From the IMG/VR virus record IMGVR_UViG_3300046642_001000, positions 103,935 through 167,934 of that record: 64,000 bases of DNA; one strand, given 5' to 3'. How positions within the stretch are numbered: the stretch's first letter is position 1; each line of letters begins with the position of its first letter. A program made the translations under genes and the position numbers. Under the pieces are notes generated by a model. It searched no databases. It worked only from the letters and a program-made list of their open reading frames with translations, and was not told the DNA's origin. Source of the DNA: a virus (lineage: Duplodnaviria; Heunggongvirae; Uroviricota; Caudoviricetes). Positions 1 through 64,000 of the stretch are shown here, piece after piece.

Positions 1-3
1 CCG

Positions 4-1593
4 GTGGCGCTGGAGAGGGTGGTGGTCAAGCGGGCCCTGACGAAGACGGGTGCGATCCTCCACCGCTTCATCACGCTCACGTTCACCGTCTTCCAGCCCG
101 AACGGGTCTTCGACGAGTCCAACGAAGACTTTGACGAGTGGTGGGCGCTCGTCCGTCCCGGGACGTACTTCATCCTGCGCTACGGCTGGACCGGGCAGTC
201 CAGCAACGACCTGCTCAACGGCAACGGGATCGTCGACAAGAACAACTTCGTCGAGGGCCAGCACGACGTCCTCTTCCAGACCACCACCTGGAACTTCAGC
301 ATCAACCCGGACGGTTCTCTTTCCTTTGTCATCCAGGCGATCGACTCGGGAGACAACATCCTGGCCCAGGTCCACCTGTCGGACCTCGACTACTTCTCTT
401 CCCCCGCCCCGCAGGGACAGGAGAACAGCACTTCCTACACCGTCGGTACGAAGAACACCATCAAGGAGACCAGGTCTCCCGACGGCCAGGCGATCATCAA
501 GAAGCTCCAGAACACCATCCACGACCTGTACAATCCGTCCGGTGGAGGACAGGGAACCCCCGGCGGGAAGGGCGGACGTGCGGTCCCGTTCAGCGAGATC
601 CTGAACAAGGTCTTCGCCCCGCTGATGACGAGCGCCGTGAAGGCCGTCGGCTACGACGACGTGCAGCTCTTCCTCGGGATGTTCAACCACGACATCGGAG
701 CGGCTCGGAAGGACTGCGGCGGCGTGATGCAGGGCAAGAGCATCGGGGACTTCCTGGTCCCCGAGTCCTGGTTCAAGGACCTCCTCGGGTTCAAGCGGGC
801 CAGCGGCCAGCAGCTGAACCTCATGGCCGTCTTCAAGAACCTGCTCAACTACATCCAGCGCCAGGAGAACTGGGCCGGAGCTGGCCTGACGGACGCCGAG
901 AAGCAGCAGGCGGAGAAGGCGGCCACCGAGAACGGGCAGGTCAACAAGAAGCTCCAGGCGACGGAGGAGGCCAGGATCCTCAGGAAGCGCCAGAGCCCGC
1001 CGGAACTCATGGTGAAGACGGCCACCACCCGGGACAAGGGAAAGCTGGTCTACAGCCTGTACATCTACGACATGAAGCAGCTGTCGGCCAGCATCGACTT
1101 CGATGACCGGCTGGACCCGTCCGTCAAGGTCGACGAGATCCACAAGAAGCTCAAGAAGTACAACATCCCGTTGGTCAGCTTCAAGAACGGGCTCTCCTAC
1201 ATCCAGGAAGCCAACTTCAGCATGGAACAAGATGCGAACATGCAACACATCGCCATCGAACGTGCTGTCGATCCCAACCGCTACCAGACCGTCGGCGTGA
1301 CCCACGCCGCCCAGGCTGCCGACGGCATCGATCCCCGTAAGCTCTTCCTCTCGTCGAACATCACGGGCCGGATCACCATGATCGGGAACTTCGTGTGGGA
1401 CACGTTCCTCCGGATCTGGCTCGAGTTCGGAGTCAAGCGTTGGGACGGACCGTTCCACATGATGGAACGGGAAGACACCATCGACGCCTCCAACTTCATC
1501 ACGACCGTCTCTGTCCGCGCCACCGGCACGGATCCGCTCAACACCCAGGGTGTTCTCAAGGACACCCAGCATCGCAACACAAATCCAGTGTAA
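4..1593 (+). CDS. hypothetical protein, possibly truncated at the 5' edge of the window
   Basis: 529-aa ORF open from position 4 with a GTG first codon; GC-rich codon third positions; no motif recognised. Confidence 0.5.
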   Translation: MALERVVVKRALTKTGAILHRFITLTFTVFQPERVFDESNEDFDEWWALVRPGTYFILRYGWTGQSSNDLLNGNGIVDKNNFVEGQHDVLFQTTTWNFSINPDGSLSFVIQAIDSGDNILAQVHLSDLDYFSSPAPQGQENSTSYTVGTKNTIKETRSPDGQAIIKKLQNTIHDLYNPSGGGQGTPGGKGGRAVPFSEILNKVFAPLMTSAVKAVGYDDVQLFLGMFNHDIGAARKDCGGVMQGKSIGDFLVPESWFKDLLGFKRASGQQLNLMAVFKNLLNYIQRQENWAGAGLTDAEKQQAEKAATENGQVNKKLQATEEARILRKRQSPPELMVKTATTRDKGKLVYSLYIYDMKQLSASIDFDDRLDPSVKVDEIHKKLKKYNIPLVSFKNGLSYIQEANFSMEQDANMQHIAIERAVDPNRYQTVGVTHAAQAADGIDPRKLFLSSNITGRITMIGNFVWDTFLRIWLEFGVKRWDGPFHMMEREDTIDASNFITTVSVRATGTDPLNTQGVLKDTQHRNTNPV

Positions 1594-1620
1594 GTTTTCC
1601 TTCCCTTTTCCTCCTGCACA

Positions 1621-1629
1621 TGATATTAT
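1621..1629 (+). promoter_or_regulatory. candidate extended -10 (TGaTATTAT) just upstream of the polymerase start
   Basis: TG-n-TATTAT lies 5 nt before the ATG at 1635, the same pattern as other promoters in this window. Confidence 0.3.
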
Positions 1630-1634
1630 ATGCA

Positions 1635-3074
1635 ATGGAGGAACTCGACCTGAGCTCTGTTCTCGACGCGGTTCACGGGAAGCCGGTCGTCCTGGTTCCT
1701 TTCAAGGATCAGGCCGGAGGGCGCGCCGTGGCCATGTTGGCCGGCACGGTGTTCGAGTTCGTGTTGGATCCGGCAGTCGGCTTCGTGAACGAGGTCGCCC
1801 GGGAAGCCAGCCACGTCGTCTGCTTCGAGCACCGGAACCTCGAGGACATCTGCACCTCGGGCAAGACGGTCTATGACGTGAAGATCCTCTATGGCGGGGA
1901 GCGGAAGCTCTTCGACCTGGCCCGTGACTACCTCGACCCGGACATGGCCCGGAACGTCCTGGACCGGGAACAGAACTACACCGCCCACGTCAAGGCCTGC
2001 AAGACGGCGGGGATCGACGTCACCCGTCACTCCCTTCTCAAGCTGATGCCCGCCAGGGCTGTCCAGTCACTCCTCAAGGTCCGGGCCATAGCAACTATGG
2101 CGTTGTTTGAGAAGGCCCTCCGGGGTGAGTCCTGCGACCTCGGAGAGTATGAGAGGGACACCTGGCCGTTCGCCCTGGCTCTCCGGCAGATCGAGGTCGT
2201 CGGCATCAAGGTCGACGTGGGCTACGCGAAGGAGAAGCTCCGGGAAGACCTCCCGAAGCACGAGCACAAGTTCATCTCTCAGATGGCGCAGTCGGACGGT
2301 TACGTCCGTACCCTCTTCAACCCGGCAGGCGGGAAGACCGGCCGCATCAAGGTCGAAGAGGGGTTCAACTGCATGGGCATCCCGCACGGCACGGTCCGCA
2401 AGGGGATCGTCAGCCGGCACGAGGGCGGGGAGATCGTGGCCTTCGACTACAACGCCATCGACTACCGGAGCATCGTGGCCTCGCTCGACGACAAGGACTT
2501 CCGGAAGATCTACGACGGGGTGGACGACTTCCACGTGAAGACCTGCGAGATGATCCTCTCGGGTCCGCCCGAGAAGCTCCGTCGAGACATCATCAAGTAC
2601 TTCTCCTACGTGTACATCTATGGAGGGTCGGACGAGACCCTCGCTTCGAAGACCAGACTGAGCATGATGAAGGTCCAGCAGGTGAAGCAGGTGATGGACC
2701 GGAAGCTCCGTCCCATCGCGGACTTCCGCCGGAAGCTGGCCGTGCAGGCCCGGGTGGACGGGTTCGTCATGCTGCCGAGCGGTCGGAAGATCCCGGTGGC
2801 CGGGGACGACCACGACGGCAAGATCATCGGGCTCTACGCCCAGGGGTTCAGCTCCTGGGTCTTCGAGCAGGCGTTGGTCCGGGTGGTGGCCTACCTCCGC
2901 GAGAAGCGGAGCAAGGTCATCTTCACGGTCCACGACGAGCTGGACATCGACATGCACCCCGAAGAGGGGAAGGAGATGCTGGTCGTGAAGTCTCTCATGG
3001 AGGCGCCAGTAGAAGGATTCACGTTCAGGGCGAACCTGAAGAGAGGCAGGACGTATGGCGACGCGACCGACTGA
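1635..3074 (+). CDS. family A (PolA-like) DNA polymerase, polymerase domain only
   Basis: motif A FDYNAIDYRSIVASL (like DYSQIELR), motif B RRDIIKYFSYVYIYGGS, motif C TVHDEL; no exonuclease domain; an alternative start is at 1620. Confidence 0.8.
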   Translation: MEELDLSSVLDAVHGKPVVLVPFKDQAGGRAVAMLAGTVFEFVLDPAVGFVNEVAREASHVVCFEHRNLEDICTSGKTVYDVKILYGGERKLFDLARDYLDPDMARNVLDREQNYTAHVKACKTAGIDVTRHSLLKLMPARAVQSLLKVRAIATMALFEKALRGESCDLGEYERDTWPFALALRQIEVVGIKVDVGYAKEKLREDLPKHEHKFISQMAQSDGYVRTLFNPAGGKTGRIKVEEGFNCMGIPHGTVRKGIVSRHEGGEIVAFDYNAIDYRSIVASLDDKDFRKIYDGVDDFHVKTCEMILSGPPEKLRRDIIKYFSYVYIYGGSDETLASKTRLSMMKVQQVKQVMDRKLRPIADFRRKLAVQARVDGFVMLPSGRKIPVAGDDHDGKIIGLYAQGFSSWVFEQALVRVVAYLREKRSKVIFTVHDELDIDMHPEEGKEMLVVKSLMEAPVEGFTFRANLKRGRTYGDATD

Positions 3075-3654
3075 AGAGGAACTCCTCAAGAACCACGAGC
3101 GGGTAGAGAAGCTGATCGAGCTGATGCCGGACGACCGGCGAGACCAGGTCCTGAAGATGATGGACGGGCCGGTCGGACTGACCTACTTCACGGCTCCGGC
3201 CTCCAGCCACGAGGAGTACCACTCCTGCTACCCGGGCGGTCTCGCCCAACACTCTCTCAACGTGGTCCGGAACCTGAAGAAGGTCGCGGACGCCCTCTGC
3301 AAGGGAAGATACCCCGACCACCAGCTCGCCTTCGTCGGTCTCTTCCACGACCTCGGGAAGGTCGGGGACGGGGAAAAGGAATCTTACCTCCCGAACCAGG
3401 ACGCGTGGCAGCGGAACCGGGGCCGTCTCTACGAGATCAACAAGGCCTGCCCGTGGATGCCCACCTCCGAACGTGGCCTGTACATCCTCCAGGACCACGA
3501 AATCAAGGTAACCAGTGACGAATATTTGGCAATCCGTCTGAACGATGGCCAGTACGTAGACGAGAACAAGCCCTACAGGGGGCGAGAACCGGAACTGGCG
3601 TTCCTGCTCCACACGGCGGACTACTGGTCGGCACGTCAGGAAAAGCTCGATTAG
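3055..3654 (+). CDS. HD-domain phosphohydrolase
   Basis: H..H ... LFHDLGK HD signature; its start overlaps the polymerase end. Confidence 0.6.
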   Translation: MATRPTEEELLKNHERVEKLIELMPDDRRDQVLKMMDGPVGLTYFTAPASSHEEYHSCYPGGLAQHSLNVVRNLKKVADALCKGRYPDHQLAFVGLFHDLGKVGDGEKESYLPNQDAWQRNRGRLYEINKACPWMPTSERGLYILQDHEIKVTSDEYLAIRLNDGQYVDENKPYRGREPELAFLLHTADYWSARQEKLD

Positions 3655-3717
3655 GGTCCAAAGACGGAGAGTCTCCTTACTTAATCTGTAGATCTACGCT
3701 CAGATGGAGACGATCCA

Positions 3718-4236
3718 ATGAAGATGAAGAAGGCGCAGCTGGAAAAGATCATCCGCGAGGAGCTCGCTCGCCACGTCGGTGGTCTGCTTCGGGAGAAGGA
3801 AGGGGAGCATCCCGACCTGGAAGACGCCGAAGGTGGCACCGAAGACGACATGTCCTCGGCCTCCGAGAAGCAGCCCGACAACACCGCGGGAAAGCCGCAT
3901 GGCAAGCAGGACGCGGCCCCGGCGGGTGATGACGAAGAGAAGCCCATCGGCGACGAGCCGGCCGACAACGACCTGGAGAAGCAGGCCGTCGGCGACGAGG
4001 GCGCCCCGGACGAGGAAGAGGACGACGAGGCCGGTCCGGAAGACACCGAGAAGGTGTCCGACGAGCTGGTCGGCAAGACCATCCAGTCCATCTCGGCCAA
4101 CCCGAAGTCGAAGATGATGCCCGGCGCCATGGAGATCGTCATCCAGTTCGACCAGATGCCGGACCCCCTGAAGATCCTGGTCACGAAGAGTGGCCAGGTG
4201 AAGTACTATTTCAAGGGTCTGCACAACGAGATCTAG
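3718..4236 (+). CDS. acidic hypothetical protein
   Basis: 172-aa ORF with a Glu/Asp-rich centre; a GGAGA Shine-Dalgarno lies 7 nt upstream; the upstream block ATGGAGACGATCCAATG resembles the cassette at 52582 and 57594. Confidence 0.5.
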   Translation: MKMKKAQLEKIIREELARHVGGLLREKEGEHPDLEDAEGGTEDDMSSASEKQPDNTAGKPHGKQDAAPAGDDEEKPIGDEPADNDLEKQAVGDEGAPDEEEDDEAGPEDTEKVSDELVGKTIQSISANPKSKMMPGAMEIVIQFDQMPDPLKILVTKSGQVKYYFKGLHNEI

Positions 4237-4239
4237 CCG

Positions 4240-4845
4240 ATGCCGTTCAAGAGCCAGGCGCAGCGGCGCTTCATGTACTCCCAGCATCCGAAGATCGCGA
4301 AGCGCTGGGAGAAGGAAACGCCGAAGGGGAAGCTCCCCGACAAGAAGGAGTCAGAGAACATGCCCGAGATGAAGAAGGTCTTCGAGAAGAAGGGTGAGAA
4401 GCACGACGGGCCGGGGACTCCCTCCAAGGTCGACTGCGTTCCGAGCCCCTGCTGGAACGACGAGTACCAGGACAACAACGTCCACGACGACATGACCGAG
4501 ACGGTCGACATGGCCCTCCTCAGGGACCCGGCCAAGTTCGTCCAGGGCGTCGAGAAGTTCATCGGTGACGTGAAGAAGGACGCCGGTCAGATCCAGCACT
4601 TCGCCAGCACCTACAAGCAGTCCACCAAGCTCGACGACACACAGAAGGCGGCGTTCGGCAAGATGGACTTTCCCCTCAAGATGCTCAACAAGTTCGCCGA
4701 CGAGCTCAGCCGGGCAGCCGGAGAGGCGTCGCAACAGTCCGGCACTCAGGGCAAGGGACCGGAGGCCAACAGGCCGACGGCCCAGATGCCGGCACAGAAG
4801 AAGCCCGGGTTCCTGAACCGGGTCTTCGGGAAGAAGGCATCATGA
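4240..4845 (+). CDS. hypothetical protein
   Basis: 201-aa ORF, tightly packed with its neighbours. Confidence 0.5.
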   Translation: MPFKSQAQRRFMYSQHPKIAKRWEKETPKGKLPDKKESENMPEMKKVFEKKGEKHDGPGTPSKVDCVPSPCWNDEYQDNNVHDDMTETVDMALLRDPAKFVQGVEKFIGDVKKDAGQIQHFASTYKQSTKLDDTQKAAFGKMDFPLKMLNKFADELSRAAGEASQQSGTQGKGPEANRPTAQMPAQKKPGFLNRVFGKKAS

Positions 4846-5207
4846 GCTACGATCCGTTCAAGGCATGGCAGGACTTCCAGCTCGGTCAAGAGGAGCGCCT
4901 CAACGGCAAGCTCCTGAAGGAAGACCTGGACGTCGAGAAGATGCACGACCCCGAGGACTACCTCAAGGAAGTCGGGGAGTTCATCACGGAGACCTCGGCA
5001 CACGTCAAGGCGCTCCAGGACTTCTCGCACCACCACGAGGTGCCCCGTACGAACCCCCGGTTCGGCACGGCTCTCGACAAGGTGGCAGCCGCCGTCGAGC
5101 AGCTCAAGAGCGAGCTGGCGAAGGTCAAGCTTCCGCCCGCACCGATGGAGAAGGAGTCCGCGCCGGCCGGTGGTGGCTACGGCGGCGGCGCTCTCTTCAA
5201 GAAGTAG
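4842..5207 (+). CDS. hypothetical protein
   Basis: 121-aa ORF with an ATGA overlap to the upstream gene. Confidence 0.5.
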   Translation: MSYDPFKAWQDFQLGQEERLNGKLLKEDLDVEKMHDPEDYLKEVGEFITETSAHVKALQDFSHHHEVPRTNPRFGTALDKVAAAVEQLKSELAKVKLPPAPMEKESAPAGGGYGGGALFKK

Positions 5208-5603
5208 ATGGAGCCCGGATCCATGAACGCATCAGACCACGCGTTGTTTACGTCCGCCATGGCCATCGCCCTGGTCCTCGTCAAGGTCCTCGAGAAGTGC
5301 TTCGACTGGGTGACCAAGAGGGTCAGCGGCGGCAAGGACGGCGCGACAAAGGTGGAGCTCGGTGACGAGCCGTCGCGCATGATCCGGGAGACCTACGAGC
5401 AGTCCAAGCACACGGACGAGATCGTCAGCATCCGGGACAACGACGGCATCCCCATGGTCTACACACCCCGCTCCTCCCTGGAGAACCAGCTGAAGATGGC
5501 CGAGGCTCTCCGTGACATGAGCAAGGACAACGTCTCCAGCTCCGAAGAGCTCTCCAGGAAGATCGACGAGGTCCTCGCCGAAATCAAGAAGACGCGGGTC
5601 TAA
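5208..5603 (+). CDS. hypothetical protein with an N-terminal hydrophobic segment
   Basis: 131-aa ORF; TSAMAIALVLVKVL is a likely membrane anchor. Confidence 0.45.
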   Translation: MEPGSMNASDHALFTSAMAIALVLVKVLEKCFDWVTKRVSGGKDGATKVELGDEPSRMIRETYEQSKHTDEIVSIRDNDGIPMVYTPRSSLENQLKMAEALRDMSKDNVSSSEELSRKIDEVLAEIKKTRV

Positions 5604-5615
5604 GGAGGGTCTTCC

Positions 5616-8600
5616 TTGTCCCGGCTCGACGACATCATCCGAGAGTCGCTCCGATCAATCTACGGGGCGTCTCAACCAAACTACTCAGGGCGTGCAGCCG
5701 GCGGGACCGGCGACAACCGGCATGGCGGTGGTGCGGGCAAGCCCGGGTACCCGGTGCCGGACGGTCTCGAGGACGACGAAGAGCAGCGGTTCCCCTTCAT
5801 GAAGGAAGGCGAGGCACCCTTGGCCAAGTCCCCCATCCCCGACGATGCCGGCGCCGCACAGGAGCCGACCGTCACCTACTCCGACCAGAGCGATCTCACC
5901 GAAGGCGGCAACGCCATGGGGACCGACCGTGTCCCCCGTGAGAACGTCGGACCGACGATCGAGGCCTACAAGAAGCAGGTCCTCTCCAAGGTCAAGCACA
6001 AGTCCGTGAAGCCCGTGGGTTCCACCGGCAAGAAGGCGTCCAGCGGGGACATCGACCTCGGCCTGGACACCGAACTGTCCCTCGAAGAGATCTCGGCCAT
6101 CCTGAAGAAGCTGGGGATCGAGCACAAGGTCGCCAAGGGACTGGGCGAGATCAACTCCAAGTTCCCGCAGTACACCCCTGATGGCAAGCCCACCAAGCTC
6201 TCCGCCCAGGTCGACCTGATGGTCGGTCCGGAGGCGTGGACCCAGTTCTCCTATTATGGACCTGGCGAGAGCGAGTCTAAGTACAAGGCGCTTCCCCGCA
6301 CAGGTCTCGTCCTCGGTCTCCTCCGGTACGCCACCGAGGAACCGCAGCCGGACGGCTCGGTCAAGTTCTGGTCCATCAGCCCGGCCAAGGGAGTCTTCCA
6401 GAAGGTCGGTCGGAAGGTCAAGAACAAGAAGGGCGAGGAAGAGTTCAAGTCGGACCGTGTGGACGCCACCAGCATCAGTGATCCCGAGGAAGTGGCCAAG
6501 CTCATCTCCAAGGGCACCGGCACGCCGTGGTCCGTGAAGGACCTGGCTGCGCCGTTCGAGCAGGTGTGGGCCAAGGCCAAGTCCACCATGGATCCGAAGA
6601 AGCTGGAGAAGGTCAAGGGCTACCTGAAGGGCTTCCTCAAGGGAGCCAAGCACGACGAGCCGTCGGAGCTCGGTGAAGCGAACGAGCCCGAGGGCGTCGT
6701 CTTCCGCGGTCTCCGTGGTCTCACTCCCCAGGAGCTCGCCAAGCTCGGCGGCAATCCGTCCCAGCCGAACGGCTCGGCGGTGATCAGCAAGGTCGACAAG
6801 AAGGGCTACTGGTCCGCCAATCCGAAGCTGGCCATGGTCTATGCCACCACCGCGGCCACTGCGGAACGGAAGGGCAACATCATGGCGATCCTCCGCGGGC
6901 GTTCGGACGCCGCGACCAAGGGTTCGGCCAAGGCGCTCAACCCCGGCACCCACGAGACCCGGATCGACAAGATCTGGTGGTCGACGGATCCGGGCCAGCT
7001 GAAGGCGGCCAAGCTCGACGAGGGCGGCGGCATCTCTCACCTCGAGGACATGAAGCCCCAGGAGTTCCTGCAGTTCCTGGCGAAGTACAAGGACCTGCCG
7101 CTCAAGGGCGGGCTCGAGGTCTCCGAGAAGGTGGACGGCTCCGCCCGCATGGAGTTCGGTGCCGAGAACGGAAAGCTCTGGACCAAGAGCAAGAACGGGA
7201 CTCCGAAGAAGTCTTCGAAGGAGTGGCCGGACAAGCCGATGTTCGCGGCTCTCAAGAACGCCCACAAGGCGCTCGAGTCCAAGCCGGTGGGACAGAACAT
7301 CCCGCCGAACACCGTCTTCACGGCCGAGGTCCTGTACACCAAGATCCCGAACTCCATCGAGTACGGTCCGAACGTCATCATGATCCACGGCGTCCACAAG
7401 GGCGACGCGGTCCTGTCCGACGAGGCCTCCAAGAAGGTGGCCAACGACCTCATCAAGAAGTCGGGCGGCCAGCTCACGGACGGCAAGGACCCGTGGAAGT
7501 TCGAGTACAAGCGGGTCATCAGCCCGGAAGACGTGATGGTGGACGTCAAGGAGGAGTTCACCTCCCTCGGACAGATCTACCAGGAGCTGAAGAAGCTCGA
7601 GCCGGACAAGCTGAAGGCGGCGGGCAAGGGCCCGTACAAGGCGGCCATGGAGCGCTTCTCGGCGATCCAGAAGGCGGTCAAGGAGAAGCTGGTCGGACAG
7701 CTCCGGAAGCAGAAGTCCTCCTACGGTCCCGAAGGCGGGGACGTGGAAGGCATCGTCTTCCGTGACCTGGAGAACGGCGCGCTCACCAAGCTCGTCGACA
7801 AGGACCTCTTCACGAAGCTCAACCAGTTCAACTGGAAGTACCGCGGTCTCATCGGCAAGGGGACCAAGGTCGACAACATCTGGCGGAACGGCGTCATCTC
7901 CGACTTCAGGAAGCGGGTGGCCACCGACGTCATCGGGAAGCCTGAGGCGGCCAGCACCGCCTTCGGCCGGCAGCTCTCTTCCCTGAACTCCGAGACAGAG
8001 TACCCGAAGGAAGCCGACACCCCCGAGAAGAAGAACGACTACCTGCTCGGACAGTGGGTGAAGAAGAACAAGGCCTTCGGCGGAAAGGACCCGGTCGCGA
8101 CCTTCAAGGCCGAGATCACCAAGGCTCAGAACGAGATGAAGCAGCTCGAGGCCGAGTGGGCCGCCGAGAAGAAGAAGGGGCCGACCGTCCAGCTCAAGGG
8201 GCAGACCCGGAAGATGGACCCGCTCGTGATGCAGCGGACGGACACGGACTTCCAGCAGGCCCACCAGTCGCTGGACGAGCTCCAGAAGGCCGCCGAGGCG
8301 ATCGGTGGGCTCAAGGGCGACCTGACCAAGAAGGTAGCCATCATGAAGCTCTTCCTCGGCCAGCACCGTCTGGAGAGGCTCCAGGGCGGCGGCGAGGAAG
8401 AGGCCGAGGAATCCGTCATGCGTGAAGCACCCGGAGTGGATTCGTACGGGGCCACCCAGCCGCAGACCGGCCAGAAGCCGACCTCGGGGTTCGACAAGAC
8501 CAGCGTCGCCCAGACCAAGACCAAGGGCGCGCCCAAGGCCACCACCGGCGTCACGACCGAGATGGCCCAGCAGATCCTCAAGAAGAACATCCCCCAGCTG

Positions 8601-11600
8601 GCGAAGCGGGGGATCAACGTCCGTGGGGCCCACCCGCTCGGGAAGGGAACACGTGGAGTCGCGTTCGACGTCGGAGGGAAGGTCCTCAAGATCACCAACG
8701 ACGAGCAGGAGGCGGTCGCTTCCTACAAGCTGATGGACGTCAACCTGAAGCACGTCGCCCGCTTCTCGGACGTCTTCCGCTTCCGTGAGGACGAGGAACT
8801 GGTCGGCGCCGTTTACGGCATCCTCCAGGAGAAGCTCGCCCCGTTCCCGGGCATGGGCAAGGACCCCAGCGGTCTGGACGCCAGCGGAGAGGCGGCTGAT
8901 CTGAACCGCGCCATCCTCGCTTTCAACCTTCAGGAGACGATCTACCGTTCGGGCTACAACTGGGACAAGACCAAGGAAGCCTGCCAGGAGGGCGTTTTCA
9001 AGAAGATCGCCGAGAAGTACCCGACCTGGAAGACGGACGAGATCGACAACAAGTACGCCATCGCCTACGCCAAGAAGATGAACGTCCAGTGGGACATCAT
9101 CACGAAGAAGGTGCATATCGACGAGATGGTGCAGGAGCTGAACTCGAAGGGGATCAAGTTCCACGACTACCACGCGGGCAACATCATGGTCCGCCAGGGC
9201 GGGGTCTACGTTCTCATCGACATCGGCTACTCCAAGGTCGCCGGCGGGAAGGAACCGCCCGTCCTGGAGAACAAGGTCCCGTACCTCGACGAAGGTCCGC
9301 CGAACAGGCTGGCCGCCCTCAAGGCCGCTCAGGCCGGTAAGAAGGCCCAGAAGGACCGTCCCATGATGGACGTGGTCCGGGACGTGCTCCCTCTCCTCAA
9401 GAAGAAGGGGATCGTGAAGGGACCGCTCAAGCCGCTCGGACACGGGGCGCACGGCATCGCCTTCGACATCGGAGCAGGTCGGGTCCTGAAGGTGACGGAC
9501 GACATCCTTGAAGCCAAGTCCTCCAACCATCTGAAGGACAAGAAGCTCAAGCACGTGGTCCACATCTTCGACGTCTTCCAGCTCCCTGGGTCGGAGTTCT
9601 ATGGCATCGTCGAGGAAAAGCTCGCCCAGATGTCGGCCTACGACAAGAAGGAGTTCGAGCTGGTGACGGACCTGCTGCAGGCCTGCAAGGCTGGCGAGGC
9701 CATCCTCTCGGGCGACTACGGCAAGGTGATGGACCAGGTCCGGCTCCACATCAAGGACAAGGACGTCCAGAAGCTGATGGACTCCCAGATGAAGGAGTTC
9801 CAGCTTCCGGAGATCATCAAGGAGCTGGCGGGCCAGCGTATCGAGTTCCTCGACTACCACGAGGGGAACCTGATGATGCGGGGCAACGACTACGTCGTCA
9901 TCGACCTCGGTCTCAGCCAGAGCCCGGGCGCGGCTCCCCCTGTCCTCGAGCGGATCGTCCACACCCTGATGCGGGAGTTCTCCGGTACCCAGCGCCTCAA
10001 GGGCCAGGGTCCGGTGGGACGTGCCGACGACCTGGAAGAGCGGAGCAAGCCGGACTACACGGACGACAAGCAGGAGTACGTCGGCGTAGACGGCGGCCTC
10101 GTGAATCACACCGAGGACGGCACGGTCGACAAGTACGCTCGAAACATCGAGGAGGCCCAGGCTGACACGGTGGGCGTGACCATAGGACGTTACCAGCCGT
10201 TCCACCGGGGTCACGCCGAAGTGATTCGGAAGCTCGCCAATACCCACACCAAGACCATCGTCCTGGTGGCCGGCAACACGCCGGACAAGAAGAACCCGTT
10301 CTCCTACGAGACCCGGCTCAAGCTCATGAAGGCGTCCCTCCCGGACGTCTGGAGGAAGCTGGAGGTCTACAAGGCGACCTCGGGCGGCAAGAACAGCGGC
10401 TTCGTCCCGGGCATCCTCTCCGACGTGGCCGGGAAGGGCAGCGCCCTGAAGGGCGACACGGCCTGCGAGATCCTGGTCGGACCCGACCGTTTCGAGCAGA
10501 TGAAGCAGCAGATCGACCGGTCCAAGGAGTACAAGGCCCAGGGGAAGGCGGCAGACAGCAACTTCGATCCCGATCTGGCCGTCGTCAAGATGCTTCCGGG
10601 CGTCAAGAACGACGACGACACCGACCGGATCAGCGGCACCCGTCTACGTCAGGCTCTGGCCAAGGACGACCGGAACGCCGTCAAGAGCATGCTCGACCCG
10701 CATGTCACCTCGAACCAGGCGACCTTCGAGTCCATCTACAAGGATCTGAAGGACGAGCTGGCCAAGAACGAGGGTCCGCTCCGGGAAGACATCGCCGACT
10801 TCGGTGGCGAGAACGCCATCATGGCCGTCATCAAGAACAACGGGGAGAAGCTCCGTGCCAAGGGCATCAACGCCGACCAGCTCCATCGCCTCGGAGCGGG
10901 ACAGGTCGGCGTGGCCTACGACATGGGCAACAACAAGGTCTTCAAGGCGACGACCTCTCCCAACGAGGCGAAGTCCTGCCTCGCCCTCAAGGGAAAGACC
11001 CTTCCGCACGTCGTCAAGATCGATGACGTCTTCCGGATGATCGACCGTCGAAACCCCGACAAGCCCCTCTACGGAATCATCCGGGAGAAGCTACACCCCC
11101 TGTCTCCGGCCGAGAAGACCGAGGTCGATGACCTGGTCGATGACCTCCGCTCCTCCGAAGTCACGGGCGGGGCGCCCCACATCGTGGACTACGACACGGT
11201 CATGAAGAAGATCCGTGACGAGCTCTCTCGCGACCTGGTGTCTGCCGGCGCCAAGAACCGCGAGCGGATCCAGCGGATGATCGACCAGAAGATCGACTAC
11301 ATCGAGCGCGGTCTGAAGAAGTACCAGATCGACCAGATGATGGCGGAGCTCAAGCAGGCCAACATCATGTTCGCCGACTACAAGGGCGACAACATCATGA
11401 AGCGTGGCGGGGAGTACGTGCTCTCTGACCCGGGCGGCCGTACCAACGGCGGCGAACCGCCCGTGCTCGAGAAGATCATGGAGACCATCATCTCCGAGAT
11501 CGGCATCACCATGACCCCGGGAAGCGGCCCCGGCGGAACTCAGGCAGGTCTCAGGGCGGGAAGCTCCGGCTGGTCCAGCCCGCAGAACATGTTCACCGAC

Positions 11601-12521
11601 GAGGACGTCGCGGCCTACCAGGAAGCGCCGGAAGAGTTCGAGCTCTGGTCCGACAAGCTGAAGGGTGTCGACACGGCCAAGGCCATCGGGGAAGAGATCA
11701 TGCGGCTCCTTGAGAAGACTCAGGCCAAGACGTCTGACCGCGCCTCCAACCAGTTCGAGCACCTGGTGGCCAAGTCCCTCCAGAGCCAGGGCATCGACGC
11801 CAAGGCCGTCGGTGGCAACGATCCGAAGAAGGCGGACGTCGAGGTGACCATCGGCGGGAAGAGCGCCTACATCGAGGCCAAGTACACCGAGGCCGGCGGC
11901 GCCAACCTCGTCTCGGCCCGCATGAAGCTGGTGGACGGGAAGTGGCAGGGATCGGGCGAGCAGACCGGCTTCACGGCCGGGATCGCCAAGGACCTGGAGA
12001 CGAACCCCGACGCCCAGAAGTTCCTGAAGGAACTGCACGCCTTCGTGGCCAAGAGCCGCAAGGAGCAGGGTCTTCCGGTGCCCAAGGTCCTCTCCATGCC
12101 GTCGCAGGGGAAGCCCGCCGACATCATGAAGCGTAGTCCGAACGCCGTGACCCCGGACGAGATCAACGCCTTCATCGACAACAAGAAGTCGGCAGGCAAG
12201 GGCAACCGCTACATCTACCTGAACGTCGGGGCGGGGGACGTGCAGCAGCTGGTGGCCGCCCACTACAAGTACAAGAACGCCCCGTACATGCAGTTCGGCA
12301 ACGACTTCTATCTTCTTGGAGACGAGGACCCGTTCGGTCTCTCCAAGCTCAATCCGCCCGTCCCCCAGTTCGAAGTGACCTCGGGACGGAAGGGGGTACG
12401 TGTAGCATCCAGGACCGGTCGTTACGAGATCATCCCCGAGCTGAAGGCCCTGAAGGTCACTCCCTCTCCCTACAGCCTGGTCGATCCGAAGAAGAAGTTC
12501 CCATTCAAGAAGCAGAAGTAA
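5616..12521 (+). CDS. giant multidomain protein of 2301 aa carrying five enzyme-like domain types
   Basis: TTG start 5 nt after an AAGGAGGG Shine-Dalgarno; very high GC3; GS..G....SGDIDL near residue 135; KVDGSAR near residue 504; three G.G..G.A.D.G...K + HDYH.GN + IDIG modules each ending PPVLE; GRYQPFHRGH ... ISGTRLR. Confidence 0.85.
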   Translation: MSRLDDIIRESLRSIYGASQPNYSGRAAGGTGDNRHGGGAGKPGYPVPDGLEDDEEQRFPFMKEGEAPLAKSPIPDDAGAAQEPTVTYSDQSDLTEGGNAMGTDRVPRENVGPTIEAYKKQVLSKVKHKSVKPVGSTGKKASSGDIDLGLDTELSLEEISAILKKLGIEHKVAKGLGEINSKFPQYTPDGKPTKLSAQVDLMVGPEAWTQFSYYGPGESESKYKALPRTGLVLGLLRYATEEPQPDGSVKFWSISPAKGVFQKVGRKVKNKKGEEEFKSDRVDATSISDPEEVAKLISKGTGTPWSVKDLAAPFEQVWAKAKSTMDPKKLEKVKGYLKGFLKGAKHDEPSELGEANEPEGVVFRGLRGLTPQELAKLGGNPSQPNGSAVISKVDKKGYWSANPKLAMVYATTAATAERKGNIMAILRGRSDAATKGSAKALNPGTHETRIDKIWWSTDPGQLKAAKLDEGGGISHLEDMKPQEFLQFLAKYKDLPLKGGLEVSEKVDGSARMEFGAENGKLWTKSKNGTPKKSSKEWPDKPMFAALKNAHKALESKPVGQNIPPNTVFTAEVLYTKIPNSIEYGPNVIMIHGVHKGDAVLSDEASKKVANDLIKKSGGQLTDGKDPWKFEYKRVISPEDVMVDVKEEFTSLGQIYQELKKLEPDKLKAAGKGPYKAAMERFSAIQKAVKEKLVGQLRKQKSSYGPEGGDVEGIVFRDLENGALTKLVDKDLFTKLNQFNWKYRGLIGKGTKVDNIWRNGVISDFRKRVATDVIGKPEAASTAFGRQLSSLNSETEYPKEADTPEKKNDYLLGQWVKKNKAFGGKDPVATFKAEITKAQNEMKQLEAEWAAEKKKGPTVQLKGQTRKMDPLVMQRTDTDFQQAHQSLDELQKAAEAIGGLKGDLTKKVAIMKLFLGQHRLERLQGGGEEEAEESVMREAPGVDSYGATQPQTGQKPTSGFDKTSVAQTKTKGAPKATTGVTTEMAQQILKKNIPQLAKRGINVRGAHPLGKGTRGVAFDVGGKVLKITNDEQEAVASYKLMDVNLKHVARFSDVFRFREDEELVGAVYGILQEKLAPFPGMGKDPSGLDASGEAADLNRAILAFNLQETIYRSGYNWDKTKEACQEGVFKKIAEKYPTWKTDEIDNKYAIAYAKKMNVQWDIITKKVHIDEMVQELNSKGIKFHDYHAGNIMVRQGGVYVLIDIGYSKVAGGKEPPVLENKVPYLDEGPPNRLAALKAAQAGKKAQKDRPMMDVVRDVLPLLKKKGIVKGPLKPLGHGAHGIAFDIGAGRVLKVTDDILEAKSSNHLKDKKLKHVVHIFDVFQLPGSEFYGIVEEKLAQMSAYDKKEFELVTDLLQACKAGEAILSGDYGKVMDQVRLHIKDKDVQKLMDSQMKEFQLPEIIKELAGQRIEFLDYHEGNLMMRGNDYVVIDLGLSQSPGAAPPVLERIVHTLMREFSGTQRLKGQGPVGRADDLEERSKPDYTDDKQEYVGVDGGLVNHTEDGTVDKYARNIEEAQADTVGVTIGRYQPFHRGHAEVIRKLANTHTKTIVLVAGNTPDKKNPFSYETRLKLMKASLPDVWRKLEVYKATSGGKNSGFVPGILSDVAGKGSALKGDTACEILVGPDRFEQMKQQIDRSKEYKAQGKAADSNFDPDLAVVKMLPGVKNDDDTDRISGTRLRQALAKDDRNAVKSMLDPHVTSNQATFESIYKDLKDELAKNEGPLREDIADFGGENAIMAVIKNNGEKLRAKGINADQLHRLGAGQVGVAYDMGNNKVFKATTSPNEAKSCLALKGKTLPHVVKIDDVFRMIDRRNPDKPLYGIIREKLHPLSPAEKTEVDDLVDDLRSSEVTGGAPHIVDYDTVMKKIRDELSRDLVSAGAKNRERIQRMIDQKIDYIERGLKKYQIDQMMAELKQANIMFADYKGDNIMKRGGEYVLSDPGGRTNGGEPPVLEKIMETIISEIGITMTPGSGPGGTQAGLRAGSSGWSSPQNMFTDEDVAAYQEAPEEFELWSDKLKGVDTAKAIGEEIMRLLEKTQAKTSDRASNQFEHLVAKSLQSQGIDAKAVGGNDPKKADVEVTIGGKSAYIEAKYTEAGGANLVSARMKLVDGKWQGSGEQTGFTAGIAKDLETNPDAQKFLKELHAFVAKSRKEQGLPVPKVLSMPSQGKPADIMKRSPNAVTPDEINAFIDNKKSAGKGNRYIYLNVGAGDVQQLVAAHYKYKNAPYMQFGNDFYLLGDEDPFGLSKLNPPVPQFEVTSGRKGVRVASRTGRYEIIPELKALKVTPSPYSLVDPKKKFPFKKQK

Positions 12522-12543
12522 CCAGCAGGGAGGGACTCATGGC

Positions 12544-13068
12544 ATGGAGTCTTGGATCGCTGCCCGGTGCCCCACCGACGAGGGGGACTACATTCTCAAG
12601 AACGCTTCTCGCACCCTCATCAGGTTCAGTGAAAGGTGCCAGCCTGACATCGCCCAGCTCATGTCTGAGATGGAGGAGCTGAACGTCCCGTTCTCCTACG
12701 CCGACAAGGTCAAGGAGATCTACTTCACCCTGATGCCCGACCACGGAGACCACCTCAACGGTCTCATCCGCATCAGCTTCACGAACCAGTCCCGAGAGAT
12801 CCTCGCCCGCATCCTCATCCACGAGCTGGCCCACAACATCGACGATGAAGAAGGTCTGTCTGAACGAGACGACATCATCACCGAGAAGAAGAAGAAGGCC
12901 CGCTACCTCCCCGACACCTACGCCCGGAAGAACGTCGACGAGTACATCGCGATCGGATTCGAGACGTACTACTGCGGCACTCCCGAACAGAAGCGCAAGA
13001 TGAAGCGGTGCAACCCGCGGCTCTTTGGCGCAATTAGATACCTTCACCGAAAGTACCGAGCGCGTTGA
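12544..13068 (+). CDS. putative zinc metallopeptidase (HExxH)
   Basis: ILIHELAHNID motif; an AGGGAGGG Shine-Dalgarno lies upstream. Confidence 0.5.
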   Translation: MESWIAARCPTDEGDYILKNASRTLIRFSERCQPDIAQLMSEMEELNVPFSYADKVKEIYFTLMPDHGDHLNGLIRISFTNQSREILARILIHELAHNIDDEEGLSERDDIITEKKKKARYLPDTYARKNVDEYIAIGFETYYCGTPEQKRKMKRCNPRLFGAIRYLHRKYRAR

Positions 13069-13200
13069 GCTCCTTTTTAGGGTTGACAGCGTCCTGAGAC
13101 GCCTATGTATTAGGTGCACATTTAGAGACCGGTGCACACACGGCGCGCGAAAGGCGCCAACAACTTTAGAGTCTCACAACCGAAAGGAGCAACACCCGCC

Positions 13201-14103
13201 ATGGCATCACTCGCCGAAATGAGAGCCCGTCTCCAGCAACTGAATCAGCGCACGGGCAAGAAGCAAAACGACATCTGGAAGGCAAAGGACGAGCACGACG
13301 TTCGTCTTCTCCCCGATCCGCGTGGACCGGAGCACGACCCGTTCGTGATCCTCGTGTTCCACTACGAGCTCGGTGGGGCCAGCTGTCTCTGCCCGCTGAA
13401 GAACTTCGGCAAGCCCTGCAAGGTTTGCGACTTCTGCGAGAAGCTCCGCGCCTGGAAGGGCCCGGATGGCGAAGACAAGGCCGAGGGAGATCGCAAGGCC
13501 GACTTCGAGATCTTCAAGAAGATCCAGCCGACCGAGAAGGCGTTCGTCCGTCTGGTCGAGCGCATGAAGGACGGCACCCTCTCTCCGGACGGCCCCAAGT
13601 GGTGGTCGCCGGGCTTCACCAACAACAACAAGCTCATCGACCTGATGAGCAACACGGAGCGGATGGAGATGCTCGATCTCGATCCGACCGACGACGCGTC
13701 GGGGTTCAAGGTCCTGTTCGACATGAACAAGGCCTTCGACATCCACATCCGCTTCTCGGACGCCGCGGGCAAGCCGCTGGCGAAGGGCAACAAGAAGAAC
13801 CGCCCGATGACCGAGATCACCGAGGCCAGCATGAAGGGCCGTCCGGTCACGAAGGACAAGGAAGAGCTCAAGAAGCTCCTCACGTCCATCAAGCCGATCG
13901 GTGAGGTCTACCCGGAGCAGAGCTCCGAGGAAGTCGCCATCCTGCTCGACAAGTTCATCGGCGGTGGTTCGGCCGAGGCGAAGTCGGAGGGCGGCACCGA
14001 GAAGTACGAAGCGAACTCCGGCGAGGACACCGGCGGTCTCAAGGGTGGCAAGTCCATCGACGAGGCCTTCGGCGAAACCGTCGACGAGAACGCCGCCTCG
14101 TAA
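13201..14103 (+). CDS. single-strand DNA-binding protein, T4 gp32-like
   Basis: LPDPRGPEHDPFVILVFHYELGG ... C.C....C..C zinc ligands aligning with gp32; acidic Gly-rich C-terminus. Confidence 0.75.
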   Translation: MASLAEMRARLQQLNQRTGKKQNDIWKAKDEHDVRLLPDPRGPEHDPFVILVFHYELGGASCLCPLKNFGKPCKVCDFCEKLRAWKGPDGEDKAEGDRKADFEIFKKIQPTEKAFVRLVERMKDGTLSPDGPKWWSPGFTNNNKLIDLMSNTERMEMLDLDPTDDASGFKVLFDMNKAFDIHIRFSDAAGKPLAKGNKKNRPMTEITEASMKGRPVTKDKEELKKLLTSIKPIGEVYPEQSSEEVAILLDKFIGGGSAEAKSEGGTEKYEANSGEDTGGLKGGKSIDEAFGETVDENAAS

Positions 14104-14199
14104 TCCGACTCCCTAGTTAGCTTGTCCGTCGCTACCGGGTTTGGTCCGGTACGGTCTGTCAACTGTCAGGCCGATGGACTCTTTTTCTAAAGGAGTCAC

Positions 14200-14736
14200 A
14201 TGAGCTCTCTCTATCGTATCAAGGGAATGGGGCGTGGGTTCGATGGCCTCGTCATCGAGTCCAGCCACGTCATCACCAACGGCCTCCACGAGGTCGTCCG
14301 CATCATCAACCACAACGCCGTCTTCGGTGACCGGAATGTCTCGTTCCCGGTGCCGGAGCGCTGTCTCTTCATCAACGAAGAGTGCCTCGAGCCCTACGAC
14401 GAAGAGCTCCGCGAGTACGATTCCACGAACCCGAACGGCAAGTTCGTCTGCGAGAGTCGCCACCGGCGCCACGAGCTCGAAGTCGTGGTCGCAGAGTACG
14501 AGCGTTGCCTGACAGTCTCCGTGCTCGAACACTTGCACGAAGACGGAAAGTACAACGACACCCGCGGGCGGGACATCGTCCACACCCGCTACACCCAGAG
14601 TTTCAAGGATCGGCTCGACACGGTGAAGACCCTGATCGAGAACGAGATCCGCATGGGCGACCTCGACGACCTCATCTTCCATCTCAGGAAGCTGAAGGAG
14701 ATCGAGTTCGTCCCGGACGCTGGGGCAGAGGAATAG
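14200..14736 (+). CDS. hypothetical protein
   Basis: 178-aa ORF between the gp32-like and RecA-like genes; it sits where a recombination mediator would be expected, but this is untested. Confidence 0.5.
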   Translation: MSSLYRIKGMGRGFDGLVIESSHVITNGLHEVVRIINHNAVFGDRNVSFPVPERCLFINEECLEPYDEELREYDSTNPNGKFVCESRHRRHELEVVVAEYERCLTVSVLEHLHEDGKYNDTRGRDIVHTRYTQSFKDRLDTVKTLIENEIRMGDLDDLIFHLRKLKEIEFVPDAGAEE

Positions 14737-14739
14737 ACC

Positions 14740-16032
14740 ATGGCAAAGAAGGACAAGGACGAAGCCCCGTCGACCAAGGACGAGGCGGATTCCCTCAAGC
14801 TCAGCAAGCTCCTCGTCAAGCAGTTCAACGACGGGGAAGACAAGATCGCCTGGAACCTCGGGACCGATCATGACAACCCCACCGAGGTGAAGGAGTTCAT
14901 CTCCTTTGGTTCCACCCTCCTCAACTACATCTGCACCAACCGACGCAACGGGGGTGCACCCGTGGGCAAGATCACGGAGATCGTGGGTGAGGAAGCCTCG
15001 GGCAAGTCGCTCCTGGCGGCCCACCTGATCGCGGAATGCCAGAAGCGGGGCGGCATCGCGGTCTACATCGATACGGAGAACGCGGCCAGTCCGGAGTTCC
15101 TCGTGCAGCTCGGGGTGAACATCAACGAGCTCGTCTACCTCCAGCCCGGCTGCTGCGAGGCGGTGGGCGAGGCGATCGACAAGACCATCCTCACGGCTCG
15201 GGCCAAGGCGCCGAACAAGCTGGTCCTCATCGTCTGGGACTCCATCGCGAACTGCCCGACCAAGGCGGAGCTCGAGGGGAGCTACGACCTGAACATGAAC
15301 CTCCAGCTGGAGAAGTCCAAGGTCCTCAGCAAGATGATGAGGAAGCTGGTGGACACGCTCGGCAAGGAAAGGATCTGCGTCGTCTTCACGAACCAGCTGA
15401 AGACGAAGATCGGCGTCATGTACGGCGACCCGATGACGACCCCCGGAGGAAAGGCGGTCCCCTACGCGGCCAGCCTCCGCATCCGCCTCACTCGCTCCAC
15501 CCAGCTCGTCCAGGGCAAGCCGAAGAAGGGCGAGGAGAAGGAAGAGGGGACGGAGGGCGCGTCGGAGGGAGAAGGCAAGAAGGAGGCCAAGGGCGCGGTC
15601 TACGGCATCAACACAATCGCCAAGGTGATCAAGTGCCGCCTCGGTCCCCCGCTCCGCCAGTGCCGGTTCGACATCACGTTCTCCTCGGGCATCGACGACG
15701 AGGAGAGCTGGTTCACCCTGCTCCATGAGCGGGGCGAGATCGAAAAGCAGAAGGGGTGGTGCTACTACTCGAAGTACCCGTCGGGGAAGATGTCCCTCAA
15801 GGAAGACCCGACCAACCCGAAGAAGGAGGTCGAGTACGATCGCGGCCTCATGTTCCGGGAGAAGGAGTGGAAGAAGGCCCTCAAGGACTTCCCCGACTTC
15901 AAGACCCACGTCCAGAACGACCTCGAGAAGCACCTCATCGTGAAGTACGGCGAGACGCCGGCGGACTTCGGGGGAGACTCCGACAGCCTGCTGGACGTCG
16001 AGGCGGCGCTGGAAGTCGCCCAGGGTGGGTAA
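14740..16032 (+). CDS. recA: RecA/UvsX-like recombinase
   Basis: Walker A GEEASGKS, an IDTENA block, and NQLKTKIGVMYGDPMTTPGGKAVPYAASLRIRL aligning with the RecA core; plus a roughly 130-aa C-terminal extension. Confidence 0.9.
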   Translation: MAKKDKDEAPSTKDEADSLKLSKLLVKQFNDGEDKIAWNLGTDHDNPTEVKEFISFGSTLLNYICTNRRNGGAPVGKITEIVGEEASGKSLLAAHLIAECQKRGGIAVYIDTENAASPEFLVQLGVNINELVYLQPGCCEAVGEAIDKTILTARAKAPNKLVLIVWDSIANCPTKAELEGSYDLNMNLQLEKSKVLSKMMRKLVDTLGKERICVVFTNQLKTKIGVMYGDPMTTPGGKAVPYAASLRIRLTRSTQLVQGKPKKGEEKEEGTEGASEGEGKKEAKGAVYGINTIAKVIKCRLGPPLRQCRFDITFSSGIDDEESWFTLLHERGEIEKQKGWCYYSKYPSGKMSLKEDPTNPKKEVEYDRGLMFREKEWKKALKDFPDFKTHVQNDLEKHLIVKYGETPADFGGDSDSLLDVEAALEVAQGG

Positions 16033-16504
16033 GTACGTCGCAGGATCGAAGAACGCTCTCCTCGGAGACGGCTTCAAGGACCGGGTCCTCTCTCTCCTCC
16101 TAGAGGCGGGAGAGGACGCCCGGGACTTCCGGACGCACCTGCTCGACCGGGGCTACTCCGATCGGGACGCCAACGACATGGAGCAGCTGGAAGGAGACAT
16201 CTTCCTTCCGGCCTACCACGTCTTCCTGGAGTGCAAGACCTCGGACAAGTGGCGGGACAGCGTGGTCATCAAGCCGCGCCCTCTCGCCTGCTTCAGCGGA
16301 CCCCACAAGTTTTACGTGACCTCGTTCTGTGACAATTTCGAGGCCCGCTCCTACGTAGATATCAGGGTCCACACCTCCAAGACCGTGAAGAACGGGGCGG
16401 AGGCGAGGGACGGGGAGTTCGGTCCGTTCTGCACTTTCAGCACGGCGGTCCCCTGTCAGACCCTGGCAGGCTTCCTCGAATCCCTGCGGAGGGCTCCGAA
16501 GTGA
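16025..16504 (+). CDS. hypothetical protein
   Basis: 159-aa ORF with a GTG start overlapping the recA-like end. Confidence 0.4.
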   Translation: MGKYVAGSKNALLGDGFKDRVLSLLLEAGEDARDFRTHLLDRGYSDRDANDMEQLEGDIFLPAYHVFLECKTSDKWRDSVVIKPRPLACFSGPHKFYVTSFCDNFEARSYVDIRVHTSKTVKNGAEARDGEFGPFCTFSTAVPCQTLAGFLESLRRAPK

Positions 16505-17064
16505 TCAAGATCGATCCAGGTGAGATCATAAGGTTCACGTACCAGCACCCGCCAGAGGGAGTGGACGAGGACACGGGTGACCGCTACAAGGAAGTCCTGG
16601 TCCTCCACCCGCACTGGCACGGCCGTCTCCACGGGATCGACCTGAAGAGGCTGACCGAGGCGGAGCGGGACGTCCTCTACGCCATCCTGGACGAGAAGCA
16701 GGTCGCCGCCGCCAAGGCCGGCAAGAAGCCCCACAAGTTCCCGCTGGTGAACGACATCCTCCGGCGCATGGATCCTCTTCAGGAGATCAAGAACCCGGTC
16801 GGATTCTACACCCGGTTCGTGAAGGTCTTCCTCAAGAACAAGGACGCCTACCGGACCTACACGCCGGTCAAGATGTCCGCCGTCACGATCGTCAAGCAAT
16901 CCGACGTCCGTGGCCGGATCACCAACCCGAAGCCGCTCTTTCACGGCGTGGAGTCCAAGCCCTCGCCGCCCAAGCAGCCGACCGCTCCCACCCAGCCGAC
17001 CGCGCCGAAGCAGGGCCAGAGCCGACTGGACCTCATTCGTCAGCGCGCGCAAGCCAAGAAGTAA
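16501..17064 (+). CDS. hypothetical protein
   Basis: 187-aa ORF with a GTG start and a Pro/Gln-rich C-terminal tail. Confidence 0.45.
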   Translation: MIKIDPGEIIRFTYQHPPEGVDEDTGDRYKEVLVLHPHWHGRLHGIDLKRLTEAERDVLYAILDEKQVAAAKAGKKPHKFPLVNDILRRMDPLQEIKNPVGFYTRFVKVFLKNKDAYRTYTPVKMSAVTIVKQSDVRGRITNPKPLFHGVESKPSPPKQPTAPTQPTAPKQGQSRLDLIRQRAQAKK

Positions 17065-17281
17065 CCGTTGGGGATCTGACCCAAAGGATTGGGTACGTAT
17101 CCCACAATGGCTGACGACCGGCTCCACTCCTGCGGCGGAACATTCTCCCAGAGGATCAAGTCTCCTCCTCCGCCCGACCCAGAGAACTGGAGCTGGGGCT
17201 GTACTCCGACAGGCACGTTCAAGTGTGACTGGTGTGGGGTCATGAAGAAGTTCCGCTTGCGGGACGGAGAGAAGAAGGACA

Positions 17282-18274
17282 ATGCCCTCTAGGGTTCTCA
17301 TCATCGACGGGCTCAATACCTTCATCCGGAACTGGTGCGTCAATCCCACCATGGACGGGAACGGCGGTCACGTCGGCGGCATGATCGGCTGTCTGCGTTC
17401 CATCAAGAACCTCGTCAGAGACACCAAGTGCACCAGGGCGGTCATCGCCTGGGACGGCAAGGGCGGGTCCCGAAAGCGCCGTGGCATCTACAAGGAGTAC
17501 AAGGCGGGGCGCAAGCCTCGGGTGAACCGGCACCTCGACATGGACAACGTCGAGGAAAGCCAGAAGAATCTGTGGGAGCAGCACGCTCTTACCCGGAAGT
17601 ATCTCGAAATGCTGGGCGTCTGTCAGGTGGAGGTGGAGGACTGCGAGGCGGATGACGTCATCAGCTACCTCTGCTACAGCATGTACCACGACGTGCAGAA
17701 GGTCATCGTCTCGACGGATCGTGACTTCTGGCAGCTCGTCAACAAGAACACGATCGTGTACTCTCCCACCCGCAAGGTGTACTACAGTCCGGGCGAGATC
17801 AAGGAAGAGACGGGCGTCCTCCCCATCAACTACATCTATATCAAGGCGATCAGCGGCGACAAGTCGGACAACATCCAGGGTATCGCGAACCTGGGTCCCA
17901 AGACGGTCGTCAAATTCTTCCCGTTTTTGGCGGATCACGAGAGCAATCTCGAGGAAATCAAGGCGGCTGCGCAAGCCTTGGTACCGACAGGGAAGCGCGA
18001 GAAAGAGCTCCTGAAGGCGCTTTTGGAGCAGTGGGAGGTAATTATCACCAACGTTCGTCTCATGCAGCTCGCCAACCCGATCATCTCGCCGCAGTCCACG
18101 CACTCGATCCGCCACCAGGTGGGGAAAGACGTGGGGTCGGTGAACGTCAGTGCCATCAAGCTGGCGCTCCTTCGGGACAACATCCAGATACACGACCAAG
18201 ATTTCTTCATGGTCTTCAACGAGTACCGCGGTCGCTTCACGGCGGATACCAGAGAGGATTCCCAGAATGTCTGA
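17282..18274 (+). CDS. 5'-3' exonuclease / flap endonuclease (FEN, RNase H-like)
   Basis: VLIIDGLNTFIRNW, EADDVI and GDKSDNIQGI motifs of the 5'-nuclease family. Confidence 0.85.
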   Translation: MPSRVLIIDGLNTFIRNWCVNPTMDGNGGHVGGMIGCLRSIKNLVRDTKCTRAVIAWDGKGGSRKRRGIYKEYKAGRKPRVNRHLDMDNVEESQKNLWEQHALTRKYLEMLGVCQVEVEDCEADDVISYLCYSMYHDVQKVIVSTDRDFWQLVNKNTIVYSPTRKVYYSPGEIKEETGVLPINYIYIKAISGDKSDNIQGIANLGPKTVVKFFPFLADHESNLEEIKAAAQALVPTGKREKELLKALLEQWEVIITNVRLMQLANPIISPQSTHSIRHQVGKDVGSVNVSAIKLALLRDNIQIHDQDFFMVFNEYRGRFTADTREDSQNV

Positions 18275-19664
18275 CCAGCTACCGGCCAACGACACCTTCG
18301 GACCGATGGGGCGCTCCTATCAAGAGAAGGTGGTTCAGGCCGTCATCCAGGACCCGCTCTTCGCAGAGCAAGTGATCGACGTCCTGGACCCGAAGTTCTT
18401 CGATCTCAAGTACCTGGAAGAGATCGCCAAGCTGGTCTTCCGTCACCGCCTGGAGTTCAAGACCTTCCCGTCGCCGGACCTCATCGAGATCATGGTGCAG
18501 AAGGAGCTGGACAACGACCTGGTCGCCCAGCAGTGCAAGGAGTTCCTGAAGCGTGCCAAGGAGAACCCGCTCGGCGGGGACATCGGCTACGTCGAAGGAA
18601 CGTCCCTGGACTTCTGCCGTCGTCAGACGCTGAAGGAGGCGATGGTCTGTGCGATCGACAAGATCGAACAGAACGACTACGAGTCGATCTCCACCATCAT
18701 CAAGGACGCCCTCAACAAGGGCGCGACCCGTGACCTCGGCCACGAGTACATGGACGACTCGGGATTCGCGGCCCGCTCCAAGGCGAGCATCCGGAAGCCC
18801 ATCCCGACCGGCTGGCAGATCATCGACAAGGAGCTGAACGGCGGCTGGGAGCGCGGCATCCTGGTGACCTTCATCGCTCCCACCGGCGCCGGCAAGTCCA
18901 TGTTCCTGGTGAACTGCGGGGCGGCCGCGGTGGCGCAGGGGCTCAACGTCCTGTACGTCACCTGCGAAATGGCGGACTACAAGATCGGTCTCCGTTTCGA
19001 CTCCTACTACTCGGGCGTCGCCATCAATGACGTGCCCAACGAGCAGGAGAAGGTGCGGGCGGAAGTCAAGGACAAGGCGAAGGGAGGGCTCTTCATCAAG
19101 GAGTTCCCGACCAAGACGGCCACGGTCCAGACCATCAGGGCGTACATCCAGCGCCTGACGGCCACCAAGAACTTCATCCCGGACATGATCATCATCGACT
19201 ACGCCGACCTCCTCCGTTCGAGCCGCGGGTTCGAGCAGAAGCGGTTCGAGCTCGAGGGCGTGTACGAGGAGCTCCGGGCGATGGCCCAGGAGTTCAAGGT
19301 CGTCCTCATCACGGCGGACCAGACGAACCGCGCGGGTCTCGACATGGAGGTCGTCTCCATCGGTCAGATCGGCGAGGCCTACGCCAAGGCCACCGTGTGC
19401 GACGTCATCATGACGATCAGCCGGCGTACGGAGGACAAGCAGATGAACTGCGGACGCCTCTTCATCGCCAAGTCCCGACTCGGCCGTGACGGCGTGGTCT
19501 ATCCCTTCACGCTCAACACGGCGACGGTCAAGGTCTCGGTGCTCAACCAGGGCGAGGATCCGCTCGCGATCTTCCTGGAGAACAACGACAACCTGAAGAA
19601 GAAGACGGCCGAACGCTTCAAGAAGCTCGGCATGGTCGACAACAAGAAGCCCGACTCCAACTAG
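18267..19664 (+). CDS. dnaB: DnaB-family replicative helicase
   Basis: Walker A IAPTGAGKSMF in a RecA-like C-terminal domain and a DnaB-like N-terminal domain; ATGTCTGA overlap with the FEN stop. Confidence 0.8.
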   Translation: MSDQLPANDTFGPMGRSYQEKVVQAVIQDPLFAEQVIDVLDPKFFDLKYLEEIAKLVFRHRLEFKTFPSPDLIEIMVQKELDNDLVAQQCKEFLKRAKENPLGGDIGYVEGTSLDFCRRQTLKEAMVCAIDKIEQNDYESISTIIKDALNKGATRDLGHEYMDDSGFAARSKASIRKPIPTGWQIIDKELNGGWERGILVTFIAPTGAGKSMFLVNCGAAAVAQGLNVLYVTCEMADYKIGLRFDSYYSGVAINDVPNEQEKVRAEVKDKAKGGLFIKEFPTKTATVQTIRAYIQRLTATKNFIPDMIIIDYADLLRSSRGFEQKRFELEGVYEELRAMAQEFKVVLITADQTNRAGLDMEVVSIGQIGEAYAKATVCDVIMTISRRTEDKQMNCGRLFIAKSRLGRDGVVYPFTLNTATVKVSVLNQGEDPLAIFLENNDNLKKKTAERFKKLGMVDNKKPDSN

Positions 19665-19678
19665 GGAGATCCTCAGAC

Positions 19679-21433
19679 ATGAGCGCTTACTACGAGCCCC
19701 AAGGCTTTGCCTTGGAGATCTATAAGGATCGCTATGCCCTTCACGGGGAGGAGACCTTCCACGAGGGCTGCGACCGGCTCGCCACCGTGGTGGCCGGTGC
19801 CGAGACCAACGGCAACGTAGTCAAGTACCGGGCGGAGTTCTCGGAGCTCCTGAAGCACAACTACTTCATGCCGGGTGGCCGCATCTGGTACGGAGCGGGC
19901 CGTCCCAAGGGGCAGCTCCTCAACTGCTTCGTCATCCCCATCACCGACAGCTCGGAAGGCTGGGGCAAGAACGCCAACGACATGATCGTCATCTCCTCCA
20001 AGGGAGGTGGCATCGGGACGAACTTCTCCCCGGTCAGGCCGAACGGCGCCGACATCGCTGGCCACCGCGGTCAGGCCACGGGAGCCTGCAGCCCGATGGA
20101 AGGGCAGAACGCCTGGGGCAATGTCATCAAGGGCGGGGGCGGTCGACGGGTCGCCCTCATGTTCTGCCTCAACCTGAACCACCCGGACATCCTCGAGTTC
20201 CTCGACAAGAAGCTCGACCTCAAGCAGCTCAACAACGCCAACGTCTCGGTGAACTTTAACGAGGACCCGGAGCTCTTCTTCAAGAAGGTGAAGGCCAAGG
20301 AAGACGTCGAGCTCCGTCACGGCGGCAAGCTCTACGGAAAGATCCCGGCCGACAAGCTCTGGGAGCGCCTGATCTCCAACGCTCTCCACGGCGGTGAGCC
20401 CGGCATCCTCAACGGCTACCTCGCCAACAAGATGAGCAACATCGGCTACTACGCCGAGCTGCTCAGCACCAACCCCTGCGGCGAGATCTGGCTGACGGCC
20501 TACGACTGCTGCTGCCTCGGGTCGATGGTCCTCCCCCGGTTCGTGAAGGACGGGAAGGTGGACTGGGACCTGCTGAAGAAGTCGGTGGCCACCTCGGTCC
20601 GCTTCCTGGACAACGTCCTGACGGTGAACAACTACCCGCTCCAGGAGATCAAGGAGATGTGCTCGAACATCCGGCGCATCGGCCTGGGTGTGCTCGGTCT
20701 CCACGACATGCTCCTCCTCCTCGGGCTGAAGTACGCCTCGGCCCATGGGCTGGAGATGATCGACAAGGTCATGAACTTCATCAAGGTCTCCGCCTACGAG
20801 GCCTCGATCGAGCTGGCCAAGGAGAAGGGACCGTTCCCCGCCTTCGACGCGGAGAAGTACCTGAAGGGCGGCTTCGCCAAGACTCTGAAGCCGAGTCTCC
20901 GCGCTCTCATCCGGGAGCACGGGATCCGGAACTGCGCCCTCCTCACCATCCCGCCAACCGGGACCACGGCCCTGGTCTGCGACTGCTCCTCAGGGATCGA
21001 GCCGCTCTTTGCCCCGGCCCACATCCGGAAGTTCCGGAAGGGCGACCTGTTGGCCCAGGAGATCGTCATCCACCCGCTCTTCAAGCAGTTCGTCGAAGAG
21101 GGGAAGAGCACGAAGCACTTCCAAGGAGCGTATGACCTCAAGCTCCGGGACCACTTCGAGGTGCAGCGGGCCTGTCAGAAGCACATCGACAACGCGGTCA
21201 GCAAGACCATCAACGTCATGCCCGGGACCTCGGCAGAGGAGCTCAGTGACCTCTACATGGAGTACTTCCCGGAGCTCAAGGGCGTGACCATCTACCCCGA
21301 GGGGAGCCGAGAAGACCAGCCCCTCACCCCGCTCTCCATCGAGGAAGCCTTGGCGGCCCTCAAGGGGAAGGGGGACAAGATCCTCATGTCATATTCAAAG
21401 GACGCGTGCAAGGACGGTTCGTGTGACATCTAG
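19679..21433 (+). CDS. nrdJ: ribonucleotide reductase, class II (adenosylcobalamin type)
   Basis: active-site STNPCGEIWL; 584 aa, single chain. Confidence 0.8.
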   Translation: MSAYYEPQGFALEIYKDRYALHGEETFHEGCDRLATVVAGAETNGNVVKYRAEFSELLKHNYFMPGGRIWYGAGRPKGQLLNCFVIPITDSSEGWGKNANDMIVISSKGGGIGTNFSPVRPNGADIAGHRGQATGACSPMEGQNAWGNVIKGGGGRRVALMFCLNLNHPDILEFLDKKLDLKQLNNANVSVNFNEDPELFFKKVKAKEDVELRHGGKLYGKIPADKLWERLISNALHGGEPGILNGYLANKMSNIGYYAELLSTNPCGEIWLTAYDCCCLGSMVLPRFVKDGKVDWDLLKKSVATSVRFLDNVLTVNNYPLQEIKEMCSNIRRIGLGVLGLHDMLLLLGLKYASAHGLEMIDKVMNFIKVSAYEASIELAKEKGPFPAFDAEKYLKGGFAKTLKPSLRALIREHGIRNCALLTIPPTGTTALVCDCSSGIEPLFAPAHIRKFRKGDLLAQEIVIHPLFKQFVEEGKSTKHFQGAYDLKLRDHFEVQRACQKHIDNAVSKTINVMPGTSAEELSDLYMEYFPELKGVTIYPEGSREDQPLTPLSIEEALAALKGKGDKILMSYSKDACKDGSCDI

Positions 21434-21453
21434 CCTGTACTCAGGCAGAAAGT

Positions 21454-21464
21454 CGTGGTATAAT
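21454..21464 (+). promoter_or_regulatory. extended -10 promoter CGTGGTATAAT
   Basis: TGGTATAAT; the annotated ATG lies 10 nt after the hexamer, so the leader is near-absent. Confidence 0.45.
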
Positions 21465-21474
21465 GGATTTCACA

Positions 21475-22452
21475 ATGGCACTCCCGGTACCAGAGAATCT
21501 GGAAGACGCTGCCCTCGTGACCCACAAGGGTTGCATGGACGGCGCGGGATGCGCGATCATGTTCATGTTGGCGGGCGGGAAGCGTGAGAACATCCACTAC
21601 GTCGCCGCCGGCATGGTCGAGAGGTTCGTCAAGAAGGATCCCGTCTTCCAGTCGAACAAGTTCCTGATCTTCGCGGACGTCGGGCTCAACACCCCGAAGT
21701 ACGCCGAGGTCCTCGAGCGTCGTGGCAACCTGGTCCTCATCGACCACCACGACACGTCGCTCCACCTGCTGGGCCGTCACTGGGCGGAGATCGAAGAGAA
21801 GAACCAGCGCTGCGGCACGATGATGCTCAGGGACTACCTGATCAGGATCGACGACGAGAACAAGGTCGGATTCGGGCGGCGGCTCAAGAGCACGAGCTAC
21901 CGGATTTTCGCCGAGTCCATCGACGACCACGACCGCTGGCTACGCCAGAAGCTCCCGTTCTCGGAGGACCTGGCGACCTTCATGGTCTTCGTCGGCCAGC
22001 AGGACTTCATCACCCGCTTCGCCGACCCGAAGGACCGGATCTGTCAGAACATCGCGCTCGGTCGTGGCAAGGTCTACTTCACGCAGTTCGAGGACGACAT
22101 CATCAACATCCTCGACAGGCGTCGAGATGAGGCGATCGAGGAGGCCATGAAGAAGGTCACGGTGAAGGAGATCAAGCTCTCCGACGGGACCCAGGTGATC
22201 GGAGGGTTCGTCGTCACCAACGAGCCCAACATCTCTCTCCTCCTCAACCGGCTCCTGGAAGTCTACCCCCAGGTGCAGATGGCTGTCAGCGTCTGCATCG
22301 AGAAGGGGGCGGTCGGGATCCGCTCACGTGCCGGCGAGCTGGACGTTGGCCGGATAGCCGGCCTACTTGGTGGTGGCGGCCACAAAGGCGCCGCGGGGCA
22401 CAGGCTTCCGCAGGATCTGAGCGAAGTAATCCTGGAGCACATCTATGGCTGA
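21475..22452 (+). CDS. DHH-family phosphoesterase
   Basis: LIDHHDTS (DHH motif) and GGGGHKGAAG (DHHA1 GGGH motif); the ORF-table start at 21463 lies inside the -10, so the second ATG at 21475 is used. Confidence 0.7.
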   Translation: MALPVPENLEDAALVTHKGCMDGAGCAIMFMLAGGKRENIHYVAAGMVERFVKKDPVFQSNKFLIFADVGLNTPKYAEVLERRGNLVLIDHHDTSLHLLGRHWAEIEEKNQRCGTMMLRDYLIRIDDENKVGFGRRLKSTSYRIFAESIDDHDRWLRQKLPFSEDLATFMVFVGQQDFITRFADPKDRICQNIALGRGKVYFTQFEDDIINILDRRRDEAIEEAMKKVTVKEIKLSDGTQVIGGFVVTNEPNISLLLNRLLEVYPQVQMAVSVCIEKGAVGIRSRAGELDVGRIAGLLGGGGHKGAAGHRLPQDLSEVILEHIYG

Positions 22453-23398
22453 TATCCTCGGAGTCTCGTTCGACGACATCTTCGTCAAGCTCCTTCGGAA
22501 GCTGAGCCGGAACCCCGACTTCGTCTGCGCCCCGCGTGGACAGAAGATCAAGGAAGACCTGGCCCTCACGCTCGTCCTGACGGACCCGCGGTCCCGCTTC
22601 ATCCACAACCCGGCCCGGAAGTCGAACTACGGGTTCGCGGCCGGGGAGTTCCTCTGGTACTGGCAGGGTCGCCGGGATCTGGAGATGATGCTCTACTACA
22701 ACCGGCGGATGAAGGACTTCTCGGACGACGGCCACACGCTGAACTCGGCGTACGGCTACCGGCTCCGGGCGGGGTCCGACCTGCTGGACATGGACAGCCA
22801 GTGGAACAACTGCATCGCCACCCTGTCGGGGGACTCGGACAGTCGACGGGCGGTCATGACCATCTTCGCCCCGATCGACGCGGACGTGGCGGTGCACCAG
22901 GGATCGAAGGACGTGCCCTGCACCCTCTCGCTCCAGTTCTTCATCCGTGACGGCGCGCTCCACCTGCACGTCCACATGCGGTCCAACGACGCCATCTGGG
23001 GCCTGACGAATGACCTCTTCAGCTTCACGCTCTTCCAGGAGTGCATGTTCCTGGACCTGAAGCGGCAGAACCCGAAGTTCGCGGACCTGCGCCTCGGCCA
23101 GTACTACCACACGGCCGGCTCGCTCCACCTGTACGAGCGCCACTTCGAGATGGCCGAAGAGGTCATCAAGCTCTACGACGAGGGCTTCAGGTGCTACGAC
23201 GCCATGCCGGCCCTCACCAGCCTCGAGTCTCTGGACAAGCTGGGCTACGACGAGGAAGAGCTTCGCAAGCGTTACATCGACCAGATCCAGCTCTCCAAGT
23301 ACGAGGGCGGGGAGCTGTGGCTGGCCGACGAGTTGAATGTACACCGGCAAAAGAGGGACGCCGAAGAGTCCCTCAAGGGAGACAAGAAAGCAGGCTGA
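22445..23398 (+). CDS. thymidylate synthase (ThyA)-family protein, candidate pyrimidine hydroxymethylase
   Basis: VPCTLSLQFFIRDGALHLHVHMRSNDAIWGLTNDLFSFTLFQ aligns with the ThyA PCH..FQFYV...RS.D...G.PFNI core, but carries Thr where ThyA has His; RRAVMTIF matches the ThyA RR motif. Confidence 0.7.
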   Translation: MADILGVSFDDIFVKLLRKLSRNPDFVCAPRGQKIKEDLALTLVLTDPRSRFIHNPARKSNYGFAAGEFLWYWQGRRDLEMMLYYNRRMKDFSDDGHTLNSAYGYRLRAGSDLLDMDSQWNNCIATLSGDSDSRRAVMTIFAPIDADVAVHQGSKDVPCTLSLQFFIRDGALHLHVHMRSNDAIWGLTNDLFSFTLFQECMFLDLKRQNPKFADLRLGQYYHTAGSLHLYERHFEMAEEVIKLYDEGFRCYDAMPALTSLESLDKLGYDEEELRKRYIDQIQLSKYEGGELWLADELNVHRQKRDAEESLKGDKKAG

Positions 23399-23400
23399 AC

Positions 23401-23880
23401 ATGGGACAGAACATCCGCGATCAGATCAAGGACCTCGAGATCGAGGTCGCCCCGAGCTACCCGCCCAAGGAGTACTCGAGGTTCGACGACTTCACCCGGG
23501 TCACCGACCTGCGACGCGGTCAGGATCTGCTCTACATCGGGTCGAACGCGTACTTCCCCTCGGTGAAGCGCAACGTTCGCACCATCACGACCGTCAAGAA
23601 CAAGCGGGAGCTCGAGAAGCTCCTGTCGGCGGAGCGGGTCTTCGACCGCATCTTCATCGCCCGGGAGAACGTCCTGGACGAGCGGTTGGTCACGGCGGCG
23701 GTGCAGCTCACCGCGGCCAACGGACTGGTGTGCTTCTTCTCGGAAGACGAGGGGCTGCGCGCCGGGTTCCACGAGATCGTCGAGAAGAACTACCCGACGG
23801 CCCAGTCGTGGAACTGCAAGTCCAACGTCGGTCCGCTCGTCATGACCGACGCCAAGGGCAATCCGTCCTACCAGGATTGA
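23401..23880 (+). CDS. hypothetical protein
   Basis: 159-aa ORF immediately after the ThyA-like gene. Confidence 0.5.
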   Translation: MGQNIRDQIKDLEIEVAPSYPPKEYSRFDDFTRVTDLRRGQDLLYIGSNAYFPSVKRNVRTITTVKNKRELEKLLSAERVFDRIFIARENVLDERLVTAAVQLTAANGLVCFFSEDEGLRAGFHEIVEKNYPTAQSWNCKSNVGPLVMTDAKGNPSYQD

Positions 23881-23929
23881 TTGTCCCTGTGACCTCCGCT
23901 CCCATATTTAATCAGCGGAGGATCACAGA

Positions 23930-24307
23930 ATGAGCGCACTTCCCCCCGACATGTTGTACGACGTCTTCAAGCGTCAAGAGGAGTTCATGGAACTCCTGCG
24001 CGTGAACGACAAGCTTCCCGAGTGGCCGGTGGACCTCACCACCAAGCCCGGCCAACGCCTCATCAAGGAGACGGCCTTCAACCTCTCCGACGAACTCCAC
24101 GAGGCGATGGCCACCCTCAAGAACAAGATGCACCGGCTGACCGACGATCGCACCCTCGACTTCGGTCACTACAAGGAAGAGCTCGGGGACGCCTTCGCGT
24201 TCTTCCTCGAGATCTGTCTCCTCAGCGGGATCGGGGCGGACGACCTCTACGAGGAGTACTGCCGCAAGAACAAGACCGTCAAGGAAAGACTGGCCAAGGG
24301 CTACTGA
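23930..24307 (+). CDS. MazG-like nucleoside triphosphate pyrophosphohydrolase
   Basis: EELGDAFAFFLEICLL EExGD motif in an all-alpha context. Confidence 0.6.
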   Translation: MSALPPDMLYDVFKRQEEFMELLRVNDKLPEWPVDLTTKPGQRLIKETAFNLSDELHEAMATLKNKMHRLTDDRTLDFGHYKEELGDAFAFFLEICLLSGIGADDLYEEYCRKNKTVKERLAKGY

Positions 24308-24525
24308 TGGGCCGGTTGCCGGGAGACATCTGCGCCAGGTGCCTGACCCGTCAGGGGACGGAGATCTGGACGGAGGGTACGATGGCCTACATCCACGGCG
24401 CGTACCAGATGTACTGCAAGGTCTGCGTCCTGACCTGCCAGATCCAGCACGCCAAGGAACGGGCGGCGGCGATCCCGGAGATGGAGCGGGAACTGGAAGA
24501 GCTGAAGAAGGTGGTGGATGGATAG
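24307..24525 (+). CDS. small Cys-rich protein
   Basis: 72-aa ORF with CxxC ... C...C; ATGA overlap. Confidence 0.4.
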   Translation: MGRLPGDICARCLTRQGTEIWTEGTMAYIHGAYQMYCKVCVLTCQIQHAKERAAAIPEMERELEELKKVVDG

Positions 24526-24784
24526 AGGGTACGAGTGCCACCTGACGTTCGACGCTGAACAGGCGAAGCTCGCCGAGGCGTCGTGTCCCTACGGCTGGAA
24601 GTTCAGCCGGATCGAGGGCGATCCCGTCCTCGGCCAACGACTCTACTGCTACTGGACGGCGTGGCACGGGTCGCAGGGAGTGATCGAAGACGAGATGCGC
24701 GGCGCCATCAGACTGGCCAATCGCAACGGTCTCCCCCTGGTCAGGGCGAAGATCGAACACATCATCTACGACCAGAGGTACTAA
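24518..24784 (+). CDS. hypothetical protein
   Basis: 88-aa ORF. Confidence 0.4.
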   Translation: MDRGYECHLTFDAEQAKLAEASCPYGWKFSRIEGDPVLGQRLYCYWTAWHGSQGVIEDEMRGAIRLANRNGLPLVRAKIEHIIYDQRY

Positions 24785-25338
24785 TGAGCGTAGTCATCAA
24801 TCTCTACGGTGGACCGGGCACCGGCAAGTCCACCTCGGCGGCCTACCTCTTCTACCTGCTGAAGTCGCAGGGGAAGAACGCCGAGCTCGTGCGGGAGTAC
24901 GTCAAGGACTGGGCGTGGGAGGGTCGCACGATCTCCACCTACGACCAGATCTACCTGCTCGGCAAGCAGGTCCGTCGGGAGAGCTTCCTCTACGGGAAGG
25001 TGGACATGATCGTCACCGACGCCCCGATCATGCTGGGCATCTACTACGCCAGCAAGTTCTCTCCCCTCTCGGTCAGTGAGGGAGTCCGGGCCATGACCCT
25101 CGCCTACTACCGGCAGGCGGCCGAGGACGGCCACCAGCACCACCACGTCTTCCTGGAGCGCACCAAGCCGTACAAGCAGGAGGGTCGGTTCCAGAACGAG
25201 GAGCAGGCCAAGCAGATCGACAACGGCGTCTATGGGATGCTGTCCGACCTGCGGATCCCGCTTGTCCGATGCGGGACGCAAAGAGAAGATCTAGACGAGC
25301 TACTTACCACTCTGAAGGTAAACAACCCCAAGGCTTAG
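24784..25338 (+). CDS. P-loop nucleotide or nucleoside kinase-like protein
   Basis: Walker A YGGPGTGKST near the N-terminus; 184 aa. Confidence 0.6.
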   Translation: MSVVINLYGGPGTGKSTSAAYLFYLLKSQGKNAELVREYVKDWAWEGRTISTYDQIYLLGKQVRRESFLYGKVDMIVTDAPIMLGIYYASKFSPLSVSEGVRAMTLAYYRQAAEDGHQHHHVFLERTKPYKQEGRFQNEEQAKQIDNGVYGMLSDLRIPLVRCGTQREDLDELLTTLKVNNPKA

Positions 25339-25354
25339 CCTGGAGACTCTCGCG

Positions 25355-26419
25355 ATGAAGCGCACGACAAAGCTCAGGATCTTCTACAAGTCCAAGTCCT
25401 CAGGACAGGGTCACAATCCCTACCACACGGGCGGACTGGCGGCGAACGCGCTGCACACCGTCGGCGTCCTCCGTCGGGAGGGTGTAGACGTAGACCTCGT
25501 CGCCGTGTCCAGCTTCGACGAGCTGGCGGCCTACCTTCGGGCCAACCCGGACATCACCCACGCCGTCATCGAGGCGGTCTGGGTCAAGGCGTCCGAGGTC
25601 GTCCTCCTGTCCCACGCCCACCCCCACCTCAAGATCGTGGTGCGGGCGCACTCCAAGATCGGGTTCCTCCAGGTCGAGCCCGAGGCCATCCCGGTCATCC
25701 GGGCCCTCATCGACCTCGGGGAAGAGTACCCGAACATCTCTTTCTCCAGCAACAACCAGGAGTTCTGCAACTCTCTCGGGGAAGTCTACGGCGACGTGCT
25801 CTACCTGCCGAACCTCTTCGACTGGGACGGGTCTCCCCCGAAGAAGCACAGCCACGATCGCATCCTCAGGCTGGCTTCTTTCGGTGCCACCCGGCTCCTG
25901 AAGCTCCACTCTTCCGCGGCACTGGCGGCCCTTCAGGTCGCCGTCCGCCTCGACCGGCAGCTGGAGTTCTACGTCAATACCGACAATACCCCGGGAGGTC
26001 ACAGCGTCCGGAACACGATGCGGAACCTCTTCGCTGGTCTCCCCTGGGCGAAGCTGATCGAGGTGAGCTGGCAGGACGCGGCCACCTTCCGGGAGACCAT
26101 CGCTGAGATGGACCTGGTCTTCCAGCTGTCCGCCACCGAGACCTTCTGCCTGGTGGCCGCGGACGCCGTGTCCAGCGGGGTGCCAGTGATCGTCGGAGAG
26201 GCCGTCAGCTGGGTGCCGGAAAGGTACCAGTCCAACATCGACGACACCTCGGAGGCGGCAACCGAGGCCATCCGCGCACTGGAGAGCAGCCACAAGACGG
26301 TCAAGGTGCAGCAGGAAGCCCTGAACGACTTCGTGGAGTCTTCGACTCGGATCTGGCGCACGTTCCTCGGGATGCCGAGCGGACGGGAAAGCCGTAAGAA
26401 CCTCTGGTGGATTTTCTAA
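25355..26419 (+). CDS. GT-B fold glycosyltransferase (GT1/GT4-like)
   Basis: C-terminal SATETFCLVAADAVSSGVPVIVGE resembles the GT4 E..G..EAMA.G.PVI donor-binding block. Confidence 0.55.
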   Translation: MKRTTKLRIFYKSKSSGQGHNPYHTGGLAANALHTVGVLRREGVDVDLVAVSSFDELAAYLRANPDITHAVIEAVWVKASEVVLLSHAHPHLKIVVRAHSKIGFLQVEPEAIPVIRALIDLGEEYPNISFSSNNQEFCNSLGEVYGDVLYLPNLFDWDGSPPKKHSHDRILRLASFGATRLLKLHSSAALAALQVAVRLDRQLEFYVNTDNTPGGHSVRNTMRNLFAGLPWAKLIEVSWQDAATFRETIAEMDLVFQLSATETFCLVAADAVSSGVPVIVGEAVSWVPERYQSNIDDTSEAATEAIRALESSHKTVKVQQEALNDFVESSTRIWRTFLGMPSGRESRKNLWWIF

Positions 26420-26432
26420 AAAGGAGCAGCAC

Positions 26433-26738
26433 ATGGGATTCAATCTCGAACTGAACGGCAACCGCGTCGCCATCGACCTCGACGAGGTGGGTGACCAGAC
26501 GGAGAGCGGCCTCTACGTCCCGCAGACCGTCTCTCAGGAGGGCCCGAAGAAGGGCAAGGTGGTCGCGGTCAGCGAGACCTACCTCGTGAACGGGGCGACG
26601 GTGACCAGCAAGTTCAAGCCCGGAGACGCGGTCCTCATCGACGCCCTCGGCGGCATGAAGGCGACCATCAACCGTCGTGAGTACCTCGTCGTGCGGAACG
26701 AGGACATCCTCGGCCGCTACCTGCCGGAGGAAGCGTGA
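26433..26738 (+). CDS. groES: GroES-like co-chaperonin
   Basis: about 100 aa; the GKVVAVSE ... GDAVLIDALGG ... EYLVVRNEDILG pattern matches Cpn10. Confidence 0.65.
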   Translation: MGFNLELNGNRVAIDLDEVGDQTESGLYVPQTVSQEGPKKGKVVAVSETYLVNGATVTSKFKPGDAVLIDALGGMKATINRREYLVVRNEDILGRYLPEEA

Positions 26739-26935
26739 GCGCCTTCAAGCACCGCGGGGAAGACATCTCGGTCGACGAGGCTCCCCGCTTCAAGGAAGAA
26801 GGCTACACCGTCGACGGGAATGGCAAGGTGGTCTACAAGGCGAGCAGCCGGGTAGGCACGGCGTTCAACACGAGACCGGACAAGGCGGTCGACGACGTCA
26901 AGGAGATGATCGACAGAAACCTGGACGCGAAGTAG
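26735..26935 (+). CDS. small hypothetical protein
   Basis: 66-aa ORF. Confidence 0.4.
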   Translation: MSAFKHRGEDISVDEAPRFKEEGYTVDGNGKVVYKASSRVGTAFNTRPDKAVDDVKEMIDRNLDAK

Positions 26936-26939
26936 CAGC

Positions 26940-26950
26940 TGTGATATAAT
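26940..26950 (+). promoter_or_regulatory. extended -10 promoter TGTGATATAAT
   Basis: lies 6 nt upstream of the dnaE ATG, implying a leaderless transcript. Confidence 0.45.
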
Positions 26951-26956
26951 ACTCCT

Positions 26957-29900
26957 ATGCTCAAGGAGTTCGCCTCCTTTCACAACCATTCTCACTTCTC
27001 GGTCTTCGACGGCCTCTCCCTCCCGGAAGAGCTGCTGAAGGCCGCGAAGGAGAAGGGTCTCAAGTCCATCGCCCTCACCGATCACGGTGTGACACACGGT
27101 CACGCCGACTGGTACCTGATGGGGAAGAAGATGGGCGTGAAGACCGTCTTCGGCGTGGAAGCCTACGTCATCCACGACCTCAAGGAGTGGAAGGCGCTGA
27201 AGGGGGAGATCGACTCCCAGAAGCGGAAGGGCGCCAAGAAGGAAGACAACGAGTACACCGCCGACGGTGACGTCGTCGATCCCAAGGCCCTTCGACGCAA
27301 GGGCCACCTCGTCATCCTCGCCAGCAACCGGGAGGGTCTCAGCAACCTCTACCAGCTCACGTTCAAGGCCCACAAGTTTGGCTTCTACCAGAAGCCACGC
27401 ATGGATAAGGTGATGCTCCAGGAGCACGCCAAGGGCCTGATCGCGACCTCGGCCTGCATGGGCGGCGTCATCTCCAAGCGGCTGTGGGACCTGAAGGAAG
27501 GGTCCTGCACCTGGGAGGACGTCAAGAACGAGGTCCTCGACTACGACCGGATCTTCGGCCGTGGCCGGTTCTACCTCGAGCTCCAGTTCAACGAGATGGA
27601 CAAGGAGCAGAACTACATCAACACCTCCCTCGTCCAGCTCCACAAGGAGACGGGCGTCCCGCTGACGGTGACCACGGACTCACACTACGCCACCCAGGCG
27701 GAGTGGGAGCCACGAGAGCTTCTCCACCTCATGGGCTGGAGCAAGAAGACGGTCGCCGACCTGCCGGAACAGAAGCTCGACTCACAGGTCAAGCAGCTCT
27801 TTGTGAAGTCTCCCGAGGAGATGTGGCTCACCTACGAGAAGCTGGCCGGTCACTGCATCGATCCGAAGACCGCGATGGAGGCGTTCCAGGGGACGCTCCT
27901 CATCGACAGCCTCATCGAGGACTTCGAGCCCGACACTCACCAGCGCCTGCCCACCCTCCCCTTCGCCAATCCCTACAAGGAGATGGGCATGCGGGCCATC
28001 GCCGGCCTGAAGAAGCTGGGACTGGCGGAGAACGAGATCTACAAGGACCGCCTCCTCTTCGAGCTCGGGGTCATCAAGCAGAAGGGGATCTCGAACTACT
28101 TCCTCGTCTGCCAGCAGATCATCGAGGAAGCCAAGAAGTACATGCTTGTCGGTCCAGGCCGCGGCTCAGCCGCCGGCTCCCTCGTGTGCTGGTGCCTGGG
28201 CATCACGGACCTCGACCCGATCAAGAGAGACCTGCTCTTCGAACGCTTCCTCGACATCGACCGCGCCGAGCTCCCCGACATCGACACGGACTTCGAGGAT
28301 CCCAAGGCCGCCAAGCGGATGCTTCAGAAGATGTTCGGGGACGACAACGTCGCCTCCCTCAGCTCGTACGGCACGTTCCAGATCAAGGGACTGCTGAAGG
28401 ACCTGGGGCGTGTGTACGGCGTCGACCACAACCTCATCAACAAGCTCAACCGGCAGATCGACAAGGAGCTCAAGGTCCTCTACGTGGACCAGGACAAGAG
28501 CACCCTCGTGGTCAAGCTGGACGACATCATCCGGGTCAGCCCGTCGTTCAACACCTTCGTGGAAGAGAACCCCGACCTGGGCAGCAAGATCAAGACTCTC
28601 TACGGCCGGATCAGGCACGTCACCCGGCACGCGGCTGGTGTCATCATCGGCGACAACCTGCCGGCGGAGACCAGCTGCTTCGTCGCCAAGGCCAAGGGCA
28701 AGAAGACCAAGGACAACGAAGACGGGGAGGACGACACACTGGCCGAAGAAGGCGAGATGGTCGTCCAGTGCTCGTTCACCGAGGGCATCGTCAACAAGAA
28801 CCTCTCGGCCATGGGCTTCGTCAAGATGGACATCCTCGGGCTGGCCAACCTGCGCGTCATCCGGTGCGCCCTGGAACACATCAGCTCACGGACCGGCAAG
28901 AGCTTCGACGAACTCTACGAGGGACTGCGTTCGCACAACATGGACCTCGATGACATCAAGGTCATGAAGAACATCTTCTGGGACGGGAACTTCGGAGCCA
29001 TCTTCCAGTTCTCGAACCCGGGCATCCGGGCGCTGGCCAAGCGGGTCAAGCCGGACAGCTTCGTCGACGTCTCGGCCATCTGCTCTCTCTACCGCCCCGG
29101 CCCGCTCAAGGGTGGGTATGACAAGGTCTACGTCACGGCGAAGCACGGGGAGATCGCCTCCCTCGGTCACCCGGTGCTGGACGAGATCCTCGGTTCGACC
29201 AAGGGCTGCCTCGTCTTCCAGGAGCAGCTCATGAAGGTCTGCTCCGTCTTCGGCAAGATGACGGGCAAGGAAGTCAACCGCGTCCGCAAGGTCCTGCTGA
29301 AGAAGGACAAGAGCAAGACGGAAGAGTTCTTGAAGCAGGAGAACGACGTCCTCTACGCCAGCTTCCACAAGGGCTGCATGGAGCACGGCTTCCCCGAAGA
29401 CAAGACCCTGAAGCTCTGGGAAGACATCAAGGCCTTCGGCGGCTACGCCTTCAACAAGAGCCACTCGGATGCCTACTCCCTCACCACGATGCAGACGGCG
29501 CACCTGGCGACCTACTACCCGCTGGAGTTCTACACGGCGGCCCTGACGAAGGCGCAGGCCAACGCGATCCAGACTCTGGTGGCAGACATCCAGAAGACGG
29601 GGATCAAGATCCTCCCGGTGGACATCAACAAGAGCCGGGCGGCCAACATCATCGAGGGCCTGTGCATCCGGCTGGCCCTCGGACGTGTCCTCGGCGTGGG
29701 TCCGTCCGTGATCGAAAAGATCGTGGCCAACCAACCATACACCTCGTTCCAGGACTTCCTCGACAGGTCCAAGGCCAACAAGACGGCGGTCGAGGCGCTC
29801 ATCCAGGTGGGAGCCTTCGGGTCTCTCCCCGGCTGCGGCAACATCAAGCGGCTCTGGGAGGCATACCGGAAGTGGACCGACAACGTCCTCGTCACCCTCG

Positions 29901-30484
29901 ACGGGGAGCTGAAGATCGTCGACGAGAAGGTGTCAGGCGGTCCGAAGCTGGCCCGAGTCCAGTCGGTCAAGGGCCGTCCACGCTGGGACGAGCTCTACTC
30001 CCGGATCATGACGGATGAGAAGATCGAAGACTTCAAGCTCCACGAGAAGGTCTTCCTCGAGAACGAGCTCATGGAGTTCAGCCTCGCGGGTACTCCCTTC
30101 GAGATCCTCGACCGGAAGAAGAAGATCACCGCCATGTTCGATGGGGTGGTCTCCACGATGGAGGAGTTCCTCGGCGGCGAGGAAGAGATGACGATGCTCC
30201 CGGTCGTGGTGAAGGAGTGGAAGGAGAAGCCCCAGCGCAACGGGCAGATGTTCGCCTTCATCAAGTTCGCCACGGAAGACGGGGAGACGTTCGACGTCCC
30301 GGCCTTCGCGAACATGTGGAAGTGGATCTCACCCGTCATCCGCAAAGGCTCGGTCTACATCGCCACCTTCAACAGAGACATCGACGATGACCCCGAGCGC
30401 CTGAAGCTCGGCCGGCCGGGGTGGGCGCAGAGCCAGCATTCGACGATGCAGGCCTTCATCAATGTGGACGACATAAGTCTCTAG
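26957..30484 (+). CDS. dnaE: DNA polymerase III alpha subunit (DnaE-type)
   Basis: N-terminal PHP domain HNHSHFSVFDG ... ALTDHG; 1175 aa. Confidence 0.85.
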   Translation: MLKEFASFHNHSHFSVFDGLSLPEELLKAAKEKGLKSIALTDHGVTHGHADWYLMGKKMGVKTVFGVEAYVIHDLKEWKALKGEIDSQKRKGAKKEDNEYTADGDVVDPKALRRKGHLVILASNREGLSNLYQLTFKAHKFGFYQKPRMDKVMLQEHAKGLIATSACMGGVISKRLWDLKEGSCTWEDVKNEVLDYDRIFGRGRFYLELQFNEMDKEQNYINTSLVQLHKETGVPLTVTTDSHYATQAEWEPRELLHLMGWSKKTVADLPEQKLDSQVKQLFVKSPEEMWLTYEKLAGHCIDPKTAMEAFQGTLLIDSLIEDFEPDTHQRLPTLPFANPYKEMGMRAIAGLKKLGLAENEIYKDRLLFELGVIKQKGISNYFLVCQQIIEEAKKYMLVGPGRGSAAGSLVCWCLGITDLDPIKRDLLFERFLDIDRAELPDIDTDFEDPKAAKRMLQKMFGDDNVASLSSYGTFQIKGLLKDLGRVYGVDHNLINKLNRQIDKELKVLYVDQDKSTLVVKLDDIIRVSPSFNTFVEENPDLGSKIKTLYGRIRHVTRHAAGVIIGDNLPAETSCFVAKAKGKKTKDNEDGEDDTLAEEGEMVVQCSFTEGIVNKNLSAMGFVKMDILGLANLRVIRCALEHISSRTGKSFDELYEGLRSHNMDLDDIKVMKNIFWDGNFGAIFQFSNPGIRALAKRVKPDSFVDVSAICSLYRPGPLKGGYDKVYVTAKHGEIASLGHPVLDEILGSTKGCLVFQEQLMKVCSVFGKMTGKEVNRVRKVLLKKDKSKTEEFLKQENDVLYASFHKGCMEHGFPEDKTLKLWEDIKAFGGYAFNKSHSDAYSLTTMQTAHLATYYPLEFYTAALTKAQANAIQTLVADIQKTGIKILPVDINKSRAANIIEGLCIRLALGRVLGVGPSVIEKIVANQPYTSFQDFLDRSKANKTAVEALIQVGAFGSLPGCGNIKRLWEAYRKWTDNVLVTLDGELKIVDEKVSGGPKLARVQSVKGRPRWDELYSRIMTDEKIEDFKLHEKVFLENELMEFSLAGTPFEILDRKKKITAMFDGVVSTMEEFLGGEEEMTMLPVVVKEWKEKPQRNGQMFAFIKFATEDGETFDVPAFANMWKWISPVIRKGSVYIATFNRDIDDDPERLKLGRPGWAQSQHSTMQAFINVDDISL

Positions 30485-30496
30485 GGAGAAAACACC

Positions 30497-30793
30497 ATGA
30501 AGATCTTCATCGCACTCCTCGCCTCGATCCTCGCCGTGAGCGGCGTCACCCTCAAGCTCAAGCCGAAGGAAGAGCCGACGATCATCTCGGAGAAGCAGGT
30601 CGCCTCCTGCTCCCAGTTCGTGATCGAGAACCGCGTCCCGGCCAAGGTCACTCTCACCTTCAGCTGTGGTGCCGACGTCGATGCCCCCGAGCTGGACATG
30701 GACCCGCACACCCGCCTTCAGGTGGACATCTGCGACCCTCGGGAGTACGCCTCCGCGCCTCACTGTTTCATCATGACCTGGTCGAGGAAGTAG
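30497..30793 (+). CDS. small secreted protein
   Basis: signal peptide MKIFIALLASILAVSG; 98 aa with four Cys. Confidence 0.5.
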   Translation: MKIFIALLASILAVSGVTLKLKPKEEPTIISEKQVASCSQFVIENRVPAKVTLTFSCGADVDAPELDMDPHTRLQVDICDPREYASAPHCFIMTWSRK

Positions 30794-31096
30794 ATGACCA
30801 AGGACAACAACGGCCCGTACAGCATCGGGTCGACGTTCTGGCCTGGGCTCTCGAAGCTCGTCGAGGAGTGCGGCGAGGTCGTCCAGGTGGTGGGCAAGTT
30901 GCTTGGCACCGGGGGAGAGACCAAGCACTGGAACGTCCCCGACCTCAAACGCGCCCTAGAGGAGGAGATCGCCGACGTGATGGCGGCCTGCTCTTTCGTG
31001 ATCGAGGAGTGCCAGCTGGACGCGGGGTTCGTGTACACCCGCTACCAGATGAAGAAGGAACGCTTCAAAGAATGGCACAACGGCAGCAAACTGTGA
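30794..31096 (+). CDS. MazG-like NTP pyrophosphohydrolase, second paralogue
   Basis: LVEECGEVVQ and LEEEIADVMA motifs. Confidence 0.6.
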   Translation: MTKDNNGPYSIGSTFWPGLSKLVEECGEVVQVVGKLLGTGGETKHWNVPDLKRALEEEIADVMAACSFVIEECQLDAGFVYTRYQMKKERFKEWHNGSKL

Positions 31097-31102
31097 TACA
31101 AT
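31092..31102 (+). promoter_or_regulatory. extended -10 promoter TGTGATACAAT with the upstream gene's stop codon embedded
   Basis: the TGA of the MazG-like gene supplies the TG-n; a GGAGG Shine-Dalgarno-containing leader follows. Confidence 0.4.
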
Positions 31103-31121
31103 AACAATCCTGGAGGCAACA

Positions 31122-32951
31122 ATGACCATCGCAACCGTGCTCGCGTTCTGGTGGGTCGTACCCATCGTCCTGACCCTCGTGCTCTACAAGTTCGTGCTCC
31201 GGCTCTGCTTCGGGATGGTCTCCGTCTCGAAGGACGAGGTCGGCATCGTCGACAAGAAGTTCGCCCTCTTCGGCGCGAAGACCCTGCCCGACGGTGCCGT
31301 CATCGCCCTGAAGGGTGAGGCCGGCTTCCAGGCGGACACGCTGGCCCCTGGCGTCCACTTCGGCCTCTGGCCGTGGCAGTACGCGGTCACCCTCCAGAAG
31401 TTCGTGAACATCCCGGAGAACCACGTCGGGCTCATCGAGTCGCGAGGTGGCCAGGTTCCGGTGAACGGTCGAGTCCTCGCGCGAAAGGTCGAGTGTGACT
31501 CGTTCCAGAACGCCCGCGCCTTCCTCGAGGCAGGCGGAGAACGTGGTCCCCAGATCGCCATCATCACCCCCGGCACCTACCGCATCAACACGGTCCTCTT
31601 CTCCCTGAGGATCGTGGAGGCTCTCGAGATCCCCGACAACATGGTCGGCGTGGTCACCACCAAGGACGGCAAGCCCCTCTCGACCGGTGACATCGCCGGC
31701 GGAGAGTTCCCCGGCCACAACATGTACCAGGACGGCGAGGCCTTCATCACCGCCGGTGGCTACAAGGGCCTGCAGGAGCAGGTCATCCTGGCCGGCCTGT
31801 ACTACATCAACCCGCTCTTCGCCACCGTGGAAGTGAAGCCGATGACCGAGGTGCCCATCGCCAATGCTGGCGTGGTCATCGCCTACGTCGGTGGGGTCGG
31901 TGTGGACGTCACGGGTGAGTCCTTCAAGCACGGCAACCTCGTGGTCCGTGGGCAGAAGGGTGTGTGGGTCGAGCCGCTGGACCCGGGCAAGTACCCGATC
32001 AACCCGTACACCCACAAGGTCGAGGTCGTGCCGACGGCCAACGTCGTCCTCAACTGGGCGACCGGCAAGACCGAGGCGCACAAGCTGGACGCCAACCTGT
32101 CCACCATCACGGTGCGTAGCTCCGACGGCTTCAAGTTCAATCTGGACGTGAGCCAGATCATCCACATCCCCCGGACCGACGCCCCCAAGGTCATCGCCCG
32201 CTTTGGCAGCGTGGCCAACCTGGTCACCCAGGTCCTGGAGCCGACCATCGGCAACTACTTCAGGAACGCGGCCCAGGGCTCGGACGCCATCGCCTTCCTC
32301 AAGGAGCGCGAGAAGCGCCAGCAGGACGCCCGGGCTTCCATCAACAACGCCCTGAAGGAGTACAACGTCGGAGCGGTGGACACCCTCATCGGTGACATCA
32401 CCCCGCCGGACGCCCTCATGGAGACCCTGACGAAGCGGAAGATCGCCGAGCAGGAGAAGATCACGTTCGACACCCAGCGCATGGCCGAGGAGACCCGCAA
32501 GGAGTTCGAGCAGGCCAAGGCGATGGCGGCCACCCAGGCCAACGTCGTCGAGTCCCAGCGGAAGGTCCAGATCGCCGAGTTCGACGCCCAGTCGGCGGTC
32601 AAGAAGGCGGAAGGCGACGCCCAGTCCAAGACCATCAACGCCAAGGCGGATGCCGAGGTGCTCGTGGCCATCGGTGACGCCGAGGGCAAGAAGATCACGG
32701 CGGTCGGCACGGCCGAGGCCGAGGTCATCCAGAAGAAGACCGACGCGAACGGCAAGGCCAACTACGCCCTCATCGAGGTGGCACGCGCCCTCTCCTCGTC
32801 CGGTCACGCCCTGGTCCCGGAGATCATGGCCGGTGGCGGTCTCGACGGCAACAACCAGGGCGGCCTGGTGAACGTCCTCCTGGCCGGCCTCATCAAGGAC
32901 GGCCTCTCGAAGAACGGCAGCAACGGCGGCGGCACTCCCGAGTCCCACTAA
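31122..32951 (+). CDS. flotillin/SPFH (band 7) family membrane protein
   Basis: N-terminal transmembrane segment, an SPFH-like domain, and a long Ala/Glu-rich coiled coil (EAEVIQKKTDANGKANYALIEVARAL). Confidence 0.65.
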   Translation: MTIATVLAFWWVVPIVLTLVLYKFVLRLCFGMVSVSKDEVGIVDKKFALFGAKTLPDGAVIALKGEAGFQADTLAPGVHFGLWPWQYAVTLQKFVNIPENHVGLIESRGGQVPVNGRVLARKVECDSFQNARAFLEAGGERGPQIAIITPGTYRINTVLFSLRIVEALEIPDNMVGVVTTKDGKPLSTGDIAGGEFPGHNMYQDGEAFITAGGYKGLQEQVILAGLYYINPLFATVEVKPMTEVPIANAGVVIAYVGGVGVDVTGESFKHGNLVVRGQKGVWVEPLDPGKYPINPYTHKVEVVPTANVVLNWATGKTEAHKLDANLSTITVRSSDGFKFNLDVSQIIHIPRTDAPKVIARFGSVANLVTQVLEPTIGNYFRNAAQGSDAIAFLKEREKRQQDARASINNALKEYNVGAVDTLIGDITPPDALMETLTKRKIAEQEKITFDTQRMAEETRKEFEQAKAMAATQANVVESQRKVQIAEFDAQSAVKKAEGDAQSKTINAKADAEVLVAIGDAEGKKITAVGTAEAEVIQKKTDANGKANYALIEVARALSSSGHALVPEIMAGGGLDGNNQGGLVNVLLAGLIKDGLSKNGSNGGGTPESH

Positions 32952-32960
32952 GGAGCCAAC

Positions 32961-33185
32961 ATGGCCAAGATCAAGATCACCTGGATGAGTGACGGAGCAG
33001 GCGTCGATAGCATCCACGAGAACGGTCCCAAGATGGCCAAGGACAGTTATCTTGGCCACATCACCCGCATCGAGGACGAGTGGTTCTTCGTCCAGGCGGG
33101 AGTCCAGAAGCCGCACGGTCCCTACGGTTCGATGGCGGAAGTTCGCCGAGCAGCTCTCAAGATCGTCGATGGGGAGTACATCTAG
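32961..33185 (+). CDS. small hypothetical protein
   Basis: 74-aa ORF. Confidence 0.45.
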   Translation: MAKIKITWMSDGAGVDSIHENGPKMAKDSYLGHITRIEDEWFFVQAGVQKPHGPYGSMAEVRRAALKIVDGEYI

Positions 33186-33187
33186 GT

Positions 33188-34321
33188 ATGTCCATGCGCG
33201 TCGCTCTCGTCATTCCGACCATCCGGGAGAACTCCTTCAAGGACTTCATCTCCCGGTGGGAAGCCCTCGGTCTCTATCAGGCAGTCGACCTGATCGTGAT
33301 GGAGGACAACCCGAAGAAGACCTTCGACGTTTCCAGCGTCGACAAGCGGTGGGGAGCGGTCCACCTCTGCTGGGAAGACATCGAGGCTGACCTCGGGAAA
33401 GACAGCTGGATCATCCCCCGGCGTTCGGACACGGTCAGGAGCTACGCGTACTACTACGCCTGGAAGATGGGTTACGATTTCATCCTCACCCTCGACGACG
33501 ACTGCTACCCGCCGTCGAGGGATGTGGATGGACTTCAGTACGAGGACGGGGAGTCGTTCGTCGCCTCCCACCTCCAGTACCTGGAGAAGCGGACCCGGTG
33601 GTTCAACACCCTGAACAAGGTGAAGCCACGTGGCATCCCGTTCTACAACCTCGGTCGCAACGACAAGGTGATCGTCAATCACGGGCTCTGGACCAACGTG
33701 CTGGACTACGACGCCCCGTTCCAGCTGGCCAACCCGATCCCCGAGGAGTTCAGCTTCGACAACCGGATCGTGCCCAACGGCTCGTACTTCCCGATGTGCG
33801 GCATGAACGTCATGTGGCGCCGGGACGCGACGGTCCTCATGTACCACCTGCTCATGGGCCAGGTCCTCCACTCCAGAGAGAACAGCAAGATCTACACCCC
33901 GCCCCTGGGGACTCTCCTCACGGTCCCGGACTCTCCGGGCCTGGCGCTGGAGAAGTTGGCCTTCGACAGGTTCGGCGACATCTGGTGCGGCATCCTGATG
34001 AAGAAGATCGCGGACGTGAAGCGTCTTCAGGTCTCGACAGGCATGCCCTACATCCGGCACGAACGGGCCAGCAACCCGTTCGCCAACCTGAAGAAGGAAG
34101 CGAACGGCATCGAGGTCAACGAGAAGTTCTGGGAGCACGTCGACAAGGCTCAGATCTCTCCGGGGCTCGACCTGGATGGCTGCTATGGCGAGATGGGGCA
34201 ACACATCGGAGCCTATTCGGAGTACCCAGAACACGCCCAGTACTTCAGGCGGCTGGGGGAAGCGATGGTCATCTGGTCCAAGCTCTTCCGGCGCCACGGC
34301 GGCGGAACTTCGGGAGTCTGA
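33188..34321 (+). CDS. GT75-like glycosyltransferase (reversibly glycosylated polypeptide / UDP-arabinopyranose mutase family)
   Basis: IPTIR, TLDDDCYP (DxD), HGLWTNVLDYDAPFQL, PMCGMN, and STGMPYIRHERASNPFANLKKE aligning with plant RGP blocks. Confidence 0.7.
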   Translation: MSMRVALVIPTIRENSFKDFISRWEALGLYQAVDLIVMEDNPKKTFDVSSVDKRWGAVHLCWEDIEADLGKDSWIIPRRSDTVRSYAYYYAWKMGYDFILTLDDDCYPPSRDVDGLQYEDGESFVASHLQYLEKRTRWFNTLNKVKPRGIPFYNLGRNDKVIVNHGLWTNVLDYDAPFQLANPIPEEFSFDNRIVPNGSYFPMCGMNVMWRRDATVLMYHLLMGQVLHSRENSKIYTPPLGTLLTVPDSPGLALEKLAFDRFGDIWCGILMKKIADVKRLQVSTGMPYIRHERASNPFANLKKEANGIEVNEKFWEHVDKAQISPGLDLDGCYGEMGQHIGAYSEYPEHAQYFRRLGEAMVIWSKLFRRHGGGTSGV

Positions 34322-34322
34322 C

Positions 34323-34841
34323 ATGAAGCAAGACATCATCCTCTTCGAAGGACCGGACGGCGTGGGGAAGACCACCATCGCCAAGGCTCTCTCCAAAGAG
34401 ATCGGCGTCCCGTACTTCAAGATGAACTCGGAGCACGACAACTGGCGCAAGGGGAAGTTCAAGGAGGCGCTGGAGTTCGACCAGACGTACCTCACCCAAT
34501 TCCTCAAGCAGACCGGGTGCTCGGTCATCATCGACCGCGCCTGGCCGAGCGAGTGGGTATACTCCATGGTCTTCAAGAGGGAGACGAACTTCTCGGTCCT
34601 CTCTCAGCTGGACCGGGAGTGGAGTGAGCTCGGCGCCCGCATCATCATCCCGTGGCGTGAAGACTACACGAAGAACCGGGAGGACGAGCTGGTCCCGAAG
34701 AACAAGCTCAAAGAGATCCACGACGCCTACTTCGACTTCATGGAGTGGACGAACTGCGACGTCGTTCCAGTGAACGTGGACTACTACAAGAACGACACCA
34801 AGTCGGAGCTGGACTACATCATCCCGCTCCTCATGAGATAG
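34323..34841 (+). CDS. thymidylate/nucleotide-monophosphate kinase-like protein
   Basis: P-loop FEGPDGVGKTT typical of dTMP kinases. Confidence 0.65.
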   Translation: MKQDIILFEGPDGVGKTTIAKALSKEIGVPYFKMNSEHDNWRKGKFKEALEFDQTYLTQFLKQTGCSVIIDRAWPSEWVYSMVFKRETNFSVLSQLDREWSELGARIIIPWREDYTKNREDELVPKNKLKEIHDAYFDFMEWTNCDVVPVNVDYYKNDTKSELDYIIPLLMR

Positions 34842-34846
34842 GAGAC

Positions 34847-35326
34847 ATGATGAAGCGTCTAAGACTGGTCATCGTCGAGTCACCGTTCGCGGCCCGCAAG
34901 CCGGACGGCAGCTGGGATCCCGAGGGGGTGGAGGAGAACCTCCGCTACCTGCGGGCTGCCATGCACGACTGCCTGATCAAGGGAGAAGCGCCGTACGCCA
35001 GCCACGCCCTCTACACCCAGCCCGGCGTCCTCGACGACCAGGTCCCCGCGGAGCGGACCCTCGGCATCGAGGCAGGGTTCGCCTGGAACACCCAGGCCTC
35101 GGCTTCGATCTTCTTCGTCGACAAGGGCATCTCGTCAGGCATGAAGCTCGGGATCAAGAACGCCGTCGTCGACGGGCGGCCCATCGAGGTTCGCTCTCTC
35201 GCGGACTTCCGCACGGAAAGGTCGGAGGAAAATGAGGAAGAACTCAAGCGGCTCATCGGTGAGGCAGCGCTTGCGTACGCTCTTGAACGACGCAAAGCAG
35301 AAGAGGAGTGGCAAAATGACTTCTAG
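34847..35326 (+). CDS. hypothetical protein
   Basis: 159-aa ORF. Confidence 0.5.
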   Translation: MMKRLRLVIVESPFAARKPDGSWDPEGVEENLRYLRAAMHDCLIKGEAPYASHALYTQPGVLDDQVPAERTLGIEAGFAWNTQASASIFFVDKGISSGMKLGIKNAVVDGRPIEVRSLADFRTERSEENEEELKRLIGEAALAYALERRKAEEEWQNDF

Positions 35327-35528
35327 GGATTTCTGTTTCTGGCTGCAGGGGTTCTTCGAGATCCAGGATCCCAAGACCCTGGACGAGAAGCAGCTCGAGG
35401 CCGTGAAGAAGCATCTCTCTCTCGTGTTCATCCACGAGATCGACCCGTCCATGGGCGGCAAGAAGGAGCAGGACAAGCTCAACCAGGCGCACCACGGTCC
35501 TGGCAAAGACCTTCTCATGCGCTGCTAA
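35316..35528 (+). CDS. small hypothetical protein
   Basis: 70-aa ORF; GAGGAG Shine-Dalgarno 7 nt upstream. Confidence 0.4.
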   Translation: MTSRDFCFWLQGFFEIQDPKTLDEKQLEAVKKHLSLVFIHEIDPSMGGKKEQDKLNQAHHGPGKDLLMRC

Positions 35529-35540
35529 CTGTGGTATAAT
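35508..35540 (+). promoter_or_regulatory. promoter with a GACCTTCTC upstream element at the fixed 27-nt spacing to GTGGTATAAT
   Basis: same architecture as the GTCCTT-type promoters further downstream; the ATG follows 6 nt after the hexamer. Confidence 0.4.
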
Positions 35541-35546
35541 AGGTCT

Positions 35547-36758
35547 ATGCGAATCGGATATTCCTACTGGGGCTTCCTCGGAGATCACAAACGCGAGGGC
35601 GGTGAGGCCGTCTCCACACCGGACGGGAACGCCGCATACTCCTGGAGCATCATCTGGGAGCTTCTGCAACGGGACTACACGGTCTACACGATGCAGAAGG
35701 ATCGCGACCGCGAGGGCTGGATGAAGTATGGCCGGGACCTCTTCGCCTCGTTCAGTGAGGAGAAGCGGACCGAGGCCTACCTCGGCATCGAGCGGACCAA
35801 CGGGGTGGACCTCCCCGAGCTGGACGTCCTGCTGGTCGAGTGGAGGTTCCCGATCTTCGGACGGAACTGCTGCTCGTGGGAGGGCGCGCCCTGCTTCCCC
35901 AGCGACGCGAAGAGCGGCCAGCCCATGATGGCCTCGGGGTACGCCGACAAGAAGATCGAGCTCCAGCCCGACCTCTTCAGGCAGTACGAGATCCTGCGGT
36001 ACTATAAGGAGCGGGGCACCAAGCTCATCTTCTGGGACCTGGACCACAAGCTCCTGGGCCACGACGAGATCACCTGGTCTCCAGACGCGGTCTTCGAGAC
36101 TTCGAAGAAGCCGCTGCACCTGGTCACCAGGCGGACCAGCGTGGAGTTCCCCACCATCGTGGCGGACCTCATGCAGCACCCGACCCTCGAGGCGGACGAG
36201 AACCGGAAGCTGGTCTACATCGGCAGCCGGTACGAGCGGGACGACGTCATCACCAAGTGGCTGAAGCCCGTCTCGGACTCTTTCCCGGGGCAGGTGGAGT
36301 TCTGGGGCAACTGGATGCGGACGGTCGAAGAGTGCAAGAAGCTCTGGCCGAACGTGAGCTACAACGACCGGATCACCATGGCGGACTTCCGCCGGGTCTA
36401 CGGGTCGGCGGTGGCCTGTCCGATCCTGGCGAAGCAGAGCTACCTCGAGACAGGGTTCATCACCCCGCGTCCGTGGGAGGCGCTCATGTTCGGTACGATC
36501 CCGGTGGGGCTCGGCTCTCACCTCGGCATCTCTTCCTACGTCCAGCCGGGCCTCATCGCCGGCGACGGGTGGGACATGATCGAGGTGGTGAAGACCCTGA
36601 CCGGACTTCCCCTCAAGGAGCGGGACCGCATCCGCAGAGAGAACGTCGAACAGATCGAGCACATGGACGCCCGGTACTTCGTCGACAGAATCGAGGACGT
36701 GGCCAATGATGTGGTGGACATGGGTGAAGACCTACTTATCGAGAAAGAAGGAGCCTGA
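35547..36758 (+). CDS. putative glycosyltransferase
   Basis: 403 aa; position and size fit a nucleic-acid sugar transferase; no decisive motif, so the fold assignment is tentative. Confidence 0.4.
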   Translation: MRIGYSYWGFLGDHKREGGEAVSTPDGNAAYSWSIIWELLQRDYTVYTMQKDRDREGWMKYGRDLFASFSEEKRTEAYLGIERTNGVDLPELDVLLVEWRFPIFGRNCCSWEGAPCFPSDAKSGQPMMASGYADKKIELQPDLFRQYEILRYYKERGTKLIFWDLDHKLLGHDEITWSPDAVFETSKKPLHLVTRRTSVEFPTIVADLMQHPTLEADENRKLVYIGSRYERDDVITKWLKPVSDSFPGQVEFWGNWMRTVEECKKLWPNVSYNDRITMADFRRVYGSAVACPILAKQSYLETGFITPRPWEALMFGTIPVGLGSHLGISSYVQPGLIAGDGWDMIEVVKTLTGLPLKERDRIRRENVEQIEHMDARYFVDRIEDVANDVVDMGEDLLIEKEGA

Positions 36759-36759
36759 C

Positions 36760-37116
36760 ATGGCACGTAAGAAAGAATCCGTTCGCTTCCTCGTCACCGA
36801 CGGTGTGAAGCCGAACCGCGTAGGACCCGCCCGCGTCTTCAATCTGAAGGCGCCCATCGTCCTGAACATCCCTGCGGGGGCGTCGGTGAGGGTCCCTCTC
36901 GGGGTAAGCTGCAACTACCCCCTCCAGGTCTTCGGGACCCGTGGGTGTCTGCAGAGGGGTCTGACGGTGCTGGAGCCGAACGGTCCGACGTTGGACGCCG
37001 ACACGGACCTGGTCCTCATCGTGAAGAACACGGGCAAGGAGACCCAGCTCATCGAGCAGAGCGACGTCCTGGCCCGCGCCTTCGTGCTGGACAACAACGA
37101 CCTCGAGCTGGAGTGA
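36760..37116 (+). CDS. dUTPase/dCTP-deaminase-fold protein (tentative)
   Basis: PTLDADTDLVLIVKNTG resembles the dUTPase G.IDADYRGE..V.L.N motif; short at 118 aa. Confidence 0.4.
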   Translation: MARKKESVRFLVTDGVKPNRVGPARVFNLKAPIVLNIPAGASVRVPLGVSCNYPLQVFGTRGCLQRGLTVLEPNGPTLDADTDLVLIVKNTGKETQLIEQSDVLARAFVLDNNDLELE

Positions 37117-37280
37117 TGCCGACCTGGGCAGTCGTCGTGCTGCTGATCGTCTGGCTACTGGCGATCAACTACAGACAGTGGAGACCCTGATGGAGTTCTT
37201 CGTGATCATGGCCCTCATCGCCCTGCCCATCGCCGGTACCTTCTACGTTCGTAGACGGACCCGGAGACAGGTTCGCTTCT

Positions 37281-37700
37281 ATGAGTCCAACTGATCGGCC
37301 CACCTGGGACGACGTCTGGATGGGGCTGGCTCTCACGCTGTCCCAGCGGTCCACCTGCTCCCGGCTTCAGGTCGGCTGCGTGATCGTCACCGAGGACAAC
37401 CAGCAGGTCCTCGGGGTCGGCTACAACGGAGGTCCCAAGGGGATCTCCAACGACTGCCTCAGCCTGGAACCCGGCCTCTGTGGCCATCTCCACGCCGAGG
37501 TGAACGCCCTCATCAAGGCCAACTACACCAGCGTCGCGAAGAAGAAGATGTACGTGACCACCCAGCCCTGCTACCAGTGCGCCGTGGCCATCGTCAACGC
37601 GAACATCTCCGAGGTCGTCTACCAGAAGCCGTACCGGCTGACGGACGGTCTGGAACTGCTTGCCACAGCAGGTATCAAAATCCGTAAGCTGGACGGGTAA
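37281..37700 (+). CDS. dCMP deaminase
   Basis: zinc ligands HAEVNAL ... PCYQCA of the cytidine/dCMP deaminase family. Confidence 0.8.
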   Translation: MSPTDRPTWDDVWMGLALTLSQRSTCSRLQVGCVIVTEDNQQVLGVGYNGGPKGISNDCLSLEPGLCGHLHAEVNALIKANYTSVAKKKMYVTTQPCYQCAVAIVNANISEVVYQKPYRLTDGLELLATAGIKIRKLDG

Positions 37701-37745
37701 AACCGGCTGCAGCTTCCTATTTAGACCTGAGGAGCATCGCAAGCC

Positions 37746-38222
37746 ATGAAGAAGACAATCACTCTCCCCGACGGATCCGTAGAGGTAGTCGAGGGAACCG
37801 CCGAAGAGATCGCCAGCTACGAGAAGGCCAGGAAGCACGACACGGCCAACGAGTCCCCGGCCCCGAAGTCCAAGAGGAAGATCCTCCTGACCGAGGAGCA
37901 GAAGGAGCAGTTCCGCCAGCTGATGCGGGACGAGATCCAGAAGCAGCCGGTCCGGTACGAGTTCCACAGCATGTGCGTGGGATGCGCCGTCTGCCAGCCG
38001 TGGCGCTACACCCACCCGATCTGGATCGCCCCGGTCCAGCCGTGGATCGATCCCATCCTGCCGTACGTCGGTGACCCGCTCCCCGGCCAGCACACCATCA
38101 GCTGGACCTCGGACAAGGTCGACCTGCAGCCCATGCTCGACGCCGGCATCAAGCCGTCGGTCGTGGCGGGCGGCGGCATCGGGAACCTTCCCTTCCTCGG
38201 AACCTACTCAAGCCAGGCGTAA
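37746..38222 (+). CDS. hypothetical protein
   Basis: 158-aa ORF. Confidence 0.45.
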   Translation: MKKTITLPDGSVEVVEGTAEEIASYEKARKHDTANESPAPKSKRKILLTEEQKEQFRQLMRDEIQKQPVRYEFHSMCVGCAVCQPWRYTHPIWIAPVQPWIDPILPYVGDPLPGQHTISWTSDKVDLQPMLDAGIKPSVVAGGGIGNLPFLGTYSSQA

Positions 38223-38231
38223 GAGGGATCC

Positions 38232-38570
38232 GTGGACGACAAGAACAAGGATCTCGAACGCCTCAAGAACCCGGTGGCCCTCTCCGAGAAGGAGAAGAAC
38301 ATCCAGCAGGTCCCGTTCCGGATCCATAGGAACGACTACCAGGCGCTGAAGAAGCTGTTGAAGGGGGACAACTGGAAGCTCCAGACCCTGTTCACCGCGG
38401 TGGTCGACGCCTACATGAACCGGGACCCGCTGCTCATCAAGATCCTCGCCGACTGGAAGGAAGAGAACTCCATCCCCAAGCGGGCCAAGGAGAACTACAA
38501 CCTCTCCACCAGAGAGCGCAAGGGAATCCTCGACGAGCTCGAGGACATGGGTGATCTGGAGCACGAGTGA
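38232..38570 (+). CDS. hypothetical protein
   Basis: 112-aa ORF with a GTG start. Confidence 0.45.
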   Translation: MDDKNKDLERLKNPVALSEKEKNIQQVPFRIHRNDYQALKKLLKGDNWKLQTLFTAVVDAYMNRDPLLIKILADWKEENSIPKRAKENYNLSTRERKGILDELEDMGDLEHE

Positions 38571-39154
38571 AGCTGCTAGCTCTCACCTTCTCTCTCCTCC
38601 TCGTCCTGGGATCCTGCGCCTGGGCCGAAGGCACCACCCTTCGGAAGAACAAGTTCGGTCACGATCAAGTCTTCGTCTCTTTCCCCGTCAAGTGGAACTT
38701 CACCTGCGACTTCCCTGAGAAGTTCAAGGCCGACGTCCGCGACGGGTTCCGCTACTGGGACGACATGACGAAGAAGGATCTCTTTCAGGAGGTCCCCTGC
38801 GGCACGATCAAGAAGCCAGACCAGGGGATCGCGGTCGGTTGGTCCATGAAAGAGTACCTCGAAGATGGGGAGAAGGAGAAGGTCGCCGGGACCGCCTACA
38901 TCTTCCCCGGACTCGAGGTCCCCACCGGCGGGGCGATCATGTTCTGGAAGGACTGGCTCACGGAGCGGAACGGGAACATCCGGCGCTCCGTGTCCCGTCA
39001 CGAGGTAGGTCACCTGCTCGGGTTCGAACACAACACCCGCTGGGACTCGTGCCTGATGTACCCGTACGTCAGCACCGATCGCGTCAGCTACGAGGGACAC
39101 GAGAAGCAAGCCTGCTGGTCGGAGTACCGCGCATTCATTCGCAACTATCGCTAA
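38567..39154 (+). CDS. secreted metzincin-type zinc metalloprotease
   Basis: signal peptide / lipobox LLVLGSC; HEVGHLLGFEH (HExxHxxGxxH). Confidence 0.7.
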   Translation: MKLLALTFSLLLVLGSCAWAEGTTLRKNKFGHDQVFVSFPVKWNFTCDFPEKFKADVRDGFRYWDDMTKKDLFQEVPCGTIKKPDQGIAVGWSMKEYLEDGEKEKVAGTAYIFPGLEVPTGGAIMFWKDWLTERNGNIRRSVSRHEVGHLLGFEHNTRWDSCLMYPYVSTDRVSYEGHEKQACWSEYRAFIRNYR

Positions 39155-39170
39155 CACCTGGAACCACTAT

Positions 39171-39181
39171 TTTGGTATAAT
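39171..39181 (+). promoter_or_regulatory. extended -10 promoter TTGGTATAAT
   Basis: 13-nt leader to the ATG at 39195. Confidence 0.4.
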
Positions 39182-39194
39182 AGGACAGGTGAGC

Positions 39195-40019
39195 ATGGAC
39201 ATCAACATCGAAATCTTGGCGCAGCTGAAGCTGTTCAACGAGAACCTGGCGAAGCTGACCGAGGCGTTCAACAAGCACTGCAACCAGACCCACTACGGCC
39301 CGACGTCTCCGCCGCCGGCGAATGTGAAGCCGGTCGCCCAGTTCAAGGAGAAGAAGTACTCCGAGCTAACCGACCAGTTCTCCGAGGCGCTGAACAAGGT
39401 CTATCGGGACAAGTACCTGGTGGACGACAACGCTTTCTTCTCGGCGCTCGGGTTCCCGATGATGGGAGACCAGCTCGACCAGACCCGGATGCAGAAGCTC
39501 GCGGGCATCAAGCCCAGGAAGCCGATGGACATCGACGGAGTCATCCTCGAGTACAAGTACACACCGCCCAAGAACCTCGACCACGTTCCGCTCGATGCTC
39601 AGTTCGGCTACCAAGCGAAGGGCTACGGCTGCAAGGACGCGAAGCAGTGCATGAAGCCGCACCCCCACTACGAGCAGGACTGCGAGTTCCGCTTGCCCTA
39701 CGGCTCCTTCAGCTACGGAGCGGCCATGGAGATCTACCAGTCCAAGGGGATGGAGGGCCTGAAGAAGTACGCCCCGGCCGGTCTCGACGTGGAAGGCTAC
39801 GTCAAGAAGTACGGCACTCACTGGATCGCCCCGTCGATGCCGTACGTCGATCCCGGCGAGTTCGACGACGAAGAGAAGACGGACCCGATGATCAAGCCGG
39901 CCACCACGGACCTCAAGCTCCAGCGGAAGAAGGACGGACTCTGCCCCGAGTGCGGAAAGGCCGGCGAGTGGAAGGCGATGGCGTGTGTCTGCCCCGAGCA
40001 CGGCCGGTACATGGGATGA
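39195..40019 (+). CDS. hypothetical protein
   Basis: 275-aa ORF; an alternative GTG start at 39189. Confidence 0.5.
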   Translation: MDINIEILAQLKLFNENLAKLTEAFNKHCNQTHYGPTSPPPANVKPVAQFKEKKYSELTDQFSEALNKVYRDKYLVDDNAFFSALGFPMMGDQLDQTRMQKLAGIKPRKPMDIDGVILEYKYTPPKNLDHVPLDAQFGYQAKGYGCKDAKQCMKPHPHYEQDCEFRLPYGSFSYGAAMEIYQSKGMEGLKKYAPAGLDVEGYVKKYGTHWIAPSMPYVDPGEFDDEEKTDPMIKPATTDLKLQRKKDGLCPECGKAGEWKAMACVCPEHGRYMG

Positions 40020-40186
40020 GCTGGATCGGCGACTGTTGGTGCTGTCCCGCTCCTCCGCGGGACGAGGGACCTCAAGAGAACGGATCGAACGTCGTGAAGC
40101 ACCGGACCCGCGGTGGTCGTGGGGTGGTCGCTCAGGCGAACTCCAAGGGGAAGCGAGAGCTTCCGAAGAAGAAGAGGAAGCGATGA
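40016..40186 (+). CDS. small basic protein
   Basis: 56-aa Arg/Lys-rich ORF with an ATGA overlap on both sides. Confidence 0.35.
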   Translation: MSWIGDCWCCPAPPRDEGPQENGSNVVKHRTRGGRGVVAQANSKGKRELPKKKRKR

Positions 40187-40494
40187 GAAGCCTGCAGCGG
40201 AACCAGCAGAAGCTGGCCTACGAGAAGTTCAAGAAGCTCTGGCGTGCCGAGAAGCGCTACCAGGCAGGCATCATCGCGAAGCAGGGGAAGCTGCCCGAGG
40301 GAGTCACTCCTCTCAAGCGGCGCCCCACGTTCAAGATGTGGGTCGACATCACCAAGACCTACAAGGCTCAGCAGACGGCAGAGCCGATCGAGGTTCAGGA
40401 GTTCGTCGATGAGACGAGCCTGGAATGGGACGAAGAGGAGGCGTTGCCTCCGGGAGATCCGCCGAGTGATAAAGAGGCCGAGGTTCAAGAGTAG
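40183..40494 (+). CDS. hypothetical protein
   Basis: 103-aa ORF. Confidence 0.45.
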   Translation: MRSLQRNQQKLAYEKFKKLWRAEKRYQAGIIAKQGKLPEGVTPLKRRPTFKMWVDITKTYKAQQTAEPIEVQEFVDETSLEWDEEEALPPGDPPSDKEAEVQE

Positions 40495-40653
40495 CCACAG
40501 CACAAGAAGGATCAAGCTGCGGGCGAGCTGTTCAAGTCGCCAGGACGAAGCGGTAAGCAATGAGGACCGCGACGGACACTACCAGATACCGGGCAAGAAG
40601 TCGAAGAAGGAGCGCAGGCGGATCAGGCGCCGCTTCGAGGGAACGGGGGATGA

Positions 40654-41442
40654 ATGAGAGTATGTCACTTCAGCGACTGGCACAGCGACCGGAACAAGCT
40701 TCCGGCGGCTGACCTGTACGTCTGCACAGGGGACATGTTCCCGAACTTCCCTCTCCTGCAGCTGGAGAACAAGTGGGGGCGTGACAAGAAGCTGTGGCGC
40801 GCCAACATGCACCTCTTCAAAGAGGGGGATGTCGCTCCTCCGGGATGGCCCGTCGGTCGGGAGTTCGATCCCGAGTTCGAGGCGGTGCACCAGAAGCGGT
40901 GGGTCAAGGAGGTTCTCAATTCCTACCGTGACCTCATGCCGGCGGAAAGCCGGGACAACCCGGTCATCTGCGTCCGTGGCAACCACGACTTCGCAGACCT
41001 CTCTGATGCGTTCGGAGGGGACGTGTGGGAGGTCAACCTAGATCCATCCCGGACCACCGTTGTTCACGGCCTGAAGGTCGGTGGGTGCCGTGGCATACCT
41101 CAGATCGTTGGGGAGTGGAGCGACGAGTTCGAGGAGAGCGGGAAGCCGCCGGAGGGTCTCATGATCCGTCCGAACCAGGGGAACTTCGATGAGGTGGTCA
41201 CTCACCTGCCCACCGACATCGAGCTCCTCCTGACCCATGCGCCGCCGTACGGGATGCTGGATGCTGAGGGAAACCACTACGGTTCCCGCGCCGTCCGGAG
41301 CTACATCAACGAGCGGCTCTACGTCTGGGGCAAGGTGCGTGCCCACTTCTTCGGACACGTTCACATGTCCCGAGGGAACCGGAGCGAGGCAGGGATCCTC
41401 TTCAGCAATGCAGCTCGTGGACACTTTGTGTACGAGTTGTGA
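40654..41442 (+). CDS. calcineurin-like metallophosphoesterase
   Basis: GDMF, GNHD and GHVH motifs. Confidence 0.7.
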   Translation: MRVCHFSDWHSDRNKLPAADLYVCTGDMFPNFPLLQLENKWGRDKKLWRANMHLFKEGDVAPPGWPVGREFDPEFEAVHQKRWVKEVLNSYRDLMPAESRDNPVICVRGNHDFADLSDAFGGDVWEVNLDPSRTTVVHGLKVGGCRGIPQIVGEWSDEFEESGKPPEGLMIRPNQGNFDEVVTHLPTDIELLLTHAPPYGMLDAEGNHYGSRAVRSYINERLYVWGKVRAHFFGHVHMSRGNRSEAGILFSNAARGHFVYEL

Positions 41443-41448
41443 TAGAAT
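41438..41448 (+). promoter_or_regulatory. extended -10 promoter TGTGATAGAAT with an embedded stop codon
   Basis: the TGA stop of the phosphoesterase gene forms the TG-n of the motif. Confidence 0.4.
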
Positions 41449-41502
41449 GGTATGTATAGGCACATCTGTTTCCCGGACTCCGGGAAGAAAGGACTGAAGT
41501 AC

Positions 41503-42063
41503 ATGAGAACGATTCTGGCACTGGGGGTCGCCATGCTGATGCTGGCCGGCTGCCCGAACTACGGGGAGGTCAGCTGGGAGCACTGGCCGCCGACTCAGTC
41601 GGAGCCCACTCCGACCGCGACGGTCGCCGATATGTCCACCCCGCAAGCGCCGGGACCGGACATGACGACAGCCCCGACTCCTCCGGACATGGCCGTGGCT
41701 TCGAGCCCCGACATGTCCACCGCACCCGCCGACATGGCCACCACTCCGCCGGACATGACGACCGGTGGGCAGTGCGACCTCGGCCACGCCCCGCCGCCCG
41801 ACATGGCGAAGCGTGACTGCGACGGCGACTGCGACGACTGCAAGCTGAAGTGTCACAAGGATCACGACGACCGAGACAAGGACAACGACGACCACCACAA
41901 GCAGTGCATCGACGGCACCCCCAAGCTCCACGATCCGAACAAGGGGCGGGACTTCTGTGACAGAGAAGACCACGACCGGCGCAAGCACTGCCAGGACCAG
42001 GACAACGACTGCGTCCTGAAGTGCAAGAAGGACAAGGACGACTGCCACAAGGGGGGCAACTAA
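41503..42063 (+). CDS. lipoprotein with PDM repeats and a Cys/His/Asp-rich C-terminus
   Basis: lipobox LAGC; PDMTTAPTP-PDMAVASS-PDMSTAPA-DMATTP-PDMTT repeats; the C-terminal 90 aa is rich in Cys, Asp, His and Lys. Confidence 0.55.
   Translation: MRTILALGVAMLMLAGCPNYGEVSWEHWPPTQSEPTPTATVADMSTPQAPGPDMTTAPTPPDMAVASSPDMSTAPADMATTPPDMTTGGQCDLGHAPPPDMAKRDCDGDCDDCKLKCHKDHDDRDKDNDDHHKQCIDGTPKLHDPNKGRDFCDREDHDRRKHCQDQDNDCVLKCKKDKDDCHKGGN
41645..41765 (+). repeat. imperfect tandem repeat encoding PDM(S/T)TAP units
   Basis: CCGGACATG / CCCGACATG recurs five times at a 21-27 nt period. Confidence 0.45.
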
Positions 42064-42064
42064 C

Positions 42065-42871
42065 ATGATCCGCCATATCCTCATCGCAGCACTGCTGGTG
42101 TGCGTGCCCACCCTCGGCCTGACCGCGGAGCACAAGCCCGGCGAGTGCTACCAGAAGACCATCACGGTCTGCGTCCCGAAGAAGAAGAAGGTCATCAAGG
42201 CCCCCGAGGTCGTGGTCACCCCCACGCCCGAGACGGTCATCGTCGCCCCGGCCCCTGAGCCGGTGGTCGTGGAGCGGACCGTCATCAAAACCGTCCCCGG
42301 CCCGACCAAGGTCGTCGAGAAGCCCTGCACCCGGCCCCACGTGACCGAGTGCGAAGCCAAGGACAGCGACCCCCGTTTCGGCATCTACGGCGCCGCAGGC
42401 GTCGGGGTACGTGACCAGTACTACTCGGTGAACCTCGGCATCCAGGTCCGCGTCCCGAAGGCTCACCTCGGCTTCCGGATCTTCAGCGCGATCGATCGTG
42501 GCATCGGGGCCCAGGGCCTGATCTATGTCTACCAGGGCAAGAGGGTCCTGGTCCACGTCGTCGACCCCGGCATCCAGGCGACGGGCACGGTGTTCAGCTA
42601 CAACAACAACACCGACGTCCCCCGCAGCCTGGACATGATCCTCGGCGCCGGTGTGCAGGTCAAGCTCAAGTGCGACCTGGCCCTGCTCATCGACTGGCGT
42701 GTGAACCTCGCCGACCCGGTCTACCTGGCCCAGAACAACGGGGTCCTGGTGTCCACCGGCCCGAACAGCGCCAGGTACCTCGACGCCCCGCACGTGGTCG
42801 GGAACTCGTTCTCCAGCTCCCAGCTGATGCTCGGTCTGCTCTGGGACCTGCCCGTCGGCAAGGGACGGTAG
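42065..42871 (+). CDS. secreted protein, possibly beta-rich
   Basis: signal peptide MIRHILIAALLVCVPTLGLTA; Pro/Val/Thr-rich linker, then alternating hydrophobic pattern. Confidence 0.5.
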   Translation: MIRHILIAALLVCVPTLGLTAEHKPGECYQKTITVCVPKKKKVIKAPEVVVTPTPETVIVAPAPEPVVVERTVIKTVPGPTKVVEKPCTRPHVTECEAKDSDPRFGIYGAAGVGVRDQYYSVNLGIQVRVPKAHLGFRIFSAIDRGIGAQGLIYVYQGKRVLVHVVDPGIQATGTVFSYNNNTDVPRSLDMILGAGVQVKLKCDLALLIDWRVNLADPVYLAQNNGVLVSTGPNSARYLDAPHVVGNSFSSSQLMLGLLWDLPVGKGR

Positions 42872-42875
42872 AGCC

Positions 42876-43139
42876 ATGATGCGCCTACTGGCACTGGTCG
42901 TTCTTCTCGTTGGCTGTGGTGACATGCAGGCGGCACCCCAAGGTGTGGACCTGGCTCGGACGGCTGACCTCTCGGAGCCCTACTCGGGTGACGACTGGCA
43001 GCCGGACGGTGGAGATGTTCCGCAGGGCGGTGGGTATGACCCGTGCCAGTACGCCATCTGCAACAACCCCGACGACCGGGTGAAGTACTCCGACCCGGCT
43101 CCCTTCGTTCCTTCCCTCCCGCTCCCCTTCACTCCTTAG
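42876..43139 (+). CDS. small lipoprotein
   Basis: lipobox LVGC after MMRLLALVVLL. Confidence 0.5.
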   Translation: MMRLLALVVLLVGCGDMQAAPQGVDLARTADLSEPYSGDDWQPDGGDVPQGGGYDPCQYAICNNPDDRVKYSDPAPFVPSLPLPFTP

Positions 43140-43161
43140 CTCCCGACATCAGGAGTTTTCC

Positions 43162-44028
43162 ATGGATCGCGTCGATGACATCTACGGCGACGGTATCGGA
43201 TACGTGCACCTTCTGGACAGCATGGGGGACGAGTTCACTCCCGCCGAGGACGCCCGCACCAGCACCAACAAGGGGCGCCTCGGTCCGGAGAAGGACGCGG
43301 CTCTCCAGGAACGTCTGACCAAGGACGCTCACACCTCCCCGTTCGAGGGGGTGGTGGTCAAGGTGGAGATCATGACCCCGCTCTTCGTCCTCAGGGAGCT
43401 GGACCGCCACCGCACGGTATCGAAGGTCGCCGACGAAGATGTGGAGATCATCACCCCTGAGGAGTCTGGCCGGAAGTGGTTCGCTCGCAACGAGATGAGC
43501 GGCCGCTACGTCCAAATGCCGAACCTCTACTACCACCCGGTCCAGGTTCGCGCCCAGAGCAAGACGAACATGCAGGGCGGCGGACCGATCCAACTGGTGG
43601 ACGACGCGGTGGCTCGGGAGTTCAAGGAGTCTGGCCAGGTTCTCTGTATGATGGCCCGGGACCTCTATGACCGGGCAGTCGCTGCCGGAGTCGAGAAGGG
43701 GATCGCCCGCATCTACAACACCCAGAACCAGTACACCAAGATCAGACTCACAGGAAGCCTCAAGAACTTCTGTGACTTCCTGTACCTCCGGCTACCAGGG
43801 GTGGTGCTGTGGGAGTGTCGGAGAGTCGCCGAGGCGCTCGAGGAGCTGCTGAAGGAAGCTTTCCCCTCTCCCATGGAGCAGTGGCGCAGGAACATCTACG
43901 AAACTGTCCGACTGACCAAGGCCGATCGAGCGGCGCTGGTCGAGATGATGGACGCCTTGGGAGAGTTCGGAGACGAGTCACTGCTTCCGGCAGAGTGGCA
44001 GTCGGCCCTAGCAAAGGTGAGGGGATAG
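43162..44028 (+). CDS. thyX: flavin-dependent thymidylate synthase (ThyX)
   Basis: ThyX signature LDRHRTVSKVADEDVE ... SGRY (RHR-x7-8-S ... SxRY). Confidence 0.75.
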   Translation: MDRVDDIYGDGIGYVHLLDSMGDEFTPAEDARTSTNKGRLGPEKDAALQERLTKDAHTSPFEGVVVKVEIMTPLFVLRELDRHRTVSKVADEDVEIITPEESGRKWFARNEMSGRYVQMPNLYYHPVQVRAQSKTNMQGGGPIQLVDDAVAREFKESGQVLCMMARDLYDRAVAAGVEKGIARIYNTQNQYTKIRLTGSLKNFCDFLYLRLPGVVLWECRRVAEALEELLKEAFPSPMEQWRRNIYETVRLTKADRAALVEMMDALGEFGDESLLPAEWQSALAKVRG

Positions 44029-44036
44029 GTATCGCC

Positions 44037-44696
44037 ATGAATGACAACCTGAACGGCAGTCACCGCAACGGTCCGCAGAACGCTGAGGATGGAGACATCC
44101 TCCCCGAGATCCGGCCCGAGCTGGTGGAAGCTGCCACACAAGCACCGCAGTTCGACAGCACGAACTACATGGCCGAGAACAAGTCTCGGTTCCCGCCGGC
44201 CCCGGGCAAGATCCCGAAGGACGCCCGGCCGGAGGAGCGGATGGCGATGATCGCCACCGGCGCCCCGATCGAACGGGTACGAGAGCTCCAGAGCCTGCCC
44301 AATCCTGGTCTGATCCAGGAGTCGATCGAGAAGCTGGGCACCGCCTTCCTGACGGGGGATCCGGAGATCGACCAGCTCTACGCGGAGTGCATCAAGTGCT
44401 TCGCCGAGAAGGGCGCCGAGTACACGGTCGGTAGCAAGGATCGCCTCGCCAACTTCAGGGGTGTCGCCCAGGACGTGGACGTCCCGATGGAGAAGGTCTG
44501 GTACACCTTCTTCAACAAGCACCTTCGCGCCCTCCAGTCGTACATCAAGAACGGCTGCACCGTGAAGAGCAACGAGCCGATCCGGAGCCGCATCATGGAC
44601 CTGATCGTCTACCTCACCCTCTTCCACAAGATGAGCCTCGAGATCGAGCGGAAGCGCGAAGAGGCGCTCCGGGCAGAACACGGTGTCATCTCGTAG
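44037..44696 (+). CDS. hypothetical protein
   Basis: 219-aa ORF. Confidence 0.5.
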   Translation: MNDNLNGSHRNGPQNAEDGDILPEIRPELVEAATQAPQFDSTNYMAENKSRFPPAPGKIPKDARPEERMAMIATGAPIERVRELQSLPNPGLIQESIEKLGTAFLTGDPEIDQLYAECIKCFAEKGAEYTVGSKDRLANFRGVAQDVDVPMEKVWYTFFNKHLRALQSYIKNGCTVKSNEPIRSRIMDLIVYLTLFHKMSLEIERKREEALRAEHGVIS

Positions 44697-44712
44697 GATC
44701 CTGTAGTATAAT
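44680..44712 (+). promoter_or_regulatory. promoter: TCTCGTAGG element then TGTAGTATAAT
   Basis: shares the TCTCGTAG core with the promoter at 60159; ATG follows 8 nt after the hexamer. Confidence 0.4.
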
Positions 44713-44720
44713 AGGATCAG

Positions 44721-45242
44721 ATGGCACACGCTTGCATGGAGGGTTCGATGGAAGAGACCGAGAAGAAGTGGGAACGACAGCACCGGGAGCAGACCGAGTT
44801 CCTGGCGTCCATCGGGCAGAAGTACCCGCCCTGTGGCTTCTCCATCGGTGACGGCTGGAAAGAGCCGGTCTTCGAAGCCCTACGGAAGGTGGCTGCGATC
44901 GCCAAGGAAGCCGGGCTGGAATGGGAGCTCGCCCAGGTGAAGCAGAAGTTCTGCCAGCTCCGCATCTACATCGACGTGGAGACCCCGGGCGTCACCCGTG
45001 AGAACCACAACTCGGAGACCAATCCCTGGCTCTTCGAGGAGAACCATCCCCTCCACGCCAAGTACGACGAGATCCACGCGGCCATCGGCGTGGCCGAGAG
45101 CGCCTGCAACGTCCGCTGCGAATCATGCGGTGGAGACACCAAGGGCGGCGCGGCCTCGGGCTGGAAGGGCTGCACGGCCTGCAAGGCGGCGGAGAAGCGG
45201 GAGTACGAGAAGAAGTACCCCGGCGAGAAGTGGGAGGACTAG
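44721..45242 (+). CDS. hypothetical protein
   Basis: 173-aa ORF, leaderless-type start. Confidence 0.5.
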   Translation: MAHACMEGSMEETEKKWERQHREQTEFLASIGQKYPPCGFSIGDGWKEPVFEALRKVAAIAKEAGLEWELAQVKQKFCQLRIYIDVETPGVTRENHNSETNPWLFEENHPLHAKYDEIHAAIGVAESACNVRCESCGGDTKGGAASGWKGCTACKAAEKREYEKKYPGEKWED

Positions 45243-45668
45243 ATGCCCTGTCGTGACGACTGGCCTTCGCCCACCGGGGCACAGGCACGCAGCCAAAGAG
45301 CGGCCCAGCTCCTCGTCTCTCTCTACGAGAAGATGGGGAAGCCGGTCACCAGCTCCCTGAAGAACGACGCCAAGGACTGCTACTGCAACACGGACCACGT
45401 GAAGGTCCTGTGCGCGATCCTGAAGGCGATGAGTGAAGGGGAGCGGGACGTCTACCTCTACGATCCACGGGACCGCAAGGCCCGGGCGTTGGCCGACTGG
45501 TGGGAGGACCACCTGGAGTCCGACCGGCAGCGGGAACAGGCGGAGAAGAAGAAGACCCAGCTCAAGAAGCTCCGCCTCAGCGCCTTGAAGAAGCTGACCA
45601 AGGCCGAGATCGTGGCACTGGACATCTCGGAGTACAAGATCATCCAGTGGGAGAAAGAAGAGGAGTAA
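45243..45668 (+). CDS. hypothetical protein
   Basis: 141-aa ORF with a Lys/Glu-rich C-terminus. Confidence 0.5.
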   Translation: MPCRDDWPSPTGAQARSQRAAQLLVSLYEKMGKPVTSSLKNDAKDCYCNTDHVKVLCAILKAMSEGERDVYLYDPRDRKARALADWWEDHLESDRQREQAEKKKTQLKKLRLSALKKLTKAEIVALDISEYKIIQWEKEEE

Positions 45669-45669
45669 C

Positions 45670-46155
45670 ATGGACCCGCTCCGTTGGGCAAAGTTCTTCG
45701 CCGTAGTGAAGCACGGCAACCAGACGTACTCAGGTTGTCTCCCCTACAGCCACCACCTGGCCGCCGTGGAAGCGGTGCTCCGCCGCTTCGGAGTGGACAT
45801 GCAGTACTTCTTGGAAGCCGCCTGGCTCCACGACGTGGTGGAAGACACCAACACGAAGCTCAAGGAGATCTACGAGTTCTTCGGCCCCGAGGTTGCAGAC
45901 TTGGTCGGAGCCGTGACCAACGAGCCCGGGGCAAACAGGAAGATCAGAGGGATGCTGACGTACCCGAAGATCCGTGCCGTGAAGGGCGCCACTCGGCTGA
46001 AGCTGGCGGACCGCATCGCCAACGTCGAGCAGGGCGGGAAGCTCGTCGACATGTACCGCAAGGAGTACGAGGACTTCAAGAGGAACCTCTTCGTCGCCGG
46101 CGAGAACGAGGACATGTGGAACCACCTCGACGGGATTATGAAGGAGGAAGCATGA
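45670..46155 (+). CDS. RelA/SpoT-type HD-domain hydrolase (small alarmone hydrolase-like)
   Basis: HH ... AAWLHDVVEDT, matching the (p)ppGpp hydrolase signature AALLHDVIEDT. Confidence 0.6.
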   Translation: MDPLRWAKFFAVVKHGNQTYSGCLPYSHHLAAVEAVLRRFGVDMQYFLEAAWLHDVVEDTNTKLKEIYEFFGPEVADLVGAVTNEPGANRKIRGMLTYPKIRAVKGATRLKLADRIANVEQGGKLVDMYRKEYEDFKRNLFVAGENEDMWNHLDGIMKEEA

Positions 46156-46751
46156 AGATTCTCGTCGACCAGGACGAGGTGCTCGCCGAGTGGGGCAAGC
46201 GCATCCTCGAGTGGTACAACCTCGACAAGGCCATTGAAGCCAGGGAACAGAACCTCCCAGCCCCGCGGGTCTTCACCCTCGAGGACATGAAGCACTGGGA
46301 GCTGAAGATGAACCTCGGCCCCGGCAGTGAGGTCTACCTCAGGAACTACATGAGGTACCCGAACTTCTACCAGGACCTGGAGCCCGTCGAGGGAGCCATC
46401 GAAGGGATGAAGGCCCTCATCGACGCTGGCCACGAGGTCAAGATCGTGACCTCCATTCCCAAGTGCGCCGGCCTGGCGTACGAGGGGAAGCTGCAGTGGC
46501 TGCGTGAGTACATGCCCTTCTTCCCCCTGAAGAAGTTCTACGCCGTCAGTGAGAAGTATGAGGTGAAGGGCGACCTCCTTCTCGACGACGGTCTCCACAA
46601 CCTCACTCCTTTCCAAAGTGTGGGTGTCGCCGTCGCCTTCGACCGGCCGTGGAACCAGAGCTGGACCGGACCGCGCGTCAAGAGCTGGCCGGAGTTCGTT
46701 AAGTTCGTAGAGTTTGCCAAGAGCATCCGCTCTCACGGTGAACCTACTTAA
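46152..46751 (+). CDS. 5'(3')-deoxyribonucleotidase, HAD superfamily
   Basis: N-terminal ILVDQDEV (DxDxV) motif. Confidence 0.6.
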   Translation: MKILVDQDEVLAEWGKRILEWYNLDKAIEAREQNLPAPRVFTLEDMKHWELKMNLGPGSEVYLRNYMRYPNFYQDLEPVEGAIEGMKALIDAGHEVKIVTSIPKCAGLAYEGKLQWLREYMPFFPLKKFYAVSEKYEVKGDLLLDDGLHNLTPFQSVGVAVAFDRPWNQSWTGPRVKSWPEFVKFVEFAKSIRSHGEPT

Positions 46752-46784
46752 ATCTCCAACGCCACAACATTCCAGGAGGAAACC

Positions 46785-47117
46785 ATGGCGAAGCGCCGCA
46801 CGACCAAGACCGAGAAGCTGCTCCGAGAGATCCAGAAGGCCGGCAAGACCGGGCTCTCCCACAAGGAGATCGTCAAGTTCCTGCTTCGTGGCACCGGCCG
46901 CAAGTACGGCCCCGAGACGCGTCGGCTCTTCGACTCGCGCCTCTACGGCACGAACAGCCGCAGCGGCGTCCTCGAGCGTTGCGACCGCAACTTCAAGAAC
47001 GGCAACTACACCCTCTCGAAGAAGGCCACGACCGAGGGTCCCTTCACCGAGTCGCTGGCCCAGCCGGTGTTCTCCGCCTACGAGCCGTCCTACACGGACG
47101 AGGACTACACCTACTAG
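46785..47117 (+). CDS. hypothetical protein
   Basis: 110-aa ORF; AGGAGGA Shine-Dalgarno upstream. Confidence 0.5.
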   Translation: MAKRRTTKTEKLLREIQKAGKTGLSHKEIVKFLLRGTGRKYGPETRRLFDSRLYGTNSRSGVLERCDRNFKNGNYTLSKKATTEGPFTESLAQPVFSAYEPSYTDEDYTY

Positions 47118-47149
47118 TCCTTCCCAAGGAGGAGGTTCCGTGGTATAAT
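47117..47149 (+). promoter_or_regulatory. class A promoter: GTCCTTCCC then 21 nt then GTGGTATAAT
   Basis: the upstream element starts at the G of the preceding TAG stop; fixed 27-nt spacing; ATG follows 6 nt after the hexamer. Confidence 0.5.
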
Positions 47150-47155
47150 GTAACC

Positions 47156-47833
47156 ATGGGCCTCCAACCTTCCCAGCTCAGAGCTTATCACAAGCTCTCC
47201 TCTCACCACCGAGCGGACGTCCTCCGGGTCGCCTACGTCTCGTGCTTCTACTGCCTCCGCCACTTCTCCCCCAAGAAGAAGAAGATCAAGGAATGGTGTG
47301 ACGATGACCAGACGGCGATCTGCCCGTACTGTGGCATCGACGCCATCCTACCAACCCACATGGGAACGGAAGCGCTGCAGGACATGCACGACTACTGGTT
47401 CTCTGTCGTGACAGGAAAGGGCTACCAGATGAGAAAAGGAAGAGCACTGGCCAAGATCAAGGCCGTCATCCTCGAAGAGGACAAGATCGACATCAACGAC
47501 CTCGCCTACAAGGCGCACAACATGGCCTGTGAGAAGGGCTTCTGGGACGACCTGAAGGAGGAGCCGGGCAGGCTTACCAGCATCGGGGCCAAGATCGCCC
47601 TGATCCACTCCGAGGTCTCCGAGGCGATCGAGGAGTACCGCAACGGTCATCCCCTGGACGAGACCAGGATCGAGGACGGGAAGCCGGAGGGCTTCGGTGT
47701 GGAGCTCGCCGACGTGATCATCAGGGTGTGCGATCTCGCCGCCCGAGCGGGCGTCAATCTCGGCGCCTGCATCAACCTCAAGATGAGGTACAACGAGACC
47801 CGACCCACGAGGCACGGGGGAAAGCTGATCTGA
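47156..47833 (+). CDS. zinc-ribbon + MazG-like NTP pyrophosphohydrolase fusion
   Basis: N-terminal CFYC ... CPYC; C-terminal LIHSEVSEAIEEYR ... ELADVIIRV MazG motifs. Confidence 0.55.
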   Translation: MGLQPSQLRAYHKLSSHHRADVLRVAYVSCFYCLRHFSPKKKKIKEWCDDDQTAICPYCGIDAILPTHMGTEALQDMHDYWFSVVTGKGYQMRKGRALAKIKAVILEEDKIDINDLAYKAHNMACEKGFWDDLKEEPGRLTSIGAKIALIHSEVSEAIEEYRNGHPLDETRIEDGKPEGFGVELADVIIRVCDLAARAGVNLGACINLKMRYNETRPTRHGGKLI

Positions 47834-48075
47834 TGGCCAAGAAGAGCTACAAGACCAGACCCTTCAAGGGACCAAGCGACTTCATCTGCCCGATCCACAA
47901 GGAGACGGTCACGATGAAGAACCGGACCAGGATCGACGAGGACACAGGCAGGGCGAAGAGCGCCGGCTCCTACCTCTCATGCCCCAAGTATGGCGAGTGC
48001 CACTACTGGGTCTCTCCCTTCAACAGCCAGGGAGCCATGGTCGCCGTGATCGAAGAACAAGGAGAAGGACGATGA
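47833..48075 (+). CDS. hypothetical protein
   Basis: 80-aa ORF. Confidence 0.45.
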   Translation: MAKKSYKTRPFKGPSDFICPIHKETVTMKNRTRIDEDTGRAKSAGSYLSCPKYGECHYWVSPFNSQGAMVAVIEEQGEGR

Positions 48076-48647
48076 AGAAGCTCTTGCTCATGCTCTGTGC
48101 CCTGCTCGCCCTGTCGGGCGTGGCCGAGGCGAAGAAGAAGAACTGGCTCTTCAGGGGCTACAACAAGCTGGGTGCCCAGCTGAACGTGGGGGCGCCTGAC
48201 GGGGCGGGCGTGGACGCCGTCATCCGTCCGCTGAAGTTCCTCCGGTTCAACGTCGGCGGGACCACGGACATCGCCAGCGGCGGCATCCGGGCCGGGGTGA
48301 CCGTCGCCCCTTTCTACTACGTGTCGCCCTCGGCGACGATCGAGGGTGGCTACCAGTTCCCGGGGAACTTCAACCGGGTGGTGGCGATGTTCGCCTCGGA
48401 CCCGAAGAACCCGCTGCTGAACTCGGTGGGCTACGGCTACGTGAACTTCCACGGTGGGCTGGAGTTCGGCCACCCGAACTGGTTCATGTTCGGGATCAGG
48501 GCGGGATACAGCTACATCGGGACGCAGACCTCGGGGCTGCAGACGTACATCAACCAGAACTCCAAGGGAGTGGACCTGAAGGTGCAGGAGGTCGGACTGG
48601 GCGTCTGGACCCCCAGCGCGAAGATCAACTTCCTTGTGTGGTTCTAA
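48072..48647 (+). CDS. outer-membrane beta-barrel-like protein
   Basis: signal peptide MKKLLLMLCALLALSGVAEA; alternating strand pattern; C-terminal ...NFLVWF with a terminal Phe. Confidence 0.5.
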   Translation: MKKLLLMLCALLALSGVAEAKKKNWLFRGYNKLGAQLNVGAPDGAGVDAVIRPLKFLRFNVGGTTDIASGGIRAGVTVAPFYYVSPSATIEGGYQFPGNFNRVVAMFASDPKNPLLNSVGYGYVNFHGGLEFGHPNWFMFGIRAGYSYIGTQTSGLQTYINQNSKGVDLKVQEVGLGVWTPSAKINFLVWF

Positions 48648-48659
48648 AGGAGTGGAGTC

Positions 48660-49166
48660 ATGAAAACAATCCTTTCGACGATCCTCGTTCTTTCGACGTG
48701 CTTTGCGGTGGGTGGATGCGTGGTAATCCAGGCGACGGAGCCGAGCGCCTGCCTGAGCCAGAGCGTCAGCATCCCCGGAGCTCCAAGCCAGGTCGGCAAC
48801 GCGGTCGGCACCGTCAGTGAAAGCAAGACCTTCGAGCAGGACCTGAGCGGGGCACCGACGGACCTGGTCACCAGCCTGAAGCTGACGGGCGGCCAGATCT
48901 CCCTCCAGGGCTCCAGCCTGGACTTCCTCGACGAGGTCAAGGTCACTCTCCTCGGTGACAACCCGGTGGTCCTGGTGGACGTGAAGCCGGCGCCTGGAGC
49001 CACCTCGGTCGCCATCCCCGCCCTTCAGGAGAACATCGTGAAGTACCTCCAGGGGGGCAAGGTGGAGCTGCAGTTGGACGTCACCGGACGTCTGCCGACG
49101 CAGGACTTCGATCTGGAAGTGGGCCTGTGCGTTTCGGCCGAGGTCGACAAACAGATCGGTCTCTGA
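48660..49166 (+). CDS. lipoprotein
   Basis: lipobox AVGGC after the signal peptide. Confidence 0.5.
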   Translation: MKTILSTILVLSTCFAVGGCVVIQATEPSACLSQSVSIPGAPSQVGNAVGTVSESKTFEQDLSGAPTDLVTSLKLTGGQISLQGSSLDFLDEVKVTLLGDNPVVLVDVKPAPGATSVAIPALQENIVKYLQGGKVELQLDVTGRLPTQDFDLEVGLCVSAEVDKQIGL

Positions 49167-49182
49167 TCCGCTATTTACCTTC

Positions 49183-49551
49183 ATGCCCTCGAAGTACACC
49201 CGCCCCACGCCGGCAGACATCGCCCGTCGGATCTACGGGACCTTCACCTCCATTCTCCATACCGATCACGGGATAGACGAAGAGGAATGGGACCACATGC
49301 CCGATGAGCTCAGGTCGGCCTTCATCGAGGCGGTGGACATGGTGGTCAAGGAAGAGCTGGAGACCATCGCCAACGTGTTCGACCGAGAGGTCAACGAGGT
49401 AGCAGGACGGAAGGCGCAGGCCATCGCCGACGAGATCGTGGCCTCCACGCCCCCGCCCCAGCCATCAAACGCCCCGCCCATCCCATGCTACTACTGCGGG
49501 AAGAGGCGGGCGATCAAGTGGAACGCCTGCGCGGAGTGTCTAAGACCATGA
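49183..49551 (+). CDS. hypothetical protein
   Basis: 122-aa ORF. Confidence 0.45.
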   Translation: MPSKYTRPTPADIARRIYGTFTSILHTDHGIDEEEWDHMPDELRSAFIEAVDMVVKEELETIANVFDREVNEVAGRKAQAIADEIVASTPPPQPSNAPPIPCYYCGKRRAIKWNACAECLRP

Positions 49552-49889
49552 GCGAAGAGACGAAAGTCCCTACCCAGTACATCCTGATCCGGAAGGACCT
49601 GCCCATCGAGAAGCAGATGGTGAACGTGGGGCACGCCGCCGGAGAGTCCATCCTGAAGGCTCCCATCGACAAGAGGACCCGCATCCGGCTCCTGTGGGTG
49701 GAGAACGAAGAGGAGCTGATCTCCTACTTCAACAAGCTGAAGGAGAAGGGCTTCCCTGTGGACATCGTCTACGAGCCAGACCCGCCCTACAACGGGGCGG
49801 CTATGGCGGTCGGCACCGATCCCATGCTCGAACGGGTCAGCGCCCTCTCCAAGGTCGTCTACCACCTGAAGTCTGTGAGGTTCGAATGA
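49548..49889 (+). CDS. PTH2-like peptidyl-tRNA hydrolase (tentative)
   Basis: YILIRKDLPIEKQMVNVGHAAGE resembles the PTH2 N-terminal block. Confidence 0.35.
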   Translation: MSEETKVPTQYILIRKDLPIEKQMVNVGHAAGESILKAPIDKRTRIRLLWVENEEELISYFNKLKEKGFPVDIVYEPDPPYNGAAMAVGTDPMLERVSALSKVVYHLKSVRFE

Positions 49890-50179
49890 GCGAAGACACC
49901 AAGACTCCCGAAGAAGAGAAGCCGCTGGACATTGACGGCTTCAGGTACTTCTACTCCCGTGCCTATCTGCTCCCGATCGACAAGGAGCTCTTCGGTCTCT
50001 ACCGCAGCATGATCGCCGAAGAGGTGGCGACCGGCAAGCGGGAGAAGACCGGGAAGCCCGTCGGTCCGATCAAGATCCTCAGGAAGAAGCTGCCCTCGGA
50101 CAAAGAGGAAGCGGTCCGCGTCCGGACGGTACACCCGAAGACGGGCGAGAGTCTGGAGCTGGTGGAGTGGGAAGGATAG
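49886..50179 (+). CDS. hypothetical protein
   Basis: 97-aa ORF. Confidence 0.45.
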   Translation: MSEDTKTPEEEKPLDIDGFRYFYSRAYLLPIDKELFGLYRSMIAEEVATGKREKTGKPVGPIKILRKKLPSDKEEAVRVRTVHPKTGESLELVEWEG

Positions 50180-50393
50180 AGGAAGCCGAGAGGGTCCTCG
50201 AAGAGTGTGAATGTCGTCAGCCACCCTACCTCGACTGCTGCGAGGGGGAGGGCCCGACGACCACGCAGCTCTGCCACTGTCTTCCGCTTAGACGGGCAGT
50301 CCTAGAACATAGATGGGAGGAGCGGTATGGGTCTCATAGTCTTCGCCGTGATGGCGTTCGTCTGGCTGGTCTGCGTCCCGAAGGGAGGCGACC

Positions 50394-50699
50394 ATGAGTA
50401 AGAAGGTCCACGAGGTCAAGGTCTACTCCGAGAGCGGGGACGACATCCCTCCCCAGGAGCTCGCCAGGCTCCTCGGAGACCTCCGGTACGACGCCATGGC
50501 CGAATACCTGGACGCCCTGGCAAAGAAGCTCTCAGACGACTCCAGGAGCGACGGCGGCCGTGGCAGAGGCCAACTGGCAGAGAGGCTGCAAAGAGCGGCA
50601 TTCGCGCTCGATGAGGCACGTCTGGAAATCAAAGAGGCATGGGCGATCTGCGCTCCCTACATGGTATCAAAAGTGCCGGATGAAAAGGAGAAGAAGTAG
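50394..50699 (+). CDS. hypothetical protein
   Basis: 101-aa ORF. Confidence 0.5.
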   Translation: MSKKVHEVKVYSESGDDIPPQELARLLGDLRYDAMAEYLDALAKKLSDDSRSDGGRGRGQLAERLQRAAFALDEARLEIKEAWAICAPYMVSKVPDEKEKK

Positions 50700-50753
50700 A
50701 TTCCTTTTCTCGTCTAGACTTTCTATTTGATACCACACACGAAAGGAACTCCA

Positions 50754-51095
50754 ATGAATACAAGGGCTAGGGACAGGCGCGGGGGCCAAGGTATCGCTCT
50801 CGCGCAGGAGTATTTCCGCGCCATCGAGAACACCAACCGGCTGGAAGAGCTGCTGTCTGAGCGGGTCGTGGAGCTCGTGGGGGCCATCGACGTGCACAAC
50901 GTAGACTTCGCCCCGTACGACGACGCGGTCCTCATCCAGTTCGCGCCGAACAGCCTGGCGGTCACGGAGACGGGGCAGCAGGAGATCTACGCCCTCGGCT
51001 TCAAGCGGATCCTCGTGCACCACCAGAACGGGCTGGAGACCGTGTACTACACCGGCGGTCCGACCAAGGGGCGCACCGGGCCCCGCACCAAGTAG
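50754..51095 (+). CDS. hypothetical protein
   Basis: 113-aa ORF; AAAGGA Shine-Dalgarno 7 nt upstream. Confidence 0.45.
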   Translation: MNTRARDRRGGQGIALAQEYFRAIENTNRLEELLSERVVELVGAIDVHNVDFAPYDDAVLIQFAPNSLAVTETGQQEIYALGFKRILVHHQNGLETVYYTGGPTKGRTGPRTK

Positions 51096-51217
51096 AAGCA
51101 TCTCAGCTTAGACTGTCCCGTCACCTCATTTTCCTTCCTATAATAAAGGAAAAAAAGAGGTCCCCAGAGTGAAAAAAGACTACGTCTTAGCATTTTTTGT
51201 TTCACTTTGGTGGAGAC

Positions 51218-51228
51218 TGTGATATAAT
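51218..51228 (+). promoter_or_regulatory. extended -10 promoter TGTGATATAAT in an AT-rich intergenic island
   Basis: followed by a 58-nt leader with an AAAGGA Shine-Dalgarno; preceded by a hairpin and a T-run. Confidence 0.45.
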
Positions 51229-51286
51229 CTTCTTATTGGTTGACAACGGATCGGCAGGGAAGCCGACCACTGAAAGGACAACGAAC

Positions 51287-51748
51287 ATGGCGAACGAGAA
51301 CGAGACGATCGAGACCGCGACCGAAGGCACCGAGGACATGGGCCAGAAGCTCAAGAAGGCGGGCAAGAAGGCCGAGGCGCAGAAGGCGGCCCGCCGGGAG
51401 CGCACCGTCAAGGGCAGCCACCTCCTGCCGCAGCTGACCTCCGCGGAGCGCATCAACGGCCTCGCCACCGAGGACAAGAGCGGCTTCACCAAGATCGTCG
51501 GCAAGATCAAGGGCCGCGCGATCTACGTGGCCAAGAAGGGCGGCCGCGTGGACCTCTCGGGGTTCACGGTCGAGTCCCCGGCGGTCGCGCAGATCACCGA
51601 GGAAGAGGCTCGCCAGAAGCACCTCGGCAAGGTGCGCGGTCAGCTGGACTTCAACGCGGCGGACGACGCGGTCCTCGCGGCCTACGACTCGGCCCTGGCG
51701 GTCCTCGCCGAGGAGCCGGCCCCGGCCCCCGAGGCGGAGAGCAAGTAG
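51287..51748 (+). CDS. hypothetical protein, paralogue of the gene at 56041..56427
   Basis: GRAIYVAKKGGRVDLSGFT...QITEEEARQKHLGKVRGQLDF matches GKIVYIAKSADVRRIDISGFT...QISDEDAKARKLGKVRAQVDF. Confidence 0.55.
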   Translation: MANENETIETATEGTEDMGQKLKKAGKKAEAQKAARRERTVKGSHLLPQLTSAERINGLATEDKSGFTKIVGKIKGRAIYVAKKGGRVDLSGFTVESPAVAQITEEEARQKHLGKVRGQLDFNAADDAVLAAYDSALAVLAEEPAPAPEAESK

Positions 51749-51814
51749 TCCTGGCGGCTTCCCGAGGGGGGAGGGGGTCACGGCTCCCTCCCCCACCGCA
51801 GCCTACCTATCCCC

Positions 51815-52081
51815 ATGAACTGGGACAAAGCAAATCTCTACACCAAGGTCGGCGCCCTCTTTCTCCTGCAGGGGCTCTTGCTCTTCGGGATCTGCGCGGC
51901 CGCGCTCTCCGTGGGCGCCCTCACCCTCATGCTCCTGAAGATGGGGCAGAGCCGGTTGGCTGGCATCGCAGCCCTCCTCTCCGGAGTGTCCACCTATCTC
52001 GGGCTCCTTCCCGGCCGGACCAACGCCATGGCTCGGCTCACCATCTGGCTCTTCTCCGCGCCCGCCGAACCGCCCAAGTAA
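51815..52081 (+). CDS. small membrane protein
   Basis: 88 aa with two or three predicted transmembrane helices. Confidence 0.5.
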   Translation: MNWDKANLYTKVGALFLLQGLLLFGICAAALSVGALTLMLLKMGQSRLAGIAALLSGVSTYLGLLPGRTNAMARLTIWLFSAPAEPPK

Positions 52082-52114
52082 CCTCACTCTTTTTCCTTTC
52101 TTCTTCATTCTCTC

Positions 52115-52125
52115 TGTGGTATGAT
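52115..52125 (+). promoter_or_regulatory. extended -10 promoter TGTGGTATGAT
   Basis: ATG at 52133 lies 7 nt after the hexamer (leaderless); the ORF-table start at 52121 falls inside the hexamer. Confidence 0.4.
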
Positions 52126-52132
52126 TGTACCT

Positions 52133-52387
52133 ATGAGAGACCCCAATAGGATTCCGCGCATCATCGCCCTCCTCACGGAGTACTGGCAGCGAGCGCCAGA
52201 CCTCAGGCTCGGGCAGATCATCATGAACTTCACCCCGTCCCGTGGGGTGTGCGACTGCCCCACGTTCTCGAAGCGGGGCTTCCACGACATCGAGTGCTCC
52301 ACCTTCGACCGAGACCCCTACAACTGGGAGGACGACCACTGGGAAAAAGCGCTGCAGCAGGCATTGGCCGAGATCGGCCACCCGTGA
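52133..52387 (+). CDS. hypothetical protein
   Basis: 84-aa ORF. Confidence 0.45.
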   Translation: MRDPNRIPRIIALLTEYWQRAPDLRLGQIIMNFTPSRGVCDCPTFSKRGFHDIECSTFDRDPYNWEDDHWEKALQQALAEIGHP

Positions 52388-52535
52388 GGACGGAGCCGTG
52401 GTGGGTGTGCAGATGTGGAGTCGCGGTGGCGAAGGTGGGCAAGAGCATCCGCTCTGCCCACGTGACGCATGCCAAGACCTGCTCGCAGCCTGGCTACGCG
52501 ATCAAGCAGCTGCCCCAGAAACGTAGAACAAAGTA

Positions 52536-52596
52536 GTGTACACCTGAAGGATCTTGGGATAGAATGTAATTTCAATTGGATATGGAGAACCCAATG
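52536..52596 (+). promoter_or_regulatory. class B promoter (GTGTACACC, then 15 nt, then TAGAAT) plus a conserved leader/ribosome-binding cassette
   Basis: 24-nt fixed spacing from GTGTAC to the hexamer; CAATTGGATATGGAGAACCCAATG is 22/24 identical to 57585..57608. Confidence 0.5.
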
Positions 52597-53571
52597 ACAC
52601 TGTCACTGGTCAAGCCCGACGAGAAGACGGAACTCCTCTCCTCGGTCCGCGTCCCCGAGAAGTTCTACACTCGGCTCAAGTCCGGCAACGACATCATCGA
52701 TGCCATGTTCGGCGGGGACGACATGCCCGGAGTTCTGCCTGGGGCCTGCGTCATGTGCACGGGCACCCCGGGAGCCGGCAAGACCACGTTCATGCTCCAG
52801 CTGGCGGACTCCCTCTCCATCCACGAGGGGCGGGTGTTGCTCTACAACGCCAACGAAGAGAGCAAGCCGATGGTCAAGCTGGCCGCGGACCGCATCAAGA
52901 TCAAGGGGGCGTTCCAGATCAAGCAGCTCCACGACGTGGACCAGCTGGTCAAGTATGTCCTGGACGAGGGCATCGAGGTGCTGGTCCAGGACTCGCTCCA
53001 GACCCTCTCGGACGGCCAGCTCTCGGGGCAGCGGCTCCTGAAGTCCGTCTGCCGCAAGCTGGTCCGGCTCTCGAAGGACCACGATGTGACCGTCTTCGTG
53101 GTCGGCCAGGTCACCAAGTCCGGCCACGCGGCCGGCCCGATGGCGCTGGTCCACGAGGTGGACGTCCACATGCACCTGAGCCGGGACAAGGAGAGCGGCA
53201 ACCGGGTGCTCTCCCTCGAGAAGAACCGCTTCGGTCCGGCCGGCATCCCGTACGAGTTCATGCTCTCGGCCCACGGTCTGGACTTCAAGCCGGCGGAGAA
53301 CCCGACCGCGGGTCAGTCCAGCTCAGAGCCGACGGTCAGCCGGCAGGTGGAGCGGAAGCAGGAGGTCATGAAGATCATCCGCTCGAAGCTCGAGGCCGGA
53401 GAGATGCTGTCGGGCTACTGCTTCGAGAGGCTCGGGGTGGACTGCTCGGGCGGCTACTGGAGGGGGATGCTCCGTCTGGTGGTCGAGCAGATGAAGAAGG
53501 AAGGACGCGCGGTGGGCGAGGCCCGCGTGGACGGACGGCTGCACAACTTCCTCGAGAAGGCGGTGGCCTGA
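52594..53571 (+). CDS. RecA-superfamily ATPase (RadA/Sms- or KaiC-like)
   Basis: Walker A CTGTPGAGKTTFMLQLA; Walker B-like VLVQDSLQ; alternative in-frame starts at 52576 (TTG) and 52582. Confidence 0.65.
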   Translation: MTLSLVKPDEKTELLSSVRVPEKFYTRLKSGNDIIDAMFGGDDMPGVLPGACVMCTGTPGAGKTTFMLQLADSLSIHEGRVLLYNANEESKPMVKLAADRIKIKGAFQIKQLHDVDQLVKYVLDEGIEVLVQDSLQTLSDGQLSGQRLLKSVCRKLVRLSKDHDVTVFVVGQVTKSGHAAGPMALVHEVDVHMHLSRDKESGNRVLSLEKNRFGPAGIPYEFMLSAHGLDFKPAENPTAGQSSSEPTVSRQVERKQEVMKIIRSKLEAGEMLSGYCFERLGVDCSGGYWRGMLRLVVEQMKKEGRAVGEARVDGRLHNFLEKAVA

Positions 53572-53780
53572 TGTTCAATCTCATCCTGCTCGGAGTGTTC
53601 GTCTGGGGAGTCGTGGAGGTCCTGACGGGGCTCCGCATCCTGATGTACGTCCCCCTCATCCTGCTGGCCAAGTGCTTCGCCAAGCCCATCCAGATCGGGT
53701 ACACGCCCGAGGTCCTGAAGCGGATGGACCGGGAGGCCAAGCGGCGGGACAAGGACGAACACGGCATCCCCTACCTCTAG
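53571..53780 (+). CDS. small membrane protein
   Basis: 69 aa with two hydrophobic helices; TGATG overlap. Confidence 0.45.
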   Translation: MFNLILLGVFVWGVVEVLTGLRILMYVPLILLAKCFAKPIQIGYTPEVLKRMDREAKRRDKDEHGIPYL

Positions 53781-54130
53781 ATCACCCGCCGTCCCTTGCC
53801 GTCATACACGAGCACCAACATGGTGTAGCCACTCATCCGCGCCCAGGACCACTTGGCGGTGTTCTTGCGCTTGTTCCGGGCCATGGTGTAGGGGGACTTG
53901 ATCTCGACCATCGTGTTGGTCTTCGGGATGTAGAAGTCGGGGTAGTACGTGTGCCAGCGCTTGCCGATCTTGTACCTGATGGGCGGGGCGGGGACCACCA
54001 CGTCGTGGACCGTCAGCCCGAAGCGTTCCAGGTCCTTCAGGAAGAAGGGTTCGTAGCCCTGTACCCGGAACTTCTTGCCTTCGACGACGACGTTCTTGAA
54101 CCTATACTTGTAGCGGCGCTTCTTCTTCAC
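53777..54130 (-). CDS. PD-(D/E)xK-type nuclease-like protein
   Basis: a reverse-strand gene with native GC3 codon bias; GTG start; the E..ER ... YYPDFYIP ... VEIKSPY pattern fits a restriction-endonuclease-fold catalytic core. Confidence 0.55.
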   Translation of the reverse strand: MKKKRRYKYRFKNVVVEGKKFRVQGYEPFFLKDLERFGLTVHDVVVPAPPIRYKIGKRWHTYYPDFYIPKTNTMVEIKSPYTMARNKRKNTAKWSWARMSGYTMLVLVYDGKGRRVI

Positions 54131-54141
54131 AGCAATAAGTA

Positions 54142-54171
54142 GTGTACTTCAGGTAGACTCCGTGATAGATT
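54142..54171 (+). promoter_or_regulatory. class B promoter: GTGTACTTC, then 15 nt, then TAGATT
   Basis: 24-nt spacing; ATG at 54178 lies 6 nt after the hexamer; diverges from the reverse-strand nuclease gene. Confidence 0.45.
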
Positions 54172-54177
54172 AGAACC

Positions 54178-54489
54178 ATGGAAAAAAAGGAAGTGGTGAT
54201 CGAGGTTGGAATGGGCGCGACGCTGTGCGGCTGGACGGACAAGACTCCGGCCACGGTGATCGAGGTCCATGACACCTGGTTCAGGGTGCGTGAGGACAGC
54301 TACAAGCGCATCGACAAGAACGGGATGAGCGAGTCCCAGGAGTACGAGTACTCGCCGAACCCGGAGGGGGCGACGTACACCTTCACCAAGCGCAAGAACG
54401 GGCGCTGGGTCCAGAAGGGGTGCGCCATGGGCAAGGGCACGAAGGTCTCCGTCGGAGTCCGTCGGGCCTGGTACGACTTCAGCTTCTAA
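54178..54489 (+). CDS. hypothetical protein
   Basis: 103-aa ORF. Confidence 0.5.
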   Translation: MEKKEVVIEVGMGATLCGWTDKTPATVIEVHDTWFRVREDSYKRIDKNGMSESQEYEYSPNPEGATYTFTKRKNGRWVQKGCAMGKGTKVSVGVRRAWYDFSF

Positions 54490-54499
54490 AGGAGACCAC

Positions 54500-54709
54500 A
54501 TGGCGAAGCTCTGGATGGGGACGCGTCCCTGCACCTGCGACATCTGCGGGGGACGGATCACGAAGACGTTCATCGACGGCAAGACCAAGATGGGTCCCTG
54601 GGGGATCATGTGCAAGGCCTGCCACAAGTCCAAGGGCGTCGGCCTGGGGACTGGCCTGGGCCAACGGTACGAGCTCAAGGAAGCCGAGTTCGTCAAGGTG
54701 GAGGGCTAG
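54500..54709 (+). CDS. zinc-ribbon protein
   Basis: CTCDICGG ... CKACHK. Confidence 0.45.
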   Translation: MAKLWMGTRPCTCDICGGRITKTFIDGKTKMGPWGIMCKACHKSKGVGLGTGLGQRYELKEAEFVKVEG

Positions 54710-55300
54710 ATGGAACGCAAGGTCCCGAAGGGTGAGGTGCCCGCCGTGGTCCTCATCAACCCGAACTTCAGCCACAACGTGGGTGCCGCCCTCCGTGGCT
54801 GCTCCTGCTTCGACGCCAAGCAGCTCTGGTGGACGGGGAAGCGGGTCCAGATCGACCTGAACTCGGGCGAGCGCCTGAAGCGGGAAGAGCGGATGAAGGG
54901 CTACAAGAACGTGGTCTGGACGAACCACGACCGTCCGCTGGACCAGTTCCCGGCGGGTGTGGTACCGGTGGTCGTGGAGCTCCTGGCCACCAGCGAGCCG
55001 CTGACCACGTTCGTCCACCCTGAGAACGCAGTCTACATCTTCGGGCCCGAGGACGGGGACGTGCCGGTCTCTATCCGGACGCTGGCCCACCGCTTCGTCT
55101 TCATCCCCAGCCGCCACTGCCTGAACCTCTCGGCGGCGGTGAACGTGGTGCTGGCCGACCGCATGATGAAGCGGCAGCTGGCCGGGCTGGAGCCCATCGT
55201 CCCGGTCGGGGAGATGCTGTGGGAGGACCGGGACCAGGCGCGGCCGCCCCGTGGCTTCTTCTCTCCGGAGCTGGACAAGTTCGGCCTGGACGGGAGGTAG
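54710..55300 (+). CDS. SpoU/TrmH-family (SPOUT) RNA 2'-O-methyltransferase
   Basis: NVGAALR, YIFGPEDGDVP, and IP....CLNLSAAVNVVL motifs. Confidence 0.6.
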   Translation: MERKVPKGEVPAVVLINPNFSHNVGAALRGCSCFDAKQLWWTGKRVQIDLNSGERLKREERMKGYKNVVWTNHDRPLDQFPAGVVPVVVELLATSEPLTTFVHPENAVYIFGPEDGDVPVSIRTLAHRFVFIPSRHCLNLSAAVNVVLADRMMKRQLAGLEPIVPVGEMLWEDRDQARPPRGFFSPELDKFGLDGR

Positions 55301-55303
55301 ACC

Positions 55304-55603
55304 ATGCAGACCAGAAAGCGTGGCAAGAGCGGGACCAGGATCCCGGTCAGCTCCCTCTCCAGCATGCTCCTCGCCTCGGTGCGGGCCTACGCCGCGTTGG
55401 CCAAGTGGATCAACCGGCGCCCGAACCTCGGCAAGTACAAGGACCACTACATGGCTCAGACCGAGGTGAGCCGGGAAGTCCTCGAGCACCTGCAGCGGGA
55501 CCTCGACGGGGTGTGCCGACCTGAGGACATGCAGGCGGTGGCGGACGCGATCCACCGACTCTGCGCCCACTCGGTCTGGGCCAACGAACCCATCGACAAA
55601 TAG
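55304..55603 (+). CDS. hypothetical protein
   Basis: 99-aa ORF. Confidence 0.45.
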   Translation: MQTRKRGKSGTRIPVSSLSSMLLASVRAYAALAKWINRRPNLGKYKDHYMAQTEVSREVLEHLQRDLDGVCRPEDMQAVADAIHRLCAHSVWANEPIDK

Positions 55604-55635
55604 TCCTTTACATCTCGTTCGTCTTGTAGTAAAGT
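55603..55635 (+). promoter_or_regulatory. class A-like promoter: GTCCTTTAC then 18 nt then TAGTAAAGT
   Basis: same 27-nt spacing from GTCCTT, with a weaker -10. Confidence 0.35.
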
Positions 55636-55644
55636 GGTTCTATC

Positions 55645-55821
55645 ATGGCCAAGGGGAAGGTGATAGACACGATCAAGATCCCCAGGGACAAGGCCAAGGA
55701 GTGCCGGACCCGCTCACGTGCCACGTTCGGCAAGCCTGGTCTCGGCCGGAAGACGAGCTTCAAGGACCGGAAGAAGGACGGCAACCGCAAGGCCTGCCGT
55801 CAACCACCAGAGGAGGAGTGA
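55645..55821 (+). CDS. small basic protein
   Basis: 58 aa, Lys/Arg-rich. Confidence 0.4.
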   Translation: MAKGKVIDTIKIPRDKAKECRTRSRATFGKPGLGRKTSFKDRKKDGNRKACRQPPEEE

Positions 55822-56027
55822 TGCCCAAGGTAAGCTTCAGGGAATGGAAGGACCAGCTGCGCGCCATCATGCGGGAGGAGGGGGACGACGAGACGGACTT
55901 CGACGCCGCTCTCTCCAGCAACTACTGGCGCGAGGGGTACTCGCCCCGAGCTTTCTACAAGGAGATCCTGGCGGGCGACGCGGCCGACCGTCAGACCGAA
56001 GACTTCGACATCCGCTACGACCTCTAA
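55821..56027 (+). CDS. hypothetical protein
   Basis: 68-aa ORF with a TGATG overlap. Confidence 0.45.
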   Translation: MPKVSFREWKDQLRAIMREEGDDETDFDAALSSNYWREGYSPRAFYKEILAGDAADRQTEDFDIRYDL

Positions 56028-56040
56028 CCAAGGAGACCAC

Positions 56041-56427
56041 GTGAAGAAGGAAATCGTACTGGGGATCGTCAAGGAGCTCGGGCTGGAGATCAAGGAGCAG
56101 GCGGCCTTCTACAAGATCCAGGGCGGGGGCAAGATCGTCTACATCGCCAAGTCCGCCGACGTCCGACGCATCGACATCTCGGGATTCACCCCGACGGAGA
56201 ACCACCCGGGCATCCTGCAGATCTCGGACGAGGACGCCAAGGCGCGGAAGCTCGGCAAGGTCCGGGCGCAGGTGGACTTCTCGGCGCCCGAGGAGCACAT
56301 CATCTACGCCATCCGGCTCGTGCTGACGGAGGTGCGGGTCGAGGTCGTCCGCAAGGACCGCCTCCCTTTGCTCATCCGCCGGGCGAAGGCGCTGAAGGCG
56401 CAGAAGTCCACCATCGCCACCGCCTAG
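56041..56427 (+). CDS. hypothetical protein, paralogue of the gene at 51287..51748
   Basis: GTG start 7 nt after AAGGAGA; shared GKVRAQVDF / ISGFT blocks. Confidence 0.5.
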   Translation: MKKEIVLGIVKELGLEIKEQAAFYKIQGGGKIVYIAKSADVRRIDISGFTPTENHPGILQISDEDAKARKLGKVRAQVDFSAPEEHIIYAIRLVLTEVRVEVVRKDRLPLLIRRAKALKAQKSTIATA

Positions 56428-56438
56428 CTACTTACCCC

Positions 56439-56747
56439 ATGAGCGCAATCGACTGCATCAAGGGGCGGGAGTTCAAGAAGTACCGCTTCCACGATGCGAC
56501 ATGGAACGTCTCGGGATCCACGGTCACCATGAACGGGCAGCAGGAGTCTGGCTCCCTGGACTGGGGAAAGAGCCGCTACCTGAAGACGGGGAAGAACAAC
56601 GAGTTCTGGGCCTTCCTCTCAGGGTCGGGGGTGACGCCCCACTACAAGGTCTTCCTCGACGAGAAGCGGGAGGGCTACGTGCCGCCCAAGGACTTCAAGT
56701 GGGTGCTCCCCATCTCGAGCGGGGAAGACGACGAGGACGACGAATGA
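56439..56747 (+). CDS. hypothetical protein
   Basis: 102-aa ORF with an acidic tail. Confidence 0.45.
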   Translation: MSAIDCIKGREFKKYRFHDATWNVSGSTVTMNGQQESGSLDWGKSRYLKTGKNNEFWAFLSGSGVTPHYKVFLDEKREGYVPPKDFKWVLPISSGEDDEDDE

Positions 56748-56950
56748 GCCATCGGTGGAGCGGCTGGCCTGGCGCCTGGTGCCTGGACTGCGGGATGGAA
56801 GACCCGAACGAGATCTGTCTGGCGGACCACGACCACGACACGTCTCCGACGACCTGTCCCGTGGACTGGAGCAAGGTGCCGGCCGACTGTCCGGAGCCCG
56901 GGTCCAAGCGGTGTGACCCGTACGAAAGGCAAAGAGAGAAAGCCAAATGA
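56744..56950 (+). CDS. small Cys-rich protein
   Basis: 68-aa ORF. Confidence 0.4.
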   Translation: MSHRWSGWPGAWCLDCGMEDPNEICLADHDHDTSPTTCPVDWSKVPADCPEPGSKRCDPYERQREKAK

Positions 56951-57531
56951 TCTGGTTCACGAGCGACATGCACTACGGGCACACCAACATCATCAAGTAC
57001 GCCAACCGTCCCTTCAAGCACGTGGACGAGATGGACCAGACGATGGAGGACAGCTGGCGCGCCTGTGTCCGACCCGCCGACACGGTCTATGTGCTGGGCG
57101 ACTGCGCCTTCTACAAGGACCAGACCAAGACCATCAGGCTCTTCAGCCGGCTGCCCGGCACCAAGTACCTGGTCTGGGGCAACCACGACAAACACATCCG
57201 GAAGAACGCCGAGTTCCGGAAGCTCTTCGTGAAGACCGAGGACCTGCTCGACATCAAGGTTCCTGACCAGACGGCCGACGGCGGGGAGCGGAGGATCGTG
57301 CTCTGCCACTACGCCATGCGGGTCTGGAACAAGTCGCACTTCGGGTCCTACCAGCTGTACGGACACAGCCACGGATCCCTGCCCGATGACCCGCACTCCC
57401 TCTCCCTGGACGTAGGGGTAGACTGCTGGGGCTTTCAGCCCGTCACTTTCGAGCAGGTCCGGGAGCGGATGGCGAGGAAGACCTTCAAGCCGATCGACCA
57501 CCACGACCGGGACCGCTACGGAAAGCAGTAG
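56947..57531 (+). CDS. calcineurin-like metallophosphoesterase
   Basis: SDMHYGH, GNHD and GHSHG motifs. Confidence 0.65.
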   Translation: MIWFTSDMHYGHTNIIKYANRPFKHVDEMDQTMEDSWRACVRPADTVYVLGDCAFYKDQTKTIRLFSRLPGTKYLVWGNHDKHIRKNAEFRKLFVKTEDLLDIKVPDQTADGGERRIVLCHYAMRVWNKSHFGSYQLYGHSHGSLPDDPHSLSLDVGVDCWGFQPVTFEQVRERMARKTFKPIDHHDRDRYGKQ

Positions 57532-57546
57532 TCTTCGCTCAAAGTT

Positions 57547-57608
57547 GTGTACTCCAGATAGATCTGGTGTTAGAATGGATCTATCAATTGGATATGGAGA
57601 CCACAATG
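57547..57608 (+). promoter_or_regulatory. class B promoter (GTGTACTCC, then 15 nt, then TAGAAT) plus the second copy of the conserved leader cassette
   Basis: CAATTGGATATGGAGACCACAATG carries a GGAGA Shine-Dalgarno 5 nt before the ATG at 57606. Confidence 0.5.
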
Positions 57609-58409
57609 TCGACCCTCTTTCTCCGGAACATCGAGCAGGTCGCCCTCTTCAAGATGGAGCTCTCGGGCCAGATCAGCGACGGTCACTGGGAGAACTCGCG
57701 CCCGCACGATCACTGGCAGGTCTGGTGCCGGGCGAAGGTCGTGGTCGCCCCCAAGGGCACCGCGCCGGGTCGGAACTTCTGGGCCAAGCGTGACCGCTAC
57801 GGCCTGACCAGCTCCATGCTGCTCTCGATCGTCGGTGGCCGCATGCTCGGCCAGGTCCGCCTCGCCCAGCAGTTCGGGCTGGCCGGAGCCGAGGAGCTGG
57901 AAAGCTGCCTGGGCTGCGGGGAGGAAGGCGCGTTCACCCCGACCTTCGACGACCCGGCCAAGTACGCGGCGGACGGGAACGAGTACTGGGCCGAGAAGGT
58001 CTGGCGCCTCAAGAAGTTCGACCTGAAGGTCGCCGAGACCCACGCCCTCCACGGGAACTACGGGAAGCGTGAGCTCCTGAAGGACCTGCGGGAGATCGCG
58101 GAGGCGATGCGGACCTGGTCGGACGCGAAGGACCTGCCCGAGGAGCCCGAGGCCAAGGAGAAGCCCCGGTTCTTCGGACACCGCGGCCTGGCCAACGCCG
58201 TCGCCACGCTGACCGGCCTGAAGGTCGAGGCGTGTGATCCTCCGGCGACTCCCCGGAACGCCTGGTACGAGCTCAAGACCTCGACGGGCATGGTGGTCAC
58301 GAACTTCCAGACCCAGCCCGGGTCGGACGGCGGGTGGGTGGTCATGGGCAAGAGCCTGCCCTTCCCCGACTCGGAGATGTGGGAAAAGGTCCAGCGGCTG
58401 GGGGCGTAA
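57606..58409 (+). CDS. hypothetical protein
   Basis: 267 aa; the ORF-table start at 57567 lies inside the -10, so the conserved cassette ATG is used. Confidence 0.5.
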   Translation: MSTLFLRNIEQVALFKMELSGQISDGHWENSRPHDHWQVWCRAKVVVAPKGTAPGRNFWAKRDRYGLTSSMLLSIVGGRMLGQVRLAQQFGLAGAEELESCLGCGEEGAFTPTFDDPAKYAADGNEYWAEKVWRLKKFDLKVAETHALHGNYGKRELLKDLREIAEAMRTWSDAKDLPEEPEAKEKPRFFGHRGLANAVATLTGLKVEACDPPATPRNAWYELKTSTGMVVTNFQTQPGSDGGWVVMGKSLPFPDSEMWEKVQRLGA

Positions 58410-58526
58410 TCCAATCATGTTCGCTAGCTATCTCATGGGGGCGCAGTTGTATCACTCGTTCATGTTCCACTTCATCCGCTGGTGGCCCCTCATCCAGCGC
58501 TTCCTGCCGGGCGCCTGAAACTTTCC

Positions 58527-58556
58527 TGTGTACTCCTGGTTTTCTTTGTAGTATAA
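58527..58556 (+). promoter_or_regulatory. class B promoter: GTGTACTCC, then 15 nt, then TATAAT
   Basis: 24-nt spacing; followed by the GGATCTATAAG initial transcribed sequence. Confidence 0.45.
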
Positions 58557-58586
58557 TGGATCTATAAGTTGCCAAGGAGTGCCAAA

Positions 58587-58847
58587 GTGGCCCTGTCCTG
58601 CACCGACTGTGGACTGGAACATGACTTCGACGACGCCCCGGACATCGGGGAATGCATCGCTTGCGGCGGGGAGCTGGTGGAAGACGACCAGCCTCCCGTG
58701 GACCGGGCGGCCCGTTGCCGGGAGATCATGAGCCGAACCATCGACAATCTCGCCTCAGCCCGAGGCACCACCCGGGAGGCCGTCTTGGCCACCATGGCAG
58801 CGAGGGGATACACCCAGCCCCGCAAGCCGACGGGTGGAGCCAACTAG
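58587..58847 (+). CDS. zinc-ribbon protein
   Basis: GTG start 8 nt after AAGGAG; CTDCG ... CIACGG. Confidence 0.45.
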   Translation: MALSCTDCGLEHDFDDAPDIGECIACGGELVEDDQPPVDRAARCREIMSRTIDNLASARGTTREAVLATMAARGYTQPRKPTGGAN

Positions 58848-59009
58848 CTACATCACCGCCCTCTGCGCCTGCTGTCAGCCGGTGCAGTTTGCCATCCCGC
58901 AGGGGATGCACCACAAGATCGTGGCGAAGGTTCGCTGCGGCTGTGGGAAGACGGTGACCTACACTTTCCCTGCAAAGCTGAGCAGGTTCTTCCTGCTGGA
59001 GGTGGACTG

Positions 59010-59384
59010 ATGGGGTACTACACGCGCTTCGAGCTCGAGGTCAAGCTGCCGGACGGGAAGAAGGCCCAGAAAAAGCAGCCGCCCTGCGTGACCTGCAAGC
59101 GGCCGTTCGAGTTCGACAAGACGATGGACCTGATCCGCGCCACTGATACCACCTACGGCAACCTGGGCGAGCTGATGGACCAGCGGTGGGACAGCGTCAA
59201 GTGGTACGACCACGAGACGGAGATGAAGGCCATCTCGCTGACCTACCCCGGCGTGCTCTTCACCATGAAGGGCGAGGGCGAGGAAGCCGGCGACATCTGG
59301 ACGAAGTACTTCATCGACGGGAAGATGCAGGTCTCCCGCGCCGAGATCAAGATCGACGGGTTCGATCCCGGGAAGCTCAAGTAA
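59010..59384 (+). CDS. hypothetical protein
   Basis: 124-aa ORF. Confidence 0.5.
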   Translation: MGYYTRFELEVKLPDGKKAQKKQPPCVTCKRPFEFDKTMDLIRATDTTYGNLGELMDQRWDSVKWYDHETEMKAISLTYPGVLFTMKGEGEEAGDIWTKYFIDGKMQVSRAEIKIDGFDPGKLK

Positions 59385-59397
59385 CCAAGGAGAGATC

Positions 59398-59739
59398 ATG
59401 TCCACCGAGAAGAAGGAACGCAAGGTCATCAAGATCGGCACCCACGGGCGTACGAACACGAACACGTACAACCGTGCCCCGCTGGCCTATGCCGAGGGGT
59501 CGGGGGAGAAGCCGAAGGAGACCCTCCAGCAGAAGGACAAGCAGGAGTGGAAGGCGCGCAAGGTCAAGCGTCAGGCCCGCAAGGACCGCGCCCGTGCGGC
59601 GGGCAAGCGTGCCGGTGTGAAGATCGGCCGGTGGCAGGGCTCGGTGGCCTACGCCAAGGACGGCAGCAAGAACTGCATCACGGTCGGCAGCCCGGAGATC
59701 GCCAATGGCTACCAGGTCGTCAGCGGAGGTGACCAGTGA
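59398..59739 (+). CDS. hypothetical basic protein
   Basis: 113-aa ORF; AAGGAGAG upstream. Confidence 0.5.
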   Translation: MSTEKKERKVIKIGTHGRTNTNTYNRAPLAYAEGSGEKPKETLQQKDKQEWKARKVKRQARKDRARAAGKRAGVKIGRWQGSVAYAKDGSKNCITVGSPEIANGYQVVSGGDQ

Positions 59740-60152
59740 ACCGCAAGAAGAACTACCGCCAGCAGGCGGCCGAGGGTCCGGCGCCGAAGGAAGCGCGTCC
59801 GGCCCGGATCGTGCAGACGCGGGGCAGCCTCACCTTCGACAGCTACTTGTGCTGCGGGCACAAGTGGATCTCGGTGAAGGCGGCGCAGGAGGACGAGCGC
59901 TCGCTCATCAACAAGGTCATCCTGAAGCCCGGCGTGAAGTTCGAGTTCGAGTTCGTCTGCGCCGACTGCGGTGCCGGCTCGACCTTCGGTGAGGTCTACG
60001 GGCGCCGCAAGATCGTGTCCTACGACCGCGACTGGAACTTCGGCATCGCTCCCCCTCCTCCCTCCCGGGACGAGCGTGACGAACGTGAGGGTGCCAAGAA
60101 AGTCGGGCAGACCAACGCGCCGGTCACCTGGGAAGATGGCCTTCAGTCGTAG
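59736..60152 (+). CDS. hypothetical protein
   Basis: 138-aa ORF with a GTG start overlapping the upstream stop. Confidence 0.45.
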   Translation: MNRKKNYRQQAAEGPAPKEARPARIVQTRGSLTFDSYLCCGHKWISVKAAQEDERSLINKVILKPGVKFEFEFVCADCGAGSTFGEVYGRRKIVSYDRDWNFGIAPPPPSRDERDEREGAKKVGQTNAPVTWEDGLQS

Positions 60153-60158
60153 CATTTA

Positions 60159-60191
60159 GTCCTTCCCCTCTCGTAGGTTCCGTGGTATAAT
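60159..60191 (+). promoter_or_regulatory. class A promoter: GTCCTTCCCC TCTCGTAG GTTCC GTGGTATAAT
   Basis: 27-nt spacing; ATG at 60199 lies 7 nt after the hexamer. Confidence 0.5.
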
Positions 60192-60198
60192 CTTCTTA

Positions 60199-60372
60199 AT
60201 GATGAAGATGATATACGACCGTCCGTCTCCCCGGCTTCGGAAGGAGCTGGGCACGGACACCCCATCCCTCGTCATCCGCAAGAAGTACATCCCGCAGGAG
60301 GGCCGGCGTCCGTACCGGCTCCTCCTGAAGGTGATCTGCACCAGCGGGCAGGTCGGCTGGATCGACCCATGA
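60199..60372 (+). CDS. small hypothetical protein
   Basis: 57 aa, leaderless-type start, with an ATGA overlap to the next gene. Confidence 0.4.
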   Translation: MMKMIYDRPSPRLRKELGTDTPSLVIRKKYIPQEGRRPYRLLLKVICTSGQVGWIDP

Positions 60373-60575
60373 CGCCCCTCACCCGTTTCCACCTGGAGGC
60401 CGTGGCCGAGATCATCGGCCCGAACTCCGCCTCTCAGAAGGCGCTGGACGAAGCGGACGCGTTCCTCGCTCTCTACAAGATGGACGGCCGCTACCGCCAC
60501 GTGAACTTCTACAAGGACGGAGCCGACATCGTGATCGAGAAGATCGACCTCGGTCCCGAGGGGATGGGGAGCTGA
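60369..60575 (+). CDS. hypothetical protein
   Basis: 68-aa ORF. Confidence 0.45.
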   Translation: MTPLTRFHLEAVAEIIGPNSASQKALDEADAFLALYKMDGRYRHVNFYKDGADIVIEKIDLGPEGMGS

Positions 60576-60696
60576 TGCACTTCTGCGGCGGGTTGGACGA
60601 CCTAATTTATCTGTTGATGTTCATCCCCGGACTGAGCTTTGCGATCGCTTGGTTGCGTGCGAAGCTCCACCACAAGCACGACCACAAGGACTGCAA

Positions 60697-60897
60697 ATGA
60701 GCAAGGTCAACGTTTCCGTCAATCTCGCGCCCCCGATGTTCCTCCTCTTCCTGGTGTTCCTCGTCCTCAAGTTGACGGGCAACATCGCCTGGAGCTGGCT
60801 CTGGGTGACCGCCCCGCTCTGGGGTGGCCTGGCGATCTGGGCCATCTTCTTCGTCTTCATCCTCATCATCGCGGCAATCGCAGCCATCTTCGGCTGA
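60697..60897 (+). CDS. small membrane protein
   Basis: 66 aa with two strongly hydrophobic helices. Confidence 0.5.
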   Translation: MSKVNVSVNLAPPMFLLFLVFLVLKLTGNIAWSWLWVTAPLWGGLAIWAIFFVFILIIAAIAAIFG

Positions 60898-60904
60898 GCC
60901 TATT

Positions 60905-60937
60905 GTCCTTCCCTTCTTGGGAGGGAGAGGGTATAAT
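60905..60937 (+). promoter_or_regulatory. class A promoter: GTCCTTCCC, then 18 nt, then GGGTATAAT
   Basis: 27-nt spacing; ATG at 60944 lies 6 nt after the hexamer. Confidence 0.45.
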
Positions 60938-60943
60938 ACCTAT

Positions 60944-62116
60944 ATGACGACCACCAATGACCTCCAGTTGCCTCGGCCCAACACGGGCGCACGGGCTGTC
61001 ATCGACCAGCTGCGTCAGCGCCCGTTGACGTACTCCGACGCGGTAGGCATCTACCGCATTGCCCGACGGAACCTCTCCGGCGTCTATCCGAGCCTGAGCC
61101 ACGTCGGCCTGACCCTCACCCGCATCCTCAAGAAGTACGGCTACAAGGGCGGGAAGCCCGGCAGCCGCGCGCCCTGGCATTTCCGCCCGCAGTCGGTCAG
61201 CGGGATCATCTCGGGCGTCCCCCTCCCGGACATCGACACGGACCTGGACGAGGGGACCGAGGTGGCCGACTTCGTCAGCGACCGCTTCAGCCTGCCCGAG
61301 GACGAGGCTCCGAAGACCAAGACCTACGAGGTGGCCAGCTACAAGGTCGACGGCCTCGTGAAGTACTCGGGCCCCCTGGAGCAGGACCGCAACATCCTGG
61401 GCCGCATCATGGGGGTCGACCTCATGGCCGAGACCTGCGACGTCATGTGGGCCACGACCACGGAGCGGGAGTACAACGTCCCGATGGAGGACCTGACGGT
61501 CTACAAGGACTCCATCTCCCGCAAGTCCTCCGGCTCCGACGACGTCGGCGGCGCCTACACTCGCCAGATCGTTCCCGGCTTCGAGATCGGGGACGAGGTC
61601 ACCTACGACGGGTCGGAGTACGGCATCAAGGGAAAGCGCGGCAAGGTGGTCGGCATCTACCGCTCGCGCCGCCAGGTGCAGTGGGAGGGGAACCACGGCC
61701 AGTCGTCCGAGATCCTCGCCGACCTGAAGGCGGTTCCCAAGGCGCCCGAGCCGGAGCCCCTGAAGGTCGGACAGTACGTCGAGTGCAAGAAGGACCGCCT
61801 CACCTTCCCGGCGAAGGTCCTGCTCGGTCCCATGAGCAACGGGCTCTACAAGGTCGTCTGCCCGAACGGCACGTTCGAGTGGGTCGGTCGTGACCAGATG
61901 ACCCCGAAGGAGGAACGCGAAGTGTATCAAGCCACCCCCGAGAAGCCCCAGTACGAGGGCCAGCCCGAGGAATCGGAGCGCACCCGCTCCCTCCGCGCCC
62001 AGCTCGCCGCCAGCCAGCACCGCGACCAGCTGACCCACTGGGCCCGCTTGGCCGTCCGGGCCATGAGCCCCGAACAGAAGGACGTGCTCCTCGAAGTCCT
62101 GAAGCAGGAGGTCTAA
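60944..62116 (+). CDS. hypothetical protein
   Basis: 390 aa; the longer ORF-table start at 60824 would precede the promoter. Confidence 0.5.
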   Translation: MTTTNDLQLPRPNTGARAVIDQLRQRPLTYSDAVGIYRIARRNLSGVYPSLSHVGLTLTRILKKYGYKGGKPGSRAPWHFRPQSVSGIISGVPLPDIDTDLDEGTEVADFVSDRFSLPEDEAPKTKTYEVASYKVDGLVKYSGPLEQDRNILGRIMGVDLMAETCDVMWATTTEREYNVPMEDLTVYKDSISRKSSGSDDVGGAYTRQIVPGFEIGDEVTYDGSEYGIKGKRGKVVGIYRSRRQVQWEGNHGQSSEILADLKAVPKAPEPEPLKVGQYVECKKDRLTFPAKVLLGPMSNGLYKVVCPNGTFEWVGRDQMTPKEEREVYQATPEKPQYEGQPEESERTRSLRAQLAASQHRDQLTHWARLAVRAMSPEQKDVLLEVLKQEV

Positions 62117-62117
62117 G

Positions 62118-62711
62118 ATGCCCACCGGCTACACGTGCAACGTGCAGGACGGCAAGATCACGGAGTTCCGTGACTACGCCAAGGCATGCGCCCGGGCCTT
62201 CGGCGCGAACATCCTGATGCGGGACGACCCGGCGGACGCTCCCATCGAGGAGTACAAGCCCGCCTCGTACCACTTCGAGTGGCTGGAGTCGGCCAAGGAG
62301 AAGCTGGAGACCGCCCGCAAGATGACGGTCGCCGAGGCCAAGACCGAGATCGCCCGGCGGAACCGTGACACGGCGTCCAGCCTCCTGAAGAGCCAGGAAG
62401 AGAACCGCGTGACCCGGGAGCGCTACGAGACCATGCTCAGCAAGGTCCGGGCGTGGAGCCCGCCGACTCCGGACCACACCGAGTTCAAGAACTTCATGAT
62501 CAGCCAGCTCGAGGACTCGCTCCGCCACGACTGCCACGACATGACGAGCTACTACTGCCCCATCACGGAGACCCCCGAGGAGTTCATCGCCTCAGAGATC
62601 CTGGACGGGATCGAGGAAGTGCTGCGGTACGAGCAGTCCCTGGCCGAGGAGATCGATCGGACCAAGGGCCGGAACAGCTGGAACCAGGCGCTGTTCCAAA
62701 GCCTGAAGTAA
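62118..62711 (+). CDS. hypothetical protein
   Basis: 197-aa ORF. Confidence 0.5.
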   Translation: MPTGYTCNVQDGKITEFRDYAKACARAFGANILMRDDPADAPIEEYKPASYHFEWLESAKEKLETARKMTVAEAKTEIARRNRDTASSLLKSQEENRVTRERYETMLSKVRAWSPPTPDHTEFKNFMISQLEDSLRHDCHDMTSYYCPITETPEEFIASEILDGIEEVLRYEQSLAEEIDRTKGRNSWNQALFQSLK

Positions 62712-62712
62712 A

Positions 62713-62745
62713 GTCCTTCTCTTCTCGTAGAAATTGTGGTATGAT
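62713..62745 (+). promoter_or_regulatory. class A promoter: GTCCTTCTC TTCTCGTAG AAATT GTGGTATGAT
   Basis: 27-nt spacing. Confidence 0.45.
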
Positions 62746-62754
62746 TATTCTATC

Positions 62755-63003
62755 ATGCCATACAGATCCCTCCCCTCAGTCCCCAAAGGCGCACCCTGCC
62801 GTTGCACCCACTGGCTGAGATTCACTCAGACGGAGTCTGGTCGCATCTGGCGGTGCTGCTCCTGCCGGTCAGACAACCACTTCCCCGTCCAGTTCTGCCA
62901 GGCCTGCGGTCATGCACGGGACCTCACCAGCGGGGAGACGGACGTGTGCCTGGTGGATCTAGGCCTGGCGCAGTTCGGCACCCACTCGAAGGGGCCGAGG
63001 TGA
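62755..63003 (+). CDS. Cys-rich zinc-finger protein
   Basis: CRC ... CCSC ... CQAC. Confidence 0.45.
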   Translation: MPYRSLPSVPKGAPCRCTHWLRFTQTESGRIWRCCSCRSDNHFPVQFCQACGHARDLTSGETDVCLVDLGLAQFGTHSKGPR

Positions 63004-63015
63004 TCGGAGCATTTT

Positions 63016-63048
63016 GTCCTTTCTATCTTGTAGATTCCGTGGTAGAAT
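63016..63048 (+). promoter_or_regulatory. class A promoter: GTCCTTTCT ATCTTGTAG ATTCC GTGGTAGAAT
   Basis: 27-nt spacing; the GGATCTATAAG initial sequence and a GGTGGAGGG Shine-Dalgarno precede the ATG at 63071. Confidence 0.5.
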
Positions 63049-63070
63049 GGATCTATAAGGTGGAGGGAAG

Positions 63071-63346
63071 ATGATCACGACGCTGAAGATCAAGGACGAG
63101 CCGGACGTTCTCATCGGGAGCAAGGTAGTCTGGTCCGAGGGCTGCAAGCCGTACCGGGTCGTCCTGCGGAAGCTGGAGCCCGGGCAGTACGTCACCCACA
63201 AGGAGACGCTGGGCATCGAGGGCGACACCTTCATGCACGACAGCTGGTTCTCGGGGAACTACTTCTCGGAGTTCCCGACCAAGGACGACGCGAAGTCCTA
63301 CGAGAAGGCGCTGGACGACTACCGCACTCGCGTGGAGAAACTCTAA
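63071..63346 (+). CDS. hypothetical protein
   Basis: 91-aa ORF. Confidence 0.5.
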   Translation: MITTLKIKDEPDVLIGSKVVWSEGCKPYRVVLRKLEPGQYVTHKETLGIEGDTFMHDSWFSGNYFSEFPTKDDAKSYEKALDDYRTRVEKL

Positions 63347-63918
63347 TGGACGTGACCAAGTTCCTGAATGATCTCGCCACCCCCGAAGGCTTCGTCAAGA
63401 CGTTCGGCACGGAAGACTACTCGTGGGGCAAGGAGAAGATCCTGCATCCCTCGGTGATCTTCACGAAGGGCACGGACATCGAGATCAAGATCGTCATCTC
63501 CAGCCCCACCGACAAGTACATGGCGGGCTCCGGCCACACCAGCTTCGCCACCAAGCTCGGGCGTCGGACGTTCGACCGCCGCGGGGTCGAGGACAGCTTC
63601 TACGTGGAGCCGGGTCTGGACGTGGAGAAGACGAACGCGCAGGTCCTCCGCCAGATCGAGAAGGTGGCCGAGTCCGTGGCGCGGATGGAACGTTCCGTGG
63701 CCGTCCCCATCTGGGGCTTCACCGTCACCCCCGAGACCCTCGAGGAGATCAAGGGGAAGCTGACCAAGGGCAAGACCCACACGTTCACGCCGGCAGGCTT
63801 CGGCACCGGCTACGTCCTCAGCAAGAAGCGCAGCCGCTGGAGCCGCCTGGCGGACCCGAAGATCAACGCGTTCTTCGGAGTCGGGGCGCTCTATTTCGAC
63901 ACCCTGGACTGCGACTAA
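63346..63918 (+). CDS. hypothetical protein
   Basis: 190-aa ORF with an ATGA overlap to the upstream gene. Confidence 0.5.
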   Translation: MDVTKFLNDLATPEGFVKTFGTEDYSWGKEKILHPSVIFTKGTDIEIKIVISSPTDKYMAGSGHTSFATKLGRRTFDRRGVEDSFYVEPGLDVEKTNAQVLRQIEKVAESVARMERSVAVPIWGFTVTPETLEEIKGKLTKGKTHTFTPAGFGTGYVLSKKRSRWSRLADPKINAFFGVGALYFDTLDCD

Positions 63919-63954
63919 AAAAGAAAAAAGTACTTCCACCTTCGGGCGTCTTGT

Positions 63955-63965
63955 GGTAGTATAAA
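63955..63965 (+). promoter_or_regulatory. candidate extended -10 (GTGGTAGTATAAA)
   Basis: similar GTGGTA core; a strong AGGAGGAG Shine-Dalgarno follows. Confidence 0.3.
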
Positions 63966-63979
63966 AATAGGAGGAGAAA

Positions 63980-64000
63980 ATGAAGCCGAACGAGATCGTG
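63980..64000 (+). CDS. hypothetical protein, 3'-truncated at the window edge
   Basis: ATG 7 nt after AGGAGGAGAAA; the ORF runs off the window. Confidence 0.4.

Follow-up and report, generated by a model that had tools for sequence, protein, structure and literature searches.

Short elements of the form TGTGATA(T/C/G)AAT recur in the narrow gaps between genes of an uncultured phage (~200 kb, about 205 kb; 62% GC), whose genes lie nearly all on one strand, and some of them share bases with the stop codon of the gene upstream. This raises the question of what these elements are, and whether the sharing of a stop codon is a device in its own right or an effect of their placement. The original prediction had taken them for a third style of promoter, separate from two classes with upstream boxes (class A and class B), in which promoter and stop codon are economically merged. 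Our analysis covered about 74 kb of the about 205-kb genome, including the window of 64,000 nucleotides (the whole stretch of DNA presented here). With GC3 near 0.9, AT-tolerant DNA is confined in this genome to the intergenic spacers.

The elements at 26940, 31092 and 41438 are indeed exact plus-strand matches to TGTGATANAAT (TGTGATAnAAT), although this set of three was incomplete, a fourth exact copy at 51218 having been overlooked (Table 1). These four copies, all on the plus strand, compare with 0.00 expected in dinucleotide shuffles, and allowing one mismatch gives 6 sites against 0.48 expected, adding TGTGGTATAAT at 35530. For the wider core TGNTANAAT, the window holds 11 plus-strand sites and a single minus-strand one (expected 0.51, both strands summed), and each of the 11 on the gene strand precedes a gene start by no more than about 60 nt. 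The core (T/C)GTG(R)TAnAAT is shared by roughly 20 sites on the gene strand of the window, among which are the promoters of classes A and B. The elements stand on the gene strand, 6-58 nt upstream of a start codon. Between the four exact copies, the hexamer varies at position 3 alone (TATAAT at 26945, TACAAT at 31097, TAGAAT at 41443, TATAAT at 51223), and the base preceding the motif is C at 26939 and 31091 and T at 41437.

Table 1. Coordinates of the extended -10 elements and of associated start and leader features in the window
Feature	Position	Strand	Details
Extended -10 TGTGATATAAT, DnaE site	26940..26950	+	TGTG 26940-26943, n 26944, hexamer TATAAT 26945-26950
Extended -10 TGTGATACAAT, Band_7 site	31092..31102	+	hexamer TACAAT 31097-31102
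Shine-Dalgarno and start codon, Band_7 gene	31112..31124	+	GGAGG 31112-31116, ATG 31122; 609-aa SPFH/Band_7 membrane protein
One-mismatch site TGTGGTATAAT	35530..35540	+	right behind TAA stop 35526-35528; ATG 35547, 6 nt past hexamer
Boxless extended -10 TTTGGTATAAT	39171..39181	+	GTG 39189 at 7 nt, called ATG 39195 at 13 nt past hexamer
Extended -10 TGTGATAGAAT, lipoprotein site	41438..41448	+	hexamer TAGAAT 41443-41448
Predicted leader elements of the 41443 promoter	41469..41505	+	hairpin 41469-41487 (UUCCCGGA/UCCGGGAA)
Predicted ribosome-binding site, lipoprotein leader	41488-41494	+	GAAAGGA
Lipoprotein start codon (MRTILALGVAMLMLAGC)	41503	+	ATG
Boxless -10 TGTAGTATAAT	44702..44712	+	TG at -17/-16 only; ATG 44721, 8 nt past hexamer
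Fourth exact copy TGTGATATAAT	51218..51228	+	191-nt intergenic region, about 58 nt before ATG 51287

At the level of sequence, the motif is identical to the complete extended -10 consensus of the literature, T-17 R-16 T-15 G-14 n TATAAT, in which the four upstream bases stand one base ahead of the hexamer (PMC6212719). A close published counterpart is Bacillus subtilis sinP3 (TGTGcTATAAT), described as a perfect extended -10 consensus without a -35 element (PMC6212719). As in the class of sinP3 and Escherichia coli galP1, the phage sites combine T-17 G-16 T-15 G-14, a free base and TAnAAT, with at most a weak -35-like hexamer, the TGTG-n-hexamer succession being present in all four exact copies and at 35530. 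Across the sites and their relatives T-12, A-11 and T-7 are fixed, whereas hexamer position 3 and n vary; the A that follows TGTG is a free position, being G in the orthologous site of relative L106. The repeated TGTGATAnAAT reads as a textbook extended -10 bacterial promoter set in tiny intergenic gaps, real but ordinary, and we think it likely that the sites serve the phage as extended -10 promoters of the sigma-70 family. We infer that RNA polymerase would initiate there, with host sigma-A as the simplest reading of the sigma used; any timing role of the sites would be a further step of the same kind.

The claim of a separate third style did not survive this comparison. Aligned on the hexamer, neither the class A box (GTCCTTCCC) nor the class B box (GTGTAC) occurs in register at 26940, 31092 or 41438, as had been predicted for these sites; the GTGTAC found at 41438 is out of register, 9 nt from the hexamer versus 18 in register. 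The core (T/C)GTG(R)TAnAAT is nevertheless also found under class A and class B boxes, TGTGATAGATT itself lying within a class B promoter. What distinguishes the boxless sites is the missing upstream box together with a complete TGTG, not TGTGATA. Their group also takes in the sites with hexamers at 39176 and 44707, neither of which is of the TGTGATA form and the latter of which is without T-15 G-14, and the site at 35530 is not truly boxless, having a class A-like box (GACCTTCTC) in register. T is found at -17 in 6/6 boxless versus 7/22 boxed sites (Fisher p = 0.005, with small counts and classes assigned after inspection of the data), most boxed sites of both classes having CGTG, which fits a fuller upstream extension compensating for the absent -35-region box. 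Nor is a -35 altogether absent: among the six boxless sites, three (26945, 44707 and 51223) match TTGACA at 4/6 with a 16-18 nt spacer, including a weak -35-like TGGACG at a 17-nt spacer at the 26940 site, the others match at 2-3/6, and the summed -35 score of the six exceeds that of random positions (P = 0.013). These weak hexamers set part of the phage sites apart from the extended -10 class, as does their position on or next to upstream stops in a very compact genome. Boxless sites are concentrated in the module for replication and nucleotide metabolism, those of class B among small ORFs. For these neighbouring classes, rather than for the boxless sites themselves, a comparison is offered by the T4 middle promoters, which combine a MotA box at -30 with an excellent extended -10. 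Classes A and B resemble them in carrying a sigma-70 -10 core with a class-specific box in place of the -35, and differ in the boxes themselves (GTCCTTCCC and GTGTAC) and in that no MotA or AsiA homolog was identified.

The overlap with stop codons proved real at the junctions where it had been proposed. At 31094 and 41440 a TGA stop supplies the TG of the extended -10: the MazG-like gene (Pfam PF03819; ORF 30794..31096) ends with TGA 31094-31096 and the Metallophos gene (PF00149; ORF 40654..41442) with TGA 41440-41442, each stop providing T-15, G-14 and n. At 26940 the motif follows the stop of the previous gene, likewise as predicted, the ORF at 26735..26935 ending with TAG 26933-26935 four bases ahead of it. 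No stop codon is involved at 51218, and the gene before the 44702 site ends with TAG 44694-44696. The promoter-in-stop arrangement stands as an observation, recurring in at least five relatives, but the shared stop merely results from fitting a motif rich in stops into gaps of 13-25 nt. Stop and promoter come apart in the relatives, their overlap being incidental: in L012 the Metallophos ortholog has identical last residues (VYEL*), yet its stop is TAG and a promoter is lacking, and in L111 TGTGATACAGT stands upstream of the Band_7 ortholog in open intergenic DNA, where no gene stops at its TGA. In L015, TGTGATATAAT upstream of the Band_7 module contains the TGA stop of DnaE. Roughly a third to a half of the GTGA sites have a TGA that serves as a stop codon, matching frame chance, and two frames of the motif hold a stop, TGA and TAA respectively.

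The distance to the start codon is more informative on mechanism than the shared stop. An ATG lies 5-9 nt (mostly 6) past the hexamer at 16/28 GTGNTANNNT sites over 74 kb, compared with a background of 5.2% (p = 5e-14), and an ATG 6 nt past the hexamer would imply a leaderless mRNA. This layout, present at DnaE and many other sites, had been overlooked in the original prediction. The DnaE start codon at 26957 is 6 nt past the hexamer, the spacer being ACTCCT with no Shine-Dalgarno, and its position is fixed by a conserved N-terminus (MLKEFASFHNHSHFS) that agrees with the family consensus; for DnaE a leaderless transcript is therefore predicted, with its 5' end at A26957 or beside it. A hexamer also stands 6 nt before Shine-Dalgarno-less ATGs at 35547, 47156, 54178 and 60199 and at many class B genes, while spacers without the motif carry GGAG ribosome-binding sites instead, dividing the genes into a -10-led and a GGAG-led group. 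Among the three sites of the original prediction, only 26940 is of the leaderless type; the other two have leaders with ribosome-binding sites, the 31097 hexamer being 19 nt from the Band_7 ATG with GGAGG between and the 41443 hexamer 54 nt from the lipoprotein ATG with GAAAGGA. The leader of the 51218 site comprises a small hairpin and GAAAGGAC, and hairpins here are not significant by folding energy alone, that of the 41443 leader giving z = -1.1. Leaderless genes with a -10 near the ORF also occur in the Thermus phage phiYS40. In Deinococcus-Thermus, leaderless promoters whose -10 motif lies 6-7 bp ahead of the ORF have been validated, and the genes of Deinococcus radiodurans fall into -10-led and GGAG-led groups (PMC12340547; PMC3160421). 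The phage thus resembles the leaderless genes of Deinococcus-Thermus and Actinobacteria in the 6-nt distance to a Shine-Dalgarno-less ATG at DnaE and in the division of its genes, but where promoters of high-GC hosts have a loose TANNNT, its own are near-consensus TAnAAT with TG.

Comparison with relatives adds to the evidence for function, in a phage whose DnaE is under 30% identical to that of any GenBank phage. Counted over 14 relatives, GTGNTANAAT has 24 gene-strand sites and a single one on the opposite strand, and each of the three sites (26940, 31092, 41438) is backed by relatives, being kept where the flanks have diverged. At the DnaE junction of L106 (74.8% nt identity), TAG, TGTG, TATAAT, the 6-nt spacing and the ATG are all kept, and the 21-nt gap contains 6 changes, none of them outside n, the spacer and the 4 nt upstream (hypergeometric estimate 462/54264 = 0.009). 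L118 keeps the 41438 site as CTGTGATATAAT, with 10/11 motif bases and the same embedded TGA, the hexamer differing from that of the window at position 3 alone, while just 8/22 of the nucleotides that follow are identical; the stem and the ribosome-binding site of the leader are retained with a different loop. In L017, GTGATATAATAGGAACAATATG is kept at the ortholog of the 44702 site before a protein just 30% identical. The more distant L012, L014 and L016 mostly have no promoter at the same junctions.

Four other explanations were weighed against a phage promoter read by the host polymerase. The same promoters could be read by a phage-encoded sigma or a phage-remodelled polymerase rather than by the unmodified host sigma-A holoenzyme, the boxless sites being a temporal class that keeps working once sigma region 4 has been displaced, in the manner of P23-45 gp39 or T4 AsiA. 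This would accommodate the persistence of the same core in relatives of 35-62% GC, with probably different hosts, the use of one core in three upstream contexts and the separate settings of boxless and class B sites, and it has a precedent: the middle and late promoters of the Thermus thermophilus phage P23-45 are extended -10 elements without -35, which come with a gp39/gp76 switch and favour transcription of the phage when initiation that depends on the -35 is blocked (PMC3950348). Both phages have extended -10 promoters, here predicted ones with at most weak -35-like hexamers, in a fairly GC-rich genome, with other promoter classes alongside, but the two are unrelated, and here the other two classes share the -10 core and differ just in the -35-region box. 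The core is, moreover, the universal housekeeping-sigma consensus and calls for no special factor. When at least 40 window proteins were scanned with Pfam and PHROGs, within about 74 of about 205 kb, no sigma, AsiA-like or gp39-like domain and no RNA polymerase-binding family turned up, the larger window proteins giving no sigma factor by Pfam; nor was a gp39/gp76 homolog or a phage RNA polymerase identified among the window proteins. We consider this explanation unlikely.

The remaining three are far less probable. An asymmetric site for a phage DNA-binding protein would resemble the stoperators of cluster A mycobacteriophages, 13-bp repressor sites at which elongation is blocked and which are likewise short, asymmetric, placed in short intergenic gaps and oriented with transcription (PMC9283540), and the phage sites often touch stops as well; we give it a very slim chance, as the conserved and variable positions of the phage motif, itself a match to the promoter consensus, track the sigma contact pattern exactly, the fixed 6-7 nt to Shine-Dalgarno-less ATGs would make no sense in an operator, no gene for a repressor was seen, and the motif is common to relatives of very different GC, while operators usually diverge with their repressor. 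It is more improbable still that the sites are non-functional by-products, even though spacers are the sole AT-tolerant DNA here and stops would furnish TGA and TAA, so that stop-rich, AT-rich spacers of a GC-rich genome could come to resemble TATAAT by composition: four copies of an 11-mer against 0 expected, the 24:1 strand bias in relatives, the way in which L106 and L118 selectively conserve the bases of the motif and no others, and the GGAG sites of motif-less spacers already disfavour it. The sequence could instead act at the RNA level on a read-through polycistronic mRNA, enhancing translation through its A/U-richness, signalling re-initiation or marking a place for processing, which would answer the need for a non-Shine-Dalgarno route at DnaE and several genes without Shine-Dalgarno, 13-24 nt past the previous stop. 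This reading appears hardly credible, however, given that TG at -15/-14 and TGTG have no known RNA role, that the 41443 and 51223 sites sit 54-58 nt from start codons with their own ribosome-binding sites, and that the distance from motif to stop is not conserved.

Under the preferred reading as extended -10 promoters, sigma region 2 would contact the TAnAAT hexamer and region 3 (2.5) the bases T-17 G-16 T-15 G-14. In this class the region 3 contact replaces the region 4 contact with the -35 (PMC6212719; PMC3950348), and a strong -35 contact would thus be unnecessary, the whole promoter being contained in 11 bp and therefore able to occupy 13-25 nt gaps or the last codons of the upstream gene. 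With TGA and TAA in its frames, an upstream gene running into the motif would end there, the shared stop being a consequence of this packing and not a mechanism. Transcription would start about 7 nt past the hexamer, at the A of the ATG for a leaderless DnaE; the predicted leaders would be short, about 13-15 nt with a Shine-Dalgarno, for Band_7 and about 48 nt with a hairpin for the lipoprotein gene.

More tentatively, this phage family may systematically build 13-24 nt "stop - promoter - start" micro-cassettes, each made of an upstream stop, a -35-independent TGTG-n-TAnAAT and a leaderless ATG, with the boxless class perhaps the sole class active after a phage factor disables -35-region recognition; we regard this as a possibility with the odds against it. 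If true, individual genes in long one-directional arrays would be re-initiated without an untranslated region, the boxless sites would form a temporal class, and the stop overlap would point to a rule of design followed across the genome, not to a mere oddity.

The motif TGTGATANAAT, which the original prediction had put forward as a third promoter style at 26940, 31092 and 41438, was found there in its exact form, and a fourth exact copy that had been missed lies at 51218. All four copies are on the + strand, for an expectation of 0.00, and allowing one mismatch adds 35530 (TGTGGTATAAT); the leading C before the motif is missing at 41437. The TGTG-n-TAnAAT arrangement corresponds to the full extended -10 consensus, with T-17 R-16 T-15 G-14 located one base 5' of TATAAT, and the sinP3 promoter of B. 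subtilis (TGTGcTATAAT) has been cited as a perfect extended -10 consensus without -35 (PMC6212719). Within the window, TANAAT occurs 17 times on the + strand and 4 times on the - strand, and TGNTANAAT 11 times and once, respectively, versus 0.51 expected, with a start codon at most ~60 nt downstream of every gene-strand TGNTANAAT site. A common core, (T/C)GTG(R)TAnAAT, is shared by ~20 gene-strand sites and is found in three upstream contexts, namely the boxed promoters of classes A and B and promoters without either box. Because TGTGATAGATT is also present within a class B promoter, TGTGATA defines no class, and the separate style built on it was abandoned. A CRP/FNR-type site (TGTGA-N6-TCACA) was rejected, the second half-site being missing in all four copies.

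Coordinates of promoter contexts in the window and of stop-codon overlaps in relatives (L numbers are contigs of metagenomic relatives)
Feature	Span	Hexamer start	Remark
Class A	35508-35540	35535	in register
Class A	47117-47149	47144
Class A	52093-52125	52120
Class A	55607-55640
Class A	60159-60191	60186
Class A	60905-60937	60932
Class A	62713-62745	62740
Class A	63016-63048	63043
Class B	21436-21464	21459
Class B	52537-52565	52560
Class B	54140-54171	54166
Class B	57545-57576	57571
Class B	58526-58557	58552
Class B, ~12 more	L095 11240-19700		10 kb past window 3' end
Boxless		26945	motif at 26940, before DnaE
Boxless		31097	motif at 31092, before Band_7
Boxless		39176
Boxless		41443	motif at 41438, before lipoprotein
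Boxless		44707
Boxless		51223	motif at 51218
TGA inside GTGA	L012 19837-19839
TGA inside GTGA	L015 5725-5727
TGA inside GTGA	L017 20990-20992
TGA inside GTGA	L021 17617-17619
TAA inside TATAAT	L012		at DnaE stop
TAA inside TATAAT	L016 8385-8387

Alignment on the hexamer confirmed that the three predicted sites carry neither the class A box (GTCCTTCCC) nor the class B box (GTGTAC), both of which end 19 nt 5' of the hexamer in boxed promoters. The site at 35530, boxless according to the range initially given, in fact carries GACCTTCTC in class A register. The boxless group is set apart by the missing box and by a T at -17 that completes TGTG, present in 6/6 boxless versus 7/22 boxed sites (Fisher p = 0.005; a post hoc comparison on small n). 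Every sequence feature defining the extended -10 class was found, the lack of a -35 element only in part: TTGACA is matched at 4/6 positions at three boxless sites and the summed -35 score of the boxless sites is above that of random positions (P = 0.013), so that the absence of a -35 is not strict. In class A the box reads (A)GTCCTT(C/T)(C/T)C, and its start often falls on the upstream gene's stop codon, TAG or TAA (TAGTCCTTCCC). Class B is very regular, with (T)TCCTGTGTAC, 13 nt, (C/T)GTG(G/A) and TA(T/G)A(T/A)T, often followed by AAGACC-ATGGA(A/G)AA; with about one promoter per small ORF (~12 in 10 kb), it looks like an early-gene array producing putative leaderless transcripts. Terminator-like structures adjoining the sites were no more numerous than in shuffled sequences. 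In the 191-nt gap 5' of the 51218 promoter, an inverted repeat (TTTTCCTTCC-TATAATA-AAGGAAAAAAA, 51128-51157) encloses a TG-less TATAAT and is terminator-like if read on the minus strand.

The embedding of the promoter in the upstream stop codon, initially viewed as an extremely economical arrangement, is real as an overlap. The MazG-like gene (30794..31096) ends with TGA at 31094-31096 and the Metallophos gene (40654..41442) with TGA at 41440-41442, each supplying the TG, while the motif at 26940 follows the gene 26735..26935, whose TAG stop lies four bases 5'. Similar overlaps recur in relatives, where each upstream ORF was confirmed as a gene through gene tables or homology; stops were assigned from gene tables and cross-relative homology, since longest ORFs gave wrong frames in this GC-rich DNA. 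However, the overlap is incidental, because GTGA-TATAAT alone puts a stop in two of three frames, just 2 GTGA sites in the window use the TGA as stop (near frame chance), the Metallophos ortholog of L012 has the same VYEL* end with a TAG stop and no promoter, and in L111 the promoter is present while no gene ends on its TGA. The window has 62% GC, with GC3 near 0.9 and almost all genes on the + strand; at such a GC3 the AT-rich hexamer can hardly be placed in coding sequence, and gaps as short as 13-25 nt leave it no room clear of the stop. A literature search for earlier accounts of stop-codon/promoter overlap returned nothing specific.

Across the window and its 10 kb extension, an ATG is located 5-9 nt (mostly 6) past the hexamer at 16 of the 28 GTGNTANNNT sites (background 5.2%, p = 5e-14). 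With an ATG 6 nt after the hexamer, the expected transcription start is the A of the ATG, and hexamer-adjacent ATGs of this kind have been validated as leaderless in Deinococcus-Thermus and Actinobacteria (PMC12340547; PMC3160421). DnaE appears as the clear leaderless case among the predicted sites, with a start fixed by the conserved N-terminus MLKEFASFHNHSHFS, an in-frame TGA 15 nt upstream and a spacer, ACTCCT, devoid of ribosome-binding site. Motif-free gaps carry GGAG-type ribosome-binding sites instead. Site 31097 is separated from its start by a 19-nt gap with GGAGG, and site 41443 is followed by a predicted leader of ~48 nt that holds a hairpin and GAAAGGA and leads to the true start of a lipoprotein gene (MRTILALGVAMLMLAGC) at 41503; site 51223 has the same build. 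At these two long-leader promoters, a small hairpin lies directly 5' of the GAAAGGAC ribosome-binding site (hairpin and site together at 41469-41494 and 51250-51277). These hairpins, which may stabilise the 5' end or control translation, have weak folding z-scores (-1.1 and -2.1), and the stem 41469-41487 is kept in L118 (~2360-2385) with a different loop, this comparison being its only support. Automatic or longest-ORF calls placed several starts within or upstream of the -10 hexamer (21463, 41452, 52121 and 60824), for which promoter positions indicate the downstream ATG (21475, 41503, 52133 and 60944, respectively) as the real start.

In L106, recovered by metagenome scan and 74.8% identical across window positions 25762-27320, the DnaE junction reads TAG-CGAC-TGTGGTATAAT-AGGCGT-ATG versus TAG-CAGC-TGTGATATAAT-ACTCCT-ATG in the window. 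The stop, the ATG, the 6-nt spacing and 10/10 specified motif bases are kept, all six changes falling on n, the spacer or the four bases upstream (hypergeometric estimate 462/54264 = 0.009). At the Metallophos junction, L118 (Metallophos 86% identical) retains CTGTGATATAAT with the same embedded TGA, a Leu codon changing from TTG to CTG with TG preserved; past the motif just 8/22 nt match, yet the stem of the hairpin remains conserved, as does the ribosome-binding site. Upstream of Band_7, L111 (Band_7 62% identical) carries TGTGATACAGT in open intergenic sequence before its ortholog, and L015 carries TGTGATATAAT on the DnaE TGA stop, which leaves 7 nt to a small membrane-protein gene preceding Band_7. 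In L017 the promoter of the 44721 gene can still be recognised, with proteins just 30% identical, and promoters are mostly absent from the same junctions in L012, L013, L014 and L016. Positional conservation of the promoters holds at close range only. Contigs L001-L010 (99.4-100% identical) show 0 SNPs in the cassettes formed by stop, promoter and start codon, with too few SNPs overall to be informative. Among 14 relatives (35-62% GC), 24 gene-strand copies of GTGNTANAAT were counted, against a single one on the opposite strand.

A compositional artefact can scarcely be credited, as the sites outnumber chance expectation, favour one strand and leave footprints in relatives. A stoperator-like repressor site (PMC9283540) would agree with the orientation and location of the sites but conflicts with the sigma-contact pattern of conserved versus free positions and with the fixed distance to start codons, and is thus very improbable. 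Equally hard to sustain as the artefact, an RNA-level role of the motif would leave both the TG or TGTG and the long-leader sites unexplained. It is unlikely that these sites are read by a polymerase that is encoded or remodelled by the phage instead of by unmodified host sigma-A; neither Pfam nor PHROGs identified a sigma factor or RNA polymerase-binding protein among the proteins scanned from the window, which covers about one third of the genome. On sequence grounds, the original observation is correct and the predicted sites are probably ordinary, neatly packed promoters of known type. Their closest known systems include the extended -10 (TRTGn) class and the middle and late promoters of Thermus phage P23-45, also of extended -10 type (PMC3950348), -10-adjacent leaderless genes being close to part of the site set only.

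The 64 kb window belongs to a ~205 kb metagenomic contig (Ga0495640_0000011, JGI 3300046533), and its DnaE gene is found identical on 21 contigs. No near-DNA match to the window was detected among GenBank phages, and its DnaE-type polymerase has <30% identity to that of any cultured phage (tblastn); DnaE homologs at 43-76% identity are carried by uncultured phage contigs of ~200 kb, which form a large family. Replication and nucleotide-metabolism genes (PolA-like polymerase, SSB, UvsX/RecA, DnaB, ribonucleotide reductase, ThyA, ThyX, dCMP deaminase and DnaE) accompany many small unknown ORFs, and no tRNA or Rfam family was found in the whole window. Genome GC varies by more than 20 points between closely related DnaE proteins, from 62% in the window to 48% in L015 (74% identical), 39.5% in L011 (76%) and 35-36% in L020 and L021; evidently, members of the family infect hosts that differ widely in base composition, with gene order and promoter type kept. 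A DUF7487 gene (53777-54130, minus strand, GC3 0.93) is the sole convincing minus-strand gene in this otherwise one-directional array. Over ~20 kb (~1700-21400), no TAnAAT or extended -10 site was found on the gene strand, and this region would be either one long operon or served by another promoter type. The exception in the window's first ~20 kb is one in-gene TACAAT at 529, with neither TG nor nearby start, and a canonical-looking TTGACA-17-TGTATT lies at ~13090-13120, inside the TAnAAT-free stretch. This stretch also includes a 2301-aa ORF (5616-12521) in which the sole domain match, apart from weak kinase-like ones (residues ~1150-1207), is cytidylyltransferase-like (residues 1522-1679); its size might suggest a tape measure, which was rejected in favour of a giant multidomain enzyme.

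The stop-codon overlap per se reveals nothing new on transcription, and illustrates how near-zero intergenic space is reached with an 11-bp promoter needing no -35. For annotation within this phage lineage, TGTG-n-TAnAAT can guide start-codon and transcription-unit calls. Leaderless translation is implied by roughly half of the promoters, a hint that the host copes well with leaderless mRNA, and the three contexts built on one core offer a ready-made hypothesis on how this uncultured ~200 kb phage group might time its gene expression.

Follow-up and report, generated by a model that had tools for sequence, protein, structure and literature searches.

Extended -10 promoters next to start codons suggest leaderless mRNAs in an uncultivated phage of 62% G+C

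The phage considered here is uncultivated and has a genome of about 205 kb with 62% G+C. We examined a 64-kb stretch of it (the window), which consists of a replication and nucleotide-metabolism region plus a small-gene region; nearly all of its genes lie on one strand. Megablast against 50,697 phage records returned no match, and the proteins match those of cultured phages at no more than 36% identity. One relative comes from farmland soil.

Twenty-one promoter-like sites occur in the window. Their consensus, yGTGrTAtAAT (more fully y-G-T-G-r-TAtAAT-(r)(g)), is of the extended -10 class and sigma-70 type: the conserved positions are G-T-G-r upstream and, within the hexamer, an invariant A2 and T6. 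TATAAT is present 12 times, 11 times on the plus (coding) strand and once on the minus strand. Dinucleotide-preserving shuffles of the window (n = 100) gave an expectation of 0.78 +/- 0.99, and none of them reached 12. Similarly, GTGNTANNNT occurs 14 times on the plus strand and once on the minus strand, where the expectation for the two strands combined is 6.7. An independent -35/-10 scan was enriched as well (6 vs 2.2 and 7 vs 2.0), its best-scoring matches being the same promoter sites. In place of a canonical TTGACA, the -35 region holds two class-specific upstream elements, GTCCTTCC and GTGTAC, at a fixed distance of 27 or 24 nt. Nowhere else is this G+C-rich genome as rich in A/T as in these -10 boxes.

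The distance between hexamer and start codon is far from random. On the plus strand, a long ORF (50 codons or more) begins with an ATG 5-10 nt downstream of TGNTANNNT at 9 of 17 occurrences; in 10,000 trials with randomly placed sites the mean was 0.76 and the maximum 6, and on the minus strand the count is 0 of 10. At about 12-13 of the 21 promoters a start codon follows 5-10 nt downstream, with a mode of 6 nt. For the window and five related loci together, the spacings form one sharp peak, at exactly 6 nt (32 sites), and the minus strand of the same six loci gives no spacing signal. With the modal gap, the A of ATG is the seventh nucleotide after the hexamer, that is, the canonical transcription start; this nucleotide is A at 57 of the 78 sites in the six loci. 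Gaps of 8-10 nt (genes at 21475, 44721, 55645 and 62755) would leave leaders of 2-4 nt, not strictly none.

The first candidate leaderless site (1620-1637; all sites described are on the plus strand) carries TGA and TATTAT (1624-1629), then 5 nt and ATG 1635, with which a family A DNA polymerase-like gene (PolA, 1635-3074) begins. Homologs of about 480 aa are co-linear with PolA from residue 1, and the start has no Shine-Dalgarno (SD) sequence (+0.6 kcal/mol). The near-leaderless site at 21455-21477 has GTGG, TATAAT (21459-21464), 10 nt and ATG 21475 of a DHH/DHHA1 phosphoesterase gene, whose 5'UTR should measure 2-4 nt. ATG 21463 is in frame with this gene, but the ortholog in contig L009 begins at the Met equivalent to 21475 (MLPKPE vs MALPVPE), which favours the latter. 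At 26941-26959, GTGA and TATAAT (26945-26950) stand 6 nt before ATG 26957 of a DnaE-like Pol III alpha gene (26957-30484), predicted to be leaderless. Six relatives share the first Met of its N-terminus, MLKEFASFHNHS; in L009, dnaE is preceded by TGGTAATTT, 5 nt and ATG, and in L008 by a GGGAG SD instead. A further candidate leaderless site (35531-35549) consists of GTGG, TATAAT (35535-35540), 6 nt and ATG 35547 of a gene for a conserved 403-aa protein. The start position of MRIGYSYWGF is common to six relatives, which rely there on an SD or on translational coupling instead.

Two sites are ambiguous. At 39172-39197, TTGG and TATAAT (39176-39181) are followed after 7 nt by GTG 39189, a possible leaderless start, and after 13 nt by an in-frame ATG 39195. 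At 44703-44750, GTAG and TATAAT (44707-44712) precede ATG 44721 by 8 nt; this gene is either near-leaderless or SD-led, because an in-frame ATG 44748 has GGAGG 5 nt before it. The ortholog in L013 carries TGATATAAT, 9 nt and ATG.

Further candidate leaderless starts lie downstream. At 47117-47158, GTCCTTCC (47117) and GTGG TATAAT (47144-47149) end 6 nt before ATG 47156 of a 225-aa protein gene (ORF GC3 0.85), for which no ortholog was found among the related loci fetched. At 52116-52135, GTGG TATGAT (52120-52125) is separated by 7 nt from ATG 52133 (84 aa); the ortholog in L018 has TGGTACAAT, 6 nt, ATG and the same MRDP start. At 54142-54180, GTGTAC (54142) and GTGA TAGATT (54166-54171) precede ATG 54178 (103 aa) by 6 nt, and in three orthologs the first Met is identical and its ATG again follows a -10 hexamer at exactly 6 nt. 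The site at 60159-60201, with GTCCTTCC (60159), GTGG TATAAT (60186-60191) and 7 nt, leads to ATG 60199 (57 aa, MMKMIYD), a start shared with L019 and L018 orthologs at 6-nt spacing. At 60905-60946, GTCCTTCC (60905) and GGG TATAAT (60932-60937) stand 6 nt before ATG 60944 of a 390-aa protein gene; eight homologs share the first Met, and TCCTTCC, GTATAATA and the 6-nt gap are invariant across four phages. Two more genes appear to be near-leaderless. At 55603-55647, GTCCTT (55603), TAAAGT (55630-55635) and 9 nt (ggttctatc) precede ATG 55645 (58 aa), and both the 9-nt spacing and tctatc are retained in the L018 and L019 orthologs. At 62713-62757, GTCCTTCT (62713), GTGG TATGAT (62740-62745) and 9 nt precede ATG 62755 (82 aa), whose L019 ortholog (MPYRS) has TATATT, 6 nt and ATG.

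Ten of these starts had been listed in a preliminary description as lying 6-10 nt after TATAAT. The promoter-ATG geometry is present at all ten, but the exact hexamer at only seven (those at 52133, 54178 and 1635 deviate), and the stated gap holds for nine, PolA having 5 nt. The genes at 55645 and 62755 and GTG 39189 had been missed. Four naive ORF starts were also said to fall inside the -10. This is true of ATGs 21463 and 52121, which overlap the hexamer because the consensus reads TAnAATGG; ATG 41452 lies 3 nt past its hexamer, and GTG 57567 sits in the TGn extension, immediately upstream. The earlier cases 44721 and 41452 are doubtful, the latter because it stands too near its -10.

The same promoter type also stands in front of apparently leadered genes. 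At 31093-31124, GTGA TACAAT (31097-31102) is followed by a 19-nt leader with GGAGG and ATG 31122 (Band_7 protein). The site at 41439-41505, GTGA TAGAAT (41443-41448), most likely gives a leadered mRNA translated from ATG 41503, judging by the predicted lipoprotein MRTILALGVAMLMLAGC and the purine-rich GGGAAGAAAGGA in front of it. At 51219-51289, GTGA TATAAT (51223-51228) has a leader of about 50 nt before ATG 51287 (AGGA). At 52536-52596, GTGTAC (52536), 18 nt and TAGAAT (52560-52565) precede a leader with GGAG and ATG 52594 of a P-loop ATPase (MTLSLVK), start and SD being conserved in L018, L019 and L020. At 57547-57608, GTGTAC (57547) and TGT TAGAAT (57571-57576) are followed by the leader GGATCTATCAATTGGAT and ATG 57594 or its SD-led alternative, ATG 57606. 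At 58528-58589, GTGTAC (58528), TAG TATAAT (58552-58557) and a 29-nt leader with AGGAG lead to GTG 58587, again with start codon and SD conserved in L018 and L019. Two sites near the window end have GTCCTTTC (63016), GTGG TAGAAT (63043-63048), a 22-nt leader with GGAGG and ATG 63071 (63016-63073), and GTGG TAGTAT (63957-63962), a 17-nt leader with AGGAGG and ATG 63980 (63953-63982), whose ORF extends beyond the window.

The two groups of starts differ in their predicted interaction with the ribosome. The median anti-SD duplex energy is -3.0 kcal/mol for 14 candidates and -8.2 for 45 SD-led starts (p = 9e-8), and the candidates are indistinguishable from background ATGs. Compared with SD-led genes, the mRNA 5' ends of the candidates show no significant reduction in structure (p = 0.27). 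The promoter-adjacent Met is the first Met of orthologs for DnaE, DHH, PolA and the products of the genes at 35547, 60944, 52133, 54178, 55645, 60199 and 62755; co-linear ortholog N-termini confirm the predicted start codon of at least nine genes. In the high-GC contigs L018, L019 and L020, promoter-adjacent starts are found at 16 of 26, 9 of 19 and 9 of 16 sites, where 0.6-0.9 are expected. Identity of the protein encoded at 60944 to its counterparts there is 43-63%. When ortholog promoters are aligned, spacer and discriminator vary, whereas -10 hexamer, -35-region element and 6-nt gap do not change. The trait does not extend to the whole clade, since 19 kb of L016, a relative with 60% G+C, contain no such sites.

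We suggest, with a probability of roughly 0.8, that about 12-13 of the approximately 21 extended -10 promoters yield leaderless or near-leaderless mRNAs and the remainder SD-led ones. Host primary-sigma RNA polymerase would presumably read all of them. At 12-13 promoters, transcription would start on the A of AUG or 1-4 nt before it; the mRNA would then lack both 5'UTR and SD, and the ribosome would load directly on the 5'-terminal AUG. Downstream operon genes, and the first genes of the other 8-9 promoters, would use GGAGG-type SD sequences. Where transcription starts, that host RNA polymerase recognizes the sites and that translation is leaderless we infer from established promoter geometry and from what is documented for Thermus phages, Deinococcus and Actinobacteria. 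Leaderless expression in this phage is well supported, but only indirectly. All computational tests run agree with mRNAs that have no leader or one of at most 4 nt. The preliminary description is supported in this respect: its starts without SD are borne out, the strong GGAGG-type sites at other genes are real, and the two initiation modes do appear to be mixed.

Could the sites instead serve phage-encoded or modified transcription machinery (a phage sigma, a phage RNA polymerase, a sigma-appropriation factor)? Start geometry could then differ and 5' ends need not match the ATG. Jumbo phages often encode transcription factors of their own, the gene content examined covers 64 kb out of about 205 kb, and the two upstream elements that replace TTGACA are conserved in relatives. 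We nevertheless hold this to be very unlikely. The -10 matches the bacterial primary-sigma consensus almost perfectly and carries a TGn extension, the 64-kb window yielded no gene for a sigma factor or RNA polymerase, and the spacing peak exactly at canonical +1 argues for standard geometry. If an accessory factor took part, the -10 would continue to set the start site, as it does at T4 middle promoters.

Still less probable, in our opinion, is that the TAnnnT boxes are not promoters and act as A/U-rich, unstructured initiation or standby elements that replace the SD in polycistronic transcripts. Their A/T-richness would suit such a role, as would the AGG or AGGA after the boxes at 35535, 39176 and 44707. 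Intrinsic terminators are not enriched in the window, so read-through transcripts with internal candidate ATGs must exist too. However, conservation falls on the positions that define an extended -10 promoter, the upstream elements lie exactly 27 or 24 nt off, in the -35 region, and 6 nt is the distance from -10 to transcription start, not the SD-to-start optimum. Moreover, the identical motif and upstream elements occur before leaders of 17-57 nt with SD, where the motif cannot be a ribosome-binding site; because SD and start are conserved at such genes (52594, 58587, 63071), it is a promoter rather than a translation signal.

Finally, that the boxes are promoters of leadered mRNAs translated from downstream SD-led in-frame codons, the adjacent ATGs being incidental, has some appeal at 44748, at 41503 with its signal peptide, and at SD-like cores at 1728 (GTG) and 54211 (ATG), but it is hardly credible overall, given the matching ortholog N-termini of ten genes, a strictly conserved 6-nt gap unexpected for incidental ATGs, and most candidates being without any downstream SD-led start.

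The leaderless strategy that we favour is already known. In Thermus phages phiYS40 and Lalka27a most transcripts are leaderless, with TANNNT/TGx promoters (bioRxiv 10.64898/2026.04.20.719267). As there, a -10, in some cases TG-extended, makes up most of the promoter and is accompanied by upstream features particular to each class; the majority of first genes would likewise begin at the transcript 5' end, and SD-led genes exist alongside. Nevertheless, there is no sequence relationship, our phage has a genome of about 205 kb with 62% G+C and comes from non-thermal samples, and its GTCCTTCC and GTGTAC differ from the elements described for Thermus phages. About one third of Deinococcus ORFs have a -10 motif 6-7 bp in front of them, and the Deinococcus-Thermus TANNNT motif takes the place of the RBS motif and acts as promoter (PMC12340547). 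The spacing mode is alike; that case is cellular and genome-wide with TACACT as the commonest hexamer, whereas here a phage genome has hexamers near TATAAT and a strong GTGr extension.

Across several phyla, 13-39% of genes are predicted to be leaderless (PMC3160421), and in C. glutamicum 33% of mRNAs are, with the consensus tgngnTA(c/t)aaTgg (PMC10024154). Position by position, yGTGrTAtAAT(g)(g), the consensus of the window, agrees with this actinobacterial sigma-A promoter, and the poorly conserved -35 and large predicted leaderless share are similar. The host need not be actinobacterial, however: the best cultured-phage matches of ThyX and RNR belong to alphaproteobacterial phages, and the gene that the TrmH-like gene resembles is acidobacterial.

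The classic leaderless phage mRNA is that of lambda cI, transcribed from PRM. Our candidates resemble it in the absence of SD and, as we presume, in transcription from the A of AUG. Lambda cI is, however, just one regulatory gene, and its host seldom translates leaderless mRNAs, whereas in the phage described here leaderless initiation would be the main mode of promoter-proximal genes.

Nine of the 17 TGNTANNNT sites on the + strand of the window have, 5-10 nt downstream, the ATG of an ORF of 50 codons or more; on the - strand this is true of none of the 10 sites. Random placement predicts 0.76 such pairs and reached a maximum of six in 10,000 trials. The hexamer stands where it would be expected for leaderless genes, i.e. 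as TANNNT about 5-8 nt before the start. At eight + strand genes (1635, 26957, 35547, 47156, 52133, 54178, 60199 and 60944) the gap is 5-7 nt (5 once, 6 five times, 7 twice), and the A of their ATG is the 6th-8th nucleotide after the hexamer, the canonical +1 position. Four more + strand genes (21475, 44721, 55645 and 62755) begin 8-10 nt after the hexamer, which implies a leader of 2-4 nt, and a GTG follows at 7 nt at 39189 (+ strand). Further + strand promoters, at 31097, 51223, 52560, 57571, 58552, 63043 and 63957, precede leaders of 17-57 nt that carry Shine-Dalgarno (SD) sequences of GGAGG or AGGAG type.

The preliminary description listed ten starts lying 6-10 nt after TATAAT and lacking an SD. 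All ten indeed have a -10-like hexamer 5-10 nt upstream and no SD, but the gap does not always fall within 6-10 nt, and the hexamer is exactly TATAAT in only seven of them (TATGAT at 52120, TAGATT at 54166 and TATTAT at 1624 being the exceptions). The genes at 55645 and 62755 were missing from that list. Of the four naive starts said to fall inside the -10 element, ATGs 21463 and 52121 share bases with the hexamer, because the promoter consensus runs on as TAnAATGG and thereby creates an ATG; ATG 41452 follows its hexamer at 3 nt, and GTG 57567 falls within the TGn extension. The claim that SD-less promoter-adjacent starts and starts with strong GGAGG-type SDs are mixed in the window holds. 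The median free energy of the anti-SD duplex is -3.0 kcal/mol for 14 adjacent starts versus -8.2 kcal/mol for 45 SD-led ones (p = 9e-8), and background ATGs have the same median as the adjacent starts, so the latter are without a recognizable SD. All candidate leaderless ORFs have coding-type composition (GC3 0.80-0.89). Weaker structure at the 5' ends of the candidates was not significant (p = 0.27).

The promoters form a family of 21 sites in the window. The matrix derived from 20 of them reads y-G-T-G-r (G 17/20, T 18/20, G 17/20), then T-A-t-A-A-T, then r-g. This is an extended -10 element: TG is located one base 5' of the hexamer (T in 18/20 and G in 17/20 sites at -3/-2), and the hexamer positions A2 and T6 do not vary. 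The family has a further G at -4, found in 17/20 sites, which goes beyond the ordinary extended -10. TTGACA is weak or absent, the -35 slots being occupied by TTCCCN (within GTCCTTCC) or TGTACN. A canonical scan reached at best a 4/6 match at -35 and called no promoter at 56-64 kb, despite at least seven sites there; an independent -35/-10 scan was enriched over shuffles and its top matches were sites of the same family. TATAAT occurs 12 times where dinucleotide-preserving shuffles predict 0.78, with 11 of the 12 on the coding strand, and of the GTGNTANNNT matches in the window 14 are on the + strand and one is on the - strand. TATAAT at 51139 was ruled out as a promoter, as it sits in the loop of an A/T-rich hairpin (51128-51162, TTTTCCTT / AAGGAAAA). 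This hairpin, placed between two genes, is probably a terminator-like or regulatory structure. Intrinsic terminators, which would insulate the promoters, were not enriched over shuffles in the window.

Upstream sequences divide the family into three classes: plain GTGrTATAAT, those with GTCCTTCC at 27 nt and those with GTGTAC at 24 nt. The element GTCCTT(C/T)C is found on the + strand at 47117, 55603, 60159, 60905, 62713 and 63016, exactly 27 nt before the hexamer and hence in the -35 region; it is often followed by TCTCGTAG and is conserved in the related contigs L018, L019 and L020. GTCCTT is present eight times on the + strand of the window, six times at promoters, and 88 times on the - strand. 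A phage-encoded activator may bind here, or the element may represent a variant -35. GTGTAC(AC) lies exactly 24 nt before the hexamer at 52536, 54142, 57547 and 58528 (+ strand). Promoters of this class often contain TAGACTCCG in the spacer, which yields a tandem -10-like box, and they are abundant in L018 and L019. Orthologs of the gene at 54178 have GTCCTTCC in relatives where the window has GTGTAC. Promoters of the replication module have neither element. At 47-64 kb, the largest repeat families returned by an unbiased repeat finder were the GTCCTT(C/T)C and GTGTAC classes, and a scan of IMG/VR for GTCCTTCC-N15-GTGGTANNNT gave multiple matches in no contigs other than that of the window and that of L019. 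Two further features concern leadered promoters. Directly 3' of the -10 hexamer, several of them share GGATCTAT as a conserved initial transcribed sequence (57559-57585, 58558-58565 and 63049-63056; about 860-890 in the distant relative L010). The hexamer at 57571 is bracketed by the inverted repeat TAGATC ... GATCTA, in the same arrangement as in L010, which suggests a repressor operator.

The strongest support for leaderless reading of these genes comes from comparison with related phages. L018, L019 and L020 are high-GC contigs found through homologs of the 390-aa protein encoded at 60944, with 43-63% protein identity. Their coding strands contain 26, 19 and 16 TGNTANNNT sites, respectively, of which 16, 9 and 9 have an ORF-opening ATG 5-10 nt downstream (0.6-0.9 expected); on the opposite strand of these contigs no TGNTANNNT site has such an ATG. 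When pooled over six loci, the spacing has one sharp maximum, exactly at 6 nt (32 sites), and a diffuse second group at about 18-27 nt, which corresponds to leadered genes. Orthologous promoters, when aligned, keep the TCCTTCC element, the GTATAATA box, the ATG and a gapless distance of 6 nt without change, whereas spacer and discriminator bases vary. The related locus L009 has the leaderless geometry at three of four sites and L010 has it in part. The trait is not clade-wide: L008 and L013-L015, all low in G+C, match or nearly match chance expectation, and L016, with 60% G+C, has no such sites in 19 kb. Orthologs of DnaE and of the gene at 35547 in other relatives, including low-GC ones, use an SD or translational coupling at the very Met that abuts a promoter here. 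Initiation mode thus changes and protein start does not.

If the true starts were SD-led ones further downstream, the adjacent ATGs would be fortuitous. Two genes give this alternative some substance. At 44721, an in-frame ATG at 44748 competes from behind a well-spaced GGAGG, and we regard the upstream start as doubtful. The lipoprotein gene at 41452-42063 (+ strand; LAGC lipobox and a long C-terminal region rich in Asp, His, Lys and Cys) lacks co-linearity with its ortholog at the first ATG of the ORF, 41452; signal peptide and the L009 ortholog point to ATG 41503 as the likely start, in which case the 41443 promoter would give a leadered mRNA. For ten genes, ortholog N-termini are co-linear with the promoter-adjacent start. 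DnaE (26957) begins with MLKEFASFHNHS at the same Met in six relatives, and the 403-aa protein (35547) and its counterparts in six relatives open with M/V-R-x-G-Y-S-Y-W-G-F at the same position. The L009 ortholog of the DHH protein matches from 21475, not from 21463. The 60944 protein shares its first Met with eight homologs, homologs of the polymerase at 1635 are equal in length and co-linear from residue 1, and the first Met of the proteins at 52133, 54178, 55645, 60199 and 62755 is shared with orthologs in L018-L020. The loci compared gave no ortholog of the 225-aa protein at 47156.

Two other explanations concern the motif itself. Phage-specific transcription machinery might operate with a different geometry; the class-specific upstream elements, one of which may bind a phage-encoded activator, are compatible with phage factors, and the distance from hexamer to ATG is that from a -10 element to +1. 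An A/U-rich translation element is poorly compatible with a TAnnnT motif whose conserved positions are promoter positions, which has partner elements at fixed distances in the -35 region, occurs also far upstream of genes with their own SD and keeps the -10 to +1 distance to the ATG; judged from these sequence features, the motif is a promoter. Even taken jointly, the three alternatives appear rather unlikely. We prefer the leaderless interpretation, which is supported by strong indirect and comparative evidence. In the presumed mechanism, RNA polymerase with the primary sigma factor of the host would recognize the extended -10 promoters and initiate on the A of the AUG or slightly ahead of it. 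The mRNAs would thus be leaderless and be translated without an SD, and further genes of each operon would be SD-led.

The 64-kb window has 62% G+C, GC3 of about 0.8-0.9 and more A than T on the + strand, which holds nearly all ORFs of coding-type composition. Besides a family A DNA polymerase-like protein (1635-3074, + strand) and a DnaE-like Pol III alpha subunit (26957-30484, + strand), it encodes RecA, DnaB, a 5'-3' exonuclease, ribonucleotide reductase (RNR), Cpn10, metallophosphatases and numerous small proteins of unknown function. The ORF at 5616-12521 (2301 aa) starts with TTG, preceded by GGAGG. It does not encode a tape-measure protein; all that is recognizable in it is a domain resembling cytidylyltransferases and a weak match of kinase type. 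A ThyA-like enzyme, ThyX, dCMP deaminase, a MazG-like protein and a GT75/RGP-family glycosyltransferase are encoded among 22445-23398, 33188-34321, 37281-37700 and 43162-44028, the glycosyltransferase gene being adjacent to dnaE in all relatives. This set suggests that DNA bases of the phage are modified and possibly glycosylated. The sole convincing - strand gene (53777-54130; GTG start 10 nt after a TACACT box) encodes a DUF7487 / TnsA-like endonuclease, occupies the same place in L018 and L019 and may represent a mobile homing-type nuclease.

No megablast match at DNA level was found among 50,697 phage records, and close kinship to Thermus phages P23-45 or phiYS40 is thereby rejected; protein identity to cultured phages does not exceed about 36%. 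The sequence recurs in a viral contig of IMG/VR as well as in several metagenomes, the longest contig having 204,762 bp; samples containing the phage include those of the projects behind JGI 3300046477, 3300047444 and 3300049448 and SRR26076584. DnaE homologs with 45-76% identity are present on many contigs of about 200 kb. The window thus comes from an uncultivated clade of jumbo phages. G+C content across these contigs spans 34-63%, and DnaE is 76% identical between the window (62% G+C) and L008 (GC 0.40). This implies that hosts differ strongly and that base composition has shifted rapidly within the clade.

Clues to the host are few. The window contains neither detectable tRNA genes nor Rfam matches, and scans of species-representative genomes with the 60944 protein family and with DnaE gave no match. 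ThyX and RNR have their best cultured-phage matches in alphaproteobacterial phages, at 30-36% identity, which is uninformative for the host. A SpoU/TrmH-family RNA 2'-O-methyltransferase gene (54710-55300) shares 61% identity with a gene on the chromosome of Candidatus Sulfotelmatobacter (Acidobacteriota) and is missing from the syntenic region of L018-L020. Its homologs occur also on phage-like megacontigs, one of them being L021 (ENA ERZ27256783 k141_1799929, 546,627 bp), a contig full of small genes of unknown function that looks like a megaphage. The acidobacterial locus has a few weak -10-adjacent starts, with neither the GTGr extension nor the phage promoter consensus. We take the gene only as a lead to an acidobacterial host; its product could conceivably modify tRNA or rRNA during infection.

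The window works like known systems of Thermus phages, Deinococcus and Corynebacterium glutamicum. According to a preprint, Thermus phages phiYS40 and Lalka27a produce mostly leaderless transcripts and their TANNNT promoters, sometimes TGx-extended, have class-specific consensus sequences (bioRxiv 10.64898/2026.04.20.719267). The likeness is one of strategy, not of lineage: the sequence is unrelated to these phages, with no DNA match and only distant protein similarity. In Deinococcus, about one third of ORFs have TANNNT 6-7 bp upstream, where it serves as a promoter (PMC12340547). The extended -10 consensus of C. glutamicum, where 33% of mRNAs are leaderless, is tgngnTA(c/t)aaTgg (PMC10024154), a close fit to that of the window. 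Our phage would need a host that translates 5'-terminal AUGs efficiently, which narrows the candidates to leaderless-rich phyla: Actinobacteria, Deinococcus-Thermus, Acidobacteria, Deltaproteobacteria and Aquificae, in which 13-39% of genes are predicted to be leaderless (PMC3160421).

A wider reading is possible, though we offer it tentatively. The high-GC jumbo-phage clade of about 200 kb might use leaderless mRNAs for most of its early and middle gene expression, and its promoters might number up to about one for each small gene (L018 has 16 adjacent sites in 21 kb). In this reading, the clade-specific elements GTCCTTCC and GTGTAC would be read by phage-encoded factors and used to time expression. 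The host might belong to a soil phylum, e.g. Acidobacteriota or another, in which leaderless translation was never studied experimentally, and orthologs would switch between SD-led and leaderless modes among relatives of differing G+C and hosts. If this is true, the clade represents a natural system for studying evolution of initiation mode, and the mode may serve as a marker for host prediction.

Promoter-proximal genes of this phage clade are best annotated as starting with the ATG that lies 6 nt downstream of the -10 hexamer; naive gene callers choose ATGs made by the TAnAATGG consensus or overlook short genes. For DnaE and the 35547 protein, relatives rely on an SD and this phage on an ATG abutting a promoter, which indicates that a promoter can be inserted directly at a start codon with the protein unchanged. 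Current understanding is not overturned; rather, a strategy known from Thermus phages is extended to a lineage of uncultivated jumbo phages.

Follow-up and report, generated by a model that had tools for sequence, protein, structure and literature searches.

A predicted dCMP hydroxymethylase alongside ThyX points to a T4-like 5-hydroxymethylcytosine pathway in a family of environmental phages

Why would a phage that encodes the flavin-dependent thymidylate synthase ThyX carry a second gene of the thymidylate synthase fold? The question is raised by a stretch of viral DNA of 64,000 nucleotides (IMGVR_UViG_3300046642_001000:103935-167934; the whole stretch analysed is called the window here), in which an open reading frame with an ATG start at 22445..23398 encodes a protein of 317 aa. 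All genes discussed below lie on the plus strand. A sequence-only reading of the window had described this gene as a divergent ThyA-family paralog, coexisting with ThyX and a dCMP deaminase and flanked by MazG-like, kinase and glycosyltransferase genes, and had proposed that it encodes a pyrimidine hydroxymethylase acting on dCMP or dUMP. Our analysis supports this proposal and narrows it: the gene probably encodes a folate-dependent dCMP hydroxymethylase (5-hydroxymethyl-dCMP synthase), the functional equivalent of T4 gp42 in a pathway leading to 5-hydroxymethylcytosine (5hmC).

Family membership and a separate route to dTMP

The protein is a member of the thymidylate synthase superfamily, since its score against the Pfam family Thymidylat_synt (PF00303; 74.4 bits, E=1.1e-20, residues 58-242) exceeds the curated cut-off of 24.3 bits and the catalytic residues are present. 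The motif around the nucleophile is P158-C159-T160 where canonical ThyA has P-C-H, and both the motif and the exact coordinates of the reading frame agree with the sequence-only reading. Several PHROG "thymidylate synthase" families match the protein (E down to 1.2e-52), as do 115 PDB chains of the family at E<0.01. The best solved relatives among the PDB sequences are MilA, a CMP 5-hydroxymethylase (1.1e-41), and then the T4 dCMP hydroxymethylase (6.8e-15), with thymidylate synthases reaching 1.6e-12 or weaker; identity is 42% to MilA (about 216 core columns) versus about 27% to T4 gp42. The GC3 of the reading frame is 0.92, and its neighbors are alike in this respect.

Judged by its equivalog scores and its changed residues, the protein does not belong with bona fide ThyA enzymes. 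None of the seven NCBIfam ThyA equivalog cut-offs was reached, all being missed by a wide margin (the top model, NF002497, gave 59.4 bits against a cut-off of 327). The equivalents of E. coli N177, L143, W80/W83 and H147 are D190, D156, M89/F92 and T160, Q165 is likewise replaced, and the C-terminal lid of thymidylate synthases is absent, its place being taken by a C-terminal extension of about 75 residues. The sequence-only reading had set one pattern against its own proposal, namely a grouping with genuine ThyA enzymes and an unbroken set of residues for binding dUMP and folate; the replacement of N177, L143, H147 and W80 is a different pattern.

A complete route to dTMP is encoded elsewhere in the window, in agreement with the sequence-only reading. 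It consists of a dCMP deaminase, converting dCMP to dUMP (37281..37700; Pfam dCMP_cyt_deam_1, 1.8e-22; HAE and PCxxC zinc motifs), and of ThyX (43162..44028; Pfam Thy1, 6.1e-23; RHRTVS motif). A dCMP deaminase gene also lies near the ThyA-like gene in the relatives L003 and L006, the latter likewise carrying ThyX. By these matches and motifs ThyX is the actual dTMP synthase of the phage, fed by the deaminase, and because dTMP is made separately in this way, the ThyA-fold gene can coexist with ThyX.

Homologs are numerous, with 1,041 found at E<=1e-10 in a collection clustered at 90%, many of them on contigs of 100-220 kb and at least one from farmland soil. The close relatives are metagenomic phage contigs of about 200 kb that share the same replication block around the ThyA-like gene, and in five of eight tested relatives of about 500 aa a Thymidylate_kin domain is fused to the ThyA-like protein. 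The best matches among deposited phage genomes are gp319 of Bacillus phage G (35.7% identity) and gp10 of Ralstonia phage RsoM2USA (34.0%). Homologs of the protein are labeled "thymidylate synthase" by the JGI and NCBI pipelines.

Active-site residues and competing chemistries

Residues E68, Y103, C159, R179, D182, H228 and Y230 are the equivalents of E. coli Glu58, Tyr94, Cys146, Arg166, Asp169, His207 and Tyr209, and C159, E68, Y103, R179 and H228 are invariant (alignment A1; 161-sequence alignment). The protein and T4 gp42 have the same residue at all 17 active-site positions compared, which in E. coli numbering are E58, Ser at 92, Y94, R126, R127, Asp at 143, C146, Thr at 147, Met at 165, R166, S167, Asn at 168, D169, G173, Asp at 177, H207 and Y209. 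At a core of seven positions (R126, L143, C146, H147, S167, D169 and N177) the 120 closest homologs match the query without exception, and the combined signature R-D-C-T-S-D-D occurs in 130 of 150 representatives obtained by clustering the homologs at 50% identity.

Published residue rules allow these positions to be read in terms of substrate and product: N177D indicates dCMP, L143D/E a hydroxymethyl product and D169N a 5-hydroxy-dCMP synthase, the rule for position 143 being termed a correlation by its own authors (Lee et al. 2026, PMC13326640). Across metaviromes, no residues of ThyA homologs are as strongly associated with cytosine-modified DNA as those at positions 177 and 147, and the homologs so associated co-occur with NTP pyrophosphohydrolase and dCMP deaminase (PMC8670742). 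The equivalent of E. coli N177 is Asp190 here (Asp179 in T4), and Asp is found in all 120 close homologs, in every one of the 149 representatives (of 150) aligned at this position, and in T4 gp42 and MilA. E. coli ThyA and the enzymes of SPO1 (gp29), SP10, phiMAM1 and PA_LZ03 (ViI-like and PaMx11-like types included) have Asn, the residue expected of a dUMP hydroxymethylase. With Asp in the query and in every homolog examined, the predicted substrate resolves to dCMP rather than dUMP, that is, to a cytosine-specific and not a uracil-specific enzyme. Arg134 and Ser180 form the pair typical of deoxyribonucleotide enzymes (Arg123 and Ser169 in T4) and indicate a deoxyribo substrate, unlike in MilA, where Lys133 and Ala176 confer ribo preference, R/S gives deoxy preference and the A176S/K133R mutant has lost CMP activity (PMC5175136). 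Arg135 is counted with this pair among the deoxynucleotide residues of the query.

For the product, the hydroxymethylation signature proposed for the T4 enzyme is an Asp three residues before the Cys together with S-x-Y, and the T4 mutants D145N, Y96F, S94N, C148S and D179N are all inactive (PMC6400193). Both elements of this water-activation set are present in the query, as D156-V-P-C159, with D156 at the L143 equivalent, and as S101-A-Y103. The alignment controls (RB69 gp48 and the SPO1 gp29, SP10, ViI-like and PaMx11-like enzymes, a characterized XP12-type dCMP methyltransferase being left out) behaved as expected, with Asn at 169 in RB69 gp48 and Asn at 177 in the four uracil-type enzymes. 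In neighbor-joining (NJ) trees the query fell among the D177-type sequences (MilA, phage G) and did not enter the clade of uracil hydroxymethylases. However, this placement should be read with caution, as the deep nodes reached at most 21% bootstrap, the split between D177 and N177 types being recovered in 21 of 100 replicates with the deep branches unsupported; the four uracil enzymes formed a clade of their own, with the query outside, in 75 of 100.

Other chemistries have to be weighed against this assignment. A flavin-dependent 5-hydroxy-dCMP synthase of the RB69 gp48/DLP3 gp80/RL38JI gp216 type, the 5-hydroxycytosine then being glycosylated at C5-O, would share N177D and an acidic residue at 143 with the query. 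Phages with such enzymes follow the same cluster logic of a ThyA homolog, a Tmk/YorR-like kinase and GT-B enzymes; one of the kinases described below is homologous to gp45 of RB69, a phage of this kind, and the window holds a sugar-mutase-like gene, compared with a UDP-galactopyranose mutase in RL38JI. We nevertheless consider this improbable, as the diagnostic D169N is missing: the folate-type Asp is kept as D182 in the query and as Asp in 120/120 close homologs, Asn being found in none of these and in none of the 150 representatives. Nowhere among the positions compared does the query depart from T4 gp42, and the aligned RB69 gp48 shows N186 at the 169 equivalent, V at 173 and F at 209. It is similarly doubtful that the protein is a dCMP methyltransferase making 5-methyl-dCMP, so that 5mC fully replaces cytosine as it does in Xanthomonas phage XP12, with glycosyltransferases unrelated to DNA. 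The retained Asp182 is compatible with this, and N177D alone is said to switch a canonical thymidylate synthase to dCMP methylation in work cited in PMC8670742. Against it stand Asp156 at the L143 equivalent, where leucine marks methyl-forming enzymes and where water activation by the T4 enzyme requires Asp, the Ser-x-Tyr geometry, Met89 at the W80 equivalent and the extension in place of the lid. The closest characterized relatives, moreover, are all hydroxymethylases, and glycosyltransferases co-occur with the ThyA-like gene across the family.

The closeness of MilA, the nearest solved homolog, could instead suggest a MilA/BcmA-like hydroxymethylase acting on the ribonucleotide CMP and supplying hmCMP for a small molecule or RNA. 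This is very unlikely given the Arg134/Ser180 pair, shared with the T4 enzyme and thymidylate synthase, the presence of the ribo-type K/A pair in only 4 of 150 representatives, and the location of the gene among phage replication and dNTP genes (RNR, dCMP deaminase, ThyX and polymerase); the genes scanned showed no sign of a MilB-like N-glycosidase. The dUMP option left by the sequence-only reading, an enzyme of the SPO1 gp29/ViI/M6 type feeding thymidine hypermodification, finds some backing in the 30-34% identity to the SPO1 gp29 and SP10 dUMP hydroxymethylases and in their comparable C-terminal extension. It is harder still to sustain, with Asp190 opposed to Asn in all four uracil-type enzymes, C-T opposed to their C-N after the nucleophile, the query outside their clade, a complete dTMP route that argues against replacement of T, and no 5-HMUDK-type DNA kinase seen in the genes scanned. 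A normal thymidylate synthase, duplicating the dTMP route, would fit the Pfam family and the label given by the pipelines; with the best equivalog score so far below its cut-off, N177, L143, H147, Q165 and W80 all replaced and dTMP already supplied by ThyX, we give it next to no credence.

Gene neighborhood and a putative 5hmC pathway

The dCMP hydroxymethylase assignment, which draws on residue signatures from a few characterized enzymes, is in keeping with the genes around it. Immediately upstream is a DHH/DHHA1-type phosphoesterase (21463..22452; PHROG DHH phosphoesterase 6.4e-23; Pfam DHHA1 1.8e-5 and DHH 4.2e-4, each slightly under its cut-off), which ends 8 nt inside the ThyA-like gene. 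It occupies this position in all relatives examined (L001, L003, L005 and L006) and may, by inference only, supply dNMPs from oligonucleotides. Two nucleotides past the ThyA-like stop begins a conserved, family-specific gene (23401..23880) whose 159-aa product has a class I methyltransferase-like (Rossmann) fold. The MazG-like, kinase and glycosyltransferase flanks named in the sequence-only reading were found downstream of this gene; that reading was silent on the DHH gene, on the 159-aa gene and on a second gene set about 10 kb downstream.

The MazG-like flank is an all-alpha NTP pyrophosphohydrolase (dUTPase_2/MazG-like; 23930..24307) with a match at the Pfam threshold (dUTPase_2, 23.0 bits, cut-off 22.9) and a match to PHROG 12184, nucleotide pyrophosphohydrolase (4.9e-13). 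Over its last 44 aa it shows 39% identity to the C-terminal end of the T4 gp56 dCTPase (pairwise E=9e-6), and in L005 and L006/L007 the ThyA-like gene is closely followed by a gene with a weak or faint dUTPase_2 match. These 44 residues and the threshold match make it a weak candidate for a dCTPase that removes dCTP and supplies dCMP. Next comes a P-loop NTPase/kinase-like protein (24784..25338; Pfam AAA_28 8.6e-10; PHROG 2107 "thymidylate kinase" 4.4e-10), which matched no PDB sequence and had no BLASTP similarity to RB69 gp45; it has the same position in L002, the closest relative compared, and is absent there in L003, L005 and L006. Beside it, a GT4-family (GT-B) glycosyltransferase of the "conflict systems" type (25355..26419; Pfam GT4-conflict 2.5e-6, 27.2 bits, cut-off 26; weak PDB matches to BshA-type glycosyltransferases) is a lineage-specific addition. 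Among 50,697 phage records its homologs occur only in the Ralstonia jumbo phages phiRSL1 and RsoM2USA, and RsoM2USA also has a D177-type ThyA homolog.

The second gene set opens with a canonical MazG-type NTP pyrophosphohydrolase (30794..31096; Pfam MazG 24.9 bits, cut-off 22; PHROG 25433 3.9e-21; PHROG 4856 NTP-PPase 3.3e-11), an alternative candidate for removing dCTP or dUTP. A GT75/"reversibly glycosylated polypeptide"-like protein of the UDP-arabinopyranose-mutase family with a DDD motif (33188..34321; Pfam RGP 3.6e-35; PDB 8cid UDP-arabinopyranose mutase, 1.7e-14) is a candidate NDP-sugar mutase or glycosyltransferase. It had a single match among the 50,697 phage records; its ortholog in L005 is 60% identical, and RGP genes directly follow PolIII-alpha in L003 and L005. 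The adjoining Tmk/YorR-like nucleotide kinase (34323..34841; P-loop FEGPDGVGKTT; PHROG 761 "thymidylate kinase" 2.2e-13) resembles the RB69 gp45 nucleotide kinase (30% identity, E=8e-8), phage G gp315 (37% identity) and, at 0.006, YorR in the PDB, and is a candidate hm-dCMP kinase. The gp1-type dNMP kinase is the one used experimentally for RB69 and T4 (PMC13326640); no clear kinase of this type was found in the genes scanned, the sole such PHROG match being that of the Tmk/YorR-like kinase to phrog_139 (E=5e-4). Lastly, a GT-B glycosyltransferase (35547..36758), conserved across the phage family and without a Pfam match, resembles the T4 beta- and alpha-glucosyltransferases in fold, is found together with the ThyA-like gene on 14 contigs or more, and is a candidate DNA 5hmC glycosyltransferase.

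From the observed family membership, active-site signature, gene content and conservation, we infer the chemistry, the kinase and glycosyltransferase substrates and the amount of DNA modified. By analogy with T4 gp42 and MilA, Cys159 would attack C6 of dCMP, with Asp190 recognizing the cytosine ring and protonating it; C5 would receive the methylene of 5,10-CH2-THF, and water activated by Asp156 and placed by Ser101 and Tyr103 would add to the exocyclic methylene, with no hydride transfer and hence 5-hydroxymethyl-dCMP as the product. Going by gene content, one of the two pyrophosphohydrolases (23930..24307 or 30794..31096) would convert dCTP to dCMP, depleting the competing nucleotide and feeding the hydroxymethylase. 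The Tmk/YorR-like kinase, perhaps with the kinase-like protein at 24784..25338, could then form hm-dCDP, host NDP kinase hm-dCTP, and the phage PolIII-alpha replicase could incorporate it. After replication, 5hmC in the DNA would be glycosylated by at least one GT-B enzyme, the one at 35547..36758 representing the conserved core and the GT4 enzyme the lineage-specific addition, and the GT75 mutase-like protein may provide an unusual NDP-sugar.

The most likely outcome is a phage DNA in which cytosine is replaced by sugar-decorated 5hmC. Hypermodification is a prediction that the context supports well; the substrates of the three glycosyltransferase-type genes are putative, and their targets could be other than DNA. 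More tentatively, and with less confidence than we place in the hydroxymethylase itself, the conserved core of this phage family (hydroxymethylase, translationally coupled methyltransferase-fold protein, GT75-like protein, Tmk-like kinase and GT-B enzyme) may make an undescribed cytosine hypermodification, with the second kinase and the GT4 enzyme as lineage extras. The 5hmC might carry a furanose or another unusual sugar, or an oligosaccharide, or its hydroxymethyl group might be capped, by O-methylation or in some other way; GT75 enzymes and a minimal methyltransferase-fold partner would then be new components of phage DNA-modification pathways.

Glycosylation of 5hmC in phage DNA is a known anti-restriction strategy. 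If our reading is true, abundant and so far uncultured environmental phages of about 200 kb replace cytosine with 5hmC derivatives, which would affect their sequencing and cloning, as modified DNA resists many enzymes and is under-represented. It would also bear on the evasion of type I-III restriction-modification and of Cas9 and Cas12, and on the triggering of type IV systems such as GmrSD and McrBC, and it would offer new hydroxymethylases and DNA glycosyltransferases for 5hmC labeling in biotechnology. Metagenomic ThyA paralogs are uniformly called "thymidylate synthase" in annotation pipelines; the residue rules at E. coli positions 143, 147, 169 and 177 can give their product class.

Comparison with known systems

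The T4 hmC pathway comprises gp42 (dCMP hydroxymethylase, EC 2.1.2.8; PDB 1B5E, 6A9A), the gp56 dCTPase, the gp1 dNMP kinase, cd, td and the alpha- and beta-glucosyltransferases. Residues common to the ThyA-like protein and gp42 include the Cys nucleophile, the Asp that reads cytosine, the Asp and Ser-x-Tyr of water activation, the folate Asp and the Arg/Arg/Ser set for phosphate and deoxyribose; unlike gp42 (246 aa, no extension), the ThyA-like protein has the C-terminal extension. The logic of the two pathways agrees as well, each having a dCMP deaminase, a dTMP synthase apart from the hydroxymethylase, a nucleotide kinase, a GT-B enzyme and a pyrophosphohydrolase, that of the window ending in a gp56-like C-terminus, but the partners are non-orthologous: ThyX stands for Td, a Tmk/YorR-like kinase for gp1 and PolIII-alpha for the family-B polymerase. 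The methyltransferase-fold partner, the GT75-like protein and the GT4 enzyme go beyond the T4 pathway, and the phage lies outside the Straboviridae (no DNA match). We suggest that the lineage is new and its pathway probably T4-like, with glycosylated 5hmC; as the logic of the pathway is already known from T4, the step forward in concept is a modest one.

MilA, from the mildiomycin pathway of Streptomyces rimofaciens (PDB 5B6D, 5JNH), has in common with the query the C-T motif, Asp at the 143 and 177 equivalents, a similar length and a C-terminal domain, yet it serves bacterial antibiotic biosynthesis, whereas the query sits in a phage DNA-precursor module. The genes for RB69 gp48, DLP3 gp80 and RL38JI gp216 (Lee et al., NAR 2026, PMC13326640) are likewise clustered with a Tmk/YorR-like kinase and GT-B enzymes, and RL38JI too has an NDP-sugar-mutase-type gene nearby; unlike RB69 gp48, the query keeps Asp182 and is predicted to be folate-dependent, with a hydroxymethyl and not a hydroxy product. 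Like the query, the SPO1 gp29 and SP10 enzymes end in a long helical extension and have Asp at the 143 equivalent, but they are uracil-specific and replace T, not C. The uncharacterized jumbo-phage homologs, phage G gp319 and RsoM2USA gp10, have C-T and Asp at the 143, 169 and 177 equivalents, as in the query, and a gene annotated as alpha-glucosyltransferase lies near gp319, together with those for a "thymidylate kinase" and a dCMP deaminase, although identity is low and the gene order differs from that of the phage described here.

Identity and phylogenetic placement of the ThyA-like gene

The ThyA-like ORF (22445..23398, +) encodes a protein of 317 aa, with an ATG start and a GC3 of 0.92 as in its neighbours. 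It matches Pfam Thymidylat_synt with 74.4 bits (cut-off 24.3) as well as four PHROG "thymidylate synthase" families (best 1.2e-52), and its catalytic motif is P158-C159-T160 versus P-C-H, as described in the sequence-only reading, which had pointed to a divergent ThyA-fold ORF with PCT for PCH. The other genes named there were likewise recovered: ThyX at 43162..44028 (Thy1 match 6.1e-23, RHRTVS motif), a dCMP deaminase at 37281..37700 (profile match 1.8e-22, motifs HAE and PCxxC), and the flanking MazG/dUTPase_2-like (23930..24307), P-loop kinase-like (24784..25338) and GT4 glycosyltransferase (25355..26419) genes. Identification of the ThyA-like protein as a thymidylate synthase (TS) was rejected, the highest-scoring NCBIfam ThyA equivalog reaching 59 bits where 327 are required. 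Among solved structures, the CMP 5-hydroxymethylase MilA was the best match by far (1.1e-41), followed by T4 dCMP hydroxymethylase (6.8e-15), with bona fide thymidylate synthases at 1.6e-12 or weaker. Among deposited phage genomes, the closest proteins were the uncharacterised gp319 of Bacillus phage G (35.7% identity) and a homologue in Ralstonia phage RsoM2USA (34%, also uncharacterised); SPO1 and SP10 dUMP hydroxymethylases (30-35%) and gp42 of the T-even type (~30%) came next.

To place the protein, an NJ tree was calculated from 226-248 core columns with 100 bootstraps. The query falls among sequences with Asp at position 177 (E. coli ThyA numbering), near MilA and phage G. In this tree, the check proposed in the earlier reading, the query lies outside the uracil-hydroxymethylase clade (bootstrap 75/100); the deep nodes are poorly supported (≤21%), with 21/100 for the D177/N177 split and 15/100 for T4 with RB69. 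Assignment was therefore based on the active-site signatures.

Active-site signature and substrate prediction

Diagnostic columns were chosen from the literature and read from an alignment with E. coli ThyA, the MilA core, T4 gp42, RB69 gp48, phage G gp319, RsoM2USA gp10 and four uracil enzymes (SPO1 gp29, SP10 dUMP hydroxymethylase, the phiMAM1 ViI-like and the PA_LZ03 PaMx11-like enzymes). At position 177 Asn selects dUMP and Asp selects dCMP, at position 143 Leu correlates with methyl products and Asp/Glu with hydroxymethyl, and the change D169N is diagnostic of 5-hydroxy-dCMP synthases, a flavin-dependent class described only recently (Lee et al. 2026, PMC13326640). The substrate water of T4 dCH is activated by Asp145, which precedes Cys148 by three residues and acts jointly with Ser94 and Tyr96; the mutants D145N, Y96F, S94N, C148S and D179N are inactive (PMC6400193). 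The ribonucleotide preference of MilA derives from Lys133 and Ala176, where deoxy-specific enzymes have Arg and Ser (PMC5175136).

The query and T4 gp42 share the same residue at each of the 17 active-site positions aligned (E68, S101, Y103, R134, R135, D156, C159, T160, M178, R179, S180, N181, D182, G186, D190, H228 and Y230). The controls behaved as published: Asn occupies the 169 equivalent in RB69 gp48 and position 177 in E. coli ThyA and the four uracil enzymes, and MilA has Lys and Ala at the ribo-preference positions. From this identity and these controls, the predicted reaction is dCMP + CH2-THF + H2O -> 5-hydroxymethyl-dCMP + THF, in which the call of hydroxymethyl over methyl is a prediction drawn solely from the L143 and Ser-x-Tyr rules. 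The pyrimidine hydroxymethylase proposed earlier is thereby supported and sharpened, the choice between dCMP and dUMP that had been left open resolving to dCMP. The residue rules used here are already published.

The signature is conserved well beyond the query. In a 90%-clustered protein collection, 1,041 proteins matched at E<=1e-10; all of them are metagenomic, and many come from contigs of 100-219 kb. Among 1.84 billion 50%-identity representatives, 7,800 matched at E<=1e-3 and 420 at the stricter threshold of E<=1e-30. Seven core positions were scored (R126, L143, C146, H147, S167, D169 and N177), at each of which the 120 closest homologues (120/120) keep the residue of the query. In the best 150 of the 50%-identity representatives, the combined signature R-D-C-T-S-D-D occurs in 130 and the MilA-type K/A pair in four. 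Five of eight ThyA-like relatives of ~500 aa tested carry a C-terminal thymidylate-kinase domain; these natural ThyA-like/Tmk-like fusions (P0163, P0168, P0172, P0174 and P0189, all 50%-identity representatives) have the query's signature at the seven core positions, with the exception of P0163, which has Ala at the S167 equivalent. Such a fusion couples the product to immediate phosphorylation, and so places the chemistry at the mononucleotide level.

Several other activities have to be weighed against a dCMP hydroxymethylase. The most interesting alternative is a 5-hydroxy-dCMP synthase, as the cluster layout of ThyA homologue, Tmk-like kinase and GT-B enzyme is that of RB69, DLP3 and RL38JI; however, the diagnostic D169N is missing from the query and from all homologues examined, Asn at the 169 equivalent being found in none of the 150 best representatives. 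Asp190 excludes both a dUMP hydroxymethylase and a true TS. A dCMP methyltransferase making 5mC is argued against by Asp156 and Ser-x-Tyr, and by the lack of both a Trp80 equivalent and a TS-type C-terminal lid, while the Arg/Ser pair, together with the location of the gene within a dNTP module, argues against a CMP hydroxymethylase.

Genomic neighbourhood and relatives

The window has ~62% GC and very high GC3, with nearly all genes on the + strand. A near-identity DNA search with 21400..26500 gave no match among 50,697 phage records, that is, no sequenced close relative. At the protein level, relatives (52-96% identity) are encoded on metagenomic contigs, the longest of 219 kb, which have the same replication block. 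This block comprises genes for a 5'-3' exonuclease, DnaB, ribonucleotide reductase and a DHH phosphoesterase, followed by the ThyA-like gene, a 141-159-aa gene, a dUTPase_2-like gene (recognised in the metagenomic loci L005 and L006/L007), GroES and PolIII-alpha. A dCMP deaminase gene is found near the ThyA-like gene in L003 and L006, and ThyX and rIIB-like genes in L006. Recent horizontal acquisition of the ThyA-like gene was rejected, since its GC and GC3 are those of its neighbours and synteny is kept in relatives down to 52-63% identity. The L006 contig (GCA_054637615.1, JBTSRE010000006.1, 197 kb) was deposited within an Acidiferrobacterales MAG and carries rIIB-like, DnaB, RNR, ThyA-like, GroES, ThyX and other phage genes in window order; the binning of a large phage genome with a bacterial MAG is the probable explanation.

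Stop of the DHH gene and start of the ThyA-like gene overlap by 8 nt, and the next gene (23401..23880), which encodes a conserved 159-aa protein of methyltransferase-like fold, starts 2 nt past the ThyA-like stop, a spacing that suggests co-translation; a promoter/terminator scan of 19000..38000 defined no operon boundary around the ThyA-like gene. The 159-aa protein, apparently co-translated with the putative hydroxymethylase, has 23 homologues, all inside this phage group and none with a Pfam domain, and might be an enzyme modifying the hydroxymethyl group or nucleotide, or else a non-catalytic partner. Downstream, the MazG/dUTPase_2-like pyrophosphohydrolase (23930..24307, +) is a candidate for dCTP removal, its last 44 aa being 39% identical to the T4 gp56 C-terminus; a second MazG (30794..31096) is an alternative candidate. 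Directly upstream of the start codon of the former lies an inverted repeat, CCTCCGCT...AGCGGAGG (23895..23925, +), with a GGAGG Shine-Dalgarno within its 3' arm, possibly a hairpin that controls translation or else what is left of a terminator.

The P-loop kinase-like gene (kinase 1, 24784..25338) and the GT4 gene (25355..26419) occur as a pair at this position only in L002, the closest relative with DNA, and are absent there from L003, L005 and L006; BLASTP shows no similarity of kinase 1 to gp45, the nucleotide kinase of RB69, and PDB has no sequence match for it. GroES (26433..26738, +; Cpn10, 6.8e-17) is phage-encoded and keeps its place in every relative, between the nucleotide-modification genes and the full-length DnaE-type PolIII-alpha (26957..30484, +; 1175 aa), which is ~29% identical to its mycobacteriophage and Bacillus jumbo phage counterparts. 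The window has a second DNA polymerase gene, a family-A-like ORF (1395..3074, +) matching PHROG 17 (6.7e-39) with its C-terminal half only. The replication region also holds a single ORF of 2301 aa (5616..12521, +) whose GC3 of 0.90 is typical of coding, and between the second MazG and GT75 genes lies an SPFH/Band 7 gene (31122..32951, +; 609 aa, domain match 2.2e-29), unusual in a phage replication module. A SpoU-family RNA 2'-O-methyltransferase gene (54710..55300, +; 6.5e-14) is located in the downstream part of the window.

Just after PolIII-alpha, a further set is conserved family-wide: a GT75/RGP-like protein, a Tmk/YorR-like kinase and a 403-aa protein. The UDP-arabinopyranose-mutase-like GT75 protein (33188..34321, +; Pfam RGP 3.6e-35, DDD motif) matches the UDP-arabinopyranose mutase 8cid in PDB at 1.7e-14 and is 60% identical to its L005 orthologue. 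Sequenced phages very rarely have such a protein: 50,697 phage records gave a single homologue, in the 595-kb uncultured phage LR756511. Literature searches found no paper that links GT75 ("reversibly glycosylated") proteins to DNA modification in phages, and none that pairs a pyrimidine hydroxymethylase with a glycosyltransferase. The Tmk/YorR-like kinase (kinase 2, 34323..34841) has 30% identity (E=8e-8) to gp45 of RB69, a "nucleotide kinase", and also matches phage G gp315 and YorR. The 403-aa GT-B candidate (35547..36758) has no Pfam or PHROG match; at least 14 contigs of identical size are common to the GT-B and ThyA-like match lists, so that homologues of the two proteins co-occur on the same contigs.

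A proposed 5hmC pathway

What the data show directly is family membership, residue identity and the co-occurrence of genes; from these we infer each enzymatic step of the following scheme. The ThyA-like protein is predicted to be a T4-gp42-type dCMP hydroxymethylase starting a 5hmC DNA-modification pathway, the principle of which is textbook. One of the two MazG-like proteins would remove dCTP and supply dCMP, which would be hydroxymethylated by the ThyA-like enzyme; the product would be phosphorylated by the Tmk-like kinase(s) and incorporated by the phage PolIII-alpha. After replication, glycosylation by GT-B enzyme(s) would follow, possibly with the GT75 protein providing an unusual NDP-sugar, and the pathway is probably a glycosylated one. 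The dCMP deaminase and ThyX would supply dTMP, explaining the coexistence of two "thymidylate synthase" genes. It is a tentative suggestion, which we consider rather doubtful, that the conserved methyltransferase-fold and GT75 components give rise to an as yet undescribed modification. The lineage of ~200-kb phages with this type of enzyme is new and environmentally widespread.

In phage G (NC_023719 227526-240419), the D177-type ThyA homologue gp319 is annotated "thymidylate synthase". Its neighbours include gp313, annotated as an alpha-glucosyltransferase, gp315, a "thymidylate kinase", and gp317, a dCMP deaminase, so glycosylated 5hmC may be a product of phage G as well.

The gene set of the window follows the same logic as the T4 hmC pathway, with parts that are largely non-orthologous: the dCMP deaminase and ThyX would be the counterpart of T4 cd and td for dTMP, and the UDP-galactopyranose mutase of phage RL38JI would be an analogue for the sugar-supply role proposed for the GT75 protein. 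The gene association of the proposed pathway is also that observed on cytosine-modified metavirome contigs, where genes for a dCMP deaminase and an NTP pyrophosphohydrolase accompany a ThyA homologue that has Asp177 and a changed residue 147 (PMC8670742).
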